Shown one piece after another: positions 1 to 64,000 of a stretch of 64,000 nucleotides of DNA; within the stretch, counting starts at the first letter, position 1, and the number at the start of each line of letters is the position of its first letter. The DNA is from Malacoraja senta (Eukaryota): contig JAXLNO010001028.1 in the NCBI GenBank assembly GCA_038087875.1, forward strand, positions 1 to 64,000, read 5' to 3'. Made by a program: the position numbers and the translations under genes. The notes under the pieces were generated by a model. The model was not told where the DNA came from. It did no database searches and was given only the letters and a program-made list of their open reading frames with translations.

Positions 1-445
1 TTCTCCTACGCTGGGATCAGTCTCCGCTTTCCATTTGGCGACATCTCCGACTCAACTCCATACACCGCCTCCCCCACACCCTCCTCCCCCCACAACCCCA
101 ACCTCGCCCCTCCCCCCACAACCCCCCTCCCCCCACACACCCTCCTCCCTCACACTCTCCTCCCCCCACAACCCACCTCCACCACACAACCCCCCCTCCT
201 CCCCCCACAACCCAAACCCCGCCCCACCCCCCACAACCACCCCTCCTCCACACCCTCCTTCCCCCACAACCCCAACCCCCCCTCCCCCACAACCCCAACC
301 CCGCCCCTCCCCCCACAATCCCCCCTCCCCCCACACTCTCTTCCCCCACAACCCCAACCCCGCCCCTCCCCGCACAACCATCTCCCCCCCCCCACAACCC
401 CAACCCCGCCCCTCCCCCCACAACCCCAACCCCAACCTCGCCCCG
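1..445. repeat. C-rich degenerate minisatellite / low-complexity tract
   Basis: Recurrent ccccacaacccc/cctccccc units; explains the Pro-rich and Gly-rich spurious ORFs. Confidence 0.85.
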
Positions 446-959
446 GAGGCTCAGCGATAGAGTTGCTGCCTTAACACTCCGGGTTCCAGAGTTTGTACAT
501 TCTCCCCATGGGTTTTATAGACAATAGATAATAGACAATAGGTGCAGGAGTAGGCCTTTCGGCCCTTCGAGCCAGCACCGCCATTCAATCTGATCATGGC
601 TGATCATTTTCTCCGAGATCTTCGGTTTCCTTCCACACCAAATACTGGTTCGTAGGTTAATTGTGTTGGTATAAATGTAATTTGTCCCTCGTGTGGGTCT
701 TGTGAGTCTGTGGAATTCTCCACCACAGAGGACGCTTCTCTGGAAACTTTCAAGAGAGAGCAAGATCGAGCTCTTGAAGATAGCGGAGTCAGGGGATGTG
801 GGGAGAAGGCAGGAGCATGGTACTCATTGTGGATGATCAGCCATGATCACATTGAATGGCGGTGCTGGCTTGAAGGGCTGAATGGCCTACTCCTGCACCT
901 ATTGTCTATTGATAGTGTTAGTGTGCGGGGATTCCTGGTCGCTGGTCGGTGCGGACTAA

Positions 960-1598
960 GGGCCTGTCCCACTTGGGCCGTCACTTACGCAACAGGCCGG
1001 TAGTGAAGGTCGCGCGATGGTCCCGTGAGAGTCGCGCGCGTCATCATGCGCCCGCACAGCCGTCTGGAGCACGTGACGTCATTTGAAAATGGGCACAAAA
1101 TGCAGGAGTAACTCAGCGGGGACCGGCAGTATCTCTGGAGAGAAGGAATGGATGATATTTTGGGTCGAGACCCTTCTTCAGTCTGAAAGAAGGGTCTTGA
1201 CCCGAAACGTCACCCATTCCTTCTCTCAAGAGATGCTGCCTGTCCCGCTGAGTTACTCCGGCATTTTATGTCTATCTTGGATCGTCTTGGCCCCGATCTG
1301 GGAGTAGGAGTGGGGGCGGATCCGGATCCGCAACGGCTGTGAGCTGAGTTCGACGATCGTTTGCCTGCTTCAGCTGCTGTTGGAGGTGAGACGTTGCGTC
1401 GCGTCAGGGTCTTGGGCCTGTCCCAACTTTGGCCGTCAGTTACGCGACAGGCTGTTGGCACGTGAAGATTTTGTGCAGGACAAAGTCCACATTCCTCCAC
1501 ACCATACCATGCGCCCGTCCCCGTGCTACCCACGTACTACCTACACGCTAGCAAGTCGCGTAAATGGCGCGCGAAAGACAGCCAAGTGGGACAGGCCC
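960..1598. mobile_element. Harbinger-type MITE, compound (two left ends, one right end), inserted in a SINE tail
   Basis: GGGCCTGTCCCACTTG at 960 and a variant at 1414; inverted CAAGTGGGACAGGCCC ending 1598; TAA/TTA flanks. Confidence 0.6.
1086..1278. mobile_element. Fold-back (palindromic) Penelope-end-derived element with head-to-head hammerhead-like cores
   Basis: ~95-bp arms symmetric about 1182; plus-strand CTGAAAGA-AGGGTCTTGACCC-GAAACGTC-ACC at 1183-1214. Confidence 0.75.
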
Positions 1599-1871
1599 TT
1601 AAGGCCCTGTTTCAGCACTGCATCTTTAAGCTAAACTAAAACATGGGTGAAGTCAGCACCAAAACTCAGAATCATAGTTCAAACACCAGTGAGTGAACTG
1701 TCAAATATTGGCACATGCCAGATTTTGGTTAACAGTAACTACATCGCAAAATATAGTTTGTAAAAGATAGATAAATATTTGAGGCAAAGGAAAATAAAAG
1801 CTTGCAGGAAAAGGCAAAGGTTATAGGATTGTTCCAGCAAAGAATCAATGATCCTTTATTCACTTCCATAC

Positions 1872-1964
1872 CTGCACCTCAAACGTCTGGATTGAATCCC
1901 CTTCCTCGTTATACGTGTATGGTCCCAATAGGATCCCTTCGGCTTGATTTTTATCATCCAAGCC
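1872..1964 (-). CDS. SUN domain exon (GLDDKNQAEGILLGPYTYNEEGDSIQTFEVQ)
   Basis: cacag acceptor, gtatgg donor, 93 nt phase 0/0; matches GLxDE..EG.LLG.FTY...G..IQTF motif. Confidence 0.88.
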
Positions 1965-2891
1965 CTGTGAACAAGTAGAAATTAGCAACCTTTACACACA
2001 GAAAATTACTCTCCAGTCACCCCAACAATTCTACCAGCTGGTGAAAGCAGGACTTTCACCCTTGCCTGGAAGAAAGCTTCAAGATTCAAGATTCAAGAGA
2101 GTTTATTGTCATGTGTCCCTGATAGACAATGAAATTCTTGCTTTGCTTCAGCACAACAGAACATAGTAGGCATTGACATAGTAGGCAAGACATTGGTTGA
2201 ATATATAAAGTCATTTCATTTCAAACAGTCAATTGGAAAAATGTCATTGCCTCATTTAGCACATGAAGTGAATCTGTACACAATCAAACAGAATGAAACG
2301 ATGCGTAGCATCAACTCTCATCTGTGGTAGAATCAGTGTGTCCCACCACAGGTGTCTCATCAGGCACCTCTATACCTACTAGAGTGGAAGCAAGTCATCC
2401 TCAATCCTGAGAGAATACCAGTGAAGAATTGTTCACCCCCACTCAGGAAAGCACTTGGCATAAAAATTGTCCCTAGTATGTGTAGTGTTAACTTTAATCT
2501 CATCTATTGGTTGTAAAGTTGCTTCATCACTGTATGAAGCTTTTGTGGTTAGCAGTGTTGAGGATTGTGCAATAAAGTGACAAAACTCAGTGAAGACAGT
2601 GAAAACCCAGAATCACAGTTCAAACATCAGTATGAGCAACTTGTGTAGCATGGAAGATTGAAGATTATATTAGAGGGCCTTCTATTTGAGGGATTATTGT
2701 TCTGGACTGTGAAATGGAATTTACTCATTTTTAACAGAACTTGTTAATGTTATTGACGTGGATTGTGAGACCACTCGGGACCCTGAACATGGAATCCAAT
2801 GTCCAAGAATGCCTTGCCATGTTCAGCAGCATGCTCCACACAAACACCATGGTTCCCAAACATTCACTCATATTCTATACGTTTCACTCAC

Positions 2892-3059
2892 ATAAACAGA
2901 TTAGTCTTGAGGGGCACTTCTAATTGATCCACTCGAAGAAATGGATCTTGGAATGTGCTCTAGGGTAAAGGCTGTAGGCCTGATCCGGACAGCAAGCTCG
3001 ATGACAACAAAGCCTTGGGAGCCTTTAAATGGCCAACAGTTCTCAGGATAAACCTCCGG
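2892..3059 (-). pseudogene. SUN domain exon with premature stop (PEVYPENCWPFKG...SAPQD*SVY)
   Basis: tgcag acceptor, gtgagt donor, 168 nt; TAA at 2903-2901 where family members have Phe (SAPKDF). Confidence 0.9.
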
Positions 3060-3149
3060 CTGCAAGAGAGAACAAGAACAAAACAATTAGGAAAGATTCT
3101 CAGTTTCATTTCGATATTCAGTGCGGAAACAGGAAATATTAACACTATC

Positions 3150-3372
3150 CTACCCACACTCGGGAAAATTTTTTTTTTACATTTACTAAGCCAATTAACC
3201 TACAAACCTGTACGTCTTTGGAGAGTGGGAGGAAACCGAAGATCTAGGAGAAAACCCACGCAGGTCACTGGGAGAACGTACAAACTCCGTACAGACAGCA
3301 CGCATAGTTGGGATCGAACCGGGGTGTCTGGCGCTGCAAGTGCTGTAAGGCAACAACTCTACCACTGTGCCG
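3150..3372 (-). mobile_element. HE1-like tRNA-derived SINE
   Basis: Minus strand GGCGGCACAGTGG...GGTTCGATCC A/B-box head plus conserved body gtttgtacgttctccc. Confidence 0.8.
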
Positions 3373-5133
3373 CCCACAATTCTCTACCCACAATTATCCC
3401 CCTTCCTTTCAACAGAACACTGATTCTTCCTAAAGGGACAGCAAAGATTTGGATTTTTGGACACGATCCACCTGATATTTACAGAATAATGAAAGGCATA
3501 GAGTGGATGTGGAAAGGATGTTTCCACTGGTGGGAGAGTCTAGGACCAGAGGACATAGGCTCAGAATTAAAGGGTGCGCCTTTAGAAATAAGGTGAGGAG
3601 GAACTTCATTACCACAGAGGGCTGTGGAGGCCAAGTCAGTGGATATTTTTAAGGCAGAGATAGACCAATTCTTGATTAGAACGGGTGTAAAGGGTTATTT
3701 TGGGAACAGGGATGGGTTGTTGGGGTGGGGTTTGCTATGGCAGGAATCTGCAGTCTCGACCCCTCAATGTTTTCTGCCAATTTACGTCAACCCTGCACAA
3801 TGAGAAAACGCGCTACAATTTTCCAGCCGAGCCCATTTGCTGCTTTTGGTTCATGGTGTGACAATTATTAAGTTAATGCAGAGAACAGGAGTTACTGAGA
3901 CATTTTTAACACACTGTCCCCAAGACAGATACTCTCACACCATTTACAAAGTATCAGGACAAGTACCTGAACCAGCAGGACCTCTGTCTCGGGCAGTGTG
4001 ATCAAATGCAACCCAAAATATGCTTTCTCCGATCTCCTCTAAATCTTTCTTTGCTTTAAAACCTCAACCCTCTGGACTTAGGCACCTCTGTAAGCTGCTG
4101 GCAAATGGGATTAGTTGTACGGGTACCTGATGGTTGACGTGGACATGTTGGGCACAAAAGGCCTGTTTCTGTGCTATATGACTCCATGTGGATTTAACAA
4201 ATCTGAACTCAATTGAAGATTTGACAAACACACTGGCAATCTACATCCAGGTGAGAGGAATGGGGAGCAGAAAGCGTCAGAGTTTGGTTAAAGCAGATGG
4301 AAGGAGCCACTTTTCCTTAAGGAAGGATATTTTTGCTATGGAGGGAACACATCAGAAGTGCAGCAGATTAACTGTAGGGATGGCAGGGCTGACGTATGAA
4401 GAGCAATCTGGTCAATATTCACTGGAGTTTGGAAGGAATGATCATTTTATAGAAACCTACAAAATGTAGAAGTTGTAACAGGACTGGAAAGATTCGAGGT
4501 AAGATGTTCCTGATGCTGGGGAGTTTCAGGACCAGGATCACAGTGCGAGGATAAGTTGAGGTCATGTAGAACTCAGAGGGGGAGAAATCTCTTCATCCAG
4601 AGTGGAGAACCAGAGGAATTATCTATCATGGAATGCAATTGAAATCATATCGTTGAATATACTCATGAGTTAAATATTGTTCTTGTAGCTAGAGGGACCA
4701 AGAGGTAAGGGGAGAAAGGTATGGGGAGTCCCCCAACTGGGGACACAATTTGGATAATCAGCCATGATCACACTGAGGGGTTGAGTGGGCTTGAAGGGCC
4801 ACATTGCTTACTCCTGTTCATAATTTCCATGTTTCTATTCCATATCCCACAACTGTGGTACTGAACAAGCACGCATGGTGGGCCAGTGCATGATTTTTTG
4901 GACATATATATCAATACCTTGCATTCTTCTGACTGGGAAGAACTGTTATGCAGACAGATTATGTTTCACATAAACCTGGGGAAAGCAGAGGACACACACT
5001 AGTTGTGGTGCCCCCAACAGTAAATCTTGAAGTTGTGGACCTATAGCGTCCCTGTACCTTGCTGCCTCTAGGAGAATATTCGAAGGTCACTGCTTTCAAG
5101 ACAGAAGGGAGCAGCAGTACAAGGATTATATAC

Positions 5134-5246
5134 CTGAATGACAGCTGTGGGTGAGTGAGATTGGTACCACAGTGGAAAGCCAAACAGACTAAGTATAGTC
5201 TTGGTCTCTAACGTCTCTGTGCAGCGTGTGTGGATCACACTGCCAC
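5134..5246 (-). CDS. SUN domain exon (GSVIHTRCTETLETKTILSLFGFPLWYQSHSPTAVIQ)
   Basis: ttag acceptor, gtatat donor, 113 nt phase 1/0; typical SUN N-terminal/KASH-lid sequence. Confidence 0.9.
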
Positions 5247-6679
5247 CTAACAAGAGAAAACAGAATCATTATCATATCACTGAATGGACAAAGTTAATCA
5301 TGAATCCTTCAAGAAATATGCAGGTTTGCAGGGAACTGCAAAACTCTGGCAGAGGGATTGGAAAGTTTTTGCTTGAGTGCTGACCACTAAGAAGAACTTT
5401 CCAATTTGTCCAACTGCAGAAATAATTTAATGTTACAATCACAATTGTTTAAGTAAACTTGAAAGCTAATTTTCATACAATGTCCAACAGGTTGGAGCAC
5501 AGAATCCAGCTGAAACTTTCAATGCACAGCTGAATGGCGACCAGGTGGCAGTGGTTGGAAAAGTACCCTCCCAAATCTCAACCATTTACTTGCTCTCATC
5601 ATTTTTCCATTCAACACAACTATAATAAACAAGGAGCTGTTTTTGCAAAAATTAAGTACAATGAGAAAGATTTCTGTAACATAAAATGGGAGTAAAATTT
5701 CTACCAGCTGACCAAGATATAAAAATATTGTTATTTGTGGGCAGTTAGCTGGGAACATGTGCAACCAATGACTGCTGTCTGCATAGGTTCTTTTTCTCAA
5801 TTATATAAAGCCATATAGCATTACATCTGACCTAGTTTAGAGACTAACCAGAAAGGACGATTTATCTTGTAGAACATATAATTTTTAAATATTGTAGAAC
5901 ATATATTTACATCGCAGAAACAGGCCCTTTTGTCCCACTGTGTCCACACCAACCATGATGTCAGCCTAACTCATCCCATTTGACTGGACATGGTCTACAT
6001 CCCTCTACTCCCTGTCTGTACATGTATCTGTCCAAATGCCTTTTAAAGATTACTATTGTATCTGCTTCCACCACCTCCCCTGACAACACACCTACAGCTG
6101 TGCAAGAAAAACTTGCCTCACACATCTCCTTTAAACATCCCCCCTCTCACCTTAACTCTATGCCCTCGCGTATTTGACATTTCCACCCTGGGGAAAGACT
6201 GCCTACTCTATCTATATATCTCTCATAATTTTATATACTTCTATCAGGTCTCGTCTCAGCCTCTGACGTTCCAGCAAAAACATTCCGTTTGTCCAACCTC
6301 CCCTTATAGCTAATATTCTATTCTAACATTCTGTCTAATCCAGGCAGCATCCTGGTCATTCTGCCGATGGCTGAAACCTAAAGTAGATCTTCAGCTTTCT
6401 ACACAATTCCAATTGTCCAATGTTAGCTTGAGAAGAACCAAGCTTCTATCCACATTTCAAACCATGAGCATGTCTTCTTTTCTTGCTCTTCTACAGGTGT
6501 TTAAGATTTCATTCGTCTGCCACTATATGCATCCTCACCGATCCAGCTGGTATCGACATTCATCTCAAATATCTCCTGGTCTCCAGTCTATCTATTTTGT
6601 TCTCACTTTCTCTGCAACGTAAACTTTGCTTCACGGAATAAAACTGGCCATCCAACAGAAGATGGGAGCAATTAAATCA

Positions 6680-6870
6680 GGGCAGCACAGTGACGGATCG
6701 GTAGACCTCCTGCCCGACAGCACCAGAGACTTGGGTTTGATCCTGACTACGGGTGCTGTCTGTACGGAGTTTGTACATTCTCCCTGTGACCGCATGGGTT
6801 TTCTCCTGGTGCTCTGGTATCCTCCCACACTCCAGAGATGTACAGGTTTGTAGGTTAATTGTAAGTTGTA
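6680..6870 (+). mobile_element. HE1-like SINE (3' truncated)
   Basis: GGGCAGCACAGTG head, GGTTTGATCC B box, conserved body. Confidence 0.75.
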
Positions 6871-7115
6871 AAATTGGCCAGAGGGCAGAATAAGACCCAT
6901 CTTTTCTTCATACGCATTAAATGACTTGGAGTTCCAGATTTGTAGATGATACTGTGAACTGGGGATATTCATGGAATTGGAGGCAAATACAGAATTGGGT
7001 TTGAACAGCTGTAATTCAAATGTGAAATATTTCATTTTGGGAGGAGGGATAAGGCAATGTAAACTAGAGGGCACAATTCTAAAAGGAGTGAAGAAACAAC
7101 AGTGTCTCTGGAATG

Positions 7116-7149
7116 GGTGACGTTTCGGGTCGAGACCCTTCATCAGACC
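7116..7149 (-). ncRNA. Minimal type-I hammerhead ribozyme motif (best copy)
   Basis: Minus strand GGT-CTGATGA-A-GGGTC-TC-GACCC-GAAAC-GTC-ACC: conserved core, stem II, palindromic ACGT stem III, GUC cleavage triplet, 3-bp stem I. Confidence 0.72.
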
Positions 7150-7741
7150 TTCACATCCTTCTTACACACGTGGGTGATATATGTGCCTAATTTACTGAAA
7201 GAAGGAAGTTTAGGATGTTGTTTAAAAACGCCTGTACTTTATAAATAACAGCTCAGGGTACAAGAACAAAGAAGTGATGGGGAACTTTGTAAAACACAGG
7301 CTTGGCCACAGCTGGAGTAGTGCATCCAGTCCTGGCTGCCTGCCCTCAGAAAGGCATGAAGCTTCGGAGAGAGTGCACAAGAGAGTAACCAATGTGTTTG
7401 CAGGGATGGTGGAGCAGTGGACAGAATGAAGATGGCCGATGGTGCCCCAGGACAAGGCCATCCCACCGATGGCTCGGCCTTTAAATGAGTTGTGGCTGGT
7501 GCAACATCAAACAGTTACAAGTTAAATTAACATTCAGCAGTGTGAACCTCAGCAGCTCTGGGGAAACCTGTACTGTCAACATAGATTTGTACTTGCCTAT
7601 TCAGGACATATTGCCCAGTGTGAAAGAGACCCCATTCCACAGGAGCAAGTCAAACATGACTAAAGTGCCAGCCCACACAACACCCTTTCAGTCTGTTACA
7701 TTCAGAGTTTTACTTGGCCCAGGCTTTTGTCTGATACTTAC

Positions 7742-7826
7742 CAGCAGATTCCCGTGCATAATCCACCAATCCAACCCTGTCAGTGCTGTACAGTTTCAGG
7801 GCTTGCTCCACAATGCTTTTCACTTC
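7742..7826 (-). CDS. SUN-like gene exon (EVKSIVEQALKLYSTDRVGLVDYARESA-G)
   Basis: ggtag acceptor, gtaagt donor, 85 nt phase 0/1; matches the ALxxYSxDxxGxxDYALES motif preceding SUN domains. Confidence 0.88.
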
Positions 7827-8219
7827 CTACCAAAGAATAAAATAACAATAATCTGGGATAAGAAGGGGGTAGTAGAGTGTAATAGAGTGCAGAGCCCACA
7901 CATATACAGAAACCAGACAGGCAATGCTCCCTTCAACAGTTCCCACAAAATGATCCATCTTATCCATTCCCATAATCTGGAATTAGCAAGGTGTAATAAA
8001 AGTGAGCGATGGAGAGCCCAAGTATACTCCATAGAAGGCAGCAGGATTATGTGATCAGGTCAATAATTATTACAGTACATTGACATGGATAGGACAGGTT
8101 TGGAGGGATCTGGGGCAAACGCAGGCAGGTGGGACTAGTGTAGCTGGGACATGTTGGCCGGTGTAGACTTATGCAATGTTCCATTCAATTTGACATTGCC
8201 TTACTACCTGTCCTTCACA

Positions 8220-8790
8220 GAAAGGTTCCTGAAGAAAACTACCTGTGACCACGTGATCAAGGTAGAACGAGCTACAGGCACTGTGGGAGAAGGACTCGAT
8301 GGATCCCATCAGATGGCTCCCCAAGCAGACAGAGGAACTCGCCAACAGTAGTGTGAGGAGCCCTCCCAGTCAGACCCTGCCTGCTCTGTCAGAAAAGCAC
8401 CCCACTGCACGCTGCCATTGAGATGGTTGTGGTGTGGACAACATTCACCTCCTTATGCACTGGGTGTTTGACAGGAAGGTCAGAAGAAGAATGCAAGGGC
8501 TCTTGTCATGGTTCACCCTGAGCAGTTGTGCATTATTGATCTAGGAGCTGTTCACAGGGACGCACAACAAGATAAATGTCAACTGCTGCTGGAAGATCAT
8601 TATCTCAGCGGAAGACTCACTTTGGTCTGCCTAAACATTGATCTTCCTGCATAAGATGTAGGTAAATAAATTGCTGCCGACTGGCACATTCCAGGGTGTG
8701 AGAGTATGTGGTGTGAGGGACACACTGAAGCTCAGTGTAGTCACTGCAGAGGCTGTGGGGGAATGGCCTTGGTCTAAGGTCCGGCCACCA
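8220..8790 (+). mobile_element. Old Tx1/L1-like LINE ORF2 C-terminal remnant
   Basis: Broken frames read GALPVR...TARC..DGCG...HLL...RKV..RMQGLLS...LAHSRV.EYV, the C-terminal zinc-knuckle region of Tx1-like elements. Confidence 0.5.
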
Positions 8791-9003
8791 CTAGACACTG
8801 AGGGGCTCTCAGACACTTCATGGGAGCACTGTTTAAGGATGTGGTGTTCATTGACACATTGCAAGTGAAAGTGCTGAATTGATGGAACGTAGAGTAAGAC
8901 ATGCCACAATTTCATTAACTGTATATATTATGAATACATTACTTTTCTGAAATACAATAGTGTGTTCCAGAGTTAGAGCCACTGGCTGCTTGCATGCTTG
9001 TAC

Positions 9004-9298
9004 CTTAATAATCCCTGCTCTGACAGCTGCCGAGTGTGTCTCCATACCGAACTGTGGTGGGGAACAGAAAGATCTTGGAGAGCTTGTTGTGTAGGAAGGA
9101 AATGCAGATGCTGGTTTACGCTGAAGATAGACACAAAATGCTGGAGTTACTCAGCGGTCCAGGCAGCATCTAATGCTCCAGAGATGCTGTCCATCCCGCT
9201 GAGTTACTCCAGCATTTTGTGTCTATCTTTAGAGAGCTTGTTCATGCGCCTTTGAAGATAGTGGGACAGGCATCTTGGAACTGTTAGCTCAGCTGTAC
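9004..9298 (-). pseudogene. SUN-like gene, decayed exon interrupted by a 143-bp fold-back insertion
   Basis: ttacag acceptor at 9299-9300, gtacaa donor at 9003. Removing 9089-9231 plus one TSD copy leaves 141 nt (47 codons, phase 0/0) ending AAVRAGIIK, but with TAA and TGA in frame. An EQALQDL motif appears in a shifted frame. Confidence 0.5.
9089..9231. mobile_element. Fold-back Penelope-end element with 11-bp TSD
   Basis: GAGAGCTTGTT at 9078-9088 and 9232-9242; inverted arms, central ribozyme part deleted. Confidence 0.8.
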
Positions 9299-10449
9299 CT
9301 GTAACATTGTGTGGATTCTGGTTGCCTCCCTACAGGATTGATGGGAGTTCACTAGAGAGGCACAAGAAATGTTTACGACCTTGGCAGGACTGCAGAAGAA
9401 AGGTTGCAAGGAGAGAGTCGCCAGGAACTGCAGCGGGTAGATTGTTTGAGTGGCTATAATATTATAGAAAAAAAGAAAAAATGCTGGAGTAACTCAGCGG
9501 GACAGGCAGCATCTCTGGAGAGAAAGAATGGATCATGTTTCGGATTGAGACCCTTTTTCAGACGTCTCGACCTGAAATGTCATCCATCCCCCCCCCCCCC
9601 CCAGAGATGCTGCCTGTCTCACTGATGTCTATCTGTGGTGTAAACCAGCATCTGCAGTTCCTTCCTACACATAAGGCGATGATATTTTGACTGGTTCATT
9701 CAGAGTAAACAAGGTAACCATCTTTCCTACACAAAGTTGGAAATGTAATTCAATTAGCAAGTCAAGTCAAGTGAGTTTATTGTCATGTGTCCCTGGTAGG
9801 ACAATGAAATTCTTGCTTTGCTTGAGCACAACAGAACATAGTAGGCATTTACTACAAGGCATTCTATAAATATATACACAATGGTCAATATACTGATAAA
9901 GTGCAAATAACAGTATTGGCTAGTAAAGTTCAGTGTTATGTCCGAGCCAGGTTTAATAGCCTGATGGCTGTGGGGAAGTAGCACAAGGGTTTGATGCAAT
10001 TAGTACAGTGGGCCAAGGGTTCACTGCCTGAATGGTTGTTGGAAGCAGAACTCACATTTACTGGGCACCTGGACCAGCAGTAGAAGAGGCTGTGAGTGAG
10101 ATTCACCTGGCCTCCCAGCACGTAAAACAGAAGGTGGGAACTATAGGTCAATTGACAGATACATGGATAGGACAGGTTTGGAGGGATATGGACCAAACGC
10201 AGGCAGGTGGGACCAGTGTAGCTGGAACATGTTGGTGGGTTTGGGGGAGTTGGGCCGAAGGGTCTGTTTCCACACTGTATCACTCTATGATTCTAATTCA
10301 TCCAGCACTCATAGTTCACAAGAGGAAATAACTAATCATTTGGTAAGCTGCATCTAATCAAACGTAGCCGACATGGTTTAATGAAAATCATGTGTGATAA
10401 AACCTGACAGGATGTGATAGGGAGTTGATAAGGGAAACCTGTAAATGTA

Positions 10450-10612
10450 GGAGGAAGGAACTGCAAATGCTTGTTTAAACCAAAGATAGACACAATAAGC
10501 TGGAGTAACTTAGCGGCTCAGATAGCATCTCTGGAGAAAAGGACTTTTCTATTTGTTTTCTCCAGAGATGCTGTCTGACCCGCTGAGTTACTCCAGCTTT
10601 TTGTGTCTATCT
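10450..10612. mobile_element. Fold-back Penelope-end element with 12-bp TSD
   Basis: CCTGTAAATGTA at 10438-10449 and 10613-10624. Confidence 0.8.
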
Positions 10613-11289
10613 CCTGTAAATGTAATGTGTATTTAGATCTCCAAAAGGCATTTGCCACATATGAGGACAAATGTGCTAACATGGACTGAAAGGTGGAAGT
10701 GATATAGAAAAACAAGTTAGAATAAATGCGTGAAAACTGCAGATGGAATAAATGTGAAAAACAAAATGCTGGGAACAATCGGGTCAGGCTGCATCTGTAG
10801 CCAGAGAAACAGAATTCATGTTTCAAGTCAAAGACCCTTCGTCAGAACTGGGGAAGTGACAACAGAAACTTGTAAAGCTGCACAGGTGGGTGGATGACTC
10901 TGATAGTGTCAAACCAGGTGACCATGGGGATAAGCTGCACACAAAGTTATCTGGTCAAGGAGTGAATATGAGCGGTTAGGTTCTATATAAGGAAAATAGA
11001 CAAAGATCGTAGCAGTTGCAAAATGCAGAGCAAGAAGACATGTCTAGGAAGGAACGGCAGATGCTGTTTAAACCAAAGATAGACAACGGGACAGGCTGCA
11101 TCTCTGGAGAGAAGGAATGGGTGACGTTTCTGGTGGAGACGCTTTTCAGACAAGACATGTCTGGCAGGTCAGCATGGACATGCCCTCCACTTTTGGATAG
11201 AGATTTTAAAAAACAAGCCAACTCAATTATCACAAATGGACAACTGATACTAACAGAGGAATCAAGTTACCCAAGATTATCAAATTCCG

Positions 11290-11515
11290 TTCAAGCCCAG
11301 AGGACTGCCAAGAGCACAAATGGAAGGTGAGATGCCATTCCTCAAGATTGCTTTGAGCCTCATTGCAACAGTGCAGGAAGTCACAGACTGTTCATTCACT
11401 CCCACATCCAAGAGTCAGAATGAGATAACAGGAAGCTCAGGAGTGCCCCATGGATCCAACACAGGTGCTCCACAAAGTGGAAACCCAACGCCTGTTTGGT
11501 TTCTCCAATGTTGAG
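11290..11515 (-). mobile_element. Degenerate Penelope GIY-YIG endonuclease fragment
   Basis: NIGETKQALGFHFVEHL resembles YIGETKRRLGDRFAEHL. Confidence 0.55.
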
Positions 11516-11762
11516 GACACCACGTCGTGAACACAGGGAAAGGAGCAGAGGGGGAAAAGGAGAGACAGTGAGAGAAAGGGAAGAACACAGTAGAGAGGGA
11601 GGGAGAGAGTGAGAGTTGGGTGTTAAAGAAGGGTGGGGAAGAGGGCAAGTTACTTTCCACACTTTCCTCTTCACCTCAATCTCTTTGATCATCTCCAAGG
11701 TAGACGAAGTGCTAAGTTTTGGCCTTTTGCAGTTAAATAAAAAACTATTTGGGAAAACTTAC

Positions 11763-11919
11763 ATCAGTCATACTTTTAATTCTGTTTTCCAAAGCTTGCA
11801 TGCTGGAGTCCATGTCCTTCTGTGCTGCACGTGCAGCCTGCAGCTCCAGCCGTGTCTGGCTGAGCTGCTCCTCCAGCAGCACCAGTGCAGTCAGAAGCTG
11901 CTTCTGTTCATCTGTCAAC
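11763..11919 (-). CDS. SUN-like gene, coiled-coil exon (LTDEQKQLLTALVLLEEQLSQTRLELQAARAAQKDMDSSMQALENRIKSMTD)
   Basis: tatag acceptor, gtaagt donor, 157 nt open frame with heptad pattern. Confidence 0.75.
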
Positions 11920-12212
11920 CTATAATAATAATAATCAATATAATGTTATTAGCCAAGTATGCATACATACAAAAACTTGCCTTGATGCTTTGGTTGCAAG
12001 GATAAAAACATGATATACAGTAGACAATTAAAAATAAAACATTATAATTTAAACATGTGGAAATAAAGTACCAGAGTAAAAAGAGGCTACAGATTTTTGG
12101 CTGTTGAGTAGAGCTACTGCTTGTGGAAAAATACTGTTTTTATGTCTGTCTGTGGCCCAGATCAAATCTGTCCTATACAGGACAAAGCAAGTCATCAGGG
12201 TGCAGGAGCAGA

Positions 12213-12362
12213 GGCGGCACGGTGGTGCAGAGTAGAGCTACGGCCTTACAGCACCAGAGACCCGGGTTCAATCCTGACTACCGGTGTAAGGGTGATCGTT
12301 GGTCTGCACGGACTCGGTGGGCCGAAGGGCCTGTTTCCACGCTGTACCTCGAAACTAAAAAA
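12213..12362 (+). mobile_element. HE1-like SINE, internally deleted
   Basis: A/B-box head joined directly to the CR1-type tail gggccgaagggcctgtttcc...ctaaaa. Confidence 0.75.
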
Positions 12363-12704
12363 TGACGTTGACCTGTTTCACACAGCAACCGACGAAGCCC
12401 CCCTCCCCAGGTCTACTGCTACTCCACTCCTGTCTGGAAACACATAGCATCAGCATTATACTGCTCACAGCTCAGCCACAGGCAAACCTGCTGCCGTGCC
12501 ACACCCCAGGGGCATCTTGATGCATCTGCAGATACTGTGGCCGACAACATCAACACCAAAACATTTGTGGCGTGATGACACTGATATGACGCCGGCAGTC
12601 ACCGAAAAAATTGCCAAGTGGGGCAGGCCGTTAAATGAGTTATTTATCTCTATCGTTGTGAGCAGTTGATTAAGTCTGGAAACTGCCGCGGCGCAGCTCT
12701 GCAC

Positions 12705-12748
12705 CTTTCCACAGCAGATTCCATTTCCTTCACCTTCTGCAACAACAT
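12705..12748 (-). CDS. SUN-like gene, short coiled-coil exon (MLLQKVKEMESAVE-R)
   Basis: ttcctag acceptor, gtgcag donor; 44 nt ending in phase 2, matching the phase-2 start of the next exon. Confidence 0.6.
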
Positions 12749-13334
12749 CTAGGAATAGAAATTAAAAACAAAGTTTATTTTCAAGTTTGGAGGCTTATTA
12801 ATTCTACTCACAGCTACTTATTTCACAACATACACGTCAAATTTACAAATATGTAATGCAGGAAAGTCACTTTTCCATACTTCATATTTCCTTATGACAT
12901 AGGCCATTTCAGCCCATCAAATCAATGCCAGCTCTCAGAGAATCCCAGTCCTTCACGAATTGTCCTTGAAACTAGTTCCTCACAAATTCCCATCAATTGC
13001 CCGCAGAATCCACCATTCAATTGAAAGCAAACTTCACTGAACTGTAGCAGCTTAACACCCAGAAGATGTGAAATGCAGGGAATTCTCTGTCCAAGTGACT
13101 ACGGAGTCCAGAATTGAGACCAGTTCAACACTGAGATGACTGGCCTTAATATTACGTAATTGAGAGTATGGCCTTAAATGGTGCCGAGATAAATGGTCTG
13201 ACTGAAAGGCAGAGCAGCTGAGGGCAGCATGGTGGAACCAGAGGCCCAGGTTCGATCCCACTACGGGTGCTATCTGTACGGAGTTTGTACATTCTCCCCG
13301 TGACCTGCGTGGACGTTCTCCAGGTGCTCCGGCT

Positions 13335-13710
13335 TTGGTATGAAAACGCTAAAGCCGCCTTTGGTTTGAAAACGCTAATGTTGCCTTTGGTTTGAAAACG
13401 CTAAAGCCGCCTTTGGTTTGAAAACGCTAAAGCCGCCTTTGGTTTGAAAACGCTAAAGCCGCCTTTGGTTTGAAAACAGCTAAAGCTGCCTTTGGTTTGA
13501 AAACAGCTAAAGCTGTCTCGTTTGAAAACGCTAATGCTGCCTATGGTTTGAAAACGCTAAAGTTGCCTAAGGTTTTAAAACGCTATGTGGACAAAAGTGC
13601 TGGAGAAACTCAGCGGGTGTAGCAGCATCTATGGAGCGAAGGAAATGGGCAACGTTCCAAAACGCTATCGTTGCCTAAGGTTTGAAAACGCTAAAGTTGC
13701 CTTTGGTTTC
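13335..13710. repeat. 26-bp minisatellite (tttggtttgaaaacgctaaagccgcc), resuming at 15151-15220
   Basis: About a dozen tandem units; interrupted by a 72-bp insertion (13587-13658, TSD AAAACGCTAT) and by an L1. Confidence 0.9.
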
Positions 13711-15150
13711 TATTACTGGGCGACTAATATCAAAAACGTAATCTACTGGATGGATGACACATGCCAACAGGTAAACTGGTTAAAAATGGAGAGGGAAGAT
13801 TGTTTGCCTTTTAATATAGCGCAATTCTTCTTTCTCCAACACATCTGAATAAATCAATGTATGAGCAAAATCCGATAATACACAGTACCCTACGCATTTG
13901 GAAACAGGTGAAATCAAACCTCAAACTGAGAAATTTCTCTCTCCTTTTACCAATCGCTAATAAACCCTCGTTTAAACCGTCTAATTTAGATAAGGCGTTT
14001 GCACAATGGAAAAACTCAGGAATTTAAACGGTGGGAGATCTTTACGAGAAGGGGATTTTCCTCTCGTTTCAAGAATTACAGGAGAAATATCACTTGAAAG
14101 CAAGTAATTCTTTCAGATATCTTCAAATCCGAGACTATGTGAAAACATATACACAAGACTGTCACTCTATGGGTCCAGATATACTAGATGACTGCATGAA
14201 TAGACATGTTGATACAAGCAAGTTAATATCCTACATTTACAATACTCTTTTAACTGCATACATCCCATCTTCTGAGAGGCATAGGCGAGCATGGGAATAC
14301 AAATTGGGTTTATTAATTTCAAAAGATAGCTGGGAGGAAAGCCTTCTATACATACACTACTGCTCTCTCAATGTTCGGCACTCCCTGATACAATTTAAAA
14401 TACTGCATAGACTCTACTATTCAAAGACCAAATTAAACAAGATCTTCCCAAATGTCTCTCCTATTTGTGATAAATGTCTCTTCCAAAAAGCGACTATAAC
14501 CCATTCATTTTCCTCCTGTATAAAGTTACAAAACTTCTGGAGGGGAATATTTGATATCTTCTCCAAAATACTTAACATTAAATTGGAACCAGATATAAAA
14601 CGGATCACTTTAGGTATGTCAGATGCCTGCTCTAAATTAACGACATTCCAAAGACGTTTCCTCAACTATGGCCTAATAACGGCGAAAAAATTAATACTCA
14701 AATTCTGGAAACAGATAACAGTCCCTACAGTGAAGATGTGGATTACTGATGAGTCCGATACACAACATTTGGAAAATATTAGGTTTGTCTTGGCGGGAAA
14801 AGCAGATCAATTTCTTAAGACATGGTTCCCTTTTACTGAAATTCTGCAACAACAGAATGGTTAAACACAAATTTAAACCCGATGCCAGGGATAGGTGAGG
14901 GGGGAAGGTATATTTCCTTTTTTTTCTTATTTCTTTTCTTTCTCTTGCACTTCTTTGGTACCTTAGGGTCTATTTTCTAGCTTGTTCTTATTTTACTTCT
15001 CTTTTGTCATTCTTTTATTTTCTCTCTCTTTTTTTTCGATTTAGGTTCTAACGTTAAAAATGAAGCTGTACAATAATTGTATAAGTGTTATGTTGATTGC
15101 CTTATCCTTGTATAATCGCTTCTAATAAAAGAAATTCAAAAATAAATAAA
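13711..15150 (+). mobile_element. 5'-truncated fish-type L1 (ORF2 C-terminus plus 3'UTR and A-rich tail)
   Basis: ORF 14031-14864 with QFKILHRLY...CDKC...THSFSSC...FW zinc-knuckle; AATAAA and A-rich tail at ~15124-15150. Confidence 0.85.
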
Positions 15151-15220
15151 CCCGCTAAAGCTGCCTTTGCTTTCAAACCGCTAAAGCTGCCTTTGGTTTC
15201 AAAATGCTAAAGCTGCCTTT

Positions 15221-16161
15221 AGACAATAGATAATAGACAAGAGACAATAGGTGCAGGAGTAGGCCATTTGGCCCTTCGAGCCAGCACCGCCATTCAATGT
15301 GATCATGGCAGATCATCCCCAATCAGTACCCCGTTCCTGCCTTCTCCCCATATCCCTTGACTCCGCTATTTTAAGCCCTATTTAGTTCTCTCTTGAAAGC
15401 ATCCAGAGAAACTGCCTCTACCGCCCTCTGAGGCAGAGAATTCCACAGGCTCACCACTCTCTGTGAGAAATAGTGTTTCCTCGTCTCCGTTCAAATGGCT
15501 AACTCCTTATTCTTAAACTGTGGCTTCTGGACTCCCCCCAACATCGGGAACATGTTTCCTGCCTCTAGCATGTCCAAGCCCTTAACAATGTTATATGTTA
15601 CAATGAGATGCCCTCTCATCCTTCTAAACTCCAGAGTGTACAAGCCCAGCTGCTCCATTCTCTCAGCATATGACAGTTCCGCCATCCCGGGAATTAACCT
15701 TGTAAACCAACGCTGCACTCCCTCAATAGCAATAATGTCCTTCCTCAAATTAGGGGACCAAAACTGCACACAATACTCCAGGTGTGGTCTCACTAGGGCT
15801 CTGTACAACTGCAGAAGGACCTCTTTGCTCCTATATTCGATTCCTCTTGTTATAAAGGCCAACATGCCATTCGCTTTCTTCACTGCCTGCTGTACCTGCA
15901 TGCATACTTTCATAGACTGATGAACAAGGACCCCCAGATCTCGTTGTACTTCCTTTTCCCAACTTGACGCCATATAGATAGTAATCTGCTTTCCTGTTTT
16001 TGCTACCAAAGTGCGTAACCTCACATTTATCCGCATTAAACTCCATCTGCCATGCATCTGCCCACTCCTCCAACCTGTCCAAGTCACCCTGCATTCTCAT
16101 AGCATCCTCCTCACAGTTCACACTGCCACCCATCTTTGTGTCATCTGCAAATTTGCTAATA
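15221..16161 (-). mobile_element. CR1-type LINE 3' fragment
   Basis: SKFADDTK, RDLGV, YRALVRPHLEYCVQFWSP; (tagacaa)n tail. Confidence 0.9.
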
Positions 16162-17181
16162 TTAAAAACATAGAAACATAGAAAATAGGTACAGGAGGAG
16201 GCCATTCGGCCCTTTGAGCCAGCACCGCCATTCATTGTGGTCATGTCCCCTATCAATAACCCGTGCCTGCCTTCTCCCCATATCCCTTGACTCCACTAGC
16301 CCCTAGAGCTCTATCTAACTCTCTCTTAAATCCATCTAGTGACTTGGCCTCCACTGCCCTCTGTGGCAGGGAATTCCATAAATTCACAACTCTCTGGGTG
16401 AAAACTTTTTTCTCACCTCAGTCTTAAATGACCTCCCATTTATTCTAAGACTGTGGCCCCTGTTTCTGGACTCGCCCAACATTGGGAATATTTTTCCTGC
16501 ATCTTGCTTGTCCTGTCCTTTTATAATTTTATATGTTTCTATAAGATTCCCCCTCATCCTTCTAAACTCTAGTGAATACAAGCCTAGTCTTGTCAATCTT
16601 TCCTCATATGACAATCCCGCCATCCCAGGGATCAATCTCTTGATCCTACGCTGCACTGCCTCAATCACAAGGATGTCCTTCCACAAATTATGAGACCAAA
16701 ACTGTACACAATACTCCAGATGTGGTCTCACCAGAGCCCTATACAACTGCAGAAGAACCTCTCTACCCCTATACTGAAATCCTCTTGTTATGAAGGCCAC
16801 CATTCCATTAGTTTTCTTCACTGCCTGCTGTACCTGTAAGCCAACTTTCAGTGACCGGTGTACAAGGACGCCCAGGTCTCGCTGCACCTCCCCCTTACCT
16901 AACCTAACCTAACCCCATTGAGATAATAATCTGCCCCCTTGTTTTTGCTGCCAAAGTGGATAACCTCACATTTATATATATTATACTGCATCTGCCACGC
17001 ATCTGCCCACTCACTCAACCTGTCCAGGTCAACCTGCAACCTCCTAACATCCTCTTCACAGTTCACACTGCCACCCAGCTTTGTGTCATCTGCAAACTTG
17101 CTAGTGTTGCTCCTAATTCCCTCTTCCAAATCATTAATATATATGGTAAACAATTGCGGCCCCAACACCGAGCCTTGCGGC

Positions 17182-20164
17182 CAGTGGCGGACTGGCCAGG
17201 GTGTCAGCTTGCCCGATGGCAAGTGGGCCCCCCCCATATCAAATAAAAATGCAATGTAGAACCAAACACAGATAACTGTTTTAGTAATGAAAAGGAATAA
17301 GATGTATCTGGCAGCTAGGATTACTCTGAAAGTTTAATTTTAAAAATATCCACGGTATCAACAGGGATGAACTACTTTTGAGCTAAAATTAGTCACAAAA
17401 ATTAACATTCATTCAATCTCACAGGACTTATCTTATAATAATTAGTTACAATATTCTCAGATTTTACCGCTCCAGTGTGATTTTTAATTCTTTGAAAAGG
17501 TTCTCCCAATACTTAAATGACACCAAATAATAATATACTCCCAAAAAATTTTGGTTGGCAAGTGAGAAAATGTTGTATCAAAGATTTGTCCGTATTTTTG
17601 TCACACACACTTGAAAAGCCTCAGCCTGCCCCCCCCCCCCCCGCTCTTATTGAAGAGATTTTTAATTTTTTGAGTTTTTGTATATGTATAAAAGATCATT
17701 GTTGCATATAACATCTTGTTGCATCATTCACCAGGCGGCCAGACGTGGCGTGGCTCCTTTACCATTCTTTTTATATAGTTTTTCAAGTTTCGTAAAAAAA
17801 AATTATCGGTAAACAATATCCAAATTCAGCTACATGTGAGTTCAAATTTAGATATTAGAAAAACATAATTGTTACACCAGGGTAGGCTCCAGTTATCCAT
17901 AGTAATTATCTGGTTATCAGTGACTGCATTGAAAATATTATATGAAAAGTTAATGAAGCCTGTTCTTCAGCATATGTGCTTAAACATAAGTTATTGTTAA
18001 AGCTATGTGAGAGGTATTATCAATACTCAGGATTTTTTCATATATATATTCTTGTGAATCATTGTTCTCAGTGATGAACATTAAGTATCGTAATAGTAAT
18101 AGCCTTACAGATGAAACTAGTAGTGCTTGAATATCTCTCAAGGTTAACAAATATAAACCGGATATAAAATATGAGTCATCAGCGATGCAGCAGCAGGTCT
18201 CATTGATGCTAAATGTATAAAATGTCCACAATTATTATTGGGTATGTGCTTAAAGGTATTATCTGTGAGCGACTACTTTCAGTTGTGCCAAGTAATGATG
18301 GTACAGGACAGGGACTTTTTGATCTATTGATTGAAACATTACAGCATCTTAAAATTGACCCCCAAAAATGTTTATCTGATAGCACAGATGGCACTGCAAG
18401 CTACCATGGCCAGTATAATGGTTTACAAGGTAAAATTGCTGATGTGGCTGATCAACATGTTCATATACAATACAATACAATACGGTTTTATTCGTCACAT
18501 TGCACATAAAGTGCAAGTGAAATGGTGCAATGCCCATGTCTTGAATTTGGTGATAGCTGAAACAACAAAATGTTGTGAGCCTGCAGTTTCTTTTTTCAAT
18601 TTGCTCCAGAATAGAGCAACTTTTGTGAAAGCATCATACAAGAGAATGGCTGTATGGATAGAAGTTGTTGGAAAACATCTAGGACAAGAAAAAATGAAAC
18701 GATTAAAGCTAATTGGTGAGACCAGATGGTCAGGAAAATCCAATGCAGCAACAACTATATTTGGAAGTTTTGATGATGCCGCTGCCAGTACTTTCGTAAA
18801 TCTATTGACATGATTATCAATGATACAAGATTCAGAAAAGTTTGATGCAAAAACAAAACATGAAGCAAATGTTTTACTTCAAAGTCTTCTAAAGTTTGAA
18901 ACCATATTGACAGCATTTATTTACTTGTATATATTTGAAACTACAACCCCATTATCAAGTTATCTACGGACAAGTGGTTTAGATGTGTTTACTGCATGGA
19001 GTTTGGTAGATTCAGCTACAACAAAGTTGAAGGAACAGACAAGAACATTTAATAACGTTCACAGCAAGGCTTTGGAATTTGTAAAGAAATGTAATGACAG
19101 GATTTCACAGATGAATATGGATGAAAATCAAACATTGGAAATTATTGCGTTGGAAACAGCATTGCCAGTTAAGAGGCAGAGGAAGAAGAAAAGAATGGCA
19201 GATGAGCTTATTGATGATGAAAGAAATTCCTCAGATTCTCTAGCTGATTTTTGAGTAAATGTGTTTAACCCAATAATGGATCGCATTGTCCAGTCACTAG
19301 AATCACGCTTTGTACAACACAAACAGTTGTATAAAGATGTGTCCTGCTTGGACCCAGCAAAGTTTAAAACTATTGCAGAGAAGGGCCTTGAAGATGAAGC
19401 ATTGGAAGGCATTATTAAGCTGTTTCCACAAATCAGCAAAGATCAAGTAATATTGGAATTGTTTTCTTTTGCTTCAAACTTTGATGTATTAAAGTTGCTT
19501 AATGATGGTGAGAATATGGATTCCAGTTGCAACAATTGTAAAATGTGCAGCACTTGCCCATCGAGTGTACTAAACATTCTGGCATCCAACAGACTTCATG
19601 ACTTGATAAAGGCATATGATAACCTTTATCAACTTTATAAAGTCATCTGCACACTATCAGTTACTCAAGTCCAATGTGAGAGGACATTTTCAAAGCTAAA
19701 GATCATAAAGACAAGGTTAAGAAATTCGCTGTCTGAGGGGAATTTGGAATCATACATGTTGCTAACCATTGAAAAGGAATTGTTAGATGAATTGGATGCA
19801 GAAGCAATTATTAGCAGATTCGCACAATCATCTAGCGAACACAAACGATTGCTCTTAATATAGTGGACTGCATGCAATGCTCTATTGTGCTTTTCAACTA
19901 TCTGTTAATGTGTAAATTGTGCAGTAAATTATTTAAAAATATCAACCAATTATTTAAAATTAAAAAAAAAAATTATAACATTCTGTATTTACATTCGGTA
20001 TCTACTGCCAGTAATATGTACAGTACATGTACACTGTAATTACTAAGAACCATTTTTTTCACAAACATTTTAAATTGTACCCTTTTTTCCATATGTATTT
20101 TTTGAAAAATTTATTTATTCGTCGTCTCCTGGCCACCAATATTTTTAGACCCAGTCCGCCACTG
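17182..20164 (+). mobile_element. Complete hAT DNA transposon, ~2.98 kb, defective
   Basis: 14-bp TIR CAGTGGCGGACTGG at both ends; 8-bp TSD CTTGCGGC (17174-17181 and 20165-20172). Confidence 0.95.
18100..19863 (+). pseudogene. hAT transposase remnant with C-terminal hATC dimerisation domain
   Basis: DGTASYHG, WCNAHVLNL, ETRW, SVTQVQCERTFSKLKIIKTRLRNSL; stops near 18811 and 19252 and a 55-bp frameshifting insert at 18468-18522. Confidence 0.88.
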
Positions 20165-21279
20165 CTTGCGGCACTCCACTCGCCACTTCCTGCCATTCTG
20201 AAAAGGACCCGTTCACTCCTACTCTTTGCTTCCGGTCTGCCAACCAATTTTCTATCCATGTCAACACCTTACCCCCAATACCATGTGCTCTAATTTTAGT
20301 CACCAGTGTCCCGTGCGGGACCTTATCAAAGGCTTTCTGAAAGTCCAGGTACACTACATCCACTGGCACCCCTTCATCCATTTTACTTGTCACATCCTCA
20401 AAAAATTCCAGAAGATTAGTCAAGCATGATTTCCCTTTCATAAATCCATGTTGACGGACTAATCCTTTTACTGCTATCCAAATGCCCCATTGTTCAAACC
20501 TCTTTAATAATTGACTCCAGCATCTTTCCCACCACCGAAGTCAGGCTAACTGGTCTGTAATTCCCCGTTTTCTCTCTCGCTCCTTTCTTGAAAAGTGGGA
20601 TAACATTAGCTATCCTCCAATCCACAGGAACTGATCCTGAATCTATTGAACATTGGAAAATGATCACCAATGCATCCACTATTTATAGAGCCACCCCCCT
20701 GAGGACCCTGGGATGCAGACCATCAGGTCCAGGGGATTTATGATCCTTCAGTCCCATTAGCCTACCCAATACTATTTCTCGCCTAATGAAAATGTATTTC
20801 AGTTCCTCTACCCCCTTAGATCCTCTGTCCTCCAGTACACCTGGGAGATTGTTTGTGTCTTCCTTAGTGAAGACAGATCCGAAGTACCTATTCAACTCTT
20901 CTGCCATTTCCTTGTTGCCCATAATAATTTCACCCGTGTCTGCCTTCAAGGGACCCACGTTTGACTTTGCTACCGTTTTTCCCTTAACATCTTTAAGCTT
21001 CTTTACTCAATACTCTGACTGATGAAGGACAAAGTGCCAAAATATTTTTTGACCACCTGATATACCAGCGACTCAACCTTCAAGGAACCATGCAACCATC
21101 AGCCATTCCTCTGCCCACCTGGCTAATTGATCGAGATCCCGCTGCAATCTTTCACAACCATCTTCACTATTTGCAAATCCACTCACTTCTGTATCATCAG
21201 CAAACTTGCTAATCTTGCCCTGTTCTGTGACGTTTCACAGAGTGCTGGAGTAACTCAGCGGGCCAGGCTGAGTACAGAA

Positions 21280-21846
21280 GTTGGGAGGTCATGTTGCAGT
21301 TGTAGAAGTAGTTGATGAGGCCGCATTCAGAGTATTGTATTCAGTTCTGGGCACCATGTAATAGGAAAGATGTCATCAAACTGGAAAGGGTACAGTGAAG
21401 ATTTACGAGGATGTTGCCAGGCCTAGAGGGCCAGAGCTGTAGGGAGAGGTTGAGTAGGCTGTGACTCTATTTGATGGAGCACATGAGGATGAGGGATGAT
21501 CTAATAGAGGTTTATAAAATCATGATTTGAATAGATATGGTTGAGTCTTTTGCACAGAGTAGGTGAATCGAGGAGCAGAGGACATAAGTTAAGGTGAAGG
21601 GGAAAAGATTTAATAGGAATCTGACAGGTATATTGTTCACACAAAGGGTGGTAGGTGTATGGAACAAGCTGCCAGAGGAGGTAGTTGAGGCGGGGACTAT
21701 CGCAACATTTAAGAAACACTTAGACAGGTACATGGATAGGACAGGTTCGGAGGGATATGGATCAAATGTGGACAGGAGGGACTAGTGTAGATGGGACATG
21801 CTGGGCCGAAGGGCCTGTTTCCACACTGTATCTCTCTATGACTCTA
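21280..21846 (+). mobile_element. CR1-type LINE 3' end
   Basis: RPHSEYCIQFWAP, FTQRVVGVWNKLPEEVVEAG and tail gggccgaagggcctgtttccacactgta. Confidence 0.8.
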
Positions 21847-23329
21847 TCTATCTTTCCCTCTCAAACCCATTCTCCTGCCTTCTCCCCATTACCTCTGACA
21901 CCTGTATCAATCAAGAATCTATCAATCTCCTGAAAAATGTCCATTGACTTGACCTCCACAGTTGTCTGTGGCAATGAATTCCACAGTTCACCACCTTCTG
22001 ACTTAAGAAATTCCTGCTCATCTCCTTCCTAAAGGAATGTATTTTAATTCTGAGGCTGTGGCCACTGGTCCTAGACTCTCCCACTAGTGGAAACATCCTC
22101 TCCACATCCACTCCATCCAGGTTTTTACCAGACTGGGACAGACGGCAACAGCTTCACACCGTGTCCCAAAGCTTGTGTCCTGTCCTGCGTCACCCAGGCA
22201 GCAGATACATTATAGGAGAGGGCAAGCACCGTAACAAGTTAGTTCACGATGGTTTGGGTAACATTCAGGAATGTCTATGCATGTCACATCATGAATATAA
22301 CTGAAGAAGGGTCTTGACCCGAAATATAATCTATACCGTTTCTCCAGAGATGCTGCCTGACTCACTGAGTTACTCCAGCACTTTGTCTATTTTCCCTTCA
22401 CCCATCTGCCCAAGCCCACTCTCCCCTCTCCTTTCCTATGTTCCTTTCCACCCATAAACCTCTCTCTGCCTTTACATTTCACTCCTCTGTCAAATCTGCT
22501 CTACTTATCTACATGCATTTTTCTTCTTAACTTTTTAGTCATAGAATGATGCAGTGTGGAAACAGGCCCTTCAGCCCAACTTGCCCACACCAACCAACAT
22601 GTCCCATCTACACTAGTCCCACTCACATGCGTGTGGCCCATATCCATGTAAACCTGTCCTATCGATGTACGTGTCCAAATGTCTCTTAAACATTAGGATA
22701 GTCCCAGCCTTAACTACCTCCTCTGGCAGCTTGTTCCATACACCCACCACCCTTTGTGTGAAAAAGCTAACTCTCAGATTCCTGTTAATTTCTGAAATAT
22801 TGGTCATGAATTTGATACGAAAATGCTCCAAAATAAGGCTCAGAATGCATCAGAGAGCATCTAAAACCCCTGAGCTTCCAGGGCCCTTAAGCGGGCCCTG
22901 GACCGCGGCATCGAGGGACTTCACGCTTCACGCTTGTGATGTGCACAGCGCGCACATTATTTCACATTACAATCTTTTTGTGATCCTGTCATGCCACCCC
23001 CCTTTTTGAAAAGCTTCGTACGGGCCTGAGTTAGGAAGGCATGTTGGTGCTTTACAGGTCATCAGCCACTGTGTAGCACTGGGAGATGGTACTGGTGAGT
23101 ACAGTTTAGTCCTGGCACAGCAGTGTGTACTGATAGGGACAGATCTATCACTGCATAACAGAGAATGCTGGAGAAACTCAAGAGGTCAGGCAGCATCTGT
23201 GGAGTGAATGGACAGACAACATTTTTAGTTGGGACTATTCTTCACACGGATTGTAGTATGGGGGGAGAAAGCTGGAAAAGAAAGCTGCCGTCCAAAAAAG
23301 AAAACTTGAATAAGCCCTTGATATAAGCC

Positions 23330-23838
23330 TGGCCGATTGTTTCACTGAACACCTTCACTCATTCCGCCTGGACCTACCTGATCTCCCGGTTCCCAAACAC
23401 TTTACTTCCCCTTCCCATTCCCACACTGACCTTTCAGTCCTGGGCCTCCTCTTTTGTCAGAGTGAGGCCAAACGCAAATTAGAGGAACAGCATCTCATAT
23501 TTCACTTGGGCAGATTACAACCAGTGGTATGAATATTGAGTTCTCTGACTTCGTAATCCCTGCATTCCCTCTCTATCCATCCCTCCCCCACCCAAGTCGT
23601 ACCAGCTTCAAAGTCCCTTCTCACCTAACAAACAGCTAACAATGGCCTGTTTTCTTTATCATCATTACTTTTGTGCATATCTTTCATTGATTTGATCTAT
23701 AGCTCTCTACATCACCGTCTATATCTCCCGTTTCCCTTTCCCCAGTCTGAAGAAGGGTCTCAACCCGAAATGTCACCTTTTCTCCAGAGATGCTATCTGA
23801 CCCGGTGAGTTACTCCAGCTTTTTGTGTCTATCTTCAG
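23330..23838 (+). mobile_element. Penelope-like element 3' end: GIY-YIG C-terminus, 3'UTR, hammerhead-like motif
   Basis: DLSVLGLL.CQSEAKRKLEEQHLIFHLG.LQP..MNIEFSDF followed by CTGAAGAAGGGTCTCAACCCGAAATGTCACC at 23747-23777 and the terminal arm. Confidence 0.8.
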
Positions 23839-24009
23839 TGTAAGCTATAGCTTGCAAAAGGGTGGTTAATAAATATTATGTGAATGCTGCAGTGGGATTA
23901 AACAATGTCGACAATTGATGCGTAACTGACAGGAAGCAAAACTTTTTGTAAAATATCTCCTTTGTTCTGGAGGTGCATAACAATGTTGTCACTGCCCCTG
24001 TAGCATCTG

Positions 24010-24023
24010 GTGCCCTCTTGTGG
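24010..24023 (-). promoter_or_regulatory. Candidate CTCF site
   Basis: Minus strand CCACAAGAGGGCAC, 13/14 to the CCASYAGRKGGCRS consensus. Confidence 0.4.
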
Positions 24024-24544
24024 TCAAAGTGACAGTAATCTGGAGGTTGCTGTCCACAGATATTTTATTACAAATTTGGAACAAACAAAACTGATGCTGG
24101 GTCTCATCCCGGAATGTCAATAATTTCCTCCCTCCCCACAGATGCTGCTCGACCGCTGAGTTCCCCTAGGCTCCAGCAGTTTGTTTGTTGCTCCACATTA
24201 TGAGAGGCGTAGACAGTCAGAACCATTTCACCAGTTTGGAAATGCTCAACCTTAGAGGCCAGAGCTAGAAAGTGAAAGGGGGAAGGTTTAATGGAGAAGT
24301 AGAGGGCATGTTTCTTTATACAGTGGGCGGGCGGGGGGGGGGCTGGAACGCACTGTATGGGTGGTGGTAGTGCAGATATGATAGTAGGATTTAAGAGACT
24401 TTCAGATAGGCACATGGAAGTGCGGGGAATAGAGGGATATGGGTCATGTACAGGCAGATAAGATCAGTTTAAGTAGGCATCATGTTGGCACAAACATTGT
24501 GGGCCAAAGGGCCATATTGTTCTATTCTAAATTTAATTTCATTT

Positions 24545-24850
24545 TGTTTAGTTTTAGAGATACAGCGCTGAAATAGTCCCTACTTCCTACTGAGTCCGCG
24601 CCGACCAGCGATCCCCATACACCAGCACTATCCGACACAGGTGAGACAATTTACCATTGTTTTTACCGAAGGACAATAACTTACAAACCTGTATGTCTTT
24701 GGAGTGTGGGAGGAAATCAGAGCTCCCGGAGAAATCCCATGTGATCACGGGGAGAACATACAAACTCCTTACTGACAGCACCCGTTGTCAGGATCGAACC
24801 CGGGTCTCTGGCGCTGTAAGGCAGCAGCTCCACCTCTGCGCCATTGTGCC
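24545..24850 (-). mobile_element. HE1-like SINE, full length
   Basis: Head, body and CR1-derived tail all present. Confidence 0.8.
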
Positions 24851-25854
24851 ACCCCTAAATATGTTCACTATTCTATTGCAGAATCTCCAATCTCTCCCTC
24901 AATGTCAGCAAAGTGAATTTAAAGGAGGTAGTTATCGACTGCTGGAAGGAAGATGGTGTTCTAGCCATAAGCTTCTGGGATGCACCGCAGCGGCAGAAGC
25001 AAATTACCACGGATCGACCAGGCGGCCGCCGAGAACAAAGATAGACTCGGCCGGTCGCCTGTAGCCATATGTGCCGGCAGGTTTGGTTCGCCGGTGTGAA
25101 GAGCAACCCGGTGGAAGCTGCTGAGCTTGGCCCCGAAACCCGGAGAGTCGTGGAGGAGGGAACCGCTGCCGCCGACGGACGCAAGGAGTGGGCCGCTAAG
25201 AGAGGGACTGAGGTATTACCTCCAGGATAGGGGTTGCCTCCCGGGACACAGAGCCAGTTGGGCGACGAGAGGGACGTCAGTTGGCGGGCCGAGCTGGTCG
25301 AGGGTGACGGAGGTGGCCCCCCTGGCAATGAGCTAACCTGGATCGGGGGTCTCCAGTAAATCCAACATACAGACCGGACATTGGACTTTTTCTTTTTCTT
25401 TTGTAAATACTGCCAAATTATGGCGACGGGAGCAAGAATTTCACTGTGCAGTGCACAAGTGACAATAAAGAATCATTGACACATTGAAGTCAGAATCAAT
25501 AGTGTAGAAGTGCGAGTGCTGAAGTGGGAATGGTGAAGAACTTCAAATTCCTCGGCATGAACAACCTGTTGCATTTTAGTCACTGGGGCAGAACTTTGAA
25601 AATAATGAACGTTTAACAATCCATCTGCAGCACTGATTAGAAACATAGAAAGCAGGTGCAGGAGTAGGTCATTAGGCCCTTCAAGCCAGCACCGTCATTC
25701 AATATGATCATGGCTGAGCATCCAGAATCAGTACCCTGTTCCTGCTTTCTCCCCATATCCCTTGATTCTGTAGCACTAAGATCTAACTCTCCCTTGAATA
25801 CATCCAGTGAATTGCCTCCACTGCCTTCTGTGGCAGAGAATTCCACAGATTCAC

Positions 25855-26978
25855 AACTTTCTGGGAGAAAATGTTTTTCCTCATCTCAGTCCTAAATGGC
25901 CTACCCTTTATTCGTAAACTGTGACCCCTGGTTCTGGACTCCCCCAATATCGGGAAATTTTTTCCTGCATCTAACTGTCCAATCCCTAAGGAATTTTATG
26001 TCCCTAAGGAATTAATAAGATCCCATGTCATCCTAAATTCCAATGAATATAAGCCCAGTCAGTCCATTCTTTCATCACATGTTTGTCCTGCCATACCGGG
26101 ACAATAAATATTTTACTTTTTTATGAACAATATCCTTGATTTTATTGCTTTAAAAAAAAAATTCTGTTCCAGTCCCACCACTAAGATTTTTGCTGTATAA
26201 TTGTTTGGGTCCTTTCCGCCTTCAATCAATTGAAAGCCAGAGTGGTAAAGAAGCCATTATTCATAGCATTGAGTATAAGAGTCAGGAAGTCATATGCTGC
26301 TTTATGGAACTTCAAAGATAGACACAAAATGCTGGAGTAACTCAGCGGGACAGGCAGCATCTCTGGATAGAAGGAATGGGTGACATTTCTGGTTGAGTCC
26401 CTTCAGGCTGAAGAGGAACTTTCTGGGAGAAAATGTTTTTCCTCATCTCAGTCCTAAATGGCCTACCCTTTATTCGTAAACTGTGACCCCTGGTTCTGGA
26501 CTCCCCCAATATCGGGAAATTTTTTCCTGCATCTAACTGTCCAATCCCTAAGGAATTTTATGTCCCTAAGGAATTAATAAGATCCCATGTCATCCTAAAT
26601 TCCAATGAATATAAGCCCAGTCAGTCCATTCTTTCATCACATGTTTGTCCTGCCATACCGGGACAATAAATATTTTACTTTTTTATGAACAATATCCTTG
26701 ATTTTATTGCTTTAAAAAAAAAATTCTGTTCCAGTCCCACCACTAAGATTTTTGCTGTATAATTGTTTGGGTCCTTTCCGCCTTCAATCAATTGAAAGCC
26801 AGAGTGGTAAAGAAGCCATTATTCATAGCATTGAGTATAAGAGTCAGGAAGTCATATGCTGCTTTATGGAACTTCAAAGATAGACACAAAATGCTGGAGT
26901 AACTCAGCGGGACAGGCAGCATCTCTGGATAGAAGGAATGGGTGACATTTCTGGTTGAGTCCCTTCAGGCTGAAGAGG
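25855..26978. repeat. Exact 562-bp tandem duplication
   Basis: 25855-26416 repeated at 26417-26978; no differences seen, including a 10-A run; 2-bp AA microhomology at the junction. Confidence 0.9.
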
Positions 26979-28377
26979 AAAGGGAGACATGGAGATAAGG
27001 AAGTGTAAGGTATGAAAGAATGACATCAAAGGAGATGTAGTTCAAGGAAAATGTAGAATAGATCATTGTTAGCTAGGAGAGGGTGTGAACGAAGCAGACA
27101 GATAATTTTTAATCAGGGGGGCAGTCAGACTGGTCGGAGAATAGAACTTCAGATAGGCGACTTTTAGAATATTATCGGCATTTCTAGTTGCCCCAATGCA
27201 GGATGAATTTGGAAGCATGGAATTAGTGCAGAGGTGGTTTGCCAGAATGATGCACAGATTAGATATTAGCTAGAAGGAGAGGTTGGACAGACTTAGATTG
27301 TAATCGCTAGAATGCTGGAGGTTGATAAAAGTATATAAAACTATGAGAGGCATAGATGGGATAGAGAGTCAGAAACTTTTCCACAGGGTGGAAAGTAATG
27401 GAGAGCATAGTTTTCAGGTGAGTGGGACATGGTGTAAAGGGCCATGTATTAATAGAAGGCTCAATGAGAGATTTCTGCACTGATGTTGAGACTGTGCTGC
27501 ACGTTTACACCTAGACACAACTTTAAACTGAGCTCATGTCTCTCCTCCCAGCTGAAAAAAGAGACGCATGGTATTACCTCAAATAAGGGCTGGGAAATTA
27601 TTACACATGCATTGTCCAATTTTTATTACTTAAGCAATAACAGTAAAGTGGACTAAAGACAGACACAAAAATGTTAGATGGAGCTCTAGGGGCTGGTGGA
27701 ATCAAGGGATATGGGGAGAAGGCAGGCATTCATTGGGGACGATCAGCCATGATCACCATGAATGGCGGTGCTGGCTCCAAGGGCTGAATGGCCTCCTCCT
27801 GCACCTATTTTCTATGCTTCTAAAAAGATGGAGTAACTCAGCAGGTCAGGCAGCACTTCTGGGAAAAAGGAAAAGGTGACGATTTGTGTCGAGACCCTTC
27901 CCGAAATGTCACCTACTCCTTTCCCCCAGAAATGCTGCCTGACCCGCTGAGTTACTCCAGCTTTTTGCATCTGCCTACAGTAAAACAAGCATCTGCAGTT
28001 CCTTCCTACACAGTAAAGTAGACTATCTGGTTTATCTAAAACTGCAGTTTGTGGAATTGACTGCATTCTGAATTGTAAAATAGTTATACTTTGAGAAACA
28101 TCTATTCGGTTGTAAGATGCTATGTGAAATATGATTTTGTAATTGTTGTCCTTAAAACACCAATATAATCCCTACCATAAAACCTGATCCTTAAACTGTA
28201 TTCACTGGTAATTAGTGACCAGAACAAGTGGTCTCATTCCCATTGTTATCAGGTTTGTGTACACATGGACCAATAATTAGCTTCACAGCAGAGTTCTGTT
28301 AAAAAAGTACAAGAGATTAAGTTACTGTTGCTGCATTTACTCTCCTGGTTAAATAGTGCTGTGGGCGGCTGTTAAAC

Positions 28378-28429
28378 ATGCTTCTTTTTACCTTACTCAA
28401 CACTTACGGTGTGGCCACTGTCTCCTCTG
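28378..28429 (+). CDS. MHC class I-like leader exon (MLLFTLLNTYGVATVSS-D)
   Basis: ATG, hydrophobic signal-peptide-like 17 codons, phase-1 gtaagc donor; G+AT joins in frame to a1. Confidence 0.7.
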
Positions 28430-28729
28430 GTAAGCAATGCTCCTTCTACTTGTGAACTTTGAGGAAACAACAAAACTGATTCTATTTACTGTTGCACAGT
28501 CCCTGTGTTTGCCCTGGGTACATTGTCTTGGATGTATTAATTGAATGATTGAATTGAATGTATTAATAATTTTGGGTAACGGTCTTTCCTTAGTTGTAAA
28601 GGCTCCTGTGGGAAGTTATATACACTATGGTTACCTTGGCAATCCAATGAACAGAGGAACTGAATACAGGTAAATAATGAACATAGAACATAGGACAATA
28701 CAGCACAGGAGCAGTTCCTTCAGTCCTTC

Positions 28730-28763
28730 AGTCTGAAGAAGGGTCTCGACCTGAAACGTCACC
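28730..28763 (+). ncRNA. Minimal hammerhead ribozyme motif in MHC intron 1 (sense)
   Basis: AGT-CTGAAGA-A-GGGTC-TC-GACCT-GAAAC-GTC-ACC; G.U wobble at the base of stem II. Confidence 0.55.
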
Positions 28764-29459
28764 CATTCCTTTTATCCAGAGATGCTGCCTGACCTGCTGA
28801 GTTACTCCAGCATTTTGTCTACCTTCGCCCACAATGTCTGTGCCGAACAAAATAAACTAATCTCCTCTACCTGTATGTGATCTGTATCCGGCCATTCCCT
28901 GCCTATCTATGTACCTATCTAAAAGCCTCTGAAATGTAACTGTTATATCTGCCACCACCATCACCACCACTGGCAGCGCAGTACAGGTGTCCACCACCCT
29001 CCACATAAAACAACTTGCTCCGCTCATCTCCTTTGAACATTGCTTCTCCAACCTTAAAGTGATGTTCTCTGGTCTTCAACATTTCCACCCTGGGAAAAAG
29101 GTTCTGGCTGTCCACTCTGTCTGTGCCTCTCACCATGTTATGCACTTTCATCAGGTCTCCCTTCAACCTCCAGTATACAAGAGAAAACAATCCATGTTTG
29201 TCCAATCTGTTCTTGCACTAATACCTCAGAGAGAATTCAGGTAAACCGGTGATGTGCACTTTCAATAAAGAAGTGACTTCTGCATTAGTAGGTGTTCCAC
29301 CTCTCCAAGATTTCCTCAGCTGGTGTTAGACACCCACATGATGGTAAAATTCAGCCTGCATCAAATGACAAATCAATGTTGTGTTAATGTTGTTGCCATC
29401 TTGTTGTTTGTTGCATGCTTCCTGTACTGCAGACCCTATCCATTACATCACCACCACTT

Positions 29460-32330
29460 CCATATAACCATATAATCATATAACCATTACAGCACGGAAA
29501 CAGGCCATCTCGGCCCTTCAAGTCCGTGCCGAACACTTTTTTTTTCCTTCCCCCTTCTTTCTTCTTACTTCCCCCTAGTCCCATCTACCTGCACCCAGAC
29601 CATATCCTTCCATTCCTTTCCCGTCCATATACCCATCCAATCTATTTTTAAAGGATAAAATCGAACCTGCCTCCACCACTTCCACTGGAAGCTCATTCCA
29701 CACAGCTACCACTCTCTGAGTAAAGAAGTTCCCCCTAATGTTCCCCCTAAACTTCTGTCCCTTAATTCTCAAGTCATGTCCCCTTGTTTGAATCTTCCCT
29801 ACTCTCAATGGGAAAAGCTTATCCACGTCAACTCTGTCTAACCCGCTCATAATTTTAAAGACCTCTATCAAGTCCCCTCTTAACCTTCTGCGCTCCAAAG
29901 AATAAAGCCCTAACTTGTTCAACCTTTCTCTGTAACTTAGTTGCTGAAACCCAGGCAACATTCTAGTAAATCTCCTCTGTACTCTCTCTATTTTGTTGAC
30001 ATCCTTCCTATAATTAGGCGACCAAAATAGTACACCATACTCCAGAATTGGCCTCACCAATGCCTTGTACAATTTTAACATTACATCCCAACTTCTATAT
30101 TCAATGCTCTGATTTATAAAGGCCAGCACACCAAAAGCTTTCTTTACCACACTATCTACATGAGATTCCACCTTCAGGGAACTATGCACAGTTATTCCTA
30201 GATCACTCTGTTCAACTGCATTCCTCAATTCGCTACCATTTACCATGTACGTCCTATTTTGATTTGTCCTGCCGAGATGTAGCACCTCACATTTATCAGC
30301 ATTAAACTCCATCTGCCATCTTTCAGCCCACTCTTCCAAATGGCCTAAACCTCTCTGTAGACTTTGAAAATCTACTTCATTATCCACAACACCACCTATC
30401 TTAGTATCATCTGCATACTTACTAATCCAATTTTCCACACCATCATCCAGATCATTGATGTACATGACAAACAACAGTGGACCCAACACAGACCCCTGAG
30501 GCACCCCACTGGTCACCGGCCTCCAACCTGACAAACAGCCATCCACCATTACTCTCTGGCATCTCCCATTCAGCCACTGTTGAATCCATCTTGCTACTCC
30601 ACCATTAATACCGAACAATTGAATCTTCTTAACCAACCTTCCACGAGGAACCTTGTCAAAGGCCTTACTGAAGTCCATATAGACAACATCCACTGCTTTA
30701 CCGTCATCAATTTCGCTAGTAACCTCTTCGAAAAATTCAAGAAGATTAGTCAAACATGACCTTCCAGGCACAAATCCATGTTGACTGTTCCTAATCAGAC
30801 CCTGCTTATCCAGATGCTTATATATATTATCTCTAAGTATCCTTTCCATTAATTTGCCCACCACTGACGTCAAACTAACAGGTCTATAATTGCTTTGTTT
30901 ACTCTCACAACCCTTTTTAAACAACGGAACAACATGCGCAGTACGCCAATCCTCCGGCACTATTCCTGTTTCTAATGACATTTGAAATATTTTTGTCATA
31001 GCCCCTGCTATTTCTACACTAACTTCCCTCACTGTCCTAGAAAATATCCTGTCAGGACCTGGAGACTTATCCATTTTCATATTTTTCAAAAGTGTCCGCA
31101 CCTCCTCTTATTTGAATCTCATAGTTTCCATTGCTACTCTGCTTGTTTCCCTTACCTCACATAATTCCATATCCTTCTCCTTGGTGAATACCGAAGAAAA
31201 AAAATTGTTCAATATCTCCCCCATCTCTTTTGGCTCTGCAGATAGCTGTCCACTCTGACTCTCTAATGGACCAATTTTATTCCTTGTTATCCTTTTTCTA
31301 TTAATATAGCTGTAGAAACCCTTTGGATTTACTTTCACCTTACTTGCAAAAGCAACCTCATATCTTCTTTTAGCTTTTCTAATTTATTTCTTAATATTCT
31401 TTTTACATTCTTTATACTCCTCAAGCACCTCATTTACTCCATGCTGGCAATAATTATTGTAGATCTCTCTCTTTTTCCGAACCAAGTGTCCAATTTCCCT
31501 TGAAAACCATGGCTCTTTCCAATTTTTACTATTTCCTTTCAACCGAACAGGGACATAAAGATTCTGTACTCTTAAAATGTCACCTTTAAATGTCCTCCAT
31601 TTCTCTACTACATCCTTCCCATAAAACAACATGTCCCAATTCACTCCTTTTAAATCCTTTCGCATCTCCTCAAAGTTAGACTTTCTCCAATCAAAAATTT
31701 TAACCCTAGGTCCAGTTCTGATCCTCTCCATAATTATATTGAAACTAATGGTATTGTGATCACTGGACCCGAAGTGCTCCCCAACGCCCACCTCCGCCAC
31801 CTGCCCTGTCTCATTTCCTAACAGGAGGTCCAGCACTGCCCCTTCTTTAGTAGGTACCTCTATGTATTGCTGCAAACAACTATCCTGCACACATTTTACA
31901 AATTCCAAACCATCCAGCCCTTTTACAGTATGTGTTTCCCAGTCTAAGTGTGGAAAATTGAAATCTCCCACAATCACTACCTTGTGCTTACTACTAATAT
32001 CTGCTATCTCCTTACATATTTGCTCTTCCAATTCTTGCTCCCCATTAGGCAGTCTATAATACACCCCTATATGTGTTGCTACACCTTTCCCATTTCTCAG
32101 TTCCACCCAAATAGCCTCCCTAGACGAGCCCTCTACTCTATCCTGCCAAAGCACTGCTGTAATATCTTCCTTGACAAGCAATGCAACACCCCCACCTCTT
32201 GACCCTCCAATTCTATCACACCAGAAGCAACGAAATCCTGGAATATTTAGTTTCCAATCACAGCCCTCCTGCAACCATGTGTCACTGATCGCCACAACAA
32301 CATACTTCCAGGTGTCAATCCAGGCTCTAT
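29460..32330 (-). mobile_element. Near full-length CR1-type LINE ORF2 (APE plus RT), frameshifted, in MHC intron 1
   Basis: APE motifs (AISDTW, GGGVALLV, VGDFNFP, LDLLL, SDHN) in 31384-32334; RT in 29575-31101 (YADD); (catataac)n tail. Confidence 0.93.
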
Positions 32331-33004
32331 CCACGACTTCCCCAGAAGACGATAATGAGATTTAAGAAGCTTGAGGATAGGCACGTGGATATGTAGGGAC
32401 TTGAGGGATATGAATCATGTACAAGCAGTTTAGTTTAACTTGACATCATGTTCGGCACAGACATTGTGGCTGAGCTCTAACCCATTACACCCTTAATGAA
32501 CAAAAATATATCAATCTAAATCTGGAAATTTTCAAGTGGGCGACATATTCAACAGATTACAGAATCGAGAACCAGAAGACATAGGTTTAAATTGAGGGGG
32601 GGGGGAGATTTAATGGGAATCTGATGAGCAATTTCTTCCCACACAATGCTTCCTTTCTAACTATTCTGACAATCGTGAAGGCTTGGAGATTACAAACCTA
32701 CTCATCCTGAAAGTTTAATCCCATTGTTATCAGATGAAAGTAAATATAAAATGGTGATTCCCCTGTTGAAATAATAACATATAAAACAAAAATCCTTGGT
32801 TGTGGAGTGTTTTGGGAAGTCACGTGGATTTTATCATTACTGTATTCCACTAGCCTTCTTATGTTTCTCCTGGTAACACTGAAACAGACACTTCTAACTC
32901 TCCCTTTGGGGCCCCTTCTCACCTCACTTTGACACTGAACTTTGACACTGTCTGGTGTGCTGCATGGAAACTTTATCACAGAACAAATACTGCTTATTCA
33001 TGTA

Positions 33005-33545
33005 GAAACAAGAAAATGCAGATGCTGGTTAATACACATAAAATGCTGGAGTAATTCAGCAGGTCAGGCAGTATGTCTGGAGAACATGGATAGGTGATGT
33101 TTCAGTTTAGACATCAGTTTAGATGTGTAAGAAGGAACTGCAGATGCTGATTTAAACCGAAGATAGACACAAAAAGCTGGAGTAACTCAGCGGGACAGGC
33201 AGCATCTCTGGAGAGACGAAATGGGTGATGTTTCGCGTCTAGACCCTTCTTCAGACTGGTGATGCAGATGCTGGTTTACACCGAAGATAGACACAAAAAG
33301 CTGGAGTAAATCAGGAAGTCAGGCAGCATCGCTGGAGAAAAGGAATAGATGGCGTTTCAGGTCAAGGCACTTCTTCAGACAGAGTCGGAGGTATATCTTT
33401 TATTAATTTGTTCTATGTACCTTTTCATATCGCTTGGTTCCCTGTCTCCTGATTCTCAGTCTGAAGAAGGGTCTCGACCCGAAACGTCACCTTTTCCTTT
33501 TCTCCGGAGATGCTGCCTGACCCACTAAGTTACTCCAGTATGTGT
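33005..33545. repeat. Cluster of three tandem Penelope-end arms plus one inverted arm
   Basis: Repeated gcagatgctgg...gatagacacaaaa...gctggagtaactcagc...ggcagcatc units followed by the reverse arm carrying the intact hammerhead motif. Confidence 0.75.
33458..33491 (+). ncRNA. Minimal hammerhead ribozyme motif in MHC intron 1 (sense)
   Basis: AGT-CTGAAGA-A-GGGTC-TC-GACCC-GAAAC-GTC-ACC; core intact. Confidence 0.68.
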
Positions 33546-33926
33546 CGAGTTTCAGTTTAGACCCTGTTTATTATAGTCTGCTCCGACCCCACCCCCACCC
33601 CCCACCCCACCCAAGCCTTGATAGTCGGGACTCATCAGTAAGGTCTTCTTTACACTTACTGTTACAGAATCCCAATGTCCTCATAAGTCAGAAGTGCCCC
33701 ATTCCATGCAGAGATTTCCCACCAGATGGGCATTTCAGGGTTGCAGCTCATAGAGATGGTGCCTATGAGGACCTGGACTCAATCCCGATCTCTACTACAA
33801 CCTGTGTGGCACTTTTATTCTTTCCCTGAAACCATGTGTGCTTCCTCTGGTTATTCCAGTTTCTCCCAATATTCCAAAGATGAGAGGCTGAGAGGTAAAT
33901 TGGCCAGTGTGAATTGATCGTACATA

Positions 33927-35455
33927 CTGTGACCTCCATAATGTTTCGGACAAAGACCCATCATATATTTATTTGCCTCTGTACTCCATAATTTGAGATT
34001 TGTAATAGAAAAAAATCACATGTGGTTAAAGTGCACATTGTCAGATTAAAAAAAAGGCAATTTTTTAAACATTTTGGTTTCACCATGTAGAAATTACAGC
34101 AGTCAATTTACATAGTCACAAAATACATAGTCTGCCCCATTTTAGGGCACCATAATGTTTGGGACACAGCAATGTCATGTAAATGAAAGTAGCCATGTTT
34201 AGTATTTTGTTGCATATCCTATGCATGCAATGACTGCTTGAAGTCTGTGATTCATGGACATCGCCAGTTGCTGGGTGACTTCTCTGGCGATGCTCTGCCA
34301 GGCCTGTATTGCAGCCTGTGCTTGTTTTGGGGGCTAGTCCCCATTCAGTTTTCTCTTTGGCATATCAAAGGCATGCTCAGTTGCGTTCAGATCGGGTGAT
34401 GGTCTTGGCCACTCAAGAATTAACAATTTTTTAGCTTTGAAAAACTCCTTTGTTGCTTTAGGATCATTGTCTTGCTGTAGTATGAACCGCTGGGCAATGT
34501 GTTTTGAGGCCAATGTGTTTGAACTTGAGCATATAGGATGTGTCTATACACTTCAGAATTCATTATGCTGCTACCATCAGTAGCTGAATGGTCAACAAAG
34601 CTAAGTTAGCCAGTACCTTCAGCAGCCATACATGCCCAGCCCACAACACCCCCACCACCGTGTTTCACAGATGAGGTGGTATGCTTTGGATCTAGGGCAG
34701 TTCCTTCTCTCCTCCATACTTTGCTCTTGGCATCACTCCGATATAAGTTAATCTTTGTATCATCTGTCCAGAAGACCTTTTTCCAGAACTGTGGTTGCTC
34801 TTTTAAGTACTTCTTGGCAAACTGTAACCTGGCCATCCTGTTTTTGCGGCTAAACAGTGGTTTGCATCTTGCAGTGCAGTCTCTGTATTTCTGTTCATGA
34901 AGTCTTCTGCGGACAGTGGTCATTGGCAAATCCACACCTGACTCCTGATGAGTGTTTCTGACCTGTCAGTCCCTTTGCGATTAGTAAAGGATTGGGGTTT
35001 TGTCTTTATTATAGAGAGAAGTCTTCTGTCATCAGCTGTGGAGGTGTTCCTTGGCCAGCCAGTCCCTTTGCGATTAGTAAGCTCACAGTGCTCTCTTTCT
35101 TCTTAATGATGTTCCAAACAGTTTGATTTTGGTAAGCCTAAGGTTTGGCTGATGTCTCGAACAGTTTTATTCTTGTTTCTCAGTCTCATAATGGTCTCTT
35201 TTACTTTCATTGGCACAACTCTGGTCCTCCTGTTGATGAACAGCAATAAAAGTTTCCAAAGGTGATGGAAAGACTGGAGGAAAGACTAGATGCTGAGTTC
35301 TCTTATACCTGCATTAAGGAGGCATTTAAATACCCCTGAGCAATTACATACATCTGCGAAGCCATGTCCCAAACATTATGGTGCCCTGAAATGGGGGGAC
35401 TATGTATAAACACAGGTGTAATTTCTACATGGTGAAACCAAAATGGGCAAAAAAT
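33927..35455 (-). mobile_element. Tc1/mariner transposon remnant with long inverted repeats
   Basis: TVRRRLHE...ARCKP...WTDDTK...VKHGGG transposase; inverted repeats ~34070-34168 and ~35365-35445; TA before the left end. Confidence 0.85.
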
Positions 35456-36042
35456 GAATACATAAGTTTAAAATGAGGGGGGAAAGATTTAATAAGAACC
35501 AGAGGCATAGCTTTGGTGGGAGTACTGAATGAACTGCCGGAGAAGGGAGTTCAGGCAGGTACTATCGCAACATTTAAGAAACATTTAATCTGGTACATGG
35601 ATAGATAGGTTTAGAAGGATATGGGCCTCCTCAGACAGCCGTGGAGCCCACGTCAATGGATATTTCTCAGGTGGATATTGACAGATTCTTGATCAGTATG
35701 GGTGTCAAGGGTTATGGGGCGAAAGCAGGGAATGTGGTTGAGAGGGCGAGATAGAGCAGCCATGATTGAATTAGGCCATTCAGCCGTAGGCCCTGATTCC
35801 CTGCTGTATGACTCTTTGACTTTACCTCTCTATGATTTTATAAAATCTCCTTGACGTTGTCCATTTTCTTAATATAATAAAATATTCTTTGAATTTTGGA
35901 ATATTGTAACTAGTAGGCTGTATCGACATGATAGATAATAATAGATCTTTGAAGATGGGAAGCAATCCAATAGGATCATTCAATACCTCGACCACAATTG
36001 GTGGAATAGGTATCAGAGCCCATCTAGCCAACTCTTGTAGAA

Positions 36043-36362
36043 GGCTCAGTGGTGCAGCATTAGAGATGCTGCCTTATCGCCCTTACAGCACCAATGCCCA
36101 GGTTGGATCCTGACTACGGGTCCTGTCTGTATGGAGTTTGTACATTCTCCACCTGACCGGGTGGGTTTTTCCTGAGATCTTCAGATTCTTCCCACATTCC
36201 ATGACGTACAGGTTTGTAGTTTAATTGGCTTGGTGTAGAATGTAAATTGTCCCTTGTGTGTGTAGGATAGTGTTAGCGTGTGGGGGTTGCTGGTCAGTGT
36301 GGACTCAGTGGCCCGAAGGGCCTGTTTCCATGCTGTATCTCTAAGCTAAAAACTAAACTAAA
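36043..36362 (+). mobile_element. HE1-like SINE, full length, ~190 bp upstream of the a1 exon
   Basis: Head, body, tail ending (ctaaa)n. Confidence 0.8.
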
Positions 36363-36552
36363 GGCTCCTGACACAAATTGTCACCTGATCATTGATGCTG
36401 CCTGCCCCACTGAGTTCATCCAGCACTTGCATCTGCAGGTCCTTGTGACTCCCTTATTCAAAGTTATTGTATTGTTATCAGTTTTAGCATTAATAACTTA
36501 GTTATTTTCAGTGAATGATACAATCATACTTATTTTTGTTTATGCATTGCAG

Positions 36553-36821
36553 ATTTTCACCATCTTGCATTTTACTACCTGTTGAACCATGGATTGAGTG
36601 TGCTGCCTGAGTACAGTATGGTATGAGTACAGTACAGTTGGATGACCTCCAGATAGCATATTTTGACAGCACACTAGAGCGGGCTATTCCCAGACAGCGA
36701 TGGATGGCCCAGTCTTTCCCGCAGGATCAATGGGATTCAATGGCCATCACAGTTGCAGGTTTTCATGGGATTGTCAGAGGAAATGCTGAGATAGTCTACC
36801 AACAGCAACATGGTATCTCGA
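36553..36821 (+). pseudogene. MHC class I-like a1 exon with 8-bp frameshift
   Basis: ttgcag acceptor, gtaagt donor; DFHHLAFYYLLNHGLSVLPEYSMV [TGAGTACA] VQLDDLQIAYFDSTLERAIPRQRWMAQSFPQDQWDSM... Confidence 0.85.
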
Positions 36822-37074
36822 GTAAGTGTCGTGACCGGACCTGGGGTAGACACCCAGTGATGGCACAAATGGATTTTGTTTTAGTTTTGTTGCTGTCACA
36901 TGATTCTCTGATACACTTTTTTTGCATGTTAGTCAATCACATCAAAGAAAACTATTCATAAATACAATCAAACCAAACTCGTACAATAGGTAGAGCAAAG
37001 AGTGCAGAATGTAGTTCTCAGCATTGTAATGTACCAGTGCCAGAGACAAAGTCCAGTGTCTACAATGGGGTTGA

Positions 37075-37500
37075 GGTGAACCCTAGCATAAGGGAGGACT
37101 GTTCAGAAACCTGATAACATAGGGGAGGAAACAGTTACTGAGTCTGGTGGTGCACGCTTTAATGCTTACGTACCTTCTGCAGGAAGAAGAAGGAATGACC
37201 AGAGCGGGATGAATCTTTGATTATGTTGTCTGCTTTCCTGAGCCAGTTGAAATACAGATGGATTCACTGGTGGGGAATCATGTTTGTGTGATCGATTGTG
37301 CTACATCTCCACCTCCCTGCCATTTCCAGCGGTATTGGGCAGAACTCTTTCCAAACTAAGTTGTGATGCAACCTGTCAGTGTGCTTTCTATGGCACATTT
37401 GTAGAAGTTTGTAAGAGTCATTGGAGATGCCGCATTTCCTTAGTCTCCTGAGGCAGTAGGGGAACCAGAAACTCTCAACCTTTTTCACTTCAGCACCATT
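37075..37500 (-). mobile_element. Rex1/Babar-like LINE RT C-terminal remnant
   Basis: YCLRRLRKCGIS...NFYKCAIES...ITTWFG-type sequence across broken frames. Confidence 0.65.
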
Positions 37501-38568
37501 GATGCTGTTTCAGACATTTACTCCATCACATTTTGATAGAGACACGGCCCATCGTCTATATTTAATGTGTCCTAACTGCTGAACACCCATTGATAACAGT
37601 TGGCTGGTGATAGTCTCTTTATGGGTTAAGCATTTGATATTTAACACCAGTAAAAAGTGGATGGATTGGATCATCTGTTTTATTGGGCTGGAATGAGGGA
37701 GAAACCATAGTTTATTTATAGCCTGATCACCTAGAGATGGGACCTTGATTAAGCTGGTTGATGGTGACTATGATGTATTCCCTCAACAATAATATTCTGT
37801 TAATCCAGCATTCCCTCAATATTGGCAACAATCCACAGAGAGTGTAGCAATCCCACACAGTGCAACAGCCTTGATGTACTTCCCATCTGCATTGCCTTAA
37901 CCTTCAGACTGACCTGTTCACTGTATAACATTGCCCATCTGACAATGCACTCCTTCCTCTGTTCTTTATGTACGAAAGTGCAGAATCTGAGTTCTACCCT
38001 TCTGACACAGCAAAACTTCTTTAGTGTTACATCCGCAACAGTAAAGCTTCCCCCCTCAACACTTGAGGTTAGTCCATGCCCTCAGTATATAGACCATGGG
38101 TCATTGAGTCACACATCATGGAAACCGGCCCTTCTGCTCACTGAATCCACATTGATCATCATTTGTACTAAGATGGAGTCACAGCAAACTGCAGATGCTG
38201 CCAATCTGAATTAAAAACAAACAGGAGGAACTCAACGAGTCAGGCAGCATGCTGTGGAAAAATGGACAGAAAACATATGAGACCAGGACCATTTAGAGTG
38301 ATGGAGTAGGGTGGAGAAAGCTGGAAAATAAAAGTAGTCTGTGTAGGATACTGTTAATGTGCGGGGATCACTGGTCAGTGCGGACTCGGTGGGCCGAAGG
38401 GCCTCTTTCCGCGCTGTATCTCTGAGCTAAACCTGCTCCTATGCTGTACAGCTCCATGTTGTGTTCTGTTATGCCTGTTTGTACCATGCTGAGAACTGAT
38501 TTGTAAATTGCCTCTCCCTTCCATCCACTCTCCCCAACACAAATCCTCCACCCCTACCTCAGCCCCAG

Positions 38569-38844
38569 CTGTTTGCTTTGTGCAGGGTTTCTGCGGCTGT
38601 GAAGTGGACAGTGACAATTCCACTGATGGGTTTGTCAGACTGGGTTATGATGGGGAGGATGCCTGTGCTTTTGACAAGGACAGAATGCGCTGGATTGCAC
38701 TACGTCCAGATTTCCAGATGCTAGCAGATCGGTGGAACGTCAACACCTTCATGAACAAGTATTTTAAAGATCTCCTGGAGAAGGACTGTGTGAAGTGGCT
38801 GCGGATATATCTGGAGTGTGGACAAGAAGCACTACAGAGGAGAG
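38569..38844 (+). CDS. MHC class I-like a2 exon
   Basis: ccccag acceptor, gtacac donor, 276 nt; VQGFCGCE...GYDGED...W...DCVKWLRIYLE with the canonical C101/C164-equivalent pair. Confidence 0.92.
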
Positions 38845-38944
38845 GTACACGACGTAGGCACTCTGACTGATGGGCCAGAGGATATCCTCTGGATAGATCA
38901 GGTGGGAAATATCATGCACTTCAGGCTGTCACTTGAGTAATTAT

Positions 38945-39235
38945 TTAGTTTAGTTTAGTGATACAGCGCGGAAACCCACCGAGACCGCACCGAGCAGCCA
39001 TGCCCGCACACTAACACTATCCTACACACACTAGGGACAATTTGCATTTATACCAATCCAATTAACCTACAAATTTGTACGTCTTTCGAGTGTGAGGAGA
39101 AACCGAAGATCTCGGATAAAACCCACGCAGGTCACAGGGAGAACGTACAAACTCTGTAAAGACAAGCACCCGTAGTTAGTAACAAACCCAGGTCTCTGGC
39201 GCTGTAAGGCAGTAGCTCGACCGCTTCGCCACCCT
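38945..39235 (-). mobile_element. HE1-like SINE
   Basis: Reverse-orientation head/body/tail. Confidence 0.8.
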
Positions 39236-40046
39236 GTTCTACAACGTGGGTATCAGTAAATTGTCTGGCAACGTGCCTCTTAGATGGAGCCAGTGGGTAG
39301 GAAGTGCAAGTGAAAGATAAATATTGTACCAGTGTCCTCTATCCACAGTCATATAGATATTCAGGAAATGGAGGGATATGTATCTTGGTCTTATGTTTAG
39401 CATTGACCTTGTGCCTGAAGTGTCTGTTGCTGCGCTGATCAGAAACCCAATCAGATTCTCTATTTGCCTCTATTACTCCTTGGGATGGTGACATCCAATT
39501 TCCAACAGTTCTCTGGTTGAAGAACTTCTTCCTCCCATTCCCTCTTGGAATATTTAGTGTTATTATTCAGCTGAGATTCATGAACAAGTAGAAGCAATCA
39601 TGTCTACAGTATCAATCCCAATGGTGAGTTATACTCCTCCATTGGGCCTGCATTCCCCTTACATCTGCGCTGTCAGTTCAAGTCTGGAGCTAAGATAAGG
39701 AGCATGTCAGTGATATTAAAACTAAATGTTTTGTTGTTTTGCCAGAAATGCAAAATGAAAAGAGAAAAGGCTGTAAACTGTGTGCAAGATAGAACTGCAG
39801 ATGCTGGTTTACACTGAAGATAGAAGATGTTGGAGTAACTCAGTGGGTCAGATAGCATCTCTGGGCATTCCTTCTCTCCAGAGATGCTGCCTGACCTGCT
39901 GAGTTATTCCAGCATTTTGGGTCTAGGCTGGAAACTTTGTTCAGCTGGAGAAAAAACTGATTGGGAAAGAGGTGAGTTGCAGTGATCTTACAATTGAAGG
40001 CTTTTGTTCATGTCTTCACTGATTCTGACGCTTCCTACACTTGCAG

Positions 40047-40319
40047 AAACCCCTGAGGTGTTTATTGGGATTAAACGTGATGGGTCACAATCACTGAGAC
40101 TCTCCTGCCTTGTCACAGGCTTCTACCCACGGGCCATCGATGTAACGTGGCTGAGAGATGGTGAGGGAGACCACGAGTCTGAATCCAGTGATCTGTTGCC
40201 CAATTGGGATGGGACTTACCAGCTGAAGAATACAATTCAACTGAGTAGAGAAGATGTGGCAAAATTCTCCTGTTACATTGAACATGCAACTCTGCTGCAG
40301 GGAGTCAATGTTCCACAGG
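40047..40319 (+). CDS. MHC class I-like a3 exon (C1-set Ig)
   Basis: ttgcag acceptor, gtaagt donor; LSCLVTGFYPRAIDVTW...LLPNWDGTYQ...FSCYIEH. Confidence 0.93.
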
Positions 40320-40419
40320 GTAAGTGGCAAGTCAATGAGGCTGATCACTTGAGAGAATAAACCTCCTGGACTGAGATAACAGCCTCAACACACTCTTAAC
40401 TAAGCTGTGCATTTAGATT

Positions 40420-41060
40420 TTAGACTTTAGAGATATGGTGCAGATACAGGCCCCTCAGCTCACTGAGTCCTCGCTGAACAGTGATCATCCCGTACATTTA
40501 CACTAACCAACACACTGGGGACAATTTACAATTTTACCTAAGCCAAGTAACCTTCAAGCCTGTATGCCTTTGGAGTGTGGGAGGAAACCGGAGCACCCGG
40601 AGAAAACCCACGCAGTCACAGGGAGAACATACAATGTCCTTGCAGACAGCACCTGTAGTCAGGATCAAACCCAGGTCTCTGGTGCAGTAAGGCAGCAGCT
40701 CTACCGCTACGCCACTGTGCCACCCATCATTAATTTGTGGTTATCTAATTGCCCAGAATTATTGATAGTCAATGGAATGTGGTTTAATTTAAGAGATACA
40801 GCGCAGAAACCGGCCCTTTGGCCCACGAGTCTGCGTCAACCAGCGATCCCTGCACACTTACATTATCTTACTTATTAGGGGACAATTTACAATTATACCA
40901 AGCCAATTAACCTACAAACCTGTATGTCTTTGGACTGAGGGAGGAAACCGGAGATCCAGGCAAAACCCACGCAGGTCCGGGGGAGAAGGTACAAAACTCT
41001 GTACAGATGGGACCCGTAGTTAGAATTGAACCGGGTCTCTGGCGCTGTAAGGCAGCAGTT
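40420..41060 (-). mobile_element. Two tandem HE1-like SINEs
   Basis: Copies at ~40420-40720 and ~40780-41060. Confidence 0.8.
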
Positions 41061-42404
41061 CCACTAAGTGGGCAAAGCAGAGCCAAATGGAATACAGTGT
41101 AGCAAGTGTCTGGTTTTACATTTTGGCAGTCGGAATAAAGACATAGACTATTTACTAAATGGGGAGAGAATTCAGAAATCTGAGCTACAAAGTGGGAGTA
41201 GTAGTGCAGGATTCCCAAATAGTTCATTTGCAGATTGAGTCAGTGGTAAGTAAGGCAAATGCAATGCCAGCATTCATTTCGGGGGGACTAGAATATAAAA
41301 ACAATGATATAATGCTGAGTATTTATCGGGCACTGGTGAAGACACATTTGGAATATTGTGAGCAGTTTTGGGCTCCATATTAGAAAGGATGTGCTGGCTT
41401 TGGAGAGGGTCCAGAGGAAGTATGTCCTGGGGATGATTGATTTAACGTATGAGGAACGTTTGAAGTCTCTGGGCTTCTACTCGTGGGAATTTAGAAGGAT
41501 GAGGGGAAAATCTCTGAAACCTACCAGTTAATGAAAGTCCCAGTTAGTGGATGTGGATAGGATGTTTTCAGTAATGGGAGAGTCTAGCACAGCCTCACAA
41601 TAAAAATACGTACTTTCAAAATGGAGATGAGGAGGAATTTCTTTAGTCACAGGGTGGTGAATCTGTGGAATTCATTGATACAGACAGCTGTGTGGGTCAA
41701 GTCATTGCATATTTTAAAGCAGAGAATGATAGGTTCTTGATTAGTACGGGTGCCAAAAGTTACAGGGAGAAGGCTGGAGAATGGGATTCAGAGGTAAAAA
41801 AAGATCTGCCATGACTGAATGGTGGAGTAGACTCAATGGACTGAAAGGCCAACTTCTGCTCCAATGGTAAAAATTATTCTTATGTCACCCTTAACTCACA
41901 CATCCAAATGTAGGAAGCAAGATAGGCTGATCCTGGCCAAGGTCTCTTATCTTATTTCTTGGGCATCTAGCTAATTTTTTAATAGTAGTTAGTTGCACAA
42001 AAGGCCAATAGTGGTGCCACATCCAACCCCATTATCAGGCTGAAGTAGCAGCACCTGTTCTGTAGCTGACTTATTTGTTCCAGTCAAGACCTCTGCAAAT
42101 ATCTTCACACCAGGGCCAAGCTGACATGGTTAAAATTGCTGGTCAGTACAAATAGACAGTAGTGTTAATGTCTGAGTGTGCGTGTGTGTGTGTGTGCGCT
42201 CATGCGTGTGAGACAGAGAGAGGGGGAGGGGGAGGGAGAGAAAGAGAGTGTGTGTGTGTGAGAATATCAAACTCTCAGATATTGAAATATCAGCAAAGTT
42301 TAAAACCTTTGAAGTTTTATCAACTATAAATGGGTTCACTTTTATTTGCTAAAATAACAATGGTCAAGATAAGAAAATAGCCTTGTTGACCTCTACACTG
42401 CAAA

Positions 42405-43245
42405 TAGACCAGCAGGGGGCGCTGACCTGTGTGCGGCTACCCAGCCAGCAGCTGTCTGTCCTTTCACCTTTATTTTTTTTATTTTAGTCAGTAAAGTGTT
42501 TTGTTTTGGAGGTCTAGACTTTTTTGTGTGGGGGGGGGGAGGGGGAAACTACCTTTCAGGGTCCCTACCTGGCTGGAGAGGCAGCTTTTCTCCGGGCTGC
42601 AGCTTCGACCCGTCCTCGCGGCCTACCAGTGGGCCTGGAGCGGCGTTTCCTGTCGGGGACCGCCCAGAGCCTCGGCTTCGGCACAGCGCTGGAGCGCTAT
42701 CGCGGAGCGGGCGGTGCCTTGCCCGGGTCGCCGCGCTGGAGCTCCGGTGAGCTGAGGATCGCTGGAGAAAACATCGCGGAGCTGCGGGACTGTGGAGCGA
42801 CCAGCTGAACTTTACACCGGGAGCCTGGGATCTCTAGATGAGAGCGCCAGTTGTGGAGCTCCAACCGGCGCGGCCTTGTTGGCTTCGGAAGCCGCGGCCC
42901 CCAGTGCGGAAGCGGCCGTTCCAGGGTTCCGAGGCCGCTGGGAGGACTCTCCCGACGCTGGAGCAACATCACCCGGCGAGAACGGCCTGGAACATCGGGC
43001 CTCCGTAGAGGCAACTGTGGAGGCCTCAATGGGCCCGACTATGGGTGAACTGGGGTTGGGGACTGGACTTTGTGCCTTCCCTCATGGTGGGACCCATTGT
43101 GGGGGGGTGTTCAGTGTTAAGACTATCTTGGTGTTGTGTCTGTATTCTCTCTCTTTTTTGTGTGCTGCATAATGGCAAAAAGCATTTCACTTCACTACAC
43201 CCGGGTGTATGTGAATGTGACAAATAAAATATCTTGAATCTTGAA
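42405..43245 (+). mobile_element. GC/CpG-rich non-coding retroposon-like insertion in MHC intron 4
   Basis: ~830 bp CpG-rich body ending in gtgacaaataaa...(tcttgaa)n LINE-type tail. Confidence 0.5.
42409..42422 (+). promoter_or_regulatory. Candidate CTCF site
   Basis: CCAGCAGGGGGCGC, 14/14 to the CCASYAGRKGGCRS consensus. Confidence 0.5.
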
Positions 43246-43499
43246 TCTTTATTTATGACATATGTTTGATTCTTTAAATTCATAATTAAATGCTGCAGAT
43301 AAAATCTCAACGCTAATATGAACTTCAAAGATTTTTCATTGATCTATTTAAACATCCATCGTCTGGACAATTACATAAATCTAAGACTTTGTTACTTTTT
43401 ATTTAGATGTGAACAATGCTAGTTTAATGTAGATAATAAAATCATTTCAAAGTCATAATTGATCAATAAATGTTTAAAATGAACTATATATGCCAACAG

Positions 43500-43726
43500 A
43501 GATGGCAGCGAAAGAAGATATAAAGATTAGGATCGTGACTGGAGCTGTAATCGTTCCTCTCTTTCTCCTGGGGATCATCCTTGGAATTGGTTGCTGGAAG
43601 AAGAGGAAAAAGATAAAACCTTTCAATGAACAGGGACCAGCTGACAACAGCAGAGACCAGGAGACGACTGCAGTGACCATGAAGCACAATCAACTTCCAT
43701 TGGGATGCAGAGGTCTACCGGAATGA
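43500..43726 (+). CDS. MHC class I-like connecting peptide/TM/cytoplasmic exon
   Basis: caacag acceptor in phase 1; IVTGAVIVPLFLLGIILGIGCW followed by KKRKK stop-transfer and a tail to TGA. Confidence 0.75.
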
Positions 43727-44781
43727 TGCCTGGATTAGTGGGGTATTAGCCACAGGGAGAAGTTGGACACACTGGACAGTTGGATTGTTTTCTCTGGAAT
43801 GTCGGGGATTGAGGGGAGACCTGACAGTAATATATCAAACTGGGAGGAGTAGAGATAGGGTAGACCATCAGACTTTTTACCCAGGAAGGAAATATCAAAC
43901 AAGAGCAGGTATAGCTTTACAATGAGTGGCAAAGTTTAAAAAAGATGTGCAGGACAAGTGTTTTACGCCAAGGGTGGCGAGTGACTGGAATGTGCTGCCG
44001 GGGGTGGTGGTGGAAGCAGATATGATAGTGGCATTTAAGAGACTTTTAGATAGGCACATGTATATGCAGGGTATGGATGGATATGGATTATGTGCAAGCA
44101 GGTAACAATTGGTCTTGGCATCATGTTCGGCACAAACATTGTGGGTCAAAGGGCCTGTTCTTGTGCTGTACTGTTCTATGTTCTATGCTCTTTATTGTAT
44201 CAATGCTGACTGATGGCTTTACATTCAGCCATTAATTTTTCAAGTGCTGTCTTCACTGCAGTTAAAGGTCTGTCTCACGAATCTGCGGTCATTGGCGGCG
44301 AAACGGGAAGAATCTGCCGCCATAGACCGCGCACTCGTGAGAAAGAACAATTCCCGGGCCGTGCGACGGTGTTCCCAACACCGCGCGGTGCAAAAATAAA
44401 ATCGACAATGTCGAAAACACAATACTCACCGCACAACCTCCACCAGTGATGCACGAGTGCGCACGGCCGCTCGCACGGCCCGCCGCCAGTATGGCTCGAG
44501 CGCCGTGCGTCAAGCCTCCACTGCCACAGCCTCCGCCAGTGAGGCACGTGCCGCCGCCAGTGACGCACGTGTGCTGCACGGCCGCTGGCACAGCCACCGC
44601 TGCAGCGCCGCGATCTGGACAGCTGCCGCCACAACCCATCAGATTCAAAATGACGTCATCGCAGTCGGTCCGCCCTTTTTCTTTGCTGTTCACGTCCAAA
44701 CCACGCGAGATCTGAGACTTCAACAGTGTAGCATTTTTACCGCGTTTTTCAAACGGAGTATTTTGACAGTTGACTAGCAAC

Positions 44782-46640
44782 ATGGGGAGAACAAGGAGTG
44801 TGAAGAAATCGCTGCAGGATAAAGTACAGTATTCTAGTATGGGTGCTAATAAAATTCAGGTGCTGGAGGGTCCAGCCACTGGCCCTGCCCCTGCCCCTGC
44901 CCCTGCCCCTGCCCCTGCCCCTGCTTCATTACCTGTCCCATCTCCTGCCCCATCTCCTGCCTCAGCTGCTTCCACATCTGCTGCCCCATCTGCCTCTCCA
45001 TCTGCTGGTCCATGTCCTACTCCAGCTTATGTCCCTGGATGGGTGTGGAACAGGTCTGGCTCACAGCCATATAATTTTTCCCGAGAGCAAGAGGGGGACC
45101 TGGTGGAATGGTATCAGTCCCACCATGAGCTGTACGATAAGACCAACCGTGATTTTAGGAACAGGGGTCTCCGTAACCTCATAATTGGAGAAAAGGCGAA
45201 GGAGTTCCCTGACTGCTTTTGTAAGTACATATCTTTCAGTTTATCTACATTTCTGTGTTTGTAATTGAGGTTCAAATTCATATTATAATTTGCTCAACAC
45301 TTATCTTCATTTATGCTATCTTTTCACAGATGACCAACTGTGCCAATGGCTAAAGAGTCAGAGGACACGGTTCGGCAAAATATCACAAGGTCTTGGCAAG
45401 TCTGGCTCTGGCAGTAGGAAACTGACTGACAGAGACCAGTGGATATATGACAAATGGGGGTTCGTCCGGGACCACATTGTAAGAGTGCACACGAAGGAAA
45501 GTTGCAGGAAGGTAGGAACTCAGAAAATTATGTGACAATAAATATTAGTTGGGAAGTCAGTACAAAACACTTTTAACAATGATAACTTGTTCACTTTCCC
45601 TGCTACGTCCGGATGGTCTTGCACATGTATGATACGCATTCACTTTCTTCTAGTGTACTGTGGGTGCATCAACGTGCGCGGACTCGAGTGAGGGTGAGCC
45701 TGATCCGCTAGAAGGACCTTCACATGGACCATCCGGGTCATGCACTGCGGTAGAACTGCAGCAGCATGCAAGACGGAAGCGGGTCAGCACAACTGCGTCA
45801 GATAGCGAGGTGCCTGTCCAAACTCTGCAACGGGACATGTTCAGGGATGTAAGTGCTTTTGGATTACCCATCATCAAATCTCTTTCACTCCGCCCTACTT
45901 CCACGTTTCTCCATCTCATCCCACAATACAATTATCATGATTGTACTCTCTTGTTGCAGATCATGGAACAGGCAAAGACAACGTCGGGCATGATCACCTC
46001 TTTCTCACAGCCAAGGACGTCCCATGAGAGAGTTGTGCATGCATATGCAATGTTCCTCAGGGAGGAGATGTTCTTAATCCCTGAGGAAAATTGGCAACGT
46101 TATAGCATGGAGGGATTGTCCTTGGCAAGGGCGCACAGACTTCCGCAGCCAGTAAAATATTTAAATCAAAGTTCATTGAAATTAAAAAAGTTTTAAATTA
46201 ATGCCGTCTATGATTCATTTACTACTGTTTTCTTTGTGTTGCAGAGTCCGATAAGGCATATGCCATTAGTGCCACTGCAACAAAGGAGGATGCCACCACA
46301 ATATCCCCACCAGGTACACTGTGAAACATTTTTGAGTCTTCAGCCTGACTCATGATTTTCTCTAACACACAGCTTGTGAAAGGTTGTGATTTGTTTTATA
46401 TGATTTGTTTGGCACCGATACATATTGATACGCTTATGTGTTTTGCCCACAGGCAAGGATGGAATACCGTCCTGTGACATACCCCTGGATGGCAGCCCCC
46501 CCCCCACTATGTCAGTGGACACACCCCACCGCAACATAGTTCATCACGTGGCATGGATAGTCTAGGGGAAGGCGAATTCCATGTACAATTTGAGGTTCCC
46601 GAAGATGGCACAAACTCCAGCACCGATGACGCAGACGTAT
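44782..46640 (+). CDS. Harbinger Myb/SANT (MADF-like) partner protein; exons 44782-45220, 45330-45511, 45654-45848, 45960-46151, 46245-46313, 46453-~46640
   Basis: LVEWYQSHHELYDKTNRDF...Y-DQLCQWLKSQRTRFGKI trihelix; all five introns GT-AG with consistent phase; last exon reads through only if the C run at 46496-46505 is 9 rather than 10. Confidence 0.75.
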
Positions 46641-47088
46641 ATAATTAATAAGAATGACATGTGCCGTAGGAGTGACGTTGCCCCCAAAATTCACTGTTGT
46701 GCCTGCTTGTGTGTTGCACATTACCGTTCAATTCACTGTTTTCTCACGACGTTATTTGTTTGCTTTCACTAATGAACAATGTTCTGTTGAATTGCTTGTT
46801 TTTCAATATGTTAATTGTTTCCACTAAATAAACAGTTTAAATTTAATATAGTATTGTGGAAAAAAGTGTCTGTTAATCGCGGCGTAGATCTCATATGGAA
46901 ACAACCTGAAATGATGGAATGCATCTCACATACAAAATCATTGATTTATTAGAGAAATAAAACACAAACAGGCATAGAATAGCATTGAATTACAAAAAAT
47001 TTTCATTATAAGCCATGAAAATAATACAATGGCATTTAAGCCCTTTCAAGATCAGGCAACTTTAAAATAGGTGATGTAGGTGGTACTA

Positions 47089-48331
47089 TTAACACAGATT
47101 CAATAATTTCGCAATGTAAAACCATCCATCAACATACATAGATCGCACTTTTGTAAGATCTGGGGCCTTCATGATCGGGTACCTCTGCCGTGAAAACACA
47201 ACCCTGACATCCCCTGTTTGCTTTTGATCCTCAAAACACATTGTCCTGGTGCGGATCAGGTTATGGAGGACACATGCCGCGTAGACAATGGCCTGCACAT
47301 TCTCGGGCTCCTGCTCCATTGTTGTAAGCAGGCATCTGAATCTGCTAGCAAGGATACCAAAAGCATTCTCCACTACCCTCCTAGCCCTGGACAGCCTGTA
47401 ATTGAAGATCCTTTGCTCCCTTGACACCCCCCCTGTGAGGGTATGGCTTCATCATCCATGGCCTGAGTGCAAAGGCATCATCACCAACCAGTGCGTAGGG
47501 GATGTCAGGGATGTCAGGGTTGTCTTCTCCAGGCAGAGGTTCTGGATCCGGAAGGCCTGCTCTCCCTTCTTCCAATGCTTGCCCAAGGGAGGTCTCTCTC
47601 CAGATCCCTCCATCTGCGGCACTGCCAGGTGTGCCCACATTCACAAACATGAAGTTGTAGTTTGCATCTACCACAGCTAACAGCACGATGGAATGGAACT
47701 TCTTGTAATTAAAGTACACAGAACCTCCCCCGGGTGGACACCGGATGGCCACATGCTTCCCGTCAACAGCCCCACATGTGTGCAGGAAGTTCCATCTGCT
47801 TTGAAAGCCGTGCGCCACACTCCTCCACCCGTCTGGTGTAGTTGGGCAGTCAATAAGCTCATCATATGTTTTGTTGATGGCATCACACGTCTCTCGGACT
47901 ACACCGCTGATGGTGTTGTGAGCCACACGGAAGTTGTACGACAGGCTCTTGTAGGAATCCCCTGATGCAAGGTAGCGGAGGGTGATGGCTAGGCGCAGGC
48001 CTGGTTCCAGTGACTTCCGCATGACGGTGTCCATTTTCTGCAGTAGAGGTCCGACTCGTGTCTTGAGCTCCTGAAACAGGTCAGGCGGGATCCTGGTGAA
48101 ATTTCTAAAGGCAGCATCATCTACCCGCTGCAGATCCGTCATCATGGTCTCATACTGGCCCAAAGTAGGTCTCATCAGGAACAAAGGCCTCATCCACACA
48201 GACCTCTTCCTGGGCTTCTTCTTCATAACCTTCTTTGTTGAACTGCTGCACGGATGACCTGCAACCATGATGGCTGCTGCTAAGAGAAGATTATGTTGGT
48301 GTAGCAGCAATGCAATGTCAATGTCTTCCAT
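47089..48331 (-). CDS. Harbinger DDE transposase (HARBI1-like), frameshifted at the C7 run 47427-47433
   Basis: [50 protein letters not shown]. Confidence 0.88.
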
Positions 48332-49540
48332 TGTGCAGTAGTTTACAGGTCCTAATCGAGTTTGCTGCAAGATTAAGAGAGAATAAGTGTGAATATTCCA
48401 AAAAATTTTACGTGTGGAGAGTTGACAGGTCTTTGTGGGCCAAAGGACCTGTTCCTGTGTTATACTGTTCTATGTTCATGGTCTCTCTAAGAAAATGGTT
48501 CTCAGATTTACAAACTCCATGCAGACAACCACGAGTGACCACTGATTTATTTTTGTATATACATCATCCTATTGTTATTACTAACTTTGTTATTGCTGGT
48601 CTACAATTGTTAGACCCTAACCCCTTTGTAAAATTGACTTTTATAAAACACATTTCTATAACACATGTTGTTTTAAGAACAAAAAATAGCCAGCGACTTC
48701 TGTTTACCTGAAATAAAGATGGCGTCAGGCTCGAGCTTTCCAGACTCTGCTCCAAATGGCGTCAGGCCCGAGCTTGACTCCTCTCAAAATGGACGTCCCC
48801 CTCCCTCCTTCCCTCCAAATATGCTTATTTCCTTAAGAATGTAAACATGTTCTACTCAACTGATGAAATAAAGATCTTTTGGGCAATTCTAAAGCTAACT
48901 ATAAGGCCTGTCTCACGAGTCTGTGGTCATTTATAAAATAGACTTTTATAAAACACATTCCTTTACTTTTTGTTTACCTGAAATAAAGATGGCGTCAGGC
49001 TCGAGATTTCAAGACTCTGCTCCAAATGGCGTCAGGCTCGAGCTTGAAAAAAAAATGAACGTTCCCCTCCCTCCGTCCCTCCCGTCAAAGTCCGGGATCG
49101 CATGCTCGTTCGACAGGCCGTGCGATGATCACCCGACGTACGTGCAACAAAAGCTTCTGGTAAATCAACATTTTTTTTAACCTACCGCAAGCACGTGGGA
49201 CCCGCCCTATTTGATTCACTCGGCCCCCGCGCAGCATCCGCGCGATGCTCCGGTGGATAGGCTCGACGCTCTCGCCGTTGCCGCGCGGACCTCGCTACCG
49301 TCTACACCGCGCTTCACCGCCGATGACCGCAAACAGGTAAGACACGGCCTTTACCCTGTGATTCCAAAGTCATACATTGCGCCACATTTTGGAATAAAAG
49401 GTCGCCCATTTGATTGATTGATACTTTATTACCATATGTGTCATGTCACAGTGAAATTCTTTGTTTTGCATGACATACAACGAGTCACCATGTATAGGGT
49501 GTCGACACAGTTACAAAGTAATCATTACAGTCCCCAATGG

Positions 49541-49770
49541 TCCCTCTTTGTTCTCGGCAGCCCCTCCATGTTGGGTTCACCTGTGTTATCAACGGCCCCC
49601 CAACCCCGGGACCATCTTTGTTCTCGGCAGCCCCTCCATGTTGGGTTCACCTGTGTTATCAACGGCCCCCCAACCCCGGGACCATCTTTGTTCTCGGCAG
49701 CCACTCCATGTTGGGTTCACCTGTATTATCAGCCCCCCCCCCACCCCGAGACCCTCTTTGTTCTCGGCAG
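49541..49770. repeat. 70-bp minisatellite, ~3.3 copies
   Basis: TTCTCGGCAG recurs at 49551, 49621, 49691, 49761. Confidence 0.9.
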
Positions 49771-51977
49771 TCCTCCCTTGCCAGGTTCTTCTTTAAAATA
49801 GCTACGAAGAAGATTTATTTTCCAGGAGGTGTATGATTTGCCTGAACATTCTATTCCAGCTGTGAAGACAAGGTGAATGAATATTTTCCAGGTTGAGATA
49901 TAGAGAGTTTTAGATCAGAAATGAATCAAAGGTAGCAGGAATAATGCAGTAAACTGATCGAAATCAGATTGGACATAATGTTATTGAATGATGCAGTCTG
50001 TTCAAGGGGGCTTACAGCTGATTATTAATCTTATTTTATATAAAACATAAAAATGTTCATCTCAGGAAGAGGCCCTTTGGCCCACAATGTCTGTGGTGAA
50101 CATGATGAGATGCTAAACTGATCCCATCCAACTGCAACATGATCCATATCCCTCTATTTCCTGCAGATCAGTTTGTCAATCTAAAAGCCTCTCAAACATC
50201 ATATACATATCTTGCCTGAGATAGACACAAAAAGCTGGAGAAACTCACCGGATCTGACAGCATCTCTGGATACAAGACATAGGTGACATTTCGGGATGAG
50301 ACCCTTGTTCAGACTCCAGAAATGCTGTTTGACCCGCTGAGTTACTCCAGCTTTTTGAGCCTATCTTTGGTTTAAACCTGCATCTGCAGTTCGTTCCTAG
50401 TTATTTTGCCACTTCTCTTTGTCACATACTGTAAGCTGCATTCCTTGTTCACATACCTGATGGTGTAGTGGAGAAGTAATTGCCTTTGCATTTAATGCTT
50501 CACTCAGTGCTTCAAGTATTTGATGGGCCAGTCAACAAGGATCTTTGTTTTCAATACGAACCATGCTCTACACCACAGCTTACATAATATTGCTTAGTTT
50601 AGTTGAGTTATACAGCATGGATGCAGAGCCTTCAGCTCATCGAGTTGATACCAACCATCCAACACACCAGTTCTATGTTATCCCTCTTTCACATCTGCTT
50701 TCCATACACTAGAGCAATTTTACAAAGGCCAACTCACCTACAAACCTGTACATCATTGAGATGTGCGAGGAAACCGGAGTACCGGGAGAAATCCCACGTG
50801 GTCACAGGGAGCACATGCAAACTCCACATAGACAACATCCCAGTACCATGTCCAGTGAATATTTATGGAACATGGTAACGTATGGGGGCTGTGTTTTGTT
50901 GACCTGACAGAGCACTGGGAACAATACTCATTATCAAAAATGTGGTGTAATAGCTGTGGAAGTGTTTTATGTGCAACAGACTGAGAATTTCATTGTATAT
51001 CCACCAGTGTCATTTCTGAATTATGAGCATTTAATAAAATACTTTTGAATGAGTTTTACCAAGACGTTAGCATGCTATATACTTGTTTTGTCATTGTTAA
51101 TACTACAGACAGCTATTTACTCTATCATAAGTTCATAAGATCATAAGTGATAGGAACAGAATTAGGCCATTCGTCCCATCTACTTAGCTGTAAGGAGACA
51201 CACTCTCTACAGTAACTTTCTCACATGACTGAACTTTGAGGATCAGTTTGCACATGGTATGTTTGAGAGCTATTTCCATTTACTGGGAGACATCACAGCC
51301 TAGCCTGAACTAGACTGCATGCTACTCCATAGTTAAGGGCGAGAACAAGGCTTTTTGTCTGTCAGTCTGATATTGATTACAGTTGAATTCAGGAAACCCA
51401 ATACCAAGCACAGCCTTTCACGAGGAAAAGCAAACAAATTGTGGCATTTACTTCAAGAAATACTCACTCTCCCTATTGGACAATGTTAATGAATTCTGTT
51501 TCAAACAATGAGTTCAAACCATGCTAAACAAGTCCAAAACATTCTTAATGTAAACAAAGGAACTGCAGATGCTGGTTTAAGCCGAAGATAGACACAACAT
51601 GTTGTAGTAACTCACAGGCACAGGCAGCATCTCTGGATGGAAGGAATGGGTGATGTTTTGGGTTGAGATCCATTGGGGGGAAAAATCCTCCTGGCCTATG
51701 TGTAAATCGCATGTCAATGAGAATGGAGATGTTGACTGTGAAATGTGAGTCAGTGGGATTTGGATGGAAATGTGAACTTATAAAATTTAAAAGTAGTCTA
51801 TTGGATCTGAACACATCTTGGTCTGAAGTAGGGTCTCGACCCACAATGTCACCCATTCCTTCTCTCTAGAGATGCTGCCTGTGAGTTACTCCAGCATTTT
51901 GTGTCTGTCTTCCGTGTAAACTGGCAGTTCCTTCCAGCACATTTGGTATGTGAATCAGTATTGTGTGACTGGCTAAT

Positions 51978-52105
51978 ATTTTGAATGGGGGTGTTCTTCA
52001 GAATGGTGTTGGTGGGTGCATTTTTGAATGGGGTATGTGATTCAGAATGGTGTGAATGGAGGAATTTTTGAACGGGGCATGTGATTCAAAATGGTGTGAA
52101 CAGAT
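51978..52105. repeat. ~43-bp degenerate tandem repeat, 3 copies
   Basis: tttgaatgggg...ttcagaatggtgt units at ~51980, 52023, 52067. Confidence 0.7.
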
Positions 52106-52629
52106 CAAGCTTATCAATGACAGCTACATTTATGCAATTAATCTATATTTATCATATCTAATTTTATAACATAAATATGAACTTCAAATTGAATTAATTA
52201 CGTTCCACCCTGTTACTTGATCTTTTAGATAGTTGAGAAGATATTGAAAGAGTGCCTTGTTCACTCAAGACCCCAGGCAATAGTGGACAGTTTATCAGCA
52301 AACACTTGGCCCAGTGCCTGAGGTGCTCCAGTCACTAAGTGATGGAAATGTATTTGTCATTCCACAAATCTCACATTGTGTAAGAGGTTGGGGCTGGAGT
52401 CTCAGCCCAACAGATCAGTCAGAAGAGGTACAGGTACAGAGGCAGGGTGAATGTGTGCTTTGTAGACTATCAAATACAGAATATTACAGGTCAGGAACTC
52501 ACCCTTTGGCCCACAATGTACATGCCGAATGTAATGCCAAGATAAACTGACCTAGTCGAATGCAAACAGAAATTTTACATTCGATGAACTCTTTCACATC
52601 ATACAACCCATCTCCAATGAAAATTATCT

Positions 52630-54170
52630 CCTTCCTTCCATGACTTTTAAACATAGAAACATAAGTGCAGGAGGAGGCCATTCGGCCCTTCGAGCCAGCA
52701 CCGCCATTCATTATGATCATGGCTGATCATCCCCTATCAATAACCCATGCCTGCCTTGTCCCCATATCCCTTGACTCCACTAGCCCCTAGAGCTCTATCT
52801 AACTCTCTCTTAAATCCATCCCATGATTTGGCCTCCACTGCCCTCTGTGGCAGGGAATTCCATAAATTCACAACTCTCTGGGTGAAAAAGATTTTTCTCA
52901 CCTCAGTCTTAAATGACCTCCCCTTTATTCTAAGACTGTGGCCCCTGGTTTAGTTATGGAGTCATGGAGTGATACAGTTTTGGAACAGGCCCTTTGGCCC
53001 AACTTGTCCACAACGGCCAACATGTCCCAGCTACACTAGCCCCATCTGCCTGCCTTTGGTCCATATCCCTCCAAACCTGTCATATTAATGTACCTGTCTA
53101 ACTGTTTCTTAAACGAGGGGATAGTCCCAGCCTCAATTACCTCCTCTGGGAGCTTGTTCCATACACCCACCACACTTTGTGTGAAAAAGTTACCCTTCGG
53201 ACTCCTATTAAATCTTTTCCCATTGACCTTGAAACGATGTCATCTGGTCCTCGATTCCCCTACTCTGGGCAAAAGACTCTGTGCATCTACCCGAACTATT
53301 CCTCTCATGGTTTTGTATACCTCTTACAAGATCACCCCTCATCCTCCTGCGCTCCAAGGAATAGAGACCCAGCCTACTCAACCTCTCCCTATAACTCACA
53401 CCCTCTAGTCCTGGCAACATCCTTGTAAATATTTTCTGACCAGTTTCAACCTTCACAATATATTTCCTATAACATGGTGCCAGAACTGAAACAATATTCT
53501 AAATGCGGTCTCACCAACGTCTTATACGACTGCAACATGACCTCCCAACTTCTGTACTCATTATTCTGACTGATGAAGGACAATGTGCCAAAAGCCTTTT
53601 TGACCACCTTATCTACCTGTGACTCGACATTTAAGGAACCTTGCACTTGTACTCCTAGATCCCTCTCCTCTCAACACTCCCCAGAGACCGACCATTTACT
53701 GTGTTAGACGTCCCAAAAAGCAACACCTCACACTTCTCTGTATTAAATTCCATCAACCATTCCTCGGCCCACTGGCCAATCGATCCAGATCCTGCTGCAA
53801 TCGTTCACAACCATTGTCTACCTGCAATCATTCACAACCATCTTCACTATCTGCAAAACCACTCACTTGCGTATCATCAGCAAACTCGCTAATCTTGGAT
53901 AATTATATCATCCAAATCAATTATGTAGATGACAAACAGTAACGGGCCCAGCACCGAACCCTGAGTCACACCACTAGTCACACGCCTCCAATCAGTGAAG
54001 CAACCTTCCACCATCATCCTCTGCTTCCTTCCATGGAGCCATTTGCTATCCATTCAGCTATCTCTCCTTGGATCTCATGTGATCAAATCTTCCAGAGCAG
54101 CCTACCATGCGGAGCCTTTTCGAATACCTTTCTGAAATCCATGTACAAAACATCTACAGCTCTTTAGAGC
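52630..54170 (-). mobile_element. Adjacent CR1-type LINE 3' fragments
   Basis: FTRMLPGLEGVSYRERLSRLGLYSLE and CR1 tails (catagaaa). Confidence 0.8.
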
Positions 54171-54331
54171 TTCCACAGCTTGAGTTGTGCAAAGTCATGG
54201 AGAACACATCTCCGGTCAGTCAGCTAATTTCCATTGTGTTCAGTGTGTTGGACTGAGGGAGAAAAATGGGATTAAAGGATGAGATTCGTTCTCCAGTTGC
54301 TGTGATACATTGTAAATGGATCGATTGTAAT

Positions 54332-54533
54332 GTGTATGAAGGAACTGCAGATACTGGTTTAAACTGAAGATAGACATAAAAAAGCTGGAGTAACTCAGCG
54401 GGGCAGGCAGCATCTCTGGAGAGAAGAATTGAAGAAGGGTCTCAACCCGAAACGTCACCCATTCCTTCTCTCCAGAGATGCTGCCTGTCCTGCTGAGTTA
54501 CTCCAGCTTTTTGTGTCTATCTTCAGATCTTCA
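54332..54533. mobile_element. Fold-back Penelope-end element with degenerate 13-bp TSD
   Basis: GATCGATTGTAAT (54319-54331) vs GATCGATTACAAT (54534-54546); retains TTGAAGAAGGGTCTCAACCCGAAACGTCACC. Confidence 0.7.
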
Positions 54534-56619
54534 GATCGATTACAATCATGTATTGACTTTCTGCTGACTGGTTAGCACACAACAAAAGCTTTTCACTGTA
54601 AACAGCTTTCACTGTTTCACAATAAACTAAACTGAACTGAGACTATTAATACTTCATACCTGTGCATAAACCTGGGCAAATGAATTTTAAAATAATTCTT
54701 GACTATAACCTGCTTATGTATTCAAGTGACAGTGGTTCAATGGTACTTTATTGTCGCATATACCTGGGTTCAGTGAAATTCCTTTTTGCATACAGTTCTG
54801 TCAAACATTTACAATCCACAAGGACAATCATACTTTAGTACAAGACTACAGGAAATATAGATTACATTGAGACAATACACAAGAGTTACCACATTTCCAC
54901 TAACATTTTGCATAAATCAAAACTCCAAAGTTGTAAACAATGTAGAGATTTAACTTGACCTTATAACCTATTGCTTTGGTGGCAGCACTGGTTTGGAGCT
55001 GCAGGGTTTAGCCCACATTATTTGGTATTAGTGTAAAGTTCACAATATCAGGATTAATCTTGCATGGAACAGACACTGGTCCACGGCCCTAACTTGAATC
55101 TGACTTTATGAAATAATTGAGCATTGTACACTTGACCTGGCATTCCTTATCAAGATTACTAGAAGCGACAACCTGCCCAGCCAATGTTACCTCAAAGTGA
55201 CTATGAGTGTGATGAACATGGATTGACTTGGAACGTTTCCTGAAAGATCAGCACACATTGAAATGATAACGCAATAATTCAATGCATAGATTACTTTGCC
55301 CAGAGTAGGGGAATCGAGGACCAGAGGACATAGGTTCAAGGTGAAGGCGAAAAGATTCAATAGGTATCCGAGGGGTACACAAAGGGTGGTGGGTTTATGG
55401 AACAAGCTGCCATAGGAGGGAGTTGAGGCTGGGACTATGCTATTGTTTAAGAAACAGTTGGACGTACATGGATAGGACAGGTTTGGGGGGGATATGGACC
55501 AATCGCAGGCAAGTGGGACCGGTGTAGCTGGGACATTGGTGGCCGGTGTGGGCGAGTTGGGTCGAAGGACCTGTTTCCAAACTGTATCACTCTATGACTC
55601 TATGATATTATTACTAAAATTAATTAACGACAATCAAGTAGATTGTTTGAAGCTGTTCCCATTCCTTATGCAGATACCAAGTAACCCAATCAAGGTAAAT
55701 CAATGTTAGGTGCCTGGAAAATGTAGAGTACTCAGTAATCAAGATCTGGGACTTTAGTGACCTTCCTTCCTTCCTTCCATTATAAAGTCAAAAGTGATTG
55801 TCTGTTGTTGATTGCACAATGCTCAATTTCATTTCCTCGTTTAGTCACTGCACCACAAGCTTTAACCAGCGACAAAACACACTGCAGATACGTGTCATCT
55901 AGCCCATCAGAACATTCCAAACTCAACATCTCAAGCACAAGAACAACAAGGTCAGCAGATGTGTGAGAACCTGACCTGGGATCCATCCTGACTTAGAATT
56001 GAATCACCATTTGTTCATAATTGAGTTTGGTTTAGAGATATGTCATGCCGGCAGTTCGAAATAAACAGGTCGGGAGAGGGTAGAAGGCCGGCACAGGGGG
56101 TCGTAGAGGAGGGGGAATGTTGGATACGGAGGACGGTGTTTTCATTGGGAGGTGAGGACTCCTTCCCGTAGAAAAAGGCTCGGAAGCGGAGGCAACTGAA
56201 GAAGAGCTCTACATCATGGTAAGCCCTGAACTCGTTGAAGTGGGGGTGTAGGGATACAATGGTAAGGCCTCTGTTGAAGACTGACTGTTCTGTATCAGAA
56301 GGAAGTCGCAGGGGGGGGGGGAAGGATCCCAGACAGCTCTACCATACATTGTAGGGGCCAATGGCCGAAAGCTGGGACTGCAAACCATGTGAGTTGATGT
56401 CTTTGGCCGGCTGGTGGCCGGTGACGAGGCGAGGATCGGCGGAGTCAATGGGCCCACGACGGGCTAGAGTACAGGTGAAGGTTGGAGGCAAACATGGCCT
56501 GGAAGCTTTGTGGGCCGATGGTGGCATCGGCAACAGTGTCAGTAGGTCAGGCCTGGAAGCTCCATTAACCATTCTTCAGCCCACTTGTCTCACTGATCAA
56601 GATCCAGCTGTAATTTTTG

Positions 56620-57340
56620 ATAACTATGTTCACTGTTTATGATACCAACTATGTCAATGTCATCTGCAAAGTTTCTAATCATGCTGCACATTTTCATCTA
56701 AGTTGCTCATATAAACCATCAGCAATGGGCCCAGCACTGAACCCTGAGGGACACCTCTAGTCACAGGCCTCCTGTGTGAAAAGCACTTCCACTATCACCC
56801 TATGCTTCCTTCCATGAACCTAATTCATTGGTTAGGCAGCTAGTTCTCCCTGAATGCCATGAGCTCTAATCATCAAGGGCAGCCTACCATGCAGAAACTT
56901 ATCAAAGGCCTTGCTGAAGACCATATGCACAATGTCTATGACCTTATCATCATCAACCTTCTTGGTTACTTTTTCCAAAAACTACCAGATTGGTGAGGCA
57001 TGATCTCCCACGTCCAAAACCACGCTGACCAGCCCCCGTCTCTCCAAATGCATATTTATCTTCTCTCTCTGAATCTTCTCCAGTAACTTACCTACCGCAG
57101 ATTGTAGGCCCACTGATTTATAGTTTCTAGGTTTTGCCCTGTAGTCCTTCTTAAATAGATGCACAACAATTGCCAACCTCCAGTTATCCGGCACCTCACC
57201 CATGTCTAACAATGATTCATATCTCTCAATCAGGGCGCTTGCAATTTCTTCTCTAGCTCCCCACATTGTCCTCTGATATATGTGATCAGGTCTGGGTGAA
57301 TTATCTACTTTCATATGTCTTAGGATTTCCAGCACATCAT
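56620..57340 (-). mobile_element. Degenerate CR1-type LINE RT fragment
   Basis: VDNSPRPDHIY...VPDNWRLAIVVHLFKK...NY...GKLLE. Confidence 0.75.
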
Positions 57341-57696
57341 GTAGAAGGTACAGGAGCCTTAAAACTGTAACGCCAGGTTCAGGAATAACTTCTACCCTAC
57401 AGCCTTTAGGCTATTAAACACTACAGCCTTAAACAAGCTCTTAACTACATAGACTATTATTGTTATTGTTGCACCATTATTGTTTGTTTTTTGTGTGTAC
57501 ATACGAGTGAGTGTGTGTGTATATATATATATATATGAATATGATCTGTATATATGTGTATTTGTGAGTATGTGTATATATATACACACCCAGATATTTT
57601 TATTTCTTGTTTCTTATATTGTTTACAGTGTACTATGTTTACATATTCTGTTGTGCTTGCTGCAAGTAAGAATGTCATTGTTCTATCTAGGACATT

Positions 57697-58209
57697 TCTA
57701 TATAACTAAAAGTCTTTGGCTTGTTTGTGCCCACGGTGTGTCTCTGTGTGTGTCAATCTGGTTAATTCCTATCTTCTTCCTAATGCTAGGCCACAGCTTT
57801 CTCATTTTCACACGTCGTACTCACATTTTTCCCGTGGTGGCGATAAGCATCTTCCCGTCACATTTCCAACTATATTTCCGAAGTTATTAATCGTTAATTT
57901 TTTTTAAACAGTCTGATTTCTTCAAACTCTTCCATTTTGGAAACAAAATCCGAGTGACTTCACAATGCACTCGCAAGGTAGGACAGGGCCACTCCAGGAG
58001 GGATGGGCACTCCAGTACTCCAACCCTCCCACCCCCCTCCAGTGCACCAATCACGATGGGCTCTCAAGCTGCCGAGTGCCACACCCCCTGCCCCCTCCCC
58101 CTCATCATGATTAAAGTTTTTTTTAAAGCCAAACGGGTTGCGTTGGGGGAACGGATGAGTGCTGGAATATTTCGTTGGGGGGAGCAGACCCGGTCTGCAC
58201 TTGGTCTAG
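57697..58209 (+). mobile_element. Probable non-autonomous Helitron
   Basis: 5' TCTATATAACTAAAAG; 3' hairpin GCAGAC-CCG-GTCTGC (58184-58198) then CTAG (58206-58209) followed by T; interrupts a LINE tail (gacat|atgacaataaa) with no clear TSD. Confidence 0.55.
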
Positions 58210-59412
58210 TATGACAATAAAACAATATTGACTCTTGAATGTATATAAAGTATCTTTGGATTCTTTGCCAGAGTTGACACCAAAATTGATAAGTATATTA
58301 GGTAATGATAATTGTTGTCTAAGATTACAAAATAATGTTGATCAACCGGAAAGGTATGGAGGTGAGGGGATGGGAGTTGAGGGGGTGTGGGGAAGGAATG
58401 CCAGTTGAAATCTAACTCAAACAAGTGTGATTTGATGCCTTTTGGGAAGTCAAATCAGGGCTGGCCAAATCTATTGCAGGATTGTAAATGGAGCTGTACC
58501 TTGGTGTACAATTACATAGTTCCCTGAGAATGGCATCATAGTTTGATCGGGTAGTGAAGGGAATATATGTCTGAAGAATCGCCTCGACCCAAAACGTCAC
58601 CCATTCCTTCTCTCCAGAAATATTGCCGCTGAGTCTCTCTAGCTTTTTGTGTCTATCTTCGGTTTAAATTAGCATCTGCTGTTCATCCCTACACAGAGTA
58701 TATGTTATGCCTTGTTTCCTCAGCCATGGTACTGAGGACTAGGGTTGGGGTGTCGTGTTACAGTTGTACAGAATGTTGAACAGGCAACCATTAATCTGTC
58801 CAGGGGCTCAGCTGATTTGTTGCACAATAGACTCTAATCCAAGGTCTGAACTCTGAAAAGAAAATCAAGAAATTCAAGTTGCCACTCATCCAGGGACTGA
58901 ATAACAAAACACATCTTTGTTTTGCTTATCTGGCTTGAGAACTCTTAACATTGATCTATTTTCCTTCATAGTGTACTCCCTTTATAAAATGGCCATCCCC
59001 AGACATCTATCCTGTGTCCACACTGTTTTCCAAGGGCACCTCACCTATTTTCAGCTCTGCTCTTAACAAGGATCAATCACATTATCCCTCTCTATCTCCC
59101 TATATCTCTCTATATCTCTCTCCATCTATTTATCTCTCCATCTCTCATCCCTCAGCTCTATCTCTCTTTCCTTCATCTCTTTCATTTCTGCAAATTGAAA
59201 TAATTAATCAGTCTGAGAGCACTGTGTGTGACTGAATGACATCAGAGCATCAGTCCCTGAGGCATACCACTGGTCACAGGCTTCCTATGTAAAAAAACCC
59301 AACCCTGCACTGCCATTCTCTGACTCCTGCCACCAAGCCAACTTTGTGTCCAATTGACTAGCTCACCCTGTTTTCCAACCTAATGGACCAGCCACCCATG
59401 TGGGGCCTTGCT

Positions 59413-59728
59413 GAAGGATGGCATGGTGGCATAGTCGTAAGGCTACTGCTTTACAGTGCCAGAGACCTGGGTTCAATCCTGACTACAAGTGCTTTTCTAA
59501 ATGGAGTTTGTACGTTCTCCCCGTGACCTGCGTAGGTTTTCTCCAAGATCTTCGGTTTCCTCCCACACTTCAAAGACGTACAGGTTTGTACGTTAATTGG
59601 CTTGGTATAAAAGGTAAAATTACCCCTAGTGTGTGTAGGGTAGCGTTAAAATGCGGGGATCGCTGGTCGGTGCAGGCCCGGTGGGCTGTAGGGTCTGTTT
59701 CCTCACTGTATCTCTAAACTAAACTAAA
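59413..59728 (+). mobile_element. HE1-like SINE, full length
   Basis: Head with GGTTCAATCC, body, (ctaaa)n tail. Confidence 0.8.
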
Positions 59729-59969
59729 CATAGACAACATCTGTCATCCAATCACACACTGGGCAATTTACAAAATGCAATTAACCAACCAACTCGCATG
59801 TCTTTGAGATATAGGAGGAACGGAGCATTTGGTGGAGATCCACGTGTCATAGGGAGAACAAGAAAATGATACGTTGTACCCGAGATCAGGATTGAATCCA
59901 AGTTGCTGTAGCAGAGGGGCACCAATTCTGCCAGTTGTCTCAATGTACTGCCTTTTAAAAAGAAAATTG

Positions 59970-60287
59970 AAAGCCTATCCCACTGTACGAGGTAATTCAA
60001 GAGCTCTCCCCAGTTTAAAAAAAAATTAAACTCGTGGTAAGCACGTAGAATGTATGTAGCGGGTACGTCGGAGCTCGGGACGTCTCCTAGCGGCTCGTAA
60101 CGCTAACGGCAGGTACTCGGGAAACGCGGTAAGCTCGTGAAGACTCGTGAAGATTTTTCAACATGTTGAAAAAAGTCCACGAGAGCCCCAAGTACCTACG
60201 ACCGGCAATTACCGTAATTCTCCGAGTTCAAATCAGGGGAAACTCGGGAGAACTCTTGAATTCGCTCGTACAGTGGGACAGGGCCTT
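59970..60287. mobile_element. Harbinger-type MITE (~318 bp)
   Basis: ~40-bp imperfect TIRs AAGCCTATCCCACTGTACGAG...TTCAAGAG.TCTCCC / inverse ending GGGACAGGGCCTT, followed by TAA. Confidence 0.7.
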
Positions 60288-60334
60288 TAAGCTGTGTCTG
60301 CGTTGTCCATGCACACACTCTCAGGGCAGAATTA

Positions 60335-60635
60335 GTTTAGTTTAGTTTAGAGATACAGCCTGGAAACAGGCCTTTCGGCCTACCAAGTTTGCGAAGACCA
60401 ATGATCCCTTTACATTGGCACTATCCTACACACACTAGGTACAAATTACAATTTACAAACCAATTAACCTACAAACCTGTACGTCTTTGGAGTGTGGGAG
60501 GAAACTGGAGCACCCGGAGAAAACCCATGCGTTCACCCAACATACAAACTCCGTGCAGACCGCACCCATAGTCAGGATCGAACCCTGGTGTCTGTTGCTA
60601 TAAGGCAGCAACTCTACCGCTGCGCCACCCTGCCG
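60335..60635 (-). mobile_element. HE1-like SINE, full length
   Basis: Reverse-orientation head/body/tail. Confidence 0.8.
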
Positions 60636-61046
60636 CCCCTAAGTATAGATATAGGGAAAGATACAGCAGCCTGAAAACCGTGACAACCAGATTCAAGAAT
60701 AGCCTCTTCTCAGCAATCATCAGGCTCTTCAACACCGCACAAAACTAACTTCAGCATCTATGATCATCTACGGACTGTCTTTGAATGTAATATGAATTTA
60801 GTTTTTTGCACTATTATGATAGTCCAGTATTACAGTTATTAATTTATTGTTTTATTGGTTGTTTTATATTATCTCTGTGTTATTGCAGTTACATGCAGGT
60901 GAAGCTGCAGCAAGTCAGAATTTTGTTGTTCTATTGTTGATACATATGACAATTAAACGACTCTTACCTCACATTTGATCTTGGGTAAAGCTCACTCCAT
61001 ATTACCCCCACCATACACTCAGGAAAAGTACAAGGAACAAGTACAT

Positions 61047-62041
61047 GTTTAAGAAAGAACTGCAGATGCTGGAAAAATCCAAGGTAGACAAAAATGCTGG
61101 AGAAACTCAGCGGTGAGGCAGCATCTATGGAGCAAAGGAATAGGTGATGTTTTGGGTCGAGACCCTTCTTCAGACTGATATGGGGGTGGGGGGGCGGGAA
61201 GAAGAAAGGAAGAGGTGGAGATAGTAGGCTGTGGGAGAGCTTCGAAGGGGAGGGGAAGGAGGGAGAAAGCAAAGACTACCTGAAAATGGAGGTCAATGTT
61301 CATACCGCTGGGGTGTAAACTACCCAAGCGAAAAATGATATGCTGCTCCTCCAATTGCGGAGGGTCTTACTCTGGCCGTGGAGGAGACCCAGGACAGAAA
61401 GGTCCGATTCTGAATGGGAGGGGGAGTTGAAGTGCTGAGCCACCGGGAGATCAGGTTGGTTAATGCGGACTGAGCGGAGGTGTTGGGCGAAGCGATCGCC
61501 AAGCCTGCGCTTGGTCTCACCGATGTAGAGCAGTTGGAGGAGGGGCAGGTGAACCTCTGCCTCACTTGGAAAGACTGCTTAGGCCCTTGGATGGAGTCAA
61601 GGGGGGAGATAAAGCGACGAGTGTAGCATTTCCTGCGGTTGCAAGGGAAAGTGCCAGGGGAGGGGAAGGTTAGAGAATGGGGCTTCTTCTCTTCGACTAT
61701 AGATGAGGCTCTCACCAGGGTCTCTTCTATATCTCATTGCTCCGCTCTCATTCCCCATCCCCCCACTCGTGACAAGTCCCCCTTGTCCTCACATTCCACC
61801 CTACCAGCCGTCACATACAACAGATAATCCTCCAACATATTCGCCACCTCCAACGGGATCCCATCACTGGCCACATCTTCTCATCTTTCAGCTTTCTGCA
61901 GAGACTGCTCCCTCTGTAACTCCCTGGTCAATTTGTCCCTTCCCACCCAAGCCACCCCCTCCCCTGGTACTTTCCCTTGCCACCGCAGGAAATGCTACAC
62001 TTGTCGCTTTACCTCCCCCCTTAACTCCATCCAAGGACCTA
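61047..62041 (-). mobile_element. Penelope-like element 3' portion (GIY-YIG, 3'UTR, terminal arm) with an inverted upstream fragment
   Basis: LYIGETKRRLGDRFAQHLRS and EEQHIIFRLGSLHPSGMNID on the minus strand; 61690-62041 is a plus-strand piece of the same ORF. Confidence 0.85.
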
Positions 62042-62540
62042 GGCATGCCATGCTATCCAAACAGATTAGATATACCATACACAGATATAATCAATTAAAA
62101 GGGGAATAATATCATGCAGCATAACGATCTCAGCATTGTAGCGCATCAGTTCCAGTGAGAAAGACCAATGATCTCGGTGGATAGACGTAAATCATACTTA
62201 CCATAACCTACAGAAAAACTGTTCAGAAGCCAGATAACAGAGGGGAAGGAGCTGTCGCTGAGGCTGGTGGTACGTGCCCTTCAATCTTCTGCACCTTCTG
62301 CCAGACGGGAGCCAAACCTATCCATGCCTTTCATAATTTTACATACTTCTATCAGGGCTCCCCTCAACTAATTGGAGCAGGAAACCAATGTAGGAACTCA
62401 GTTTTGGCAATGATACAAAAATAGATGAAATGGCACGGTTTAATGAGGAAAGTATGATTTTACAACAGGATATAGATAGCTTGAGTGATTAGTCAAAACC
62501 TGGCTAATGTGTTTAATGTGGGAAACTGTGAGGTCATGCT

Positions 62541-62830
62541 GAAGATAGACACAAAATGCTGGAGTAACTCAGCAGGACAGGCAGCATCTCTAGATAGAAG
62601 GAATGGGTGACGTTTCAGGTCGAGACCCATTTTCAGACTGCAGAACTCTCGTTGGAGAGAGGAGGAGAACTTCTTCAAAGTAGGCATACCTTGAGGAGAT
62701 TTCTCAGTGGAGAAGCCAAATTGTGTAGGAAGGAACTGCAAATGCTGCCTCACACTGAAGATAGACACAAAATGCTGGAGTAACTTAGCAGGACAAGCAG
62801 CATCTCTAGGTAGAATTGGTGATGTTTCGA
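62541..62830 (-). mobile_element. Tandem dimer of Penelope-end arms with 8-bp TSD
   Basis: GTCATGCT at 62533-62540 and 62831-62838; two same-orientation arms separated by an ~80-bp spacer. Confidence 0.65.
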
Positions 62831-62859
62831 GTCATGCTCTTTGGCATGAGGAATCAAGT

Positions 62860-63610
62860 CAGCTTGCCCCAATCAGTATCAATGGTGCCAAAGTAGAAAT
62901 GATTGAGAGCTTCAAATTCTTTGGTGTAAATATTACCAACGAACCTTGATGGACCAACCACATTGAAGGGACAGCCAAGAAGGCACACCAATGCCTCCAT
63001 TTCCTCAGACGACTGAGGAAATTTGGTATGTGTCCAATGACTCGTACCAACTTCCATAGATGCACCATAGAAAGCATACTATCAGATTATATCACAGCTT
63101 GTTTTCAGAATAGCTTTGCCCAAGACCACAAGATATTGCAGAGAGGTGTGGATGTAGCACAGTCCATCACACAGACCAGACTGCCCATCATTGTCTCCAT
63201 TTACACTTCCTGCCTCTTCAGGAAGACAGCCAACATAGTCAAAGACCTTTCTCACACTAGTGATTCCTTTTTTCTCCACTTCCATCAGGCAGAAGATGCA
63301 GAGCTTAAAGGTGTAGAGCACCAGACACAGGAACAGCTTCTTCTCCTCGGTTATCAGGCTTTTGAATGTTCCATGTGCTAGGACCCATTCCCAATTCTCC
63401 TTTACCTCAATATGGCCATTGGATTTTGTCTCTGGAACTGTTGTACAATAATGTTGAGAGCTATATTCTTCACCCTGTATCTTATCCTTCAGTCTGCCTA
63501 TTGTACTTGCGTTTGGCTTGATAGTATTTATGTATACAACAGCAAACACAATGCTTTTCACCGTACCTTGGTACACATCACAATACCAAACCTAAAGCTA
63601 AATCTTAAAT
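62860..63610 (+). mobile_element. Rex1/Babar-like LINE 3' end
   Basis: VEMIESFKFFGVNIT...WTNHI...AKKAHQCLHFLRRLRKFGM...FHRCTIESILS. Confidence 0.75.
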
Positions 63611-64000
63611 GGTGGATTATTGTCTAAATGGAGAGAGACTGTAACTGAGTGAAGTTCAGATGGGATCTTGGTATTCAAGTGCATGCATCAAATTAAGTTA
63701 GTAGCAGGCCCAGTAACCAATGGAAAAAATGCAGTCTTTACTGCAAAGGAGATGGAATTTAAGAACAGGGAAGTTATATTGGAATTATGCAGGATGATAG
63801 TGAGTCAATAACTGGAAAACCGCACACAGTTTAACATTAAAAAGGGTATAGGAGCATTGGATGCAGACCAGGTGAAATTCACCAAACTAAGTCAAGAGAT
63901 GAAAAGGTTGTCCCATCAAGAGCGGTAAACACTTTAGGTCTGCATTCCTTGGAGTGTAGAAAGTGATGAGTGACCTTATTCACACATGCAATATCTTAAG

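Follow-up and report, generated by a model that had tools for sequence, protein, structure and literature searches.

Short hammerhead-bearing fold-back repeats in a Malacoraja senta contig as probable insertion products of Penelope-like elements

A repeat of 100-135 bp (the "arm") occurs in solo, tandem and head-to-head form throughout a 64,000-nt stretch of Malacoraja senta DNA (GCA_038087875.1, JAXLNO010001028.1, positions 1-64,000, forward strand; hereafter the window). The repeat is real but ordinary, consisting of broken-off 3' ends of Penelope-like elements (PLEs), because its hammerhead motif is already known from PLEs and its insertion scars are usual for them. The fold-back and other copies are, in all probability, products of PLE insertion. 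An earlier sequence-only reading had proposed an independent family with two hammerheads placed back to back; its Penelope origin, hammerhead, retrotransposition and exclusion of a MITE stand, whereas the independent back-to-back design is not supported.

Searches with blastn and an nhmmer profile made from 21 copies, whose coordinates give positions within the arm, detected 40 arm segments in the 64-kb window (E-values 1e-5 to 4e-44). These group into about 24 insertion units with nine head-to-head pairs and two tandem arrays (Table 1), in line with the "roughly 20" occurrences counted before, a number that likewise refers to insertion units. All previously listed palindromes were recovered (1084-1282, 9088-9233, 10452-10618, 27822-28012, 50204-50399 and 54331-54527), and further ones lie at 9475-9671 and 39782-39925, together with an inverted pair whose arms are 146 bp apart (51554-51940). 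The tandem arms noted at 33005 and 62541 are present at 33010-33381, accompanied by an inverted arm (33457-33562), and at 62541-62830.

Table 1. Insertion units in the window. Profile coordinates follow the strand; TSD, target site duplication.
Unit	Position	Strand	Composition	Hammerhead and remarks	TSD
A	1084-1282	Both	Head-to-head: 1184-1084 (minus, 3-102), 1180-1282 (plus, 3-104)	Two motifs, one decayed, the other with inserted A; outer ends both short	None found
B	7099-7172	Minus	Arm fragment (4-61), abutted by inverted tail fragment 7149-7172	Exact motif 7119-7146, CTGATGA variant	
C	9078-9242	Both	Palindrome: 9088-9171 (minus, 53-136, tail), 9175-9233 (plus, 46-104, short end)	No hammerhead	10 bp, GAGAGCTTGT, 9078-9087/9233-9242
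D	9452-9686	Both	Palindrome: 9475-9564 (minus, 3-92, short end), 9563-9671 (plus, 15-136, tail)		Weak candidate, 12 bp, 2 mismatches
E	10438-10624	Both	Palindrome: 10452-10545 (minus, ~40-131, tail), 10549-10618 (plus, ~36-99, short end)	No hammerhead	12 bp, CCTGTAAATGTA, 10438-10449/10613-10624
G	11035-11162	Minus	Solo arm 11151-11041 (4-136)	Internal deletion	11 bp, AAGACATGTCT, 11035-11045/11152-11162
H	13578-13658	Minus	Subfamily-2 arm fragment (26-106)	Within satellite array	Possible, 10 bp; ambiguous because target repetitive
J	22300-22393	Plus	Solo arm (5-100, short end)	Decayed at CpG sites	
K	23158-23847	Mixed	Subfamily-2 arm with upstream UTR 23247-23158 (minus); GIY-YIG C-terminal ORF fragment 23320-23529 (ends in stop), 3' UTR 23530-23743, arm 23744-23847 (plus)		
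M	26289-26966	Minus	Identical arms 26404-26289 and 26966-26851 (11-121)	Arms in local duplication; at least the 26966 copy (M2) continues upstream into pyrimidine-rich PLE UTR	
N	27822-28012	Both	Palindrome: 27901-27822 (minus, 10-89, short end), 27893-28012 (plus, 16-136, tail)	Complete CUGANGA box in 0/2 arms	None found
O	28729-28827	Plus	Solo arm (2-102, short end)	Intact except one G-U pair in helix II	
P	32990-33572	Both	Complex: tandem arms 33381-33263 (3-121), 33257-33124 (3-136), 33109-33000 (19-136), all minus; inverted arm 33457-33562 (plus, 2-110) with 75 nt PLE UTR (33382-33456)	Inverted arm: exact motif	9 bp, 1 mismatch, CTG(C/T)TTATT, around entire 33000-33563
S	39768-39943	Both	Palindrome: 39865-39782 (minus, 48-135, tail), 39866-39925 (plus, 37-96, short end)	No hammerhead; directly upstream of MHC class I-like C1-set coding stretch 39998-40357	~13 bp, 2 mismatches, 39768/39925
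T	50204-50399	Both	Palindrome: 50315-50204 (minus, 3 to ~99, short end), 50312-50399 (plus, 45-132, tail)		None found
U	51554-51940	Both	Inverted pair: 51674-51554 (minus, 11-131), 51821-51940 (plus, 4-135)	146 bp unrelated sequence between arms; tails on both	
V	54319-54545	Both	Palindrome: 54430-54331 (minus, 38-136, tail), 54430-54527 (plus, 7-104, short end)	Youngest pair, arm-to-arm identity 94%	~12 bp, 2 mismatches, 54319/54534
W	58561-58705	Plus	Solo arm 58571-58695 (6-136, tail)	TSD directly adjoins arm	10 bp, 1 mismatch, 58561-58570/58696-58705
X	61046-62045	Minus	Subfamily-2 PLE 3' part: arm 61177-61046, 3' UTR 61178-61310, GIY-YIG ORF 61303-61578, CX4CX2(C) linker to ~61670; inverted internal PLE piece 61956-62045 (plus)	Inverted piece overlaps linker by 90 nt	
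Y	62533-62838	Minus	Arm 62830-62722 (~25-136, tail), 82-bp spacer 62721-62640, arm 62639-62541 (3-101, short end)	Arms and spacer form one insertion	8 bp, GTCATGCT, 62533-62540/62831-62838

The arm had been described as the 3' terminus of two GIY-YIG fragments, and in both copies it indeed follows the C-terminal end of the ORF and the UTR on the sense strand (units K and X). For the ORF piece, 38 homologues were found in eukaryotes, with E-values down to 2e-21. Pfam GIY-YIG is matched by six of 15 aligned members (best E 3e-6), the window copy by itself scoring only E = 0.087; the 23320-23529 piece shares 63% identity with homologue P0004 (E 2e-26). The putative GIY-YIG identity of the window copies rests on these homologues. 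Several more copies are collinear with the PLE UTR alone, and every arm subtype has a representative joined to PLE UTR or ORF. Neither a PLE reverse-transcriptase part nor a full-length PLE linked to the arm was found in the window. Read on the sense strand, the endonuclease stop codon is followed by a pyrimidine-rich UTR of 130-200 nt, the minimal hammerhead and the 3' end, which lies ~65-70 nt (short end) or ~103 nt (long end) downstream of the hammerhead. This collinearity with ORF end and UTR bears out the Penelope origin, and the arm would represent the last 100-135 nt of the PLE sense strand. At least two PLE subfamilies are present, with a predicted C-terminal GIY-YIG endonuclease and a Neptune-type CX2-5CxxC linker; published PLEs have the same endonuclease and linker and a hammerhead in the terminal repeat.

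The TSDs reported earlier (8, 10, 11, 12 and ~13 bp) extended to 7-13 bp on tabulation, and such variable duplications are what retrotransposition, as claimed, leaves at insertions. A single TSD surrounds the whole palindrome in units C, E, S and V, the two-arm tandem Y and the four-arm complex P; in unit G it directly adjoins the arm, so that the entire insertion is the arm alone. Arm 3' ends cluster in two zones (profile positions 95-110 and 131-137), the difference being a tail of ~35 bp. They point outward in fold-backs, and in eight of nine two-ended units a long end is paired with a short one (binomial P = 0.018). The palindrome centres differ from pair to pair (profile positions 3/3, 53/46, 3/15, 40/36, 10/16, 48/37, 3/45 and 38/7). 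In all nine pairs, the partners agree in the diagnostic base at profile position 85 (P ~0.002 by our own estimate). The single TSDs around multi-arm units and the base shared by partners point to single events that drew on one RNA. Complex P may nevertheless comprise more than one event, since arm subtypes are mixed in it, and unit U may be two separate insertions. Palindromic copies with flanking TSDs could also be produced by a transposase-moved fold-back or MITE-type DNA transposon with terminal inverted repeats, but this has next to no probability given that TSD length is not fixed, paired arms are unequal at inner and outer ends, the 35-bp tail is on one end only, the arms align collinearly with the 3' end of a retrotransposon, and solo and tandem forms have the same 3' end points. 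The MITE reading was thus rejected on variable TSDs, asymmetric termini and PLE collinearity, in agreement with the sequence-only reading.

The same scars characterize published insertions of endonuclease-positive PLEs (Evgen'ev & Arkhipova, 2005; Arkhipova, 2006; Craig et al, 2021, PMC8557442; Frangieh et al, 2024, PMC11167929), which show heavy 5' truncation, partial tandems, a head-to-head inverted 5'-truncated copy, TSDs of variable length and a 30-40 bp tail at one end (PMC8557442), with which the tail found here agrees. Unlike those insertions, most copies in the window are very short indeed, with 50-135 nt in each arm, and therefore an inverted pair is often the whole insertion. In vitro, the anole PLE enzyme nicks and extends both DNA strands and starts cDNA at either of two internal RNA sites ~35 nt apart (PMC11167929), with which the two zones of arm 3' ends agree. 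If these properties, including the two-strand priming step, are carried over by analogy, the copies would be dead on arrival, having been made by the PLE itself through target-primed reverse transcription, with cDNA starting at either of two such sites on one or both nicked strands and synthesis usually stopping early, a known PLE feature that is also observed here. One-strand priming would yield solo arms, and both-strand priming head-to-head pairs with outward 3' ends, a centre that varies and a long end opposite a short one; irregular tandems would arise when reverse transcription switched template or when a copy already in place was hit again, and a staggered second cut would generate the 7-13 bp TSDs. 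In LINE-1 twin priming, a staggered break offers two 3'-OH ends, each of which primes cDNA, and oppositely oriented pieces of one element come to lie within one TSD. The inverted piece of unit X resembles a twin-priming 5' inversion in its orientation and 90-nt overlap, and it speaks against a separate arm lineage. Whereas the second L1 primer anneals at a random internal site, both primers here would usually sit at the two defined RT start sites, hence the near-symmetric palindromes.

As claimed, the reverse strand of the arm reads CTGA(A/T)GA-A-GGGT-CTCG-ACCC-GAAAC-GTC-ACC, and a 28-nt hammerhead pattern with up to three mismatches matched 11 times versus 0.00 expected from 100 shuffles. The layout (CUGANGA, one extra A, helix II of 4-5 bp, GAAA, then C-G-U-C) matches the proposed minimal type-I hammerhead with palindromic ACGU. 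Like the metazoan PLE hammerhead (Cervera & de la Pena, 2014, PMC4209133), the putative ribozyme has CUGANGA and GAAA boxes and G10.1-C11.1 and lacks a helix III loop, its ACGU being expected to pair only in a dimer. Helix I has two pairs by the core (U-A, G-C) instead of the usual four to five, resembling the 2-bp helix I of D. virilis. An Rfam scan detected a hammerhead at neither gathering score nor E <= 10; the predicted ribozyme is of the minimal PLE type and escapes Rfam models. Only three of 18 motifs are intact, and the other 15 cores are broken, mostly by CpG decay. Two hammerheads occur in one of nine inverted pairs (unit A) and none in three, which, with the variable palindrome centres, argues against a back-to-back design. 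In the earlier survey, thousands of dispersed single motifs were likewise interpreted as truncated PLEs, and opposite-strand pairs lay 100-700 bp apart (PMC4209133).

As RNA, the palindromes are predicted to form hairpins of -82 to -142 kcal/mol (unit A, -141.7 kcal/mol) that bury the ribozyme core, a further point against the independent back-to-back family. Such long, near-perfect hairpins, together with weak miRNA model matches (E 0.013-0.09, far below gathering scores), would be expected had the host adopted them as miRNA- or siRNA-like precursors or retained the hammerheads for RNA processing. We regard this as very improbable: the matches reflect hairpin shape only, covariation and consensus structure were looked for and neither was found, and both the broken cores and the ~6-29% divergence of arms from the profile consensus argue against it, the latter being as neutral decay predicts.

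One observation counts against PLE insertion products as the explanation. The 5' ends of 13 of 31 arms pile up at profile positions 1-7, just upstream of the CUGANGA box (P ~2e-5), unequivocally so where a TSD or another arm adjoins (G, W, P1, P2, A, T and V). This pile-up, absent from the cited PLE literature, suggests a discrete RNA 5' end at this position; random truncation alone predicts no spike, and a discrete short template RNA would fit it. The boundary carries TCAGTC, which we take to resemble an initiator. In D. virilis, the internal promoter of Penelope is of the LINE-like Inr/DPE type (PMC2377424). Were the repeat a true non-autonomous family of the SINE or retrozyme kind, the spike would be accounted for by a short RNA that started directly 5' of the hammerhead, ended past the RT start sites and was copied in trans by PLE enzymes, sharp-boundary arms then being full-length copies. 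Arms outnumber longer copies by ~33 to 7 in the window, and an origin of non-autonomous hammerhead elements from PLE ends has already been proposed (PMC7229834; bioRxiv 10.64898/2026.07.22.740005). As in the non-LTR retrozymes of metazoans (Cervera & de la Pena, 2020, PMC7229834; Li et al, 2026), the copies are short, non-coding, hammerhead-bearing and related to PLE terminal repeats, occur together with PLEs and have TSDs >4 bp. Retrozymes, however, are expressed as circular RNAs and form regular head-to-tail arrays of 150-450 bp units with canonical type-I hammerheads and loop-loop contacts, whereas here the most frequent compound form is the inverted pair, the minimal PLE-type hammerhead is often missing, and tandem junctions are irregular (121+4, 136+21 and 136+82 nt), so that there are no retrozyme-like unit repeats. 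Moreover, an arm-only lineage is absent because each subtype has a UTR- or ORF-linked copy, and truncation within the unit affects over half of the arms. The RT start site marks the end of inserted arms, which, by analogy with PAc, would therefore miss the downstream RNA needed by the enzyme. The spike itself would be identical if the RNA of an autonomous element started there. With PLE-type scars throughout, independent mobilisation is thus unlikely, although it is the strongest of the alternatives.

For PLE insertion products, the hammerhead would be a passenger of the parent element, kept only where truncation fell on its upstream side, and the copies would not depend on it in any way. Given the variable centres, the single pair with two hammerheads, the scarcity of intact motifs and the linkage of all subtypes to UTR or ORF, a separate, ribozyme-dependent, self-mobilising family is not required.

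The sequence-only reading had described a ~130-bp arm that recurs in many copies, head to head and in tandem, and the homology searches confirmed this. Queried with one arm and with the 3′-terminal kilobase of copy 61040-62100, blastn gave 35-38 matches, and a profile built from 21 copies (the 136-nt non-coding arm, which serves as coordinate ruler throughout) found 40 arm segments in the window, with E-values of 1e-5 to 4e-44. These segments form about 24 insertion units: palindromes, an inverted pair, two tandem sites and, for the remainder, solo copies (see table). All palindromes have their 3′ ends outward, and their centres are variable pairs of truncation points (profile positions 3/3, 53/46, 3/15, 40/36, 10/16, 48/37, 3/45 and 38/7). 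The joints at the only two tandem sites of the window lie at profile position 121 plus 4 nt, 136 plus 21 nt and 136 plus 82 nt. The two arms of a further unit, M (26289-26404 and 26851-26966), are identical and, because they have the same flank on one side, represent a local duplication with a period of ~560 bp, not two insertions. Arm fragment H (13578-13658) is inserted in a short satellite (~13540-13700; unit ~24 bp, e.g. aaacgctaaagttgcctaaggttt).

Arm-bearing units with their target-site duplications (TSDs), and remnants of other mobile elements
Feature	Position	Strand	TSD	Remark
Palindrome A	1084-1282			
Palindrome C	9088-9233		10 bp	
Palindrome D	9475-9671			
Palindrome E	10452-10618		12 bp	
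Palindrome N	27822-28012			
Palindrome S	39782-39925		~13 bp	
Palindrome T	50204-50399			
Palindrome V	54331-54527		~12 bp	
Inverted pair U	51554-51940			arms 146 bp apart
Tandem site P	33000-33563		9 bp	TSD around three tandem arms and an inverted arm (P-inv) still with 75 nt of UTR
Tandem site Y	62541-62830		8 bp	TSD around two arms parted by an 82-bp spacer
Solo arm G			11 bp	TSD directly abutting arm
Solo arm W			10 bp	TSD directly abutting arm
DDE_Tnp_4 remnant (PIF/Harbinger type)	47384-48469	-		
hAT dimerisation domain remnant	19255-19860	+		
Tc1-type HTH remnant	34609-34965	-		
Further reverse-transcriptase fragment	20148-20540			

An MHC class I-like gene also has coding stretches in the window, at 38493-38867 (+) and 39998-40357 (+), with an alpha-2 domain (PF00129, E 3e-16) and an Ig domain of the C1-set type (E 1e-14); palindrome S precedes the open stretch with the C1-set domain by ~70 bp. 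Positions 1-520 are a simple repeat that reads as a long open, proline-rich stretch of low complexity in several frames on both strands.

The order of parts in copies X and K, in which arms occur with a piece of open reading frame (ORF), identifies the hammerhead strand as the sense strand of the parent element. On the minus strand, copy X has, in order, an ORF end (61303-61578), a stop codon, a pyrimidine-rich UTR of ~130 nt and the arm (61177-61046); copy K has the same order on the plus strand, with the ORF (23320-23529), a stop codon, a 214-nt UTR and the arm at 23744-23847. The proposed derivation of the arm from a Penelope 3′ end therefore holds, since in both copies the arm is collinear with a GIY-YIG ORF end and UTR. 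Eukaryotic gene predictions include 38 homologues of the ORF piece; aligned, these show FPCNRRRCYTC followed by VVY...C..C..LLYIGETKRRLGDRF.EHLRSV, and the ORF fragment of K is 63% identical to one of them (P0004). Pfam GIY-YIG (PF01541) is matched by six of 15 family members (best E 3e-6), the window copy alone staying below passing at E 0.087, and an Atlas search returned GIY-YIG clusters at 0.92-0.93. A C-terminal GIY-YIG endonuclease directly 5′ of the terminal repeat places the parent, by way of its homologues, among the EN+ Neptune-like Penelope-like elements (PLEs). In the Neptune type this endonuclease is preceded by a CX2-5CxxC linker (PMC8557442); the same zinc-finger-like linker motif is found here as FPCNRRKCYT(R) at ~61600-61670 (minus) and FPCHRRKCYTC at ~61990-62030 (plus), and in homologues P0016, P0027 and P0038.

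No PLE reverse-transcriptase (RT) segment is linked to an arm within the 64-kb window; the RVT_1 matches (29578-31107 and 20148-20540) are parts of LINEs, and the former adjoins an AP-endonuclease domain. That LINE (29578-32361, minus; RVT_1 E 1e-34, AP-type endonuclease E 5e-13) is unrelated to the PLE arms. An ORF at 56018-56338 (minus), considered as a possible PLE N-terminal segment, was rejected, with no match in Pfam or Atlas. A search of the open arm frame against 1.84 billion proteins gave no support for the arm as the N-terminus of a PLE ORF, as in the anole element; its only matches are spurious ORFs, short and without resemblance from just past the tail onward. Copy X itself carries a 90-nt inverted repeat of the endonuclease-linker coding segment (61576-61665 versus 61956-62045, 92% complementary) with 290 nt between the copies, the inverted internal piece at 61956-62045 overlapping the direct copy by 90 nt. 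This looks like a twin-priming 5′ inversion of the L1 kind. A possible 9-bp TSD of X, ACCATACAC, flanks the copy at a distance of ~28 bp from either end (61010-61018 and 62074-62082).

On the strand opposite to the arm as originally described, the sequence reads CUGA(A/U)GA, A, GGGU-CUCG-ACCC, GAAA, C-G-U-C, ACC, and a 28-nt pattern, three mismatches being allowed, matched 11 times in the window versus not at all in 100 shuffles. Both catalytic boxes (CUGANGA and GAAA) are present with a GUH cleavage triplet, and the profile consensus and the intact copies (CUGAAGA-A-GGGU...ACCC-GAAA-CG-UC) conform to the published minimal hammerhead (PMC4209133). As in the minimal hammerheads of metazoan PLEs, both boxes are accompanied by G10.1-C11.1, helix III lacks a loop, and its palindromic A-C-G-U can pair only with a second copy (PMC4209133), so that the reading of the reverse strand as a minimal hammerhead motif with a palindromic ACGU is upheld. 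Helix I can pair beside the core only through U2.1-A1.1 and G2.2-C1.2; minimal hammerheads usually have a helix I of ~4-5 bp, and those of D. virilis PLEs one of 2 bp (PMC4209133). The CUGANGA box occupies profile positions 6-12, with cleavage predicted between 33 and 34. The motif is intact in three of the 18 arms that span it (7119-7146 minus, 28733-28760 plus and 33461-33488 plus), and most of the other 15 differ at two CpG sites. Rfam gave no hammerhead match at the gathering score or at E <= 10, only weak hairpin-shaped miRNA matches; RNAalifold yielded no consensus structure from 18 arms, nor did covariation exceed that of shuffles despite 87% pairing (helix II, an 8-bp helix 53-60/111-118 and a local hairpin). 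For these reasons, the hammerhead assignment rests on sequence and the published descriptor, and self-cleavage, as a dimer or aided by protein, is putative.

The segments AGATGCTG (profile 53-60) and CAGCATCT (111-118) are exact complements and among the best-conserved parts of the arm (e.g. window 33197-33204 with 33139-33146, minus strand). A helix between them, for which 92% of cells pair with no covariation, would enclose the short RT start zone. The spacer of tandem site Y (62640-62721, minus) reads, in sense, ...CTCAAG|GTATGC...(51 nt, pyrimidine-rich)...CTGCAG| directly before the hammerhead, a layout similar to that of D. virilis Penelope, where a short intron abuts the ribozyme. Such a mini-intron was rejected as a general feature: a 5′ splice-site-like match occurs in the Y spacer only, with none at threshold in any of four subfamily-1 or ORF-linked copies (K-right, P-inv, X and the M copy at 26966); in K-left the two candidates are distant, at 127 and 180 nt upstream.

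The sequence-only reading went further and saw an independently mobilised, retrozyme-like family whose palindromic unit sets two hammerheads back to back, and this the data do not support. Among the inverted pairs only A carries two hammerheads; D, T and U have one complete motif each, the right arm of V wants only C3, N has no complete box, and C, E and S have no motif. The fold-backs are thus not built around two hammerheads. As RNA, the palindromes are predicted to form hairpins of -82 to -142 kcal/mol in which the ribozyme core pairs with its complement. Nor is there a separate arm-only lineage within the window, because each arm subtype also occurs joined to UTR or ORF: T65/A85 in M, A65/T85 in K-right, A65/A85 in P-inv, and subfamily 2 (one of at least two PLE subfamilies present) in X, K-left and the copy 38187-38265. 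Nothing in the copies calls for independent mobilisation. By analogy with PAc, the anole PLE of PMC11167929, an inserted arm would be devoid of a stretch 3′ of the RT start that the enzyme requires in its template RNA; if that requirement holds here, the arm could not be copied again. Retrozyme arrays consist of regular head-to-tail units of 150-450 bp with a canonical type-I hammerhead that has loop-loop contacts, and give circular RNAs cleaved at that hammerhead (PMC7229834), whereas the window has two tandem sites, irregular joints and a hammerhead of the minimal type, which argues against a retrozyme. A MITE or fold-back DNA transposon, with the fixed TSD length and TIR termini by which it had been proposed to recognise one, is excluded by TSDs of 7-13 bp, by the asymmetric outer ends of the window copies and by collinearity with a retroelement.

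The ends of the arms instead bear the scar of PLE insertion: 5′ truncation, inverted and tandem partial copies, a tail of 30-40 bp at one end and variable TSDs. Arm 3′ ends fall into two zones of the profile, short at 95-110 (around ...GTGTCTATCTT) and long at 131-137 (around ...GTTCCTTCCTACACA), and the distance between them is the tail of ~35 bp, which corresponds to the segment that separates one internal RT start site of PAc from the other (PMC11167929). In eight of the nine two-ended units, one end is long and the other short (P = 0.018). The TSDs, at 7-13 bp, surround whole complexes, not single arms, and the earlier observation of variable TSDs around coding-free copies is borne out by eight units (C, E, S, V, Y, P, G and W; 8 to ~13 bp). 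Partner arms share the same diagnostic base at profile position 85 in all nine pairs (chance estimated at ~0.002). Arm-to-arm identity within palindromes (0.76-0.94) is only slightly higher than the background of 0.79 +/- 0.07 and hence not decisive; the single-event origin of the palindromes is decided by the TSDs and the common subtype. The segment adjoining the RT start sites is kept in every copy, as expected of cDNAs anchored at their 3′ end.

From the anatomy of the window copies and the work on PAc (PMC11167929), we infer the following route. The PLE ribonucleoprotein would cut both target strands at a variable stagger, and each 3′-OH could then serve as primer for a cDNA begun at either of two sites within the RNA. 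Synthesis would usually abort within 50-135 nt, after which the two cDNAs would be joined head to head; events on one strand would leave solo arms. Irregular tandems may stem from template jumps or from re-insertion into an existing copy; the mixture of subtypes in P and reports of self-targeting by PLEs hint at the latter.

The 5′ ends of the arms are not spread evenly. Leaving aside arms that run on into UTR, 13 of 31 begin at profile 1-7, within TCAGTC|TGAAGA (P ~2e-5 versus a uniform spread), and ten of these starts are unequivocal, the neighbour being a TSD or another arm. A cluster just 3′ of the cleavage site (profile 36-40) is small and not significant (P = 0.2). The pile-up upstream of the hammerhead points to a putative discrete RNA 5′ end, and the spike fits either the autonomous element's own RNA start or a short non-autonomous template. 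TCAGTC resembles an initiator. In D. virilis, Penelope has a LINE-like internal promoter of the Inr/DPE type (PMC2377424). Tentatively, and with considerable doubt, the pile-up may mark a real RNA 5′ end, such as an initiator-type start in the terminal repeat; the commonest copies would then be full-length run-off cDNAs of an RNA of ~100-135 nt, a PLE leader transcript or minimal non-autonomous template, on which synthesis began at the nearest internal RT start site. If true, a simple rule would account for the flood of PLE ends in such genomes, and the template would carry the hammerhead at its very 5′ end.

Much of this anatomy has precedents. Dispersed minimal hammerheads have been published as truncated PLE ends, including in fishes, as have opposite-strand pairs, inverted and tandem partial copies, one-sided tails and variable TSDs of PLEs (PMC4209133, PMC8557442, PMC11167929), and the origin of non-autonomous hammerhead elements from PLE terminal repeats has already been proposed (PMC7229834; bioRxiv 10.64898/2026.07.22.740005), the latter survey including one cartilaginous fish. 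The literal arm sequence had no match in the published literature searched. Our result is mainly a clarification: the hammerhead fold-back elements are ordinary debris of Penelope-like retrotransposition, to be left out of any count of new ribozyme-based mobile elements. They illustrate cleanly, in a natural setting, what was found with a PLE enzyme in vitro, with both strands primed and two internal RT start sites leaving a tail at one end, and the pile-up adds a small lead on where PLE template RNAs begin.

Follow-up and report, generated by a model that had tools for sequence, protein, structure and literature searches.

A disabled skate duplicate in an elasmobranch MHC-Ib lineage sister to UGA, whose intact members are probably non-peptide presenters

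Introduction

Can a skate MHC class I gene with a strongly altered groove still give rise to a class I molecule, to which lineage does it belong, and what might the groove of that lineage hold? These questions are raised by a gene in the window, that is, the whole stretch of 64,000 nt that was analyzed (positions 1 to 64,000 of contig JAXLNO010001028.1, assembly GCA_038087875.1). An earlier note, made from the sequence alone, had described the gene as non-classical and had proposed that it encodes a binder of non-peptide or non-canonical ligands, or possibly represents an unrecognized lineage. We consider it probable that the gene is a disabled duplicate in an elasmobranch MHC-Ib lineage that is sister to UGA, and that the intact members of this lineage are non-peptide presenters.

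Results

Gene structure and closest relatives

The window contains a five-exon MHC class I-like gene on the forward strand (28378-43726), with the ATG at 28378 and the stop codon TGA at 43724-43726. All exon boundaries carry AG/GT and all introns are in phase 1. The closest relatives are two Leucoraja erinacea paralogs, the intact XP_055486430 (P0001, locus L001) and the broken XP_055486496 (P0020, locus L003). The word paralog treats the window as Leucoraja erinacea, while its assembly is listed as Malacoraja senta. The locus has the following features:

28378..28429, + strand: leader (signal peptide) exon, MLLFTLLNTYGVATVSS, with the phase-1 donor G/gtaagc, read from the sequence
29459..32334, - strand: LINE in intron 1, with ORFs of 508 and 316 aa (endonuclease, reverse transcriptase)
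36553..36812, + strand: alpha-1 exon, 260 nt, reading frame disrupted
36623..36637, + strand: disabling lesion, 15 nt (ATGAGTACAGTACAG) versus 7 nt (AGCAATG) in the intact paralog L001
38563..38844, + strand: alpha-2 exon, 94 codons, intact, with the C101-C164 pair and an NST sequon
40047..40319, + strand: alpha-3 exon, 91 codons, intact C1-set Ig domain
43500..43726, + strand: connecting peptide, TM segment and cytoplasmic tail in a single exon, stop at 43724-43726

The start and the stop agree with the earlier description, and the gene has the hallmarks of the MHC class I superfamily, namely, a platform, a C1-set domain, a TM segment with a tail, one exon per domain, and phase-1 introns. Pfam recognized MHC_I in alpha-2 (2e-16) and the C1-set in alpha-3 (5.5e-15), and in alpha-1 MHC_I (PF00129) matched the second half only (0.0094). 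The disulfide cysteines of alpha-2 (C101-C164) and of alpha-3 are both present, and alpha-2 has the additional Cys99, Cys124, and Cys174. The beta-2-microglobulin contact motifs Q96, GYDGED, and LPNWDGTYQ were all found again, as were GFCGC, DAC, LEC, and the NST sequon. The same is true for the single TM and tail exon and for the lack of tyrosine in the tail, which is 42 aa long after the TM segment. The leader exon is identical in the intact paralog (L001:100-150), and 12 of the 17 signal peptide residues match those of the Pristiophorus and Heptranchias orthologs. A tblastn search of the window with the gene itself, UGA-like and classical-type proteins found no second class I or UGA-like gene.

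A disabling lesion in the alpha-1 exon

The frameshift in alpha-1, which had been noticed before and regarded as repairable, is real, but it is not a simple slip. Compared to the intact paralog, which is 90% identical, it is a complex insertion with a stop codon: in the pairwise DNA alignment the lesion amounts to net +8 nt and duplicates the upstream GAGTACAGTA. It generates a TGA at 36624-36626, and the length of the exon is no multiple of three. Frame A reads FHHLAFYYLLNHGLSVLPEYSMV and is then terminated by the TGA, and frame B restarts with LDDLQIAYFDS... and ends with QQQH. The reading frame open across all five exons that characterizes a working lineage member is missing, and because the frame is shifted and a TGA arises in alpha-1, the window copy cannot make the class I molecule. 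A rescue by a cryptic intron was considered, since the excision of 17 nt, GTATGAGTACAGTACAG (36621-36637), restores the frame (243 nt); it was rejected, because vertebrate introns are all far longer than 17 nt.

The remaining four exons have stayed open and show mild degradation at most; the window copy is therefore most likely a pseudogene of fairly recent origin. The dN/dS ratio versus L001 is 0.56, and three residues of the window copy, H59Q included, are private changes among 109 columns that are otherwise invariant; at the sequence level, these values indicate relaxed constraint. With just one exon damaged out of five and no more than three conserved residues changed, the inactivation could also be a null allele instead of a fixed pseudogene.

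The opposite reading would be that the gene is functional, that the frameshift is an assembly error or the null allele of one individual, and that skates normally express this copy. The open leader, alpha-2, alpha-3, and TM/tail exons with their good splice sites fit this reading, as do the alteration of no more than 3 of 109 invariant positions and a dN/dS below 1. The evidence for the insertion comes from a single assembly. However, a typical long-read error is a homopolymer slip, unlike this lesion, which is a complex replacement of 7 by 15 nt that copies adjacent sequence and brings an in-frame TGA. In addition, a second copy of the family (L003) was broken independently, the altered H59 is a groove residue that is otherwise invariant, and no RefSeq protein for the window copy was found in the protein searches, although those of the L001 and L003 copies turned up. 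Taken together, we regard a functional gene as unlikely. Neither the frameshifted alpha-1 ORF nor the alpha-2 ORF had an exact-sequence match in other assemblies.

Duplicates in skates and orthologs in sharks and rays

The intact paralog is collinear with the window (85-92% DNA identity including introns), and its five exons are open. In contrast to the window, it lacks the intron-1 LINE (RVT_1 1e-34, Exo_endo_phos 5e-13) at the corresponding site, where the collinearity is broken. The broken paralog has a stop at the codon of Cys164, and no alpha-1 exon was found at its locus. In total, at least three diverged paralogous copies of this MHC-Ib gene were counted in the little skate.

Orthologs are present in about 15 sharks and rays with identities of 53-74%, mostly one per species, and RefSeq names them "MR1-like". 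With the paralogs included, members of the lineage are 53-91% identical to the window copy (clade support 100/99). These members (among them XP_055486430 of Leucoraja erinacea, LOC127585976 of Pristis pectinata, and XP_038671277 of Scyliorhinus canicula) have in common with it the signal peptide and the organization into exons, the NST sequon, the TM segment with the tail, and the groove residues F7, Y9, Y22, T66, G69, N77, V95, G97, C99, L143, R146, Y155, F156, L159, L160, D163, and Y171. The window copy differs from them by the +8-nt insertion with the stop, Q instead of H59, the LINE in intron 1, and an insertion of 5.5 kb directly downstream.

The little skate, and apparently Heptranchias as well, has several copies of the gene, some of them dead, and in most other sampled species it looks single-copy. 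Duplication together with dead copies shows birth-and-death turnover within the lineage. The intact paralog P0001 lies on one contig with a UGA-like gene (XP_055486429). The coordinates of the sawfish (Pristis pectinata) ortholog are those of LOC127585976, between brd2 and rxrb, which is labeled MHC-Ib in the supplement to the study that mapped the MHC-Ib cluster (Verissimo et al., 2023; PMC10751288).

Phylogenetic placement

In an IQ-TREE phylogeny of alpha-1 to alpha-3, the window gene was joined with P0001 (100/99) within a lineage of shark and ray orthologs (100/99). This lineage is sister (100/98) to a 9ch4-like lineage, a UGA-like clade that is itself supported by 100/99; the title of PDB entry 9ch4 is "shark nonclassical MHC class I, UGA". 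The window gene is outside the UGA clade, with 36-38% identity to it, and inside the ortholog clade, and its groove string equals that of P0001 except at position 59. The sole CD1 sequence in the tree (CD1b) is on a branch of 2.4 substitutions beside chimaera sequences and apart from the lineage, and its placement is unreliable.

Could the gene nevertheless represent a formerly unrecognized class I lineage, apart from everything described, as the earlier note had suggested? With solved and with classical class I molecules the gene shares just 25-37% identity, and the searchable papers contain no name for the lineage. Cluster look-ups also returned automatic RefSeq or UniRef names alone. However, the gene nests at 100/99 among the annotated orthologs of about 15 species, which bear the same substitutions. 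Furthermore, its sister group, UGA, already has a name, and the sawfish member of the lineage has been marked as MHC-Ib (PMC10751288). An unrecognized lineage is thus highly improbable; the lineage of the gene is already annotated in other elasmobranch genomes, and the gene is not an orphan.

Neither a name for the lineage nor a description of 9ch4 was found in the searchable literature, which excluded the papers defining UDA and UEA, and therefore the missing name is weak evidence. The name UDA, reportedly that of a published reference lineage of Almeida et al. 2020, is on no database protein among the cluster look-ups. UDA is single or low copy and located in the MHC-Ib cluster, and the copy number and map position of the lineage are compatible with UDA (PMC10751288).

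A hydrophobic and conserved groove

HLA numbering was transferred to the groove residues from a ray sequence of the classical type, aligned without gaps. The window copy has F7, Q59, Q84, L143, R146, W147, L159, and Y171, and the sequence QQQH instead of an N86 sequon. The substitutions reported before could thus be re-derived, and the alignment confirmed the retention of W147 and Y171. Among the residues that anchor the peptide termini (Y7, Y59, Y/R84, T143, K146, W147, Y159, and Y171) only these two remain and six of eight are replaced, so that the window copy lacks the anchor set of a classical (UAA-type) molecule. The change of Y59 to Q holds for the window copy, but it is no trait of the lineage: Q59 is private, and 15 of 15 other members have H59.

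The hydrophobic fraction of the groove is 0.61-0.68 in the lineage, with 2-4 charged residues, versus 0.44-0.56 and 6-12 charged residues in classical-type sequences; some multicopy shark class I genes reach fractions in the lower part of the lineage range. Within the lineage, identity is 0.83 in the groove, 0.73 at the other positions of alpha-1/alpha-2, and 0.65 in alpha-3. The groove is more conserved than the remainder of the molecule, whereas the classical pattern is the opposite. A model of the paralog's platform had a pLDDT of 92 and Z-scores of 23-25 to solved class I chains.

A further possibility is that the intact members have kept a non-canonical form of peptide binding that dispenses with the usual anchors of the termini. 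The retained W147 and Y171 would allow this, and the predicted platform fold, which is of high confidence, is as close to peptide-binding class I as it is to MR1. However, the hydrogen-bonding anchors are replaced throughout the lineage by F7, H59, Q84, L143, R146, and L159, and a groove that is poor in charges and more conserved than the remaining molecule is unlike that of peptide presenters. Peptide binding by the intact members is therefore very unlikely in our view.

Comparison with UGA, MR1, and CD1/UFA

Among the fold matches, UGA (9ch4; skate and ray relatives XP_055486429 and XP_032898133) ranks first (Z 24.6, rmsd 1.8 A, 178 residues). It shares with the lineage the motifs LNHG, AGFHG, VPRQxWMA, and NxYFKxLLEKDC, and the residues G69, G97, Y155, F156, L159, and D163. 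However, UGA retains Y7, Y59, K146, and the NQT glycan site, it has F99 where the lineage has C99, and the hydrophobic fraction of its groove is lower (0.49-0.54). In the sequence alignment, alpha-1 of the lineage is about three residues shorter than that of UGA, toward the C-terminal end of the helix.

The RefSeq name raises the possibility that the gene is the shark and ray ortholog of MR1 and presents small vitamin-B-type metabolites. MR1 chains are indeed the best PDB sequence match to the alpha-2 exon (5e-17), behind UGA they rank near the top by both sequence and fold, and at about 30% identity they resemble the lineage in having a groove of the non-polymorphic, highly conserved kind. 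However, the Schiff-base lysine K43 of MR1 aligns with Ala in the window copy and with Thr, Ile, or Cys in the orthologs. In the tree MR1 falls with tetrapod class I, and a tree constrained to unite it with the lineage and UGA is worse by 47.6 log-likelihood units and is rejected, at a borderline level, by the AU test (p = 0.045). The fold Z-score of MR1 and those of class I from chicken, duck, and fish lie within 1 of each other. With no equivalent of K43 and a position outside the MR1 clade, MR1 orthology is disfavored, and we regard it as extremely unlikely.

CD1/UFA and the lineage have in common a hydrophobic groove that is poor in charges, together with the loss of the peptide-terminus anchors, and for the alpha-3 exon CD1c was the top-scoring PDB match. 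Unlike CD1/UFA, the lineage retains the C101-C164 disulfide and class I-type lengths of alpha-1 and alpha-2, and in contrast to CD1 the tail of the window gene showed no YxxPhi sorting motif.

Discussion

The groove of the lineage is hydrophobic and conserved, without six of the eight peptide anchors and without the lysine of MR1, and a non-peptide, probably lipid-like ligand of the intact members is therefore likely. This assignment is based on sequence composition and on a personal communication in a review, which concerns the sister lineage UGA; UGA and UFA have been reported as lipid binders (PMC12562908). The earlier proposal of a non-peptide or non-canonical binder fits the lineage, with its replaced anchors, its groove, and UGA as its sister, but not the window copy, which as a probable pseudogene would bind nothing.

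According to the explanation that we prefer, the window gene would be one of at least three diverged paralogous little skate copies of a conserved elasmobranch MHC-Ib gene. The intact copies would encode type I membrane glycoproteins that pair with beta-2-microglobulin and have a very hydrophobic groove, near-invariant between species, from which the peptide-terminus anchors have been lost. They may display one conserved lipid-like or small hydrophobic ligand instead of a repertoire of peptides, and an innate-like lymphocyte receptor would be the recipient. In the window copy, the additional 8 nt in alpha-1 would shift the frame and lead to the TGA after mature residue 24, and no molecule would be made.

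A more specific scenario is tentative. Cys99, which would be unpaired and lie on the groove floor, is invariant across the lineage, and the lineage, still unnamed and as old as the split of sharks and rays, with UGA as its sister, could use its near-invariant hydrophobic groove to offer a single lipid-like or thiol-captured ligand to innate-like T cells, while duplicating and decaying in skates.

Taken alone, the window gene adds little: it is disabled, and it duplicates a gene for which many shark and ray genomes have an annotation. The lineage, in turn, places beside UGA in the MHC-Ib cluster a second class I molecule that is hydrophobic, very conserved, and devoid of anchors, and it supports the view that non-peptide presentation in the style of CD1 or MR1 is as old as the jawed vertebrates.

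Gene structure and the alpha-1 lesion

The window contains a class I gene that is most likely an inactivated duplicate and adds one more broken member to an already annotated lineage of sharks and rays. It consists of five exons:

28378-28429, + strand: leader exon (assigned from the sequence)
36553-36812, + strand: alpha-1 exon, 260 nt
38563-38844, + strand: alpha-2 exon (Pfam MHC_I, 2e-16)
40047-40319, + strand: alpha-3 exon (Pfam C1-set, 5.5e-15)
43500-43726, + strand: connecting peptide, TM segment and tail in a single exon (stop codon 43724-43726)

Each acceptor ends in AG, each donor begins with GT, and the junctions are uniformly in phase 1, which is a general rule for class I genes. 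The tail has 42 amino acids and no tyrosine. The alpha-1 exon, of which the second half gives a weak Pfam MHC_I match (0.0094), has a length that is not a multiple of three. Its first frame reads FHHLAFYYLLNHGLSVLPEYSMV and then meets a TGA at 36624-36626, and the remainder (LDDLQIAYFDS...QQQH) lies in a different frame. Pairwise alignment with the intact paralogue XP_055486430 of Leucoraja erinacea placed the lesion at ATGAGTACAGTACAG in the window versus AGCAATG in the paralogue, a net insertion of 8 nt in which GAGTACAGTA, found 16 nt upstream, is repeated. The frameshift reported in the earlier note is real. As the usual long-read error is of the homopolymer type, unlike this complex change, we read the insertion as a real mutation, seen in one assembly; exact look-ups of the frameshifted alpha-1 ORF and of the alpha-2 ORF in other assemblies gave no match. 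Excision of a 17-nt GT...AG stretch as a cryptic intron would restore the frame, but this was rejected because it is far too short for an intron.

Three tblastn queries (the spliced product, a classical-type protein and a UGA-like protein) revealed no further class I exons in the 64-kb window, and the remaining large ORFs that were scanned contained transposon domains or had no Pfam match. The other features are:

29459-32334, - strand: LINE in intron 1, long ORFs for an endonuclease (316 aa) and a reverse transcriptase (508 aa) (Pfam RT and endonuclease)
42130-42340: (CA)n/(TG)n-rich microsatellite in the intron preceding the TM exon
42500-43170: GC-rich block after the microsatellite, same intron
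44264-49752: 5.5-kb insertion relative to the paralogue, immediately downstream of the gene
44275-45264: GC-rich stretch with overlapping ORFs on both strands, within this insertion
47381-48370, - strand: Harbinger-type DDE_Tnp_4 ORF, inside the same insertion
within the window: hAT fragment (Pfam match)

The LINE looks young; it is missing at the matching site of the 90%-identical paralogue and thus inserted after the duplication. By eye only, intron 1 also appeared to contain a Tc1-like ORF. Two hammerhead ribozymes had been proposed within this intron, at 28730-33491; the entire window, scanned against Rfam at gathering thresholds, matched none of its families.

Paralogues and decay

When the alpha-2 exon was searched without a profile against 1.8 billion representatives, one protein had 95% identity and one 87%; all others had at most 44%. 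The two are the RefSeq proteins XP_055486430 and XP_055486496 of L. erinacea, encoded on unplaced contigs of GCA_028641065.1. The locus of XP_055486430 has five open exons, and its collinearity with the window extends from the leader past the stop codon, with 85-92% DNA identity including introns and with different transposon insertions. At the locus of XP_055486496 (JAMYXN010000412.1:53058-77289) a stop replaces the codon of Cys164, no alpha-1 exon could be located, and the alignment shows a gap of one residue near the end of alpha-3. The RefSeq model bypasses the stop and the gap through odd splicing, and XP_055486496 is probably a pseudogene product. The three copies are therefore diverged paralogues and not haplotype copies, and at least two of the three seem to be dead. 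Between the window and XP_055486430 dS is 0.078, dN 0.043 and dN/dS 0.56, and the window copy has private changes at only 3 of the 109 columns invariant among the other 15 members, a pattern consistent with function having been lost fairly recently.

Phylogenetic position

A tree of 68 alpha-1 to alpha-3 sequences was calculated with IQ-TREE (LG+C20+F+G4, PMSF; supports are ultrafast bootstrap/SH-aLRT). The window gene grouped with XP_055486430 (100/99), nested in the batoid members (100/98) and in the whole lineage of 13 rows (100/99), which was sister to a second clade of sharks and rays (100/98). This second clade closely matches PDB entry 9ch4 in sequence, motifs included ("Crystal structure of shark nonclassical MHC CLASS I, UGA"); therefore, the lineage is the sister of UGA. 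For the platform model of the paralogue (pLDDT 92), the closest fold match was likewise 9ch4 (Z 24.6, rmsd 1.8 A over 178 residues, 37% identity), and the contig that encodes XP_055486430 also encodes a skate UGA-like protein, XP_055486429. On long branches, and with a support of only 90/67, three Callorhinchus genes and one CD1b sequence joined this side of the tree. RefSeq labels the lineage "MR1-like"; MR1 was placed with tetrapod class I, and constraining MR1, the lineage and UGA into one clade cost 47.6 log-likelihood units, with a borderline AU p of 0.045.

With the intact paralogue as query, orthologues were retrieved from Pristis, Mobula, Hypanus, Pristiophorus, Heptranchias, Scyliorhinus, Stegostoma, Hemiscyllium, Mustelus, Cetorhinus and Chiloscyllium; cluster members add Carcharodon, S. 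canicula, Hemitrygon and a second Mobula species. The orthologues, mostly one per species, have 53-74% identity, and beyond them identity falls to 36-38%. The signal peptide is conserved from skate to sharks. For Heptranchias perlo (sharpnose sevengill; cluster P0164), RefSeq contains 11 or more proteins of the lineage, which share over 90% identity and are distributed over seven or more contigs, and the lineage would not be single-copy everywhere, unless these entries are uncollapsed haplotigs. The sawfish orthologue, LOC127585976, maps to chromosome 34 (13,956,125-13,977,896), and Verissimo et al. 2023 (PMC10751288) give it the label MHC-Ib in their supplement. Its position, with brd2 at 13.0 Mb on one side and rxrb at 15.5 Mb on the other, falls within the MHC-Ib cluster described in that study.

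The known elasmobranch lineages are UAA, UBA, UCA, the single-copy UDA, the multicopy UEA, UFA and UGA (PMC10751288, PMC12562908). The database entries of relatives and clusters that were looked up carry no lineage names. UDA would be compatible with the low copy number and with the location within the MHC-Ib cluster, and the lineage may equally be one without a published name. In either case, the suggestion of an unrecognised lineage is not supported in the form proposed, because the gene groups tightly inside an annotated lineage with the same substitutions.

The groove and its putative ligand

HLA numbering was placed on a classical-type manta-ray sequence via conserved motifs, and the same alignment columns were read in the window product. 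This recovered every residue and motif listed previously: F7, Q59, Q at 84, L143, R146, W147, L159 and Y171, QQQH at the position of the N86 sequon, Q96, GYDGED, LPNWDGTYQ, an NST sequon, and cysteines at 99 (GFCGC), 124 (DAC) and 174 (LEC). The change from Y59 to Q, although present in the window copy, is not lineage-wide, as all 15 other members have H59. Cys99 (codon 38589-38591) lies on the groove floor, adjoins the canonical Cys101 and is invariant in 16 of 16 members, whereas UGA has Phe. Within the lineage, Cys124 is confined to rays and skates, and the orectolobiform sharks have an additional Cys at position 45, which class I structures place close to position 99. A free groove thiol might matter for ligand capture.

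Groove composition at 41 positions, compared between groups
Group; hydrophobic fraction; charged residues
This lineage; 0.61-0.68; 2-4
UGA-like; 0.49-0.54; 3-6
Classical-type; 0.44-0.56; 6-12

Fixed across sharks and rays are F7, H59, Q84, L143, R146 and L159, and likewise G69, G76, G97, C99, Y155, F156, L160 and D163, while the position of the MR1 lysine is occupied by A, T, I or C. Within the lineage, pairwise identity declines from 0.83 in the groove to 0.73 in the remainder of alpha-1/alpha-2 and 0.65 in alpha-3; the pattern is reversed in classical-type sequences (0.43 versus 0.60). UGA and UFA bind lipids that resemble those bound by CD1d, according to a personal communication in a review (PMC12562908). 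The interpretation in the earlier note thus stands in part: the groove lacks six of the eight classical anchors and is hydrophobic and conserved, and UGA is the sister, but the lineage had already been annotated. From groove composition, conservation and the report on UGA and UFA we infer that the intact members of the lineage present one conserved hydrophobic ligand, which is probably lipid-like.
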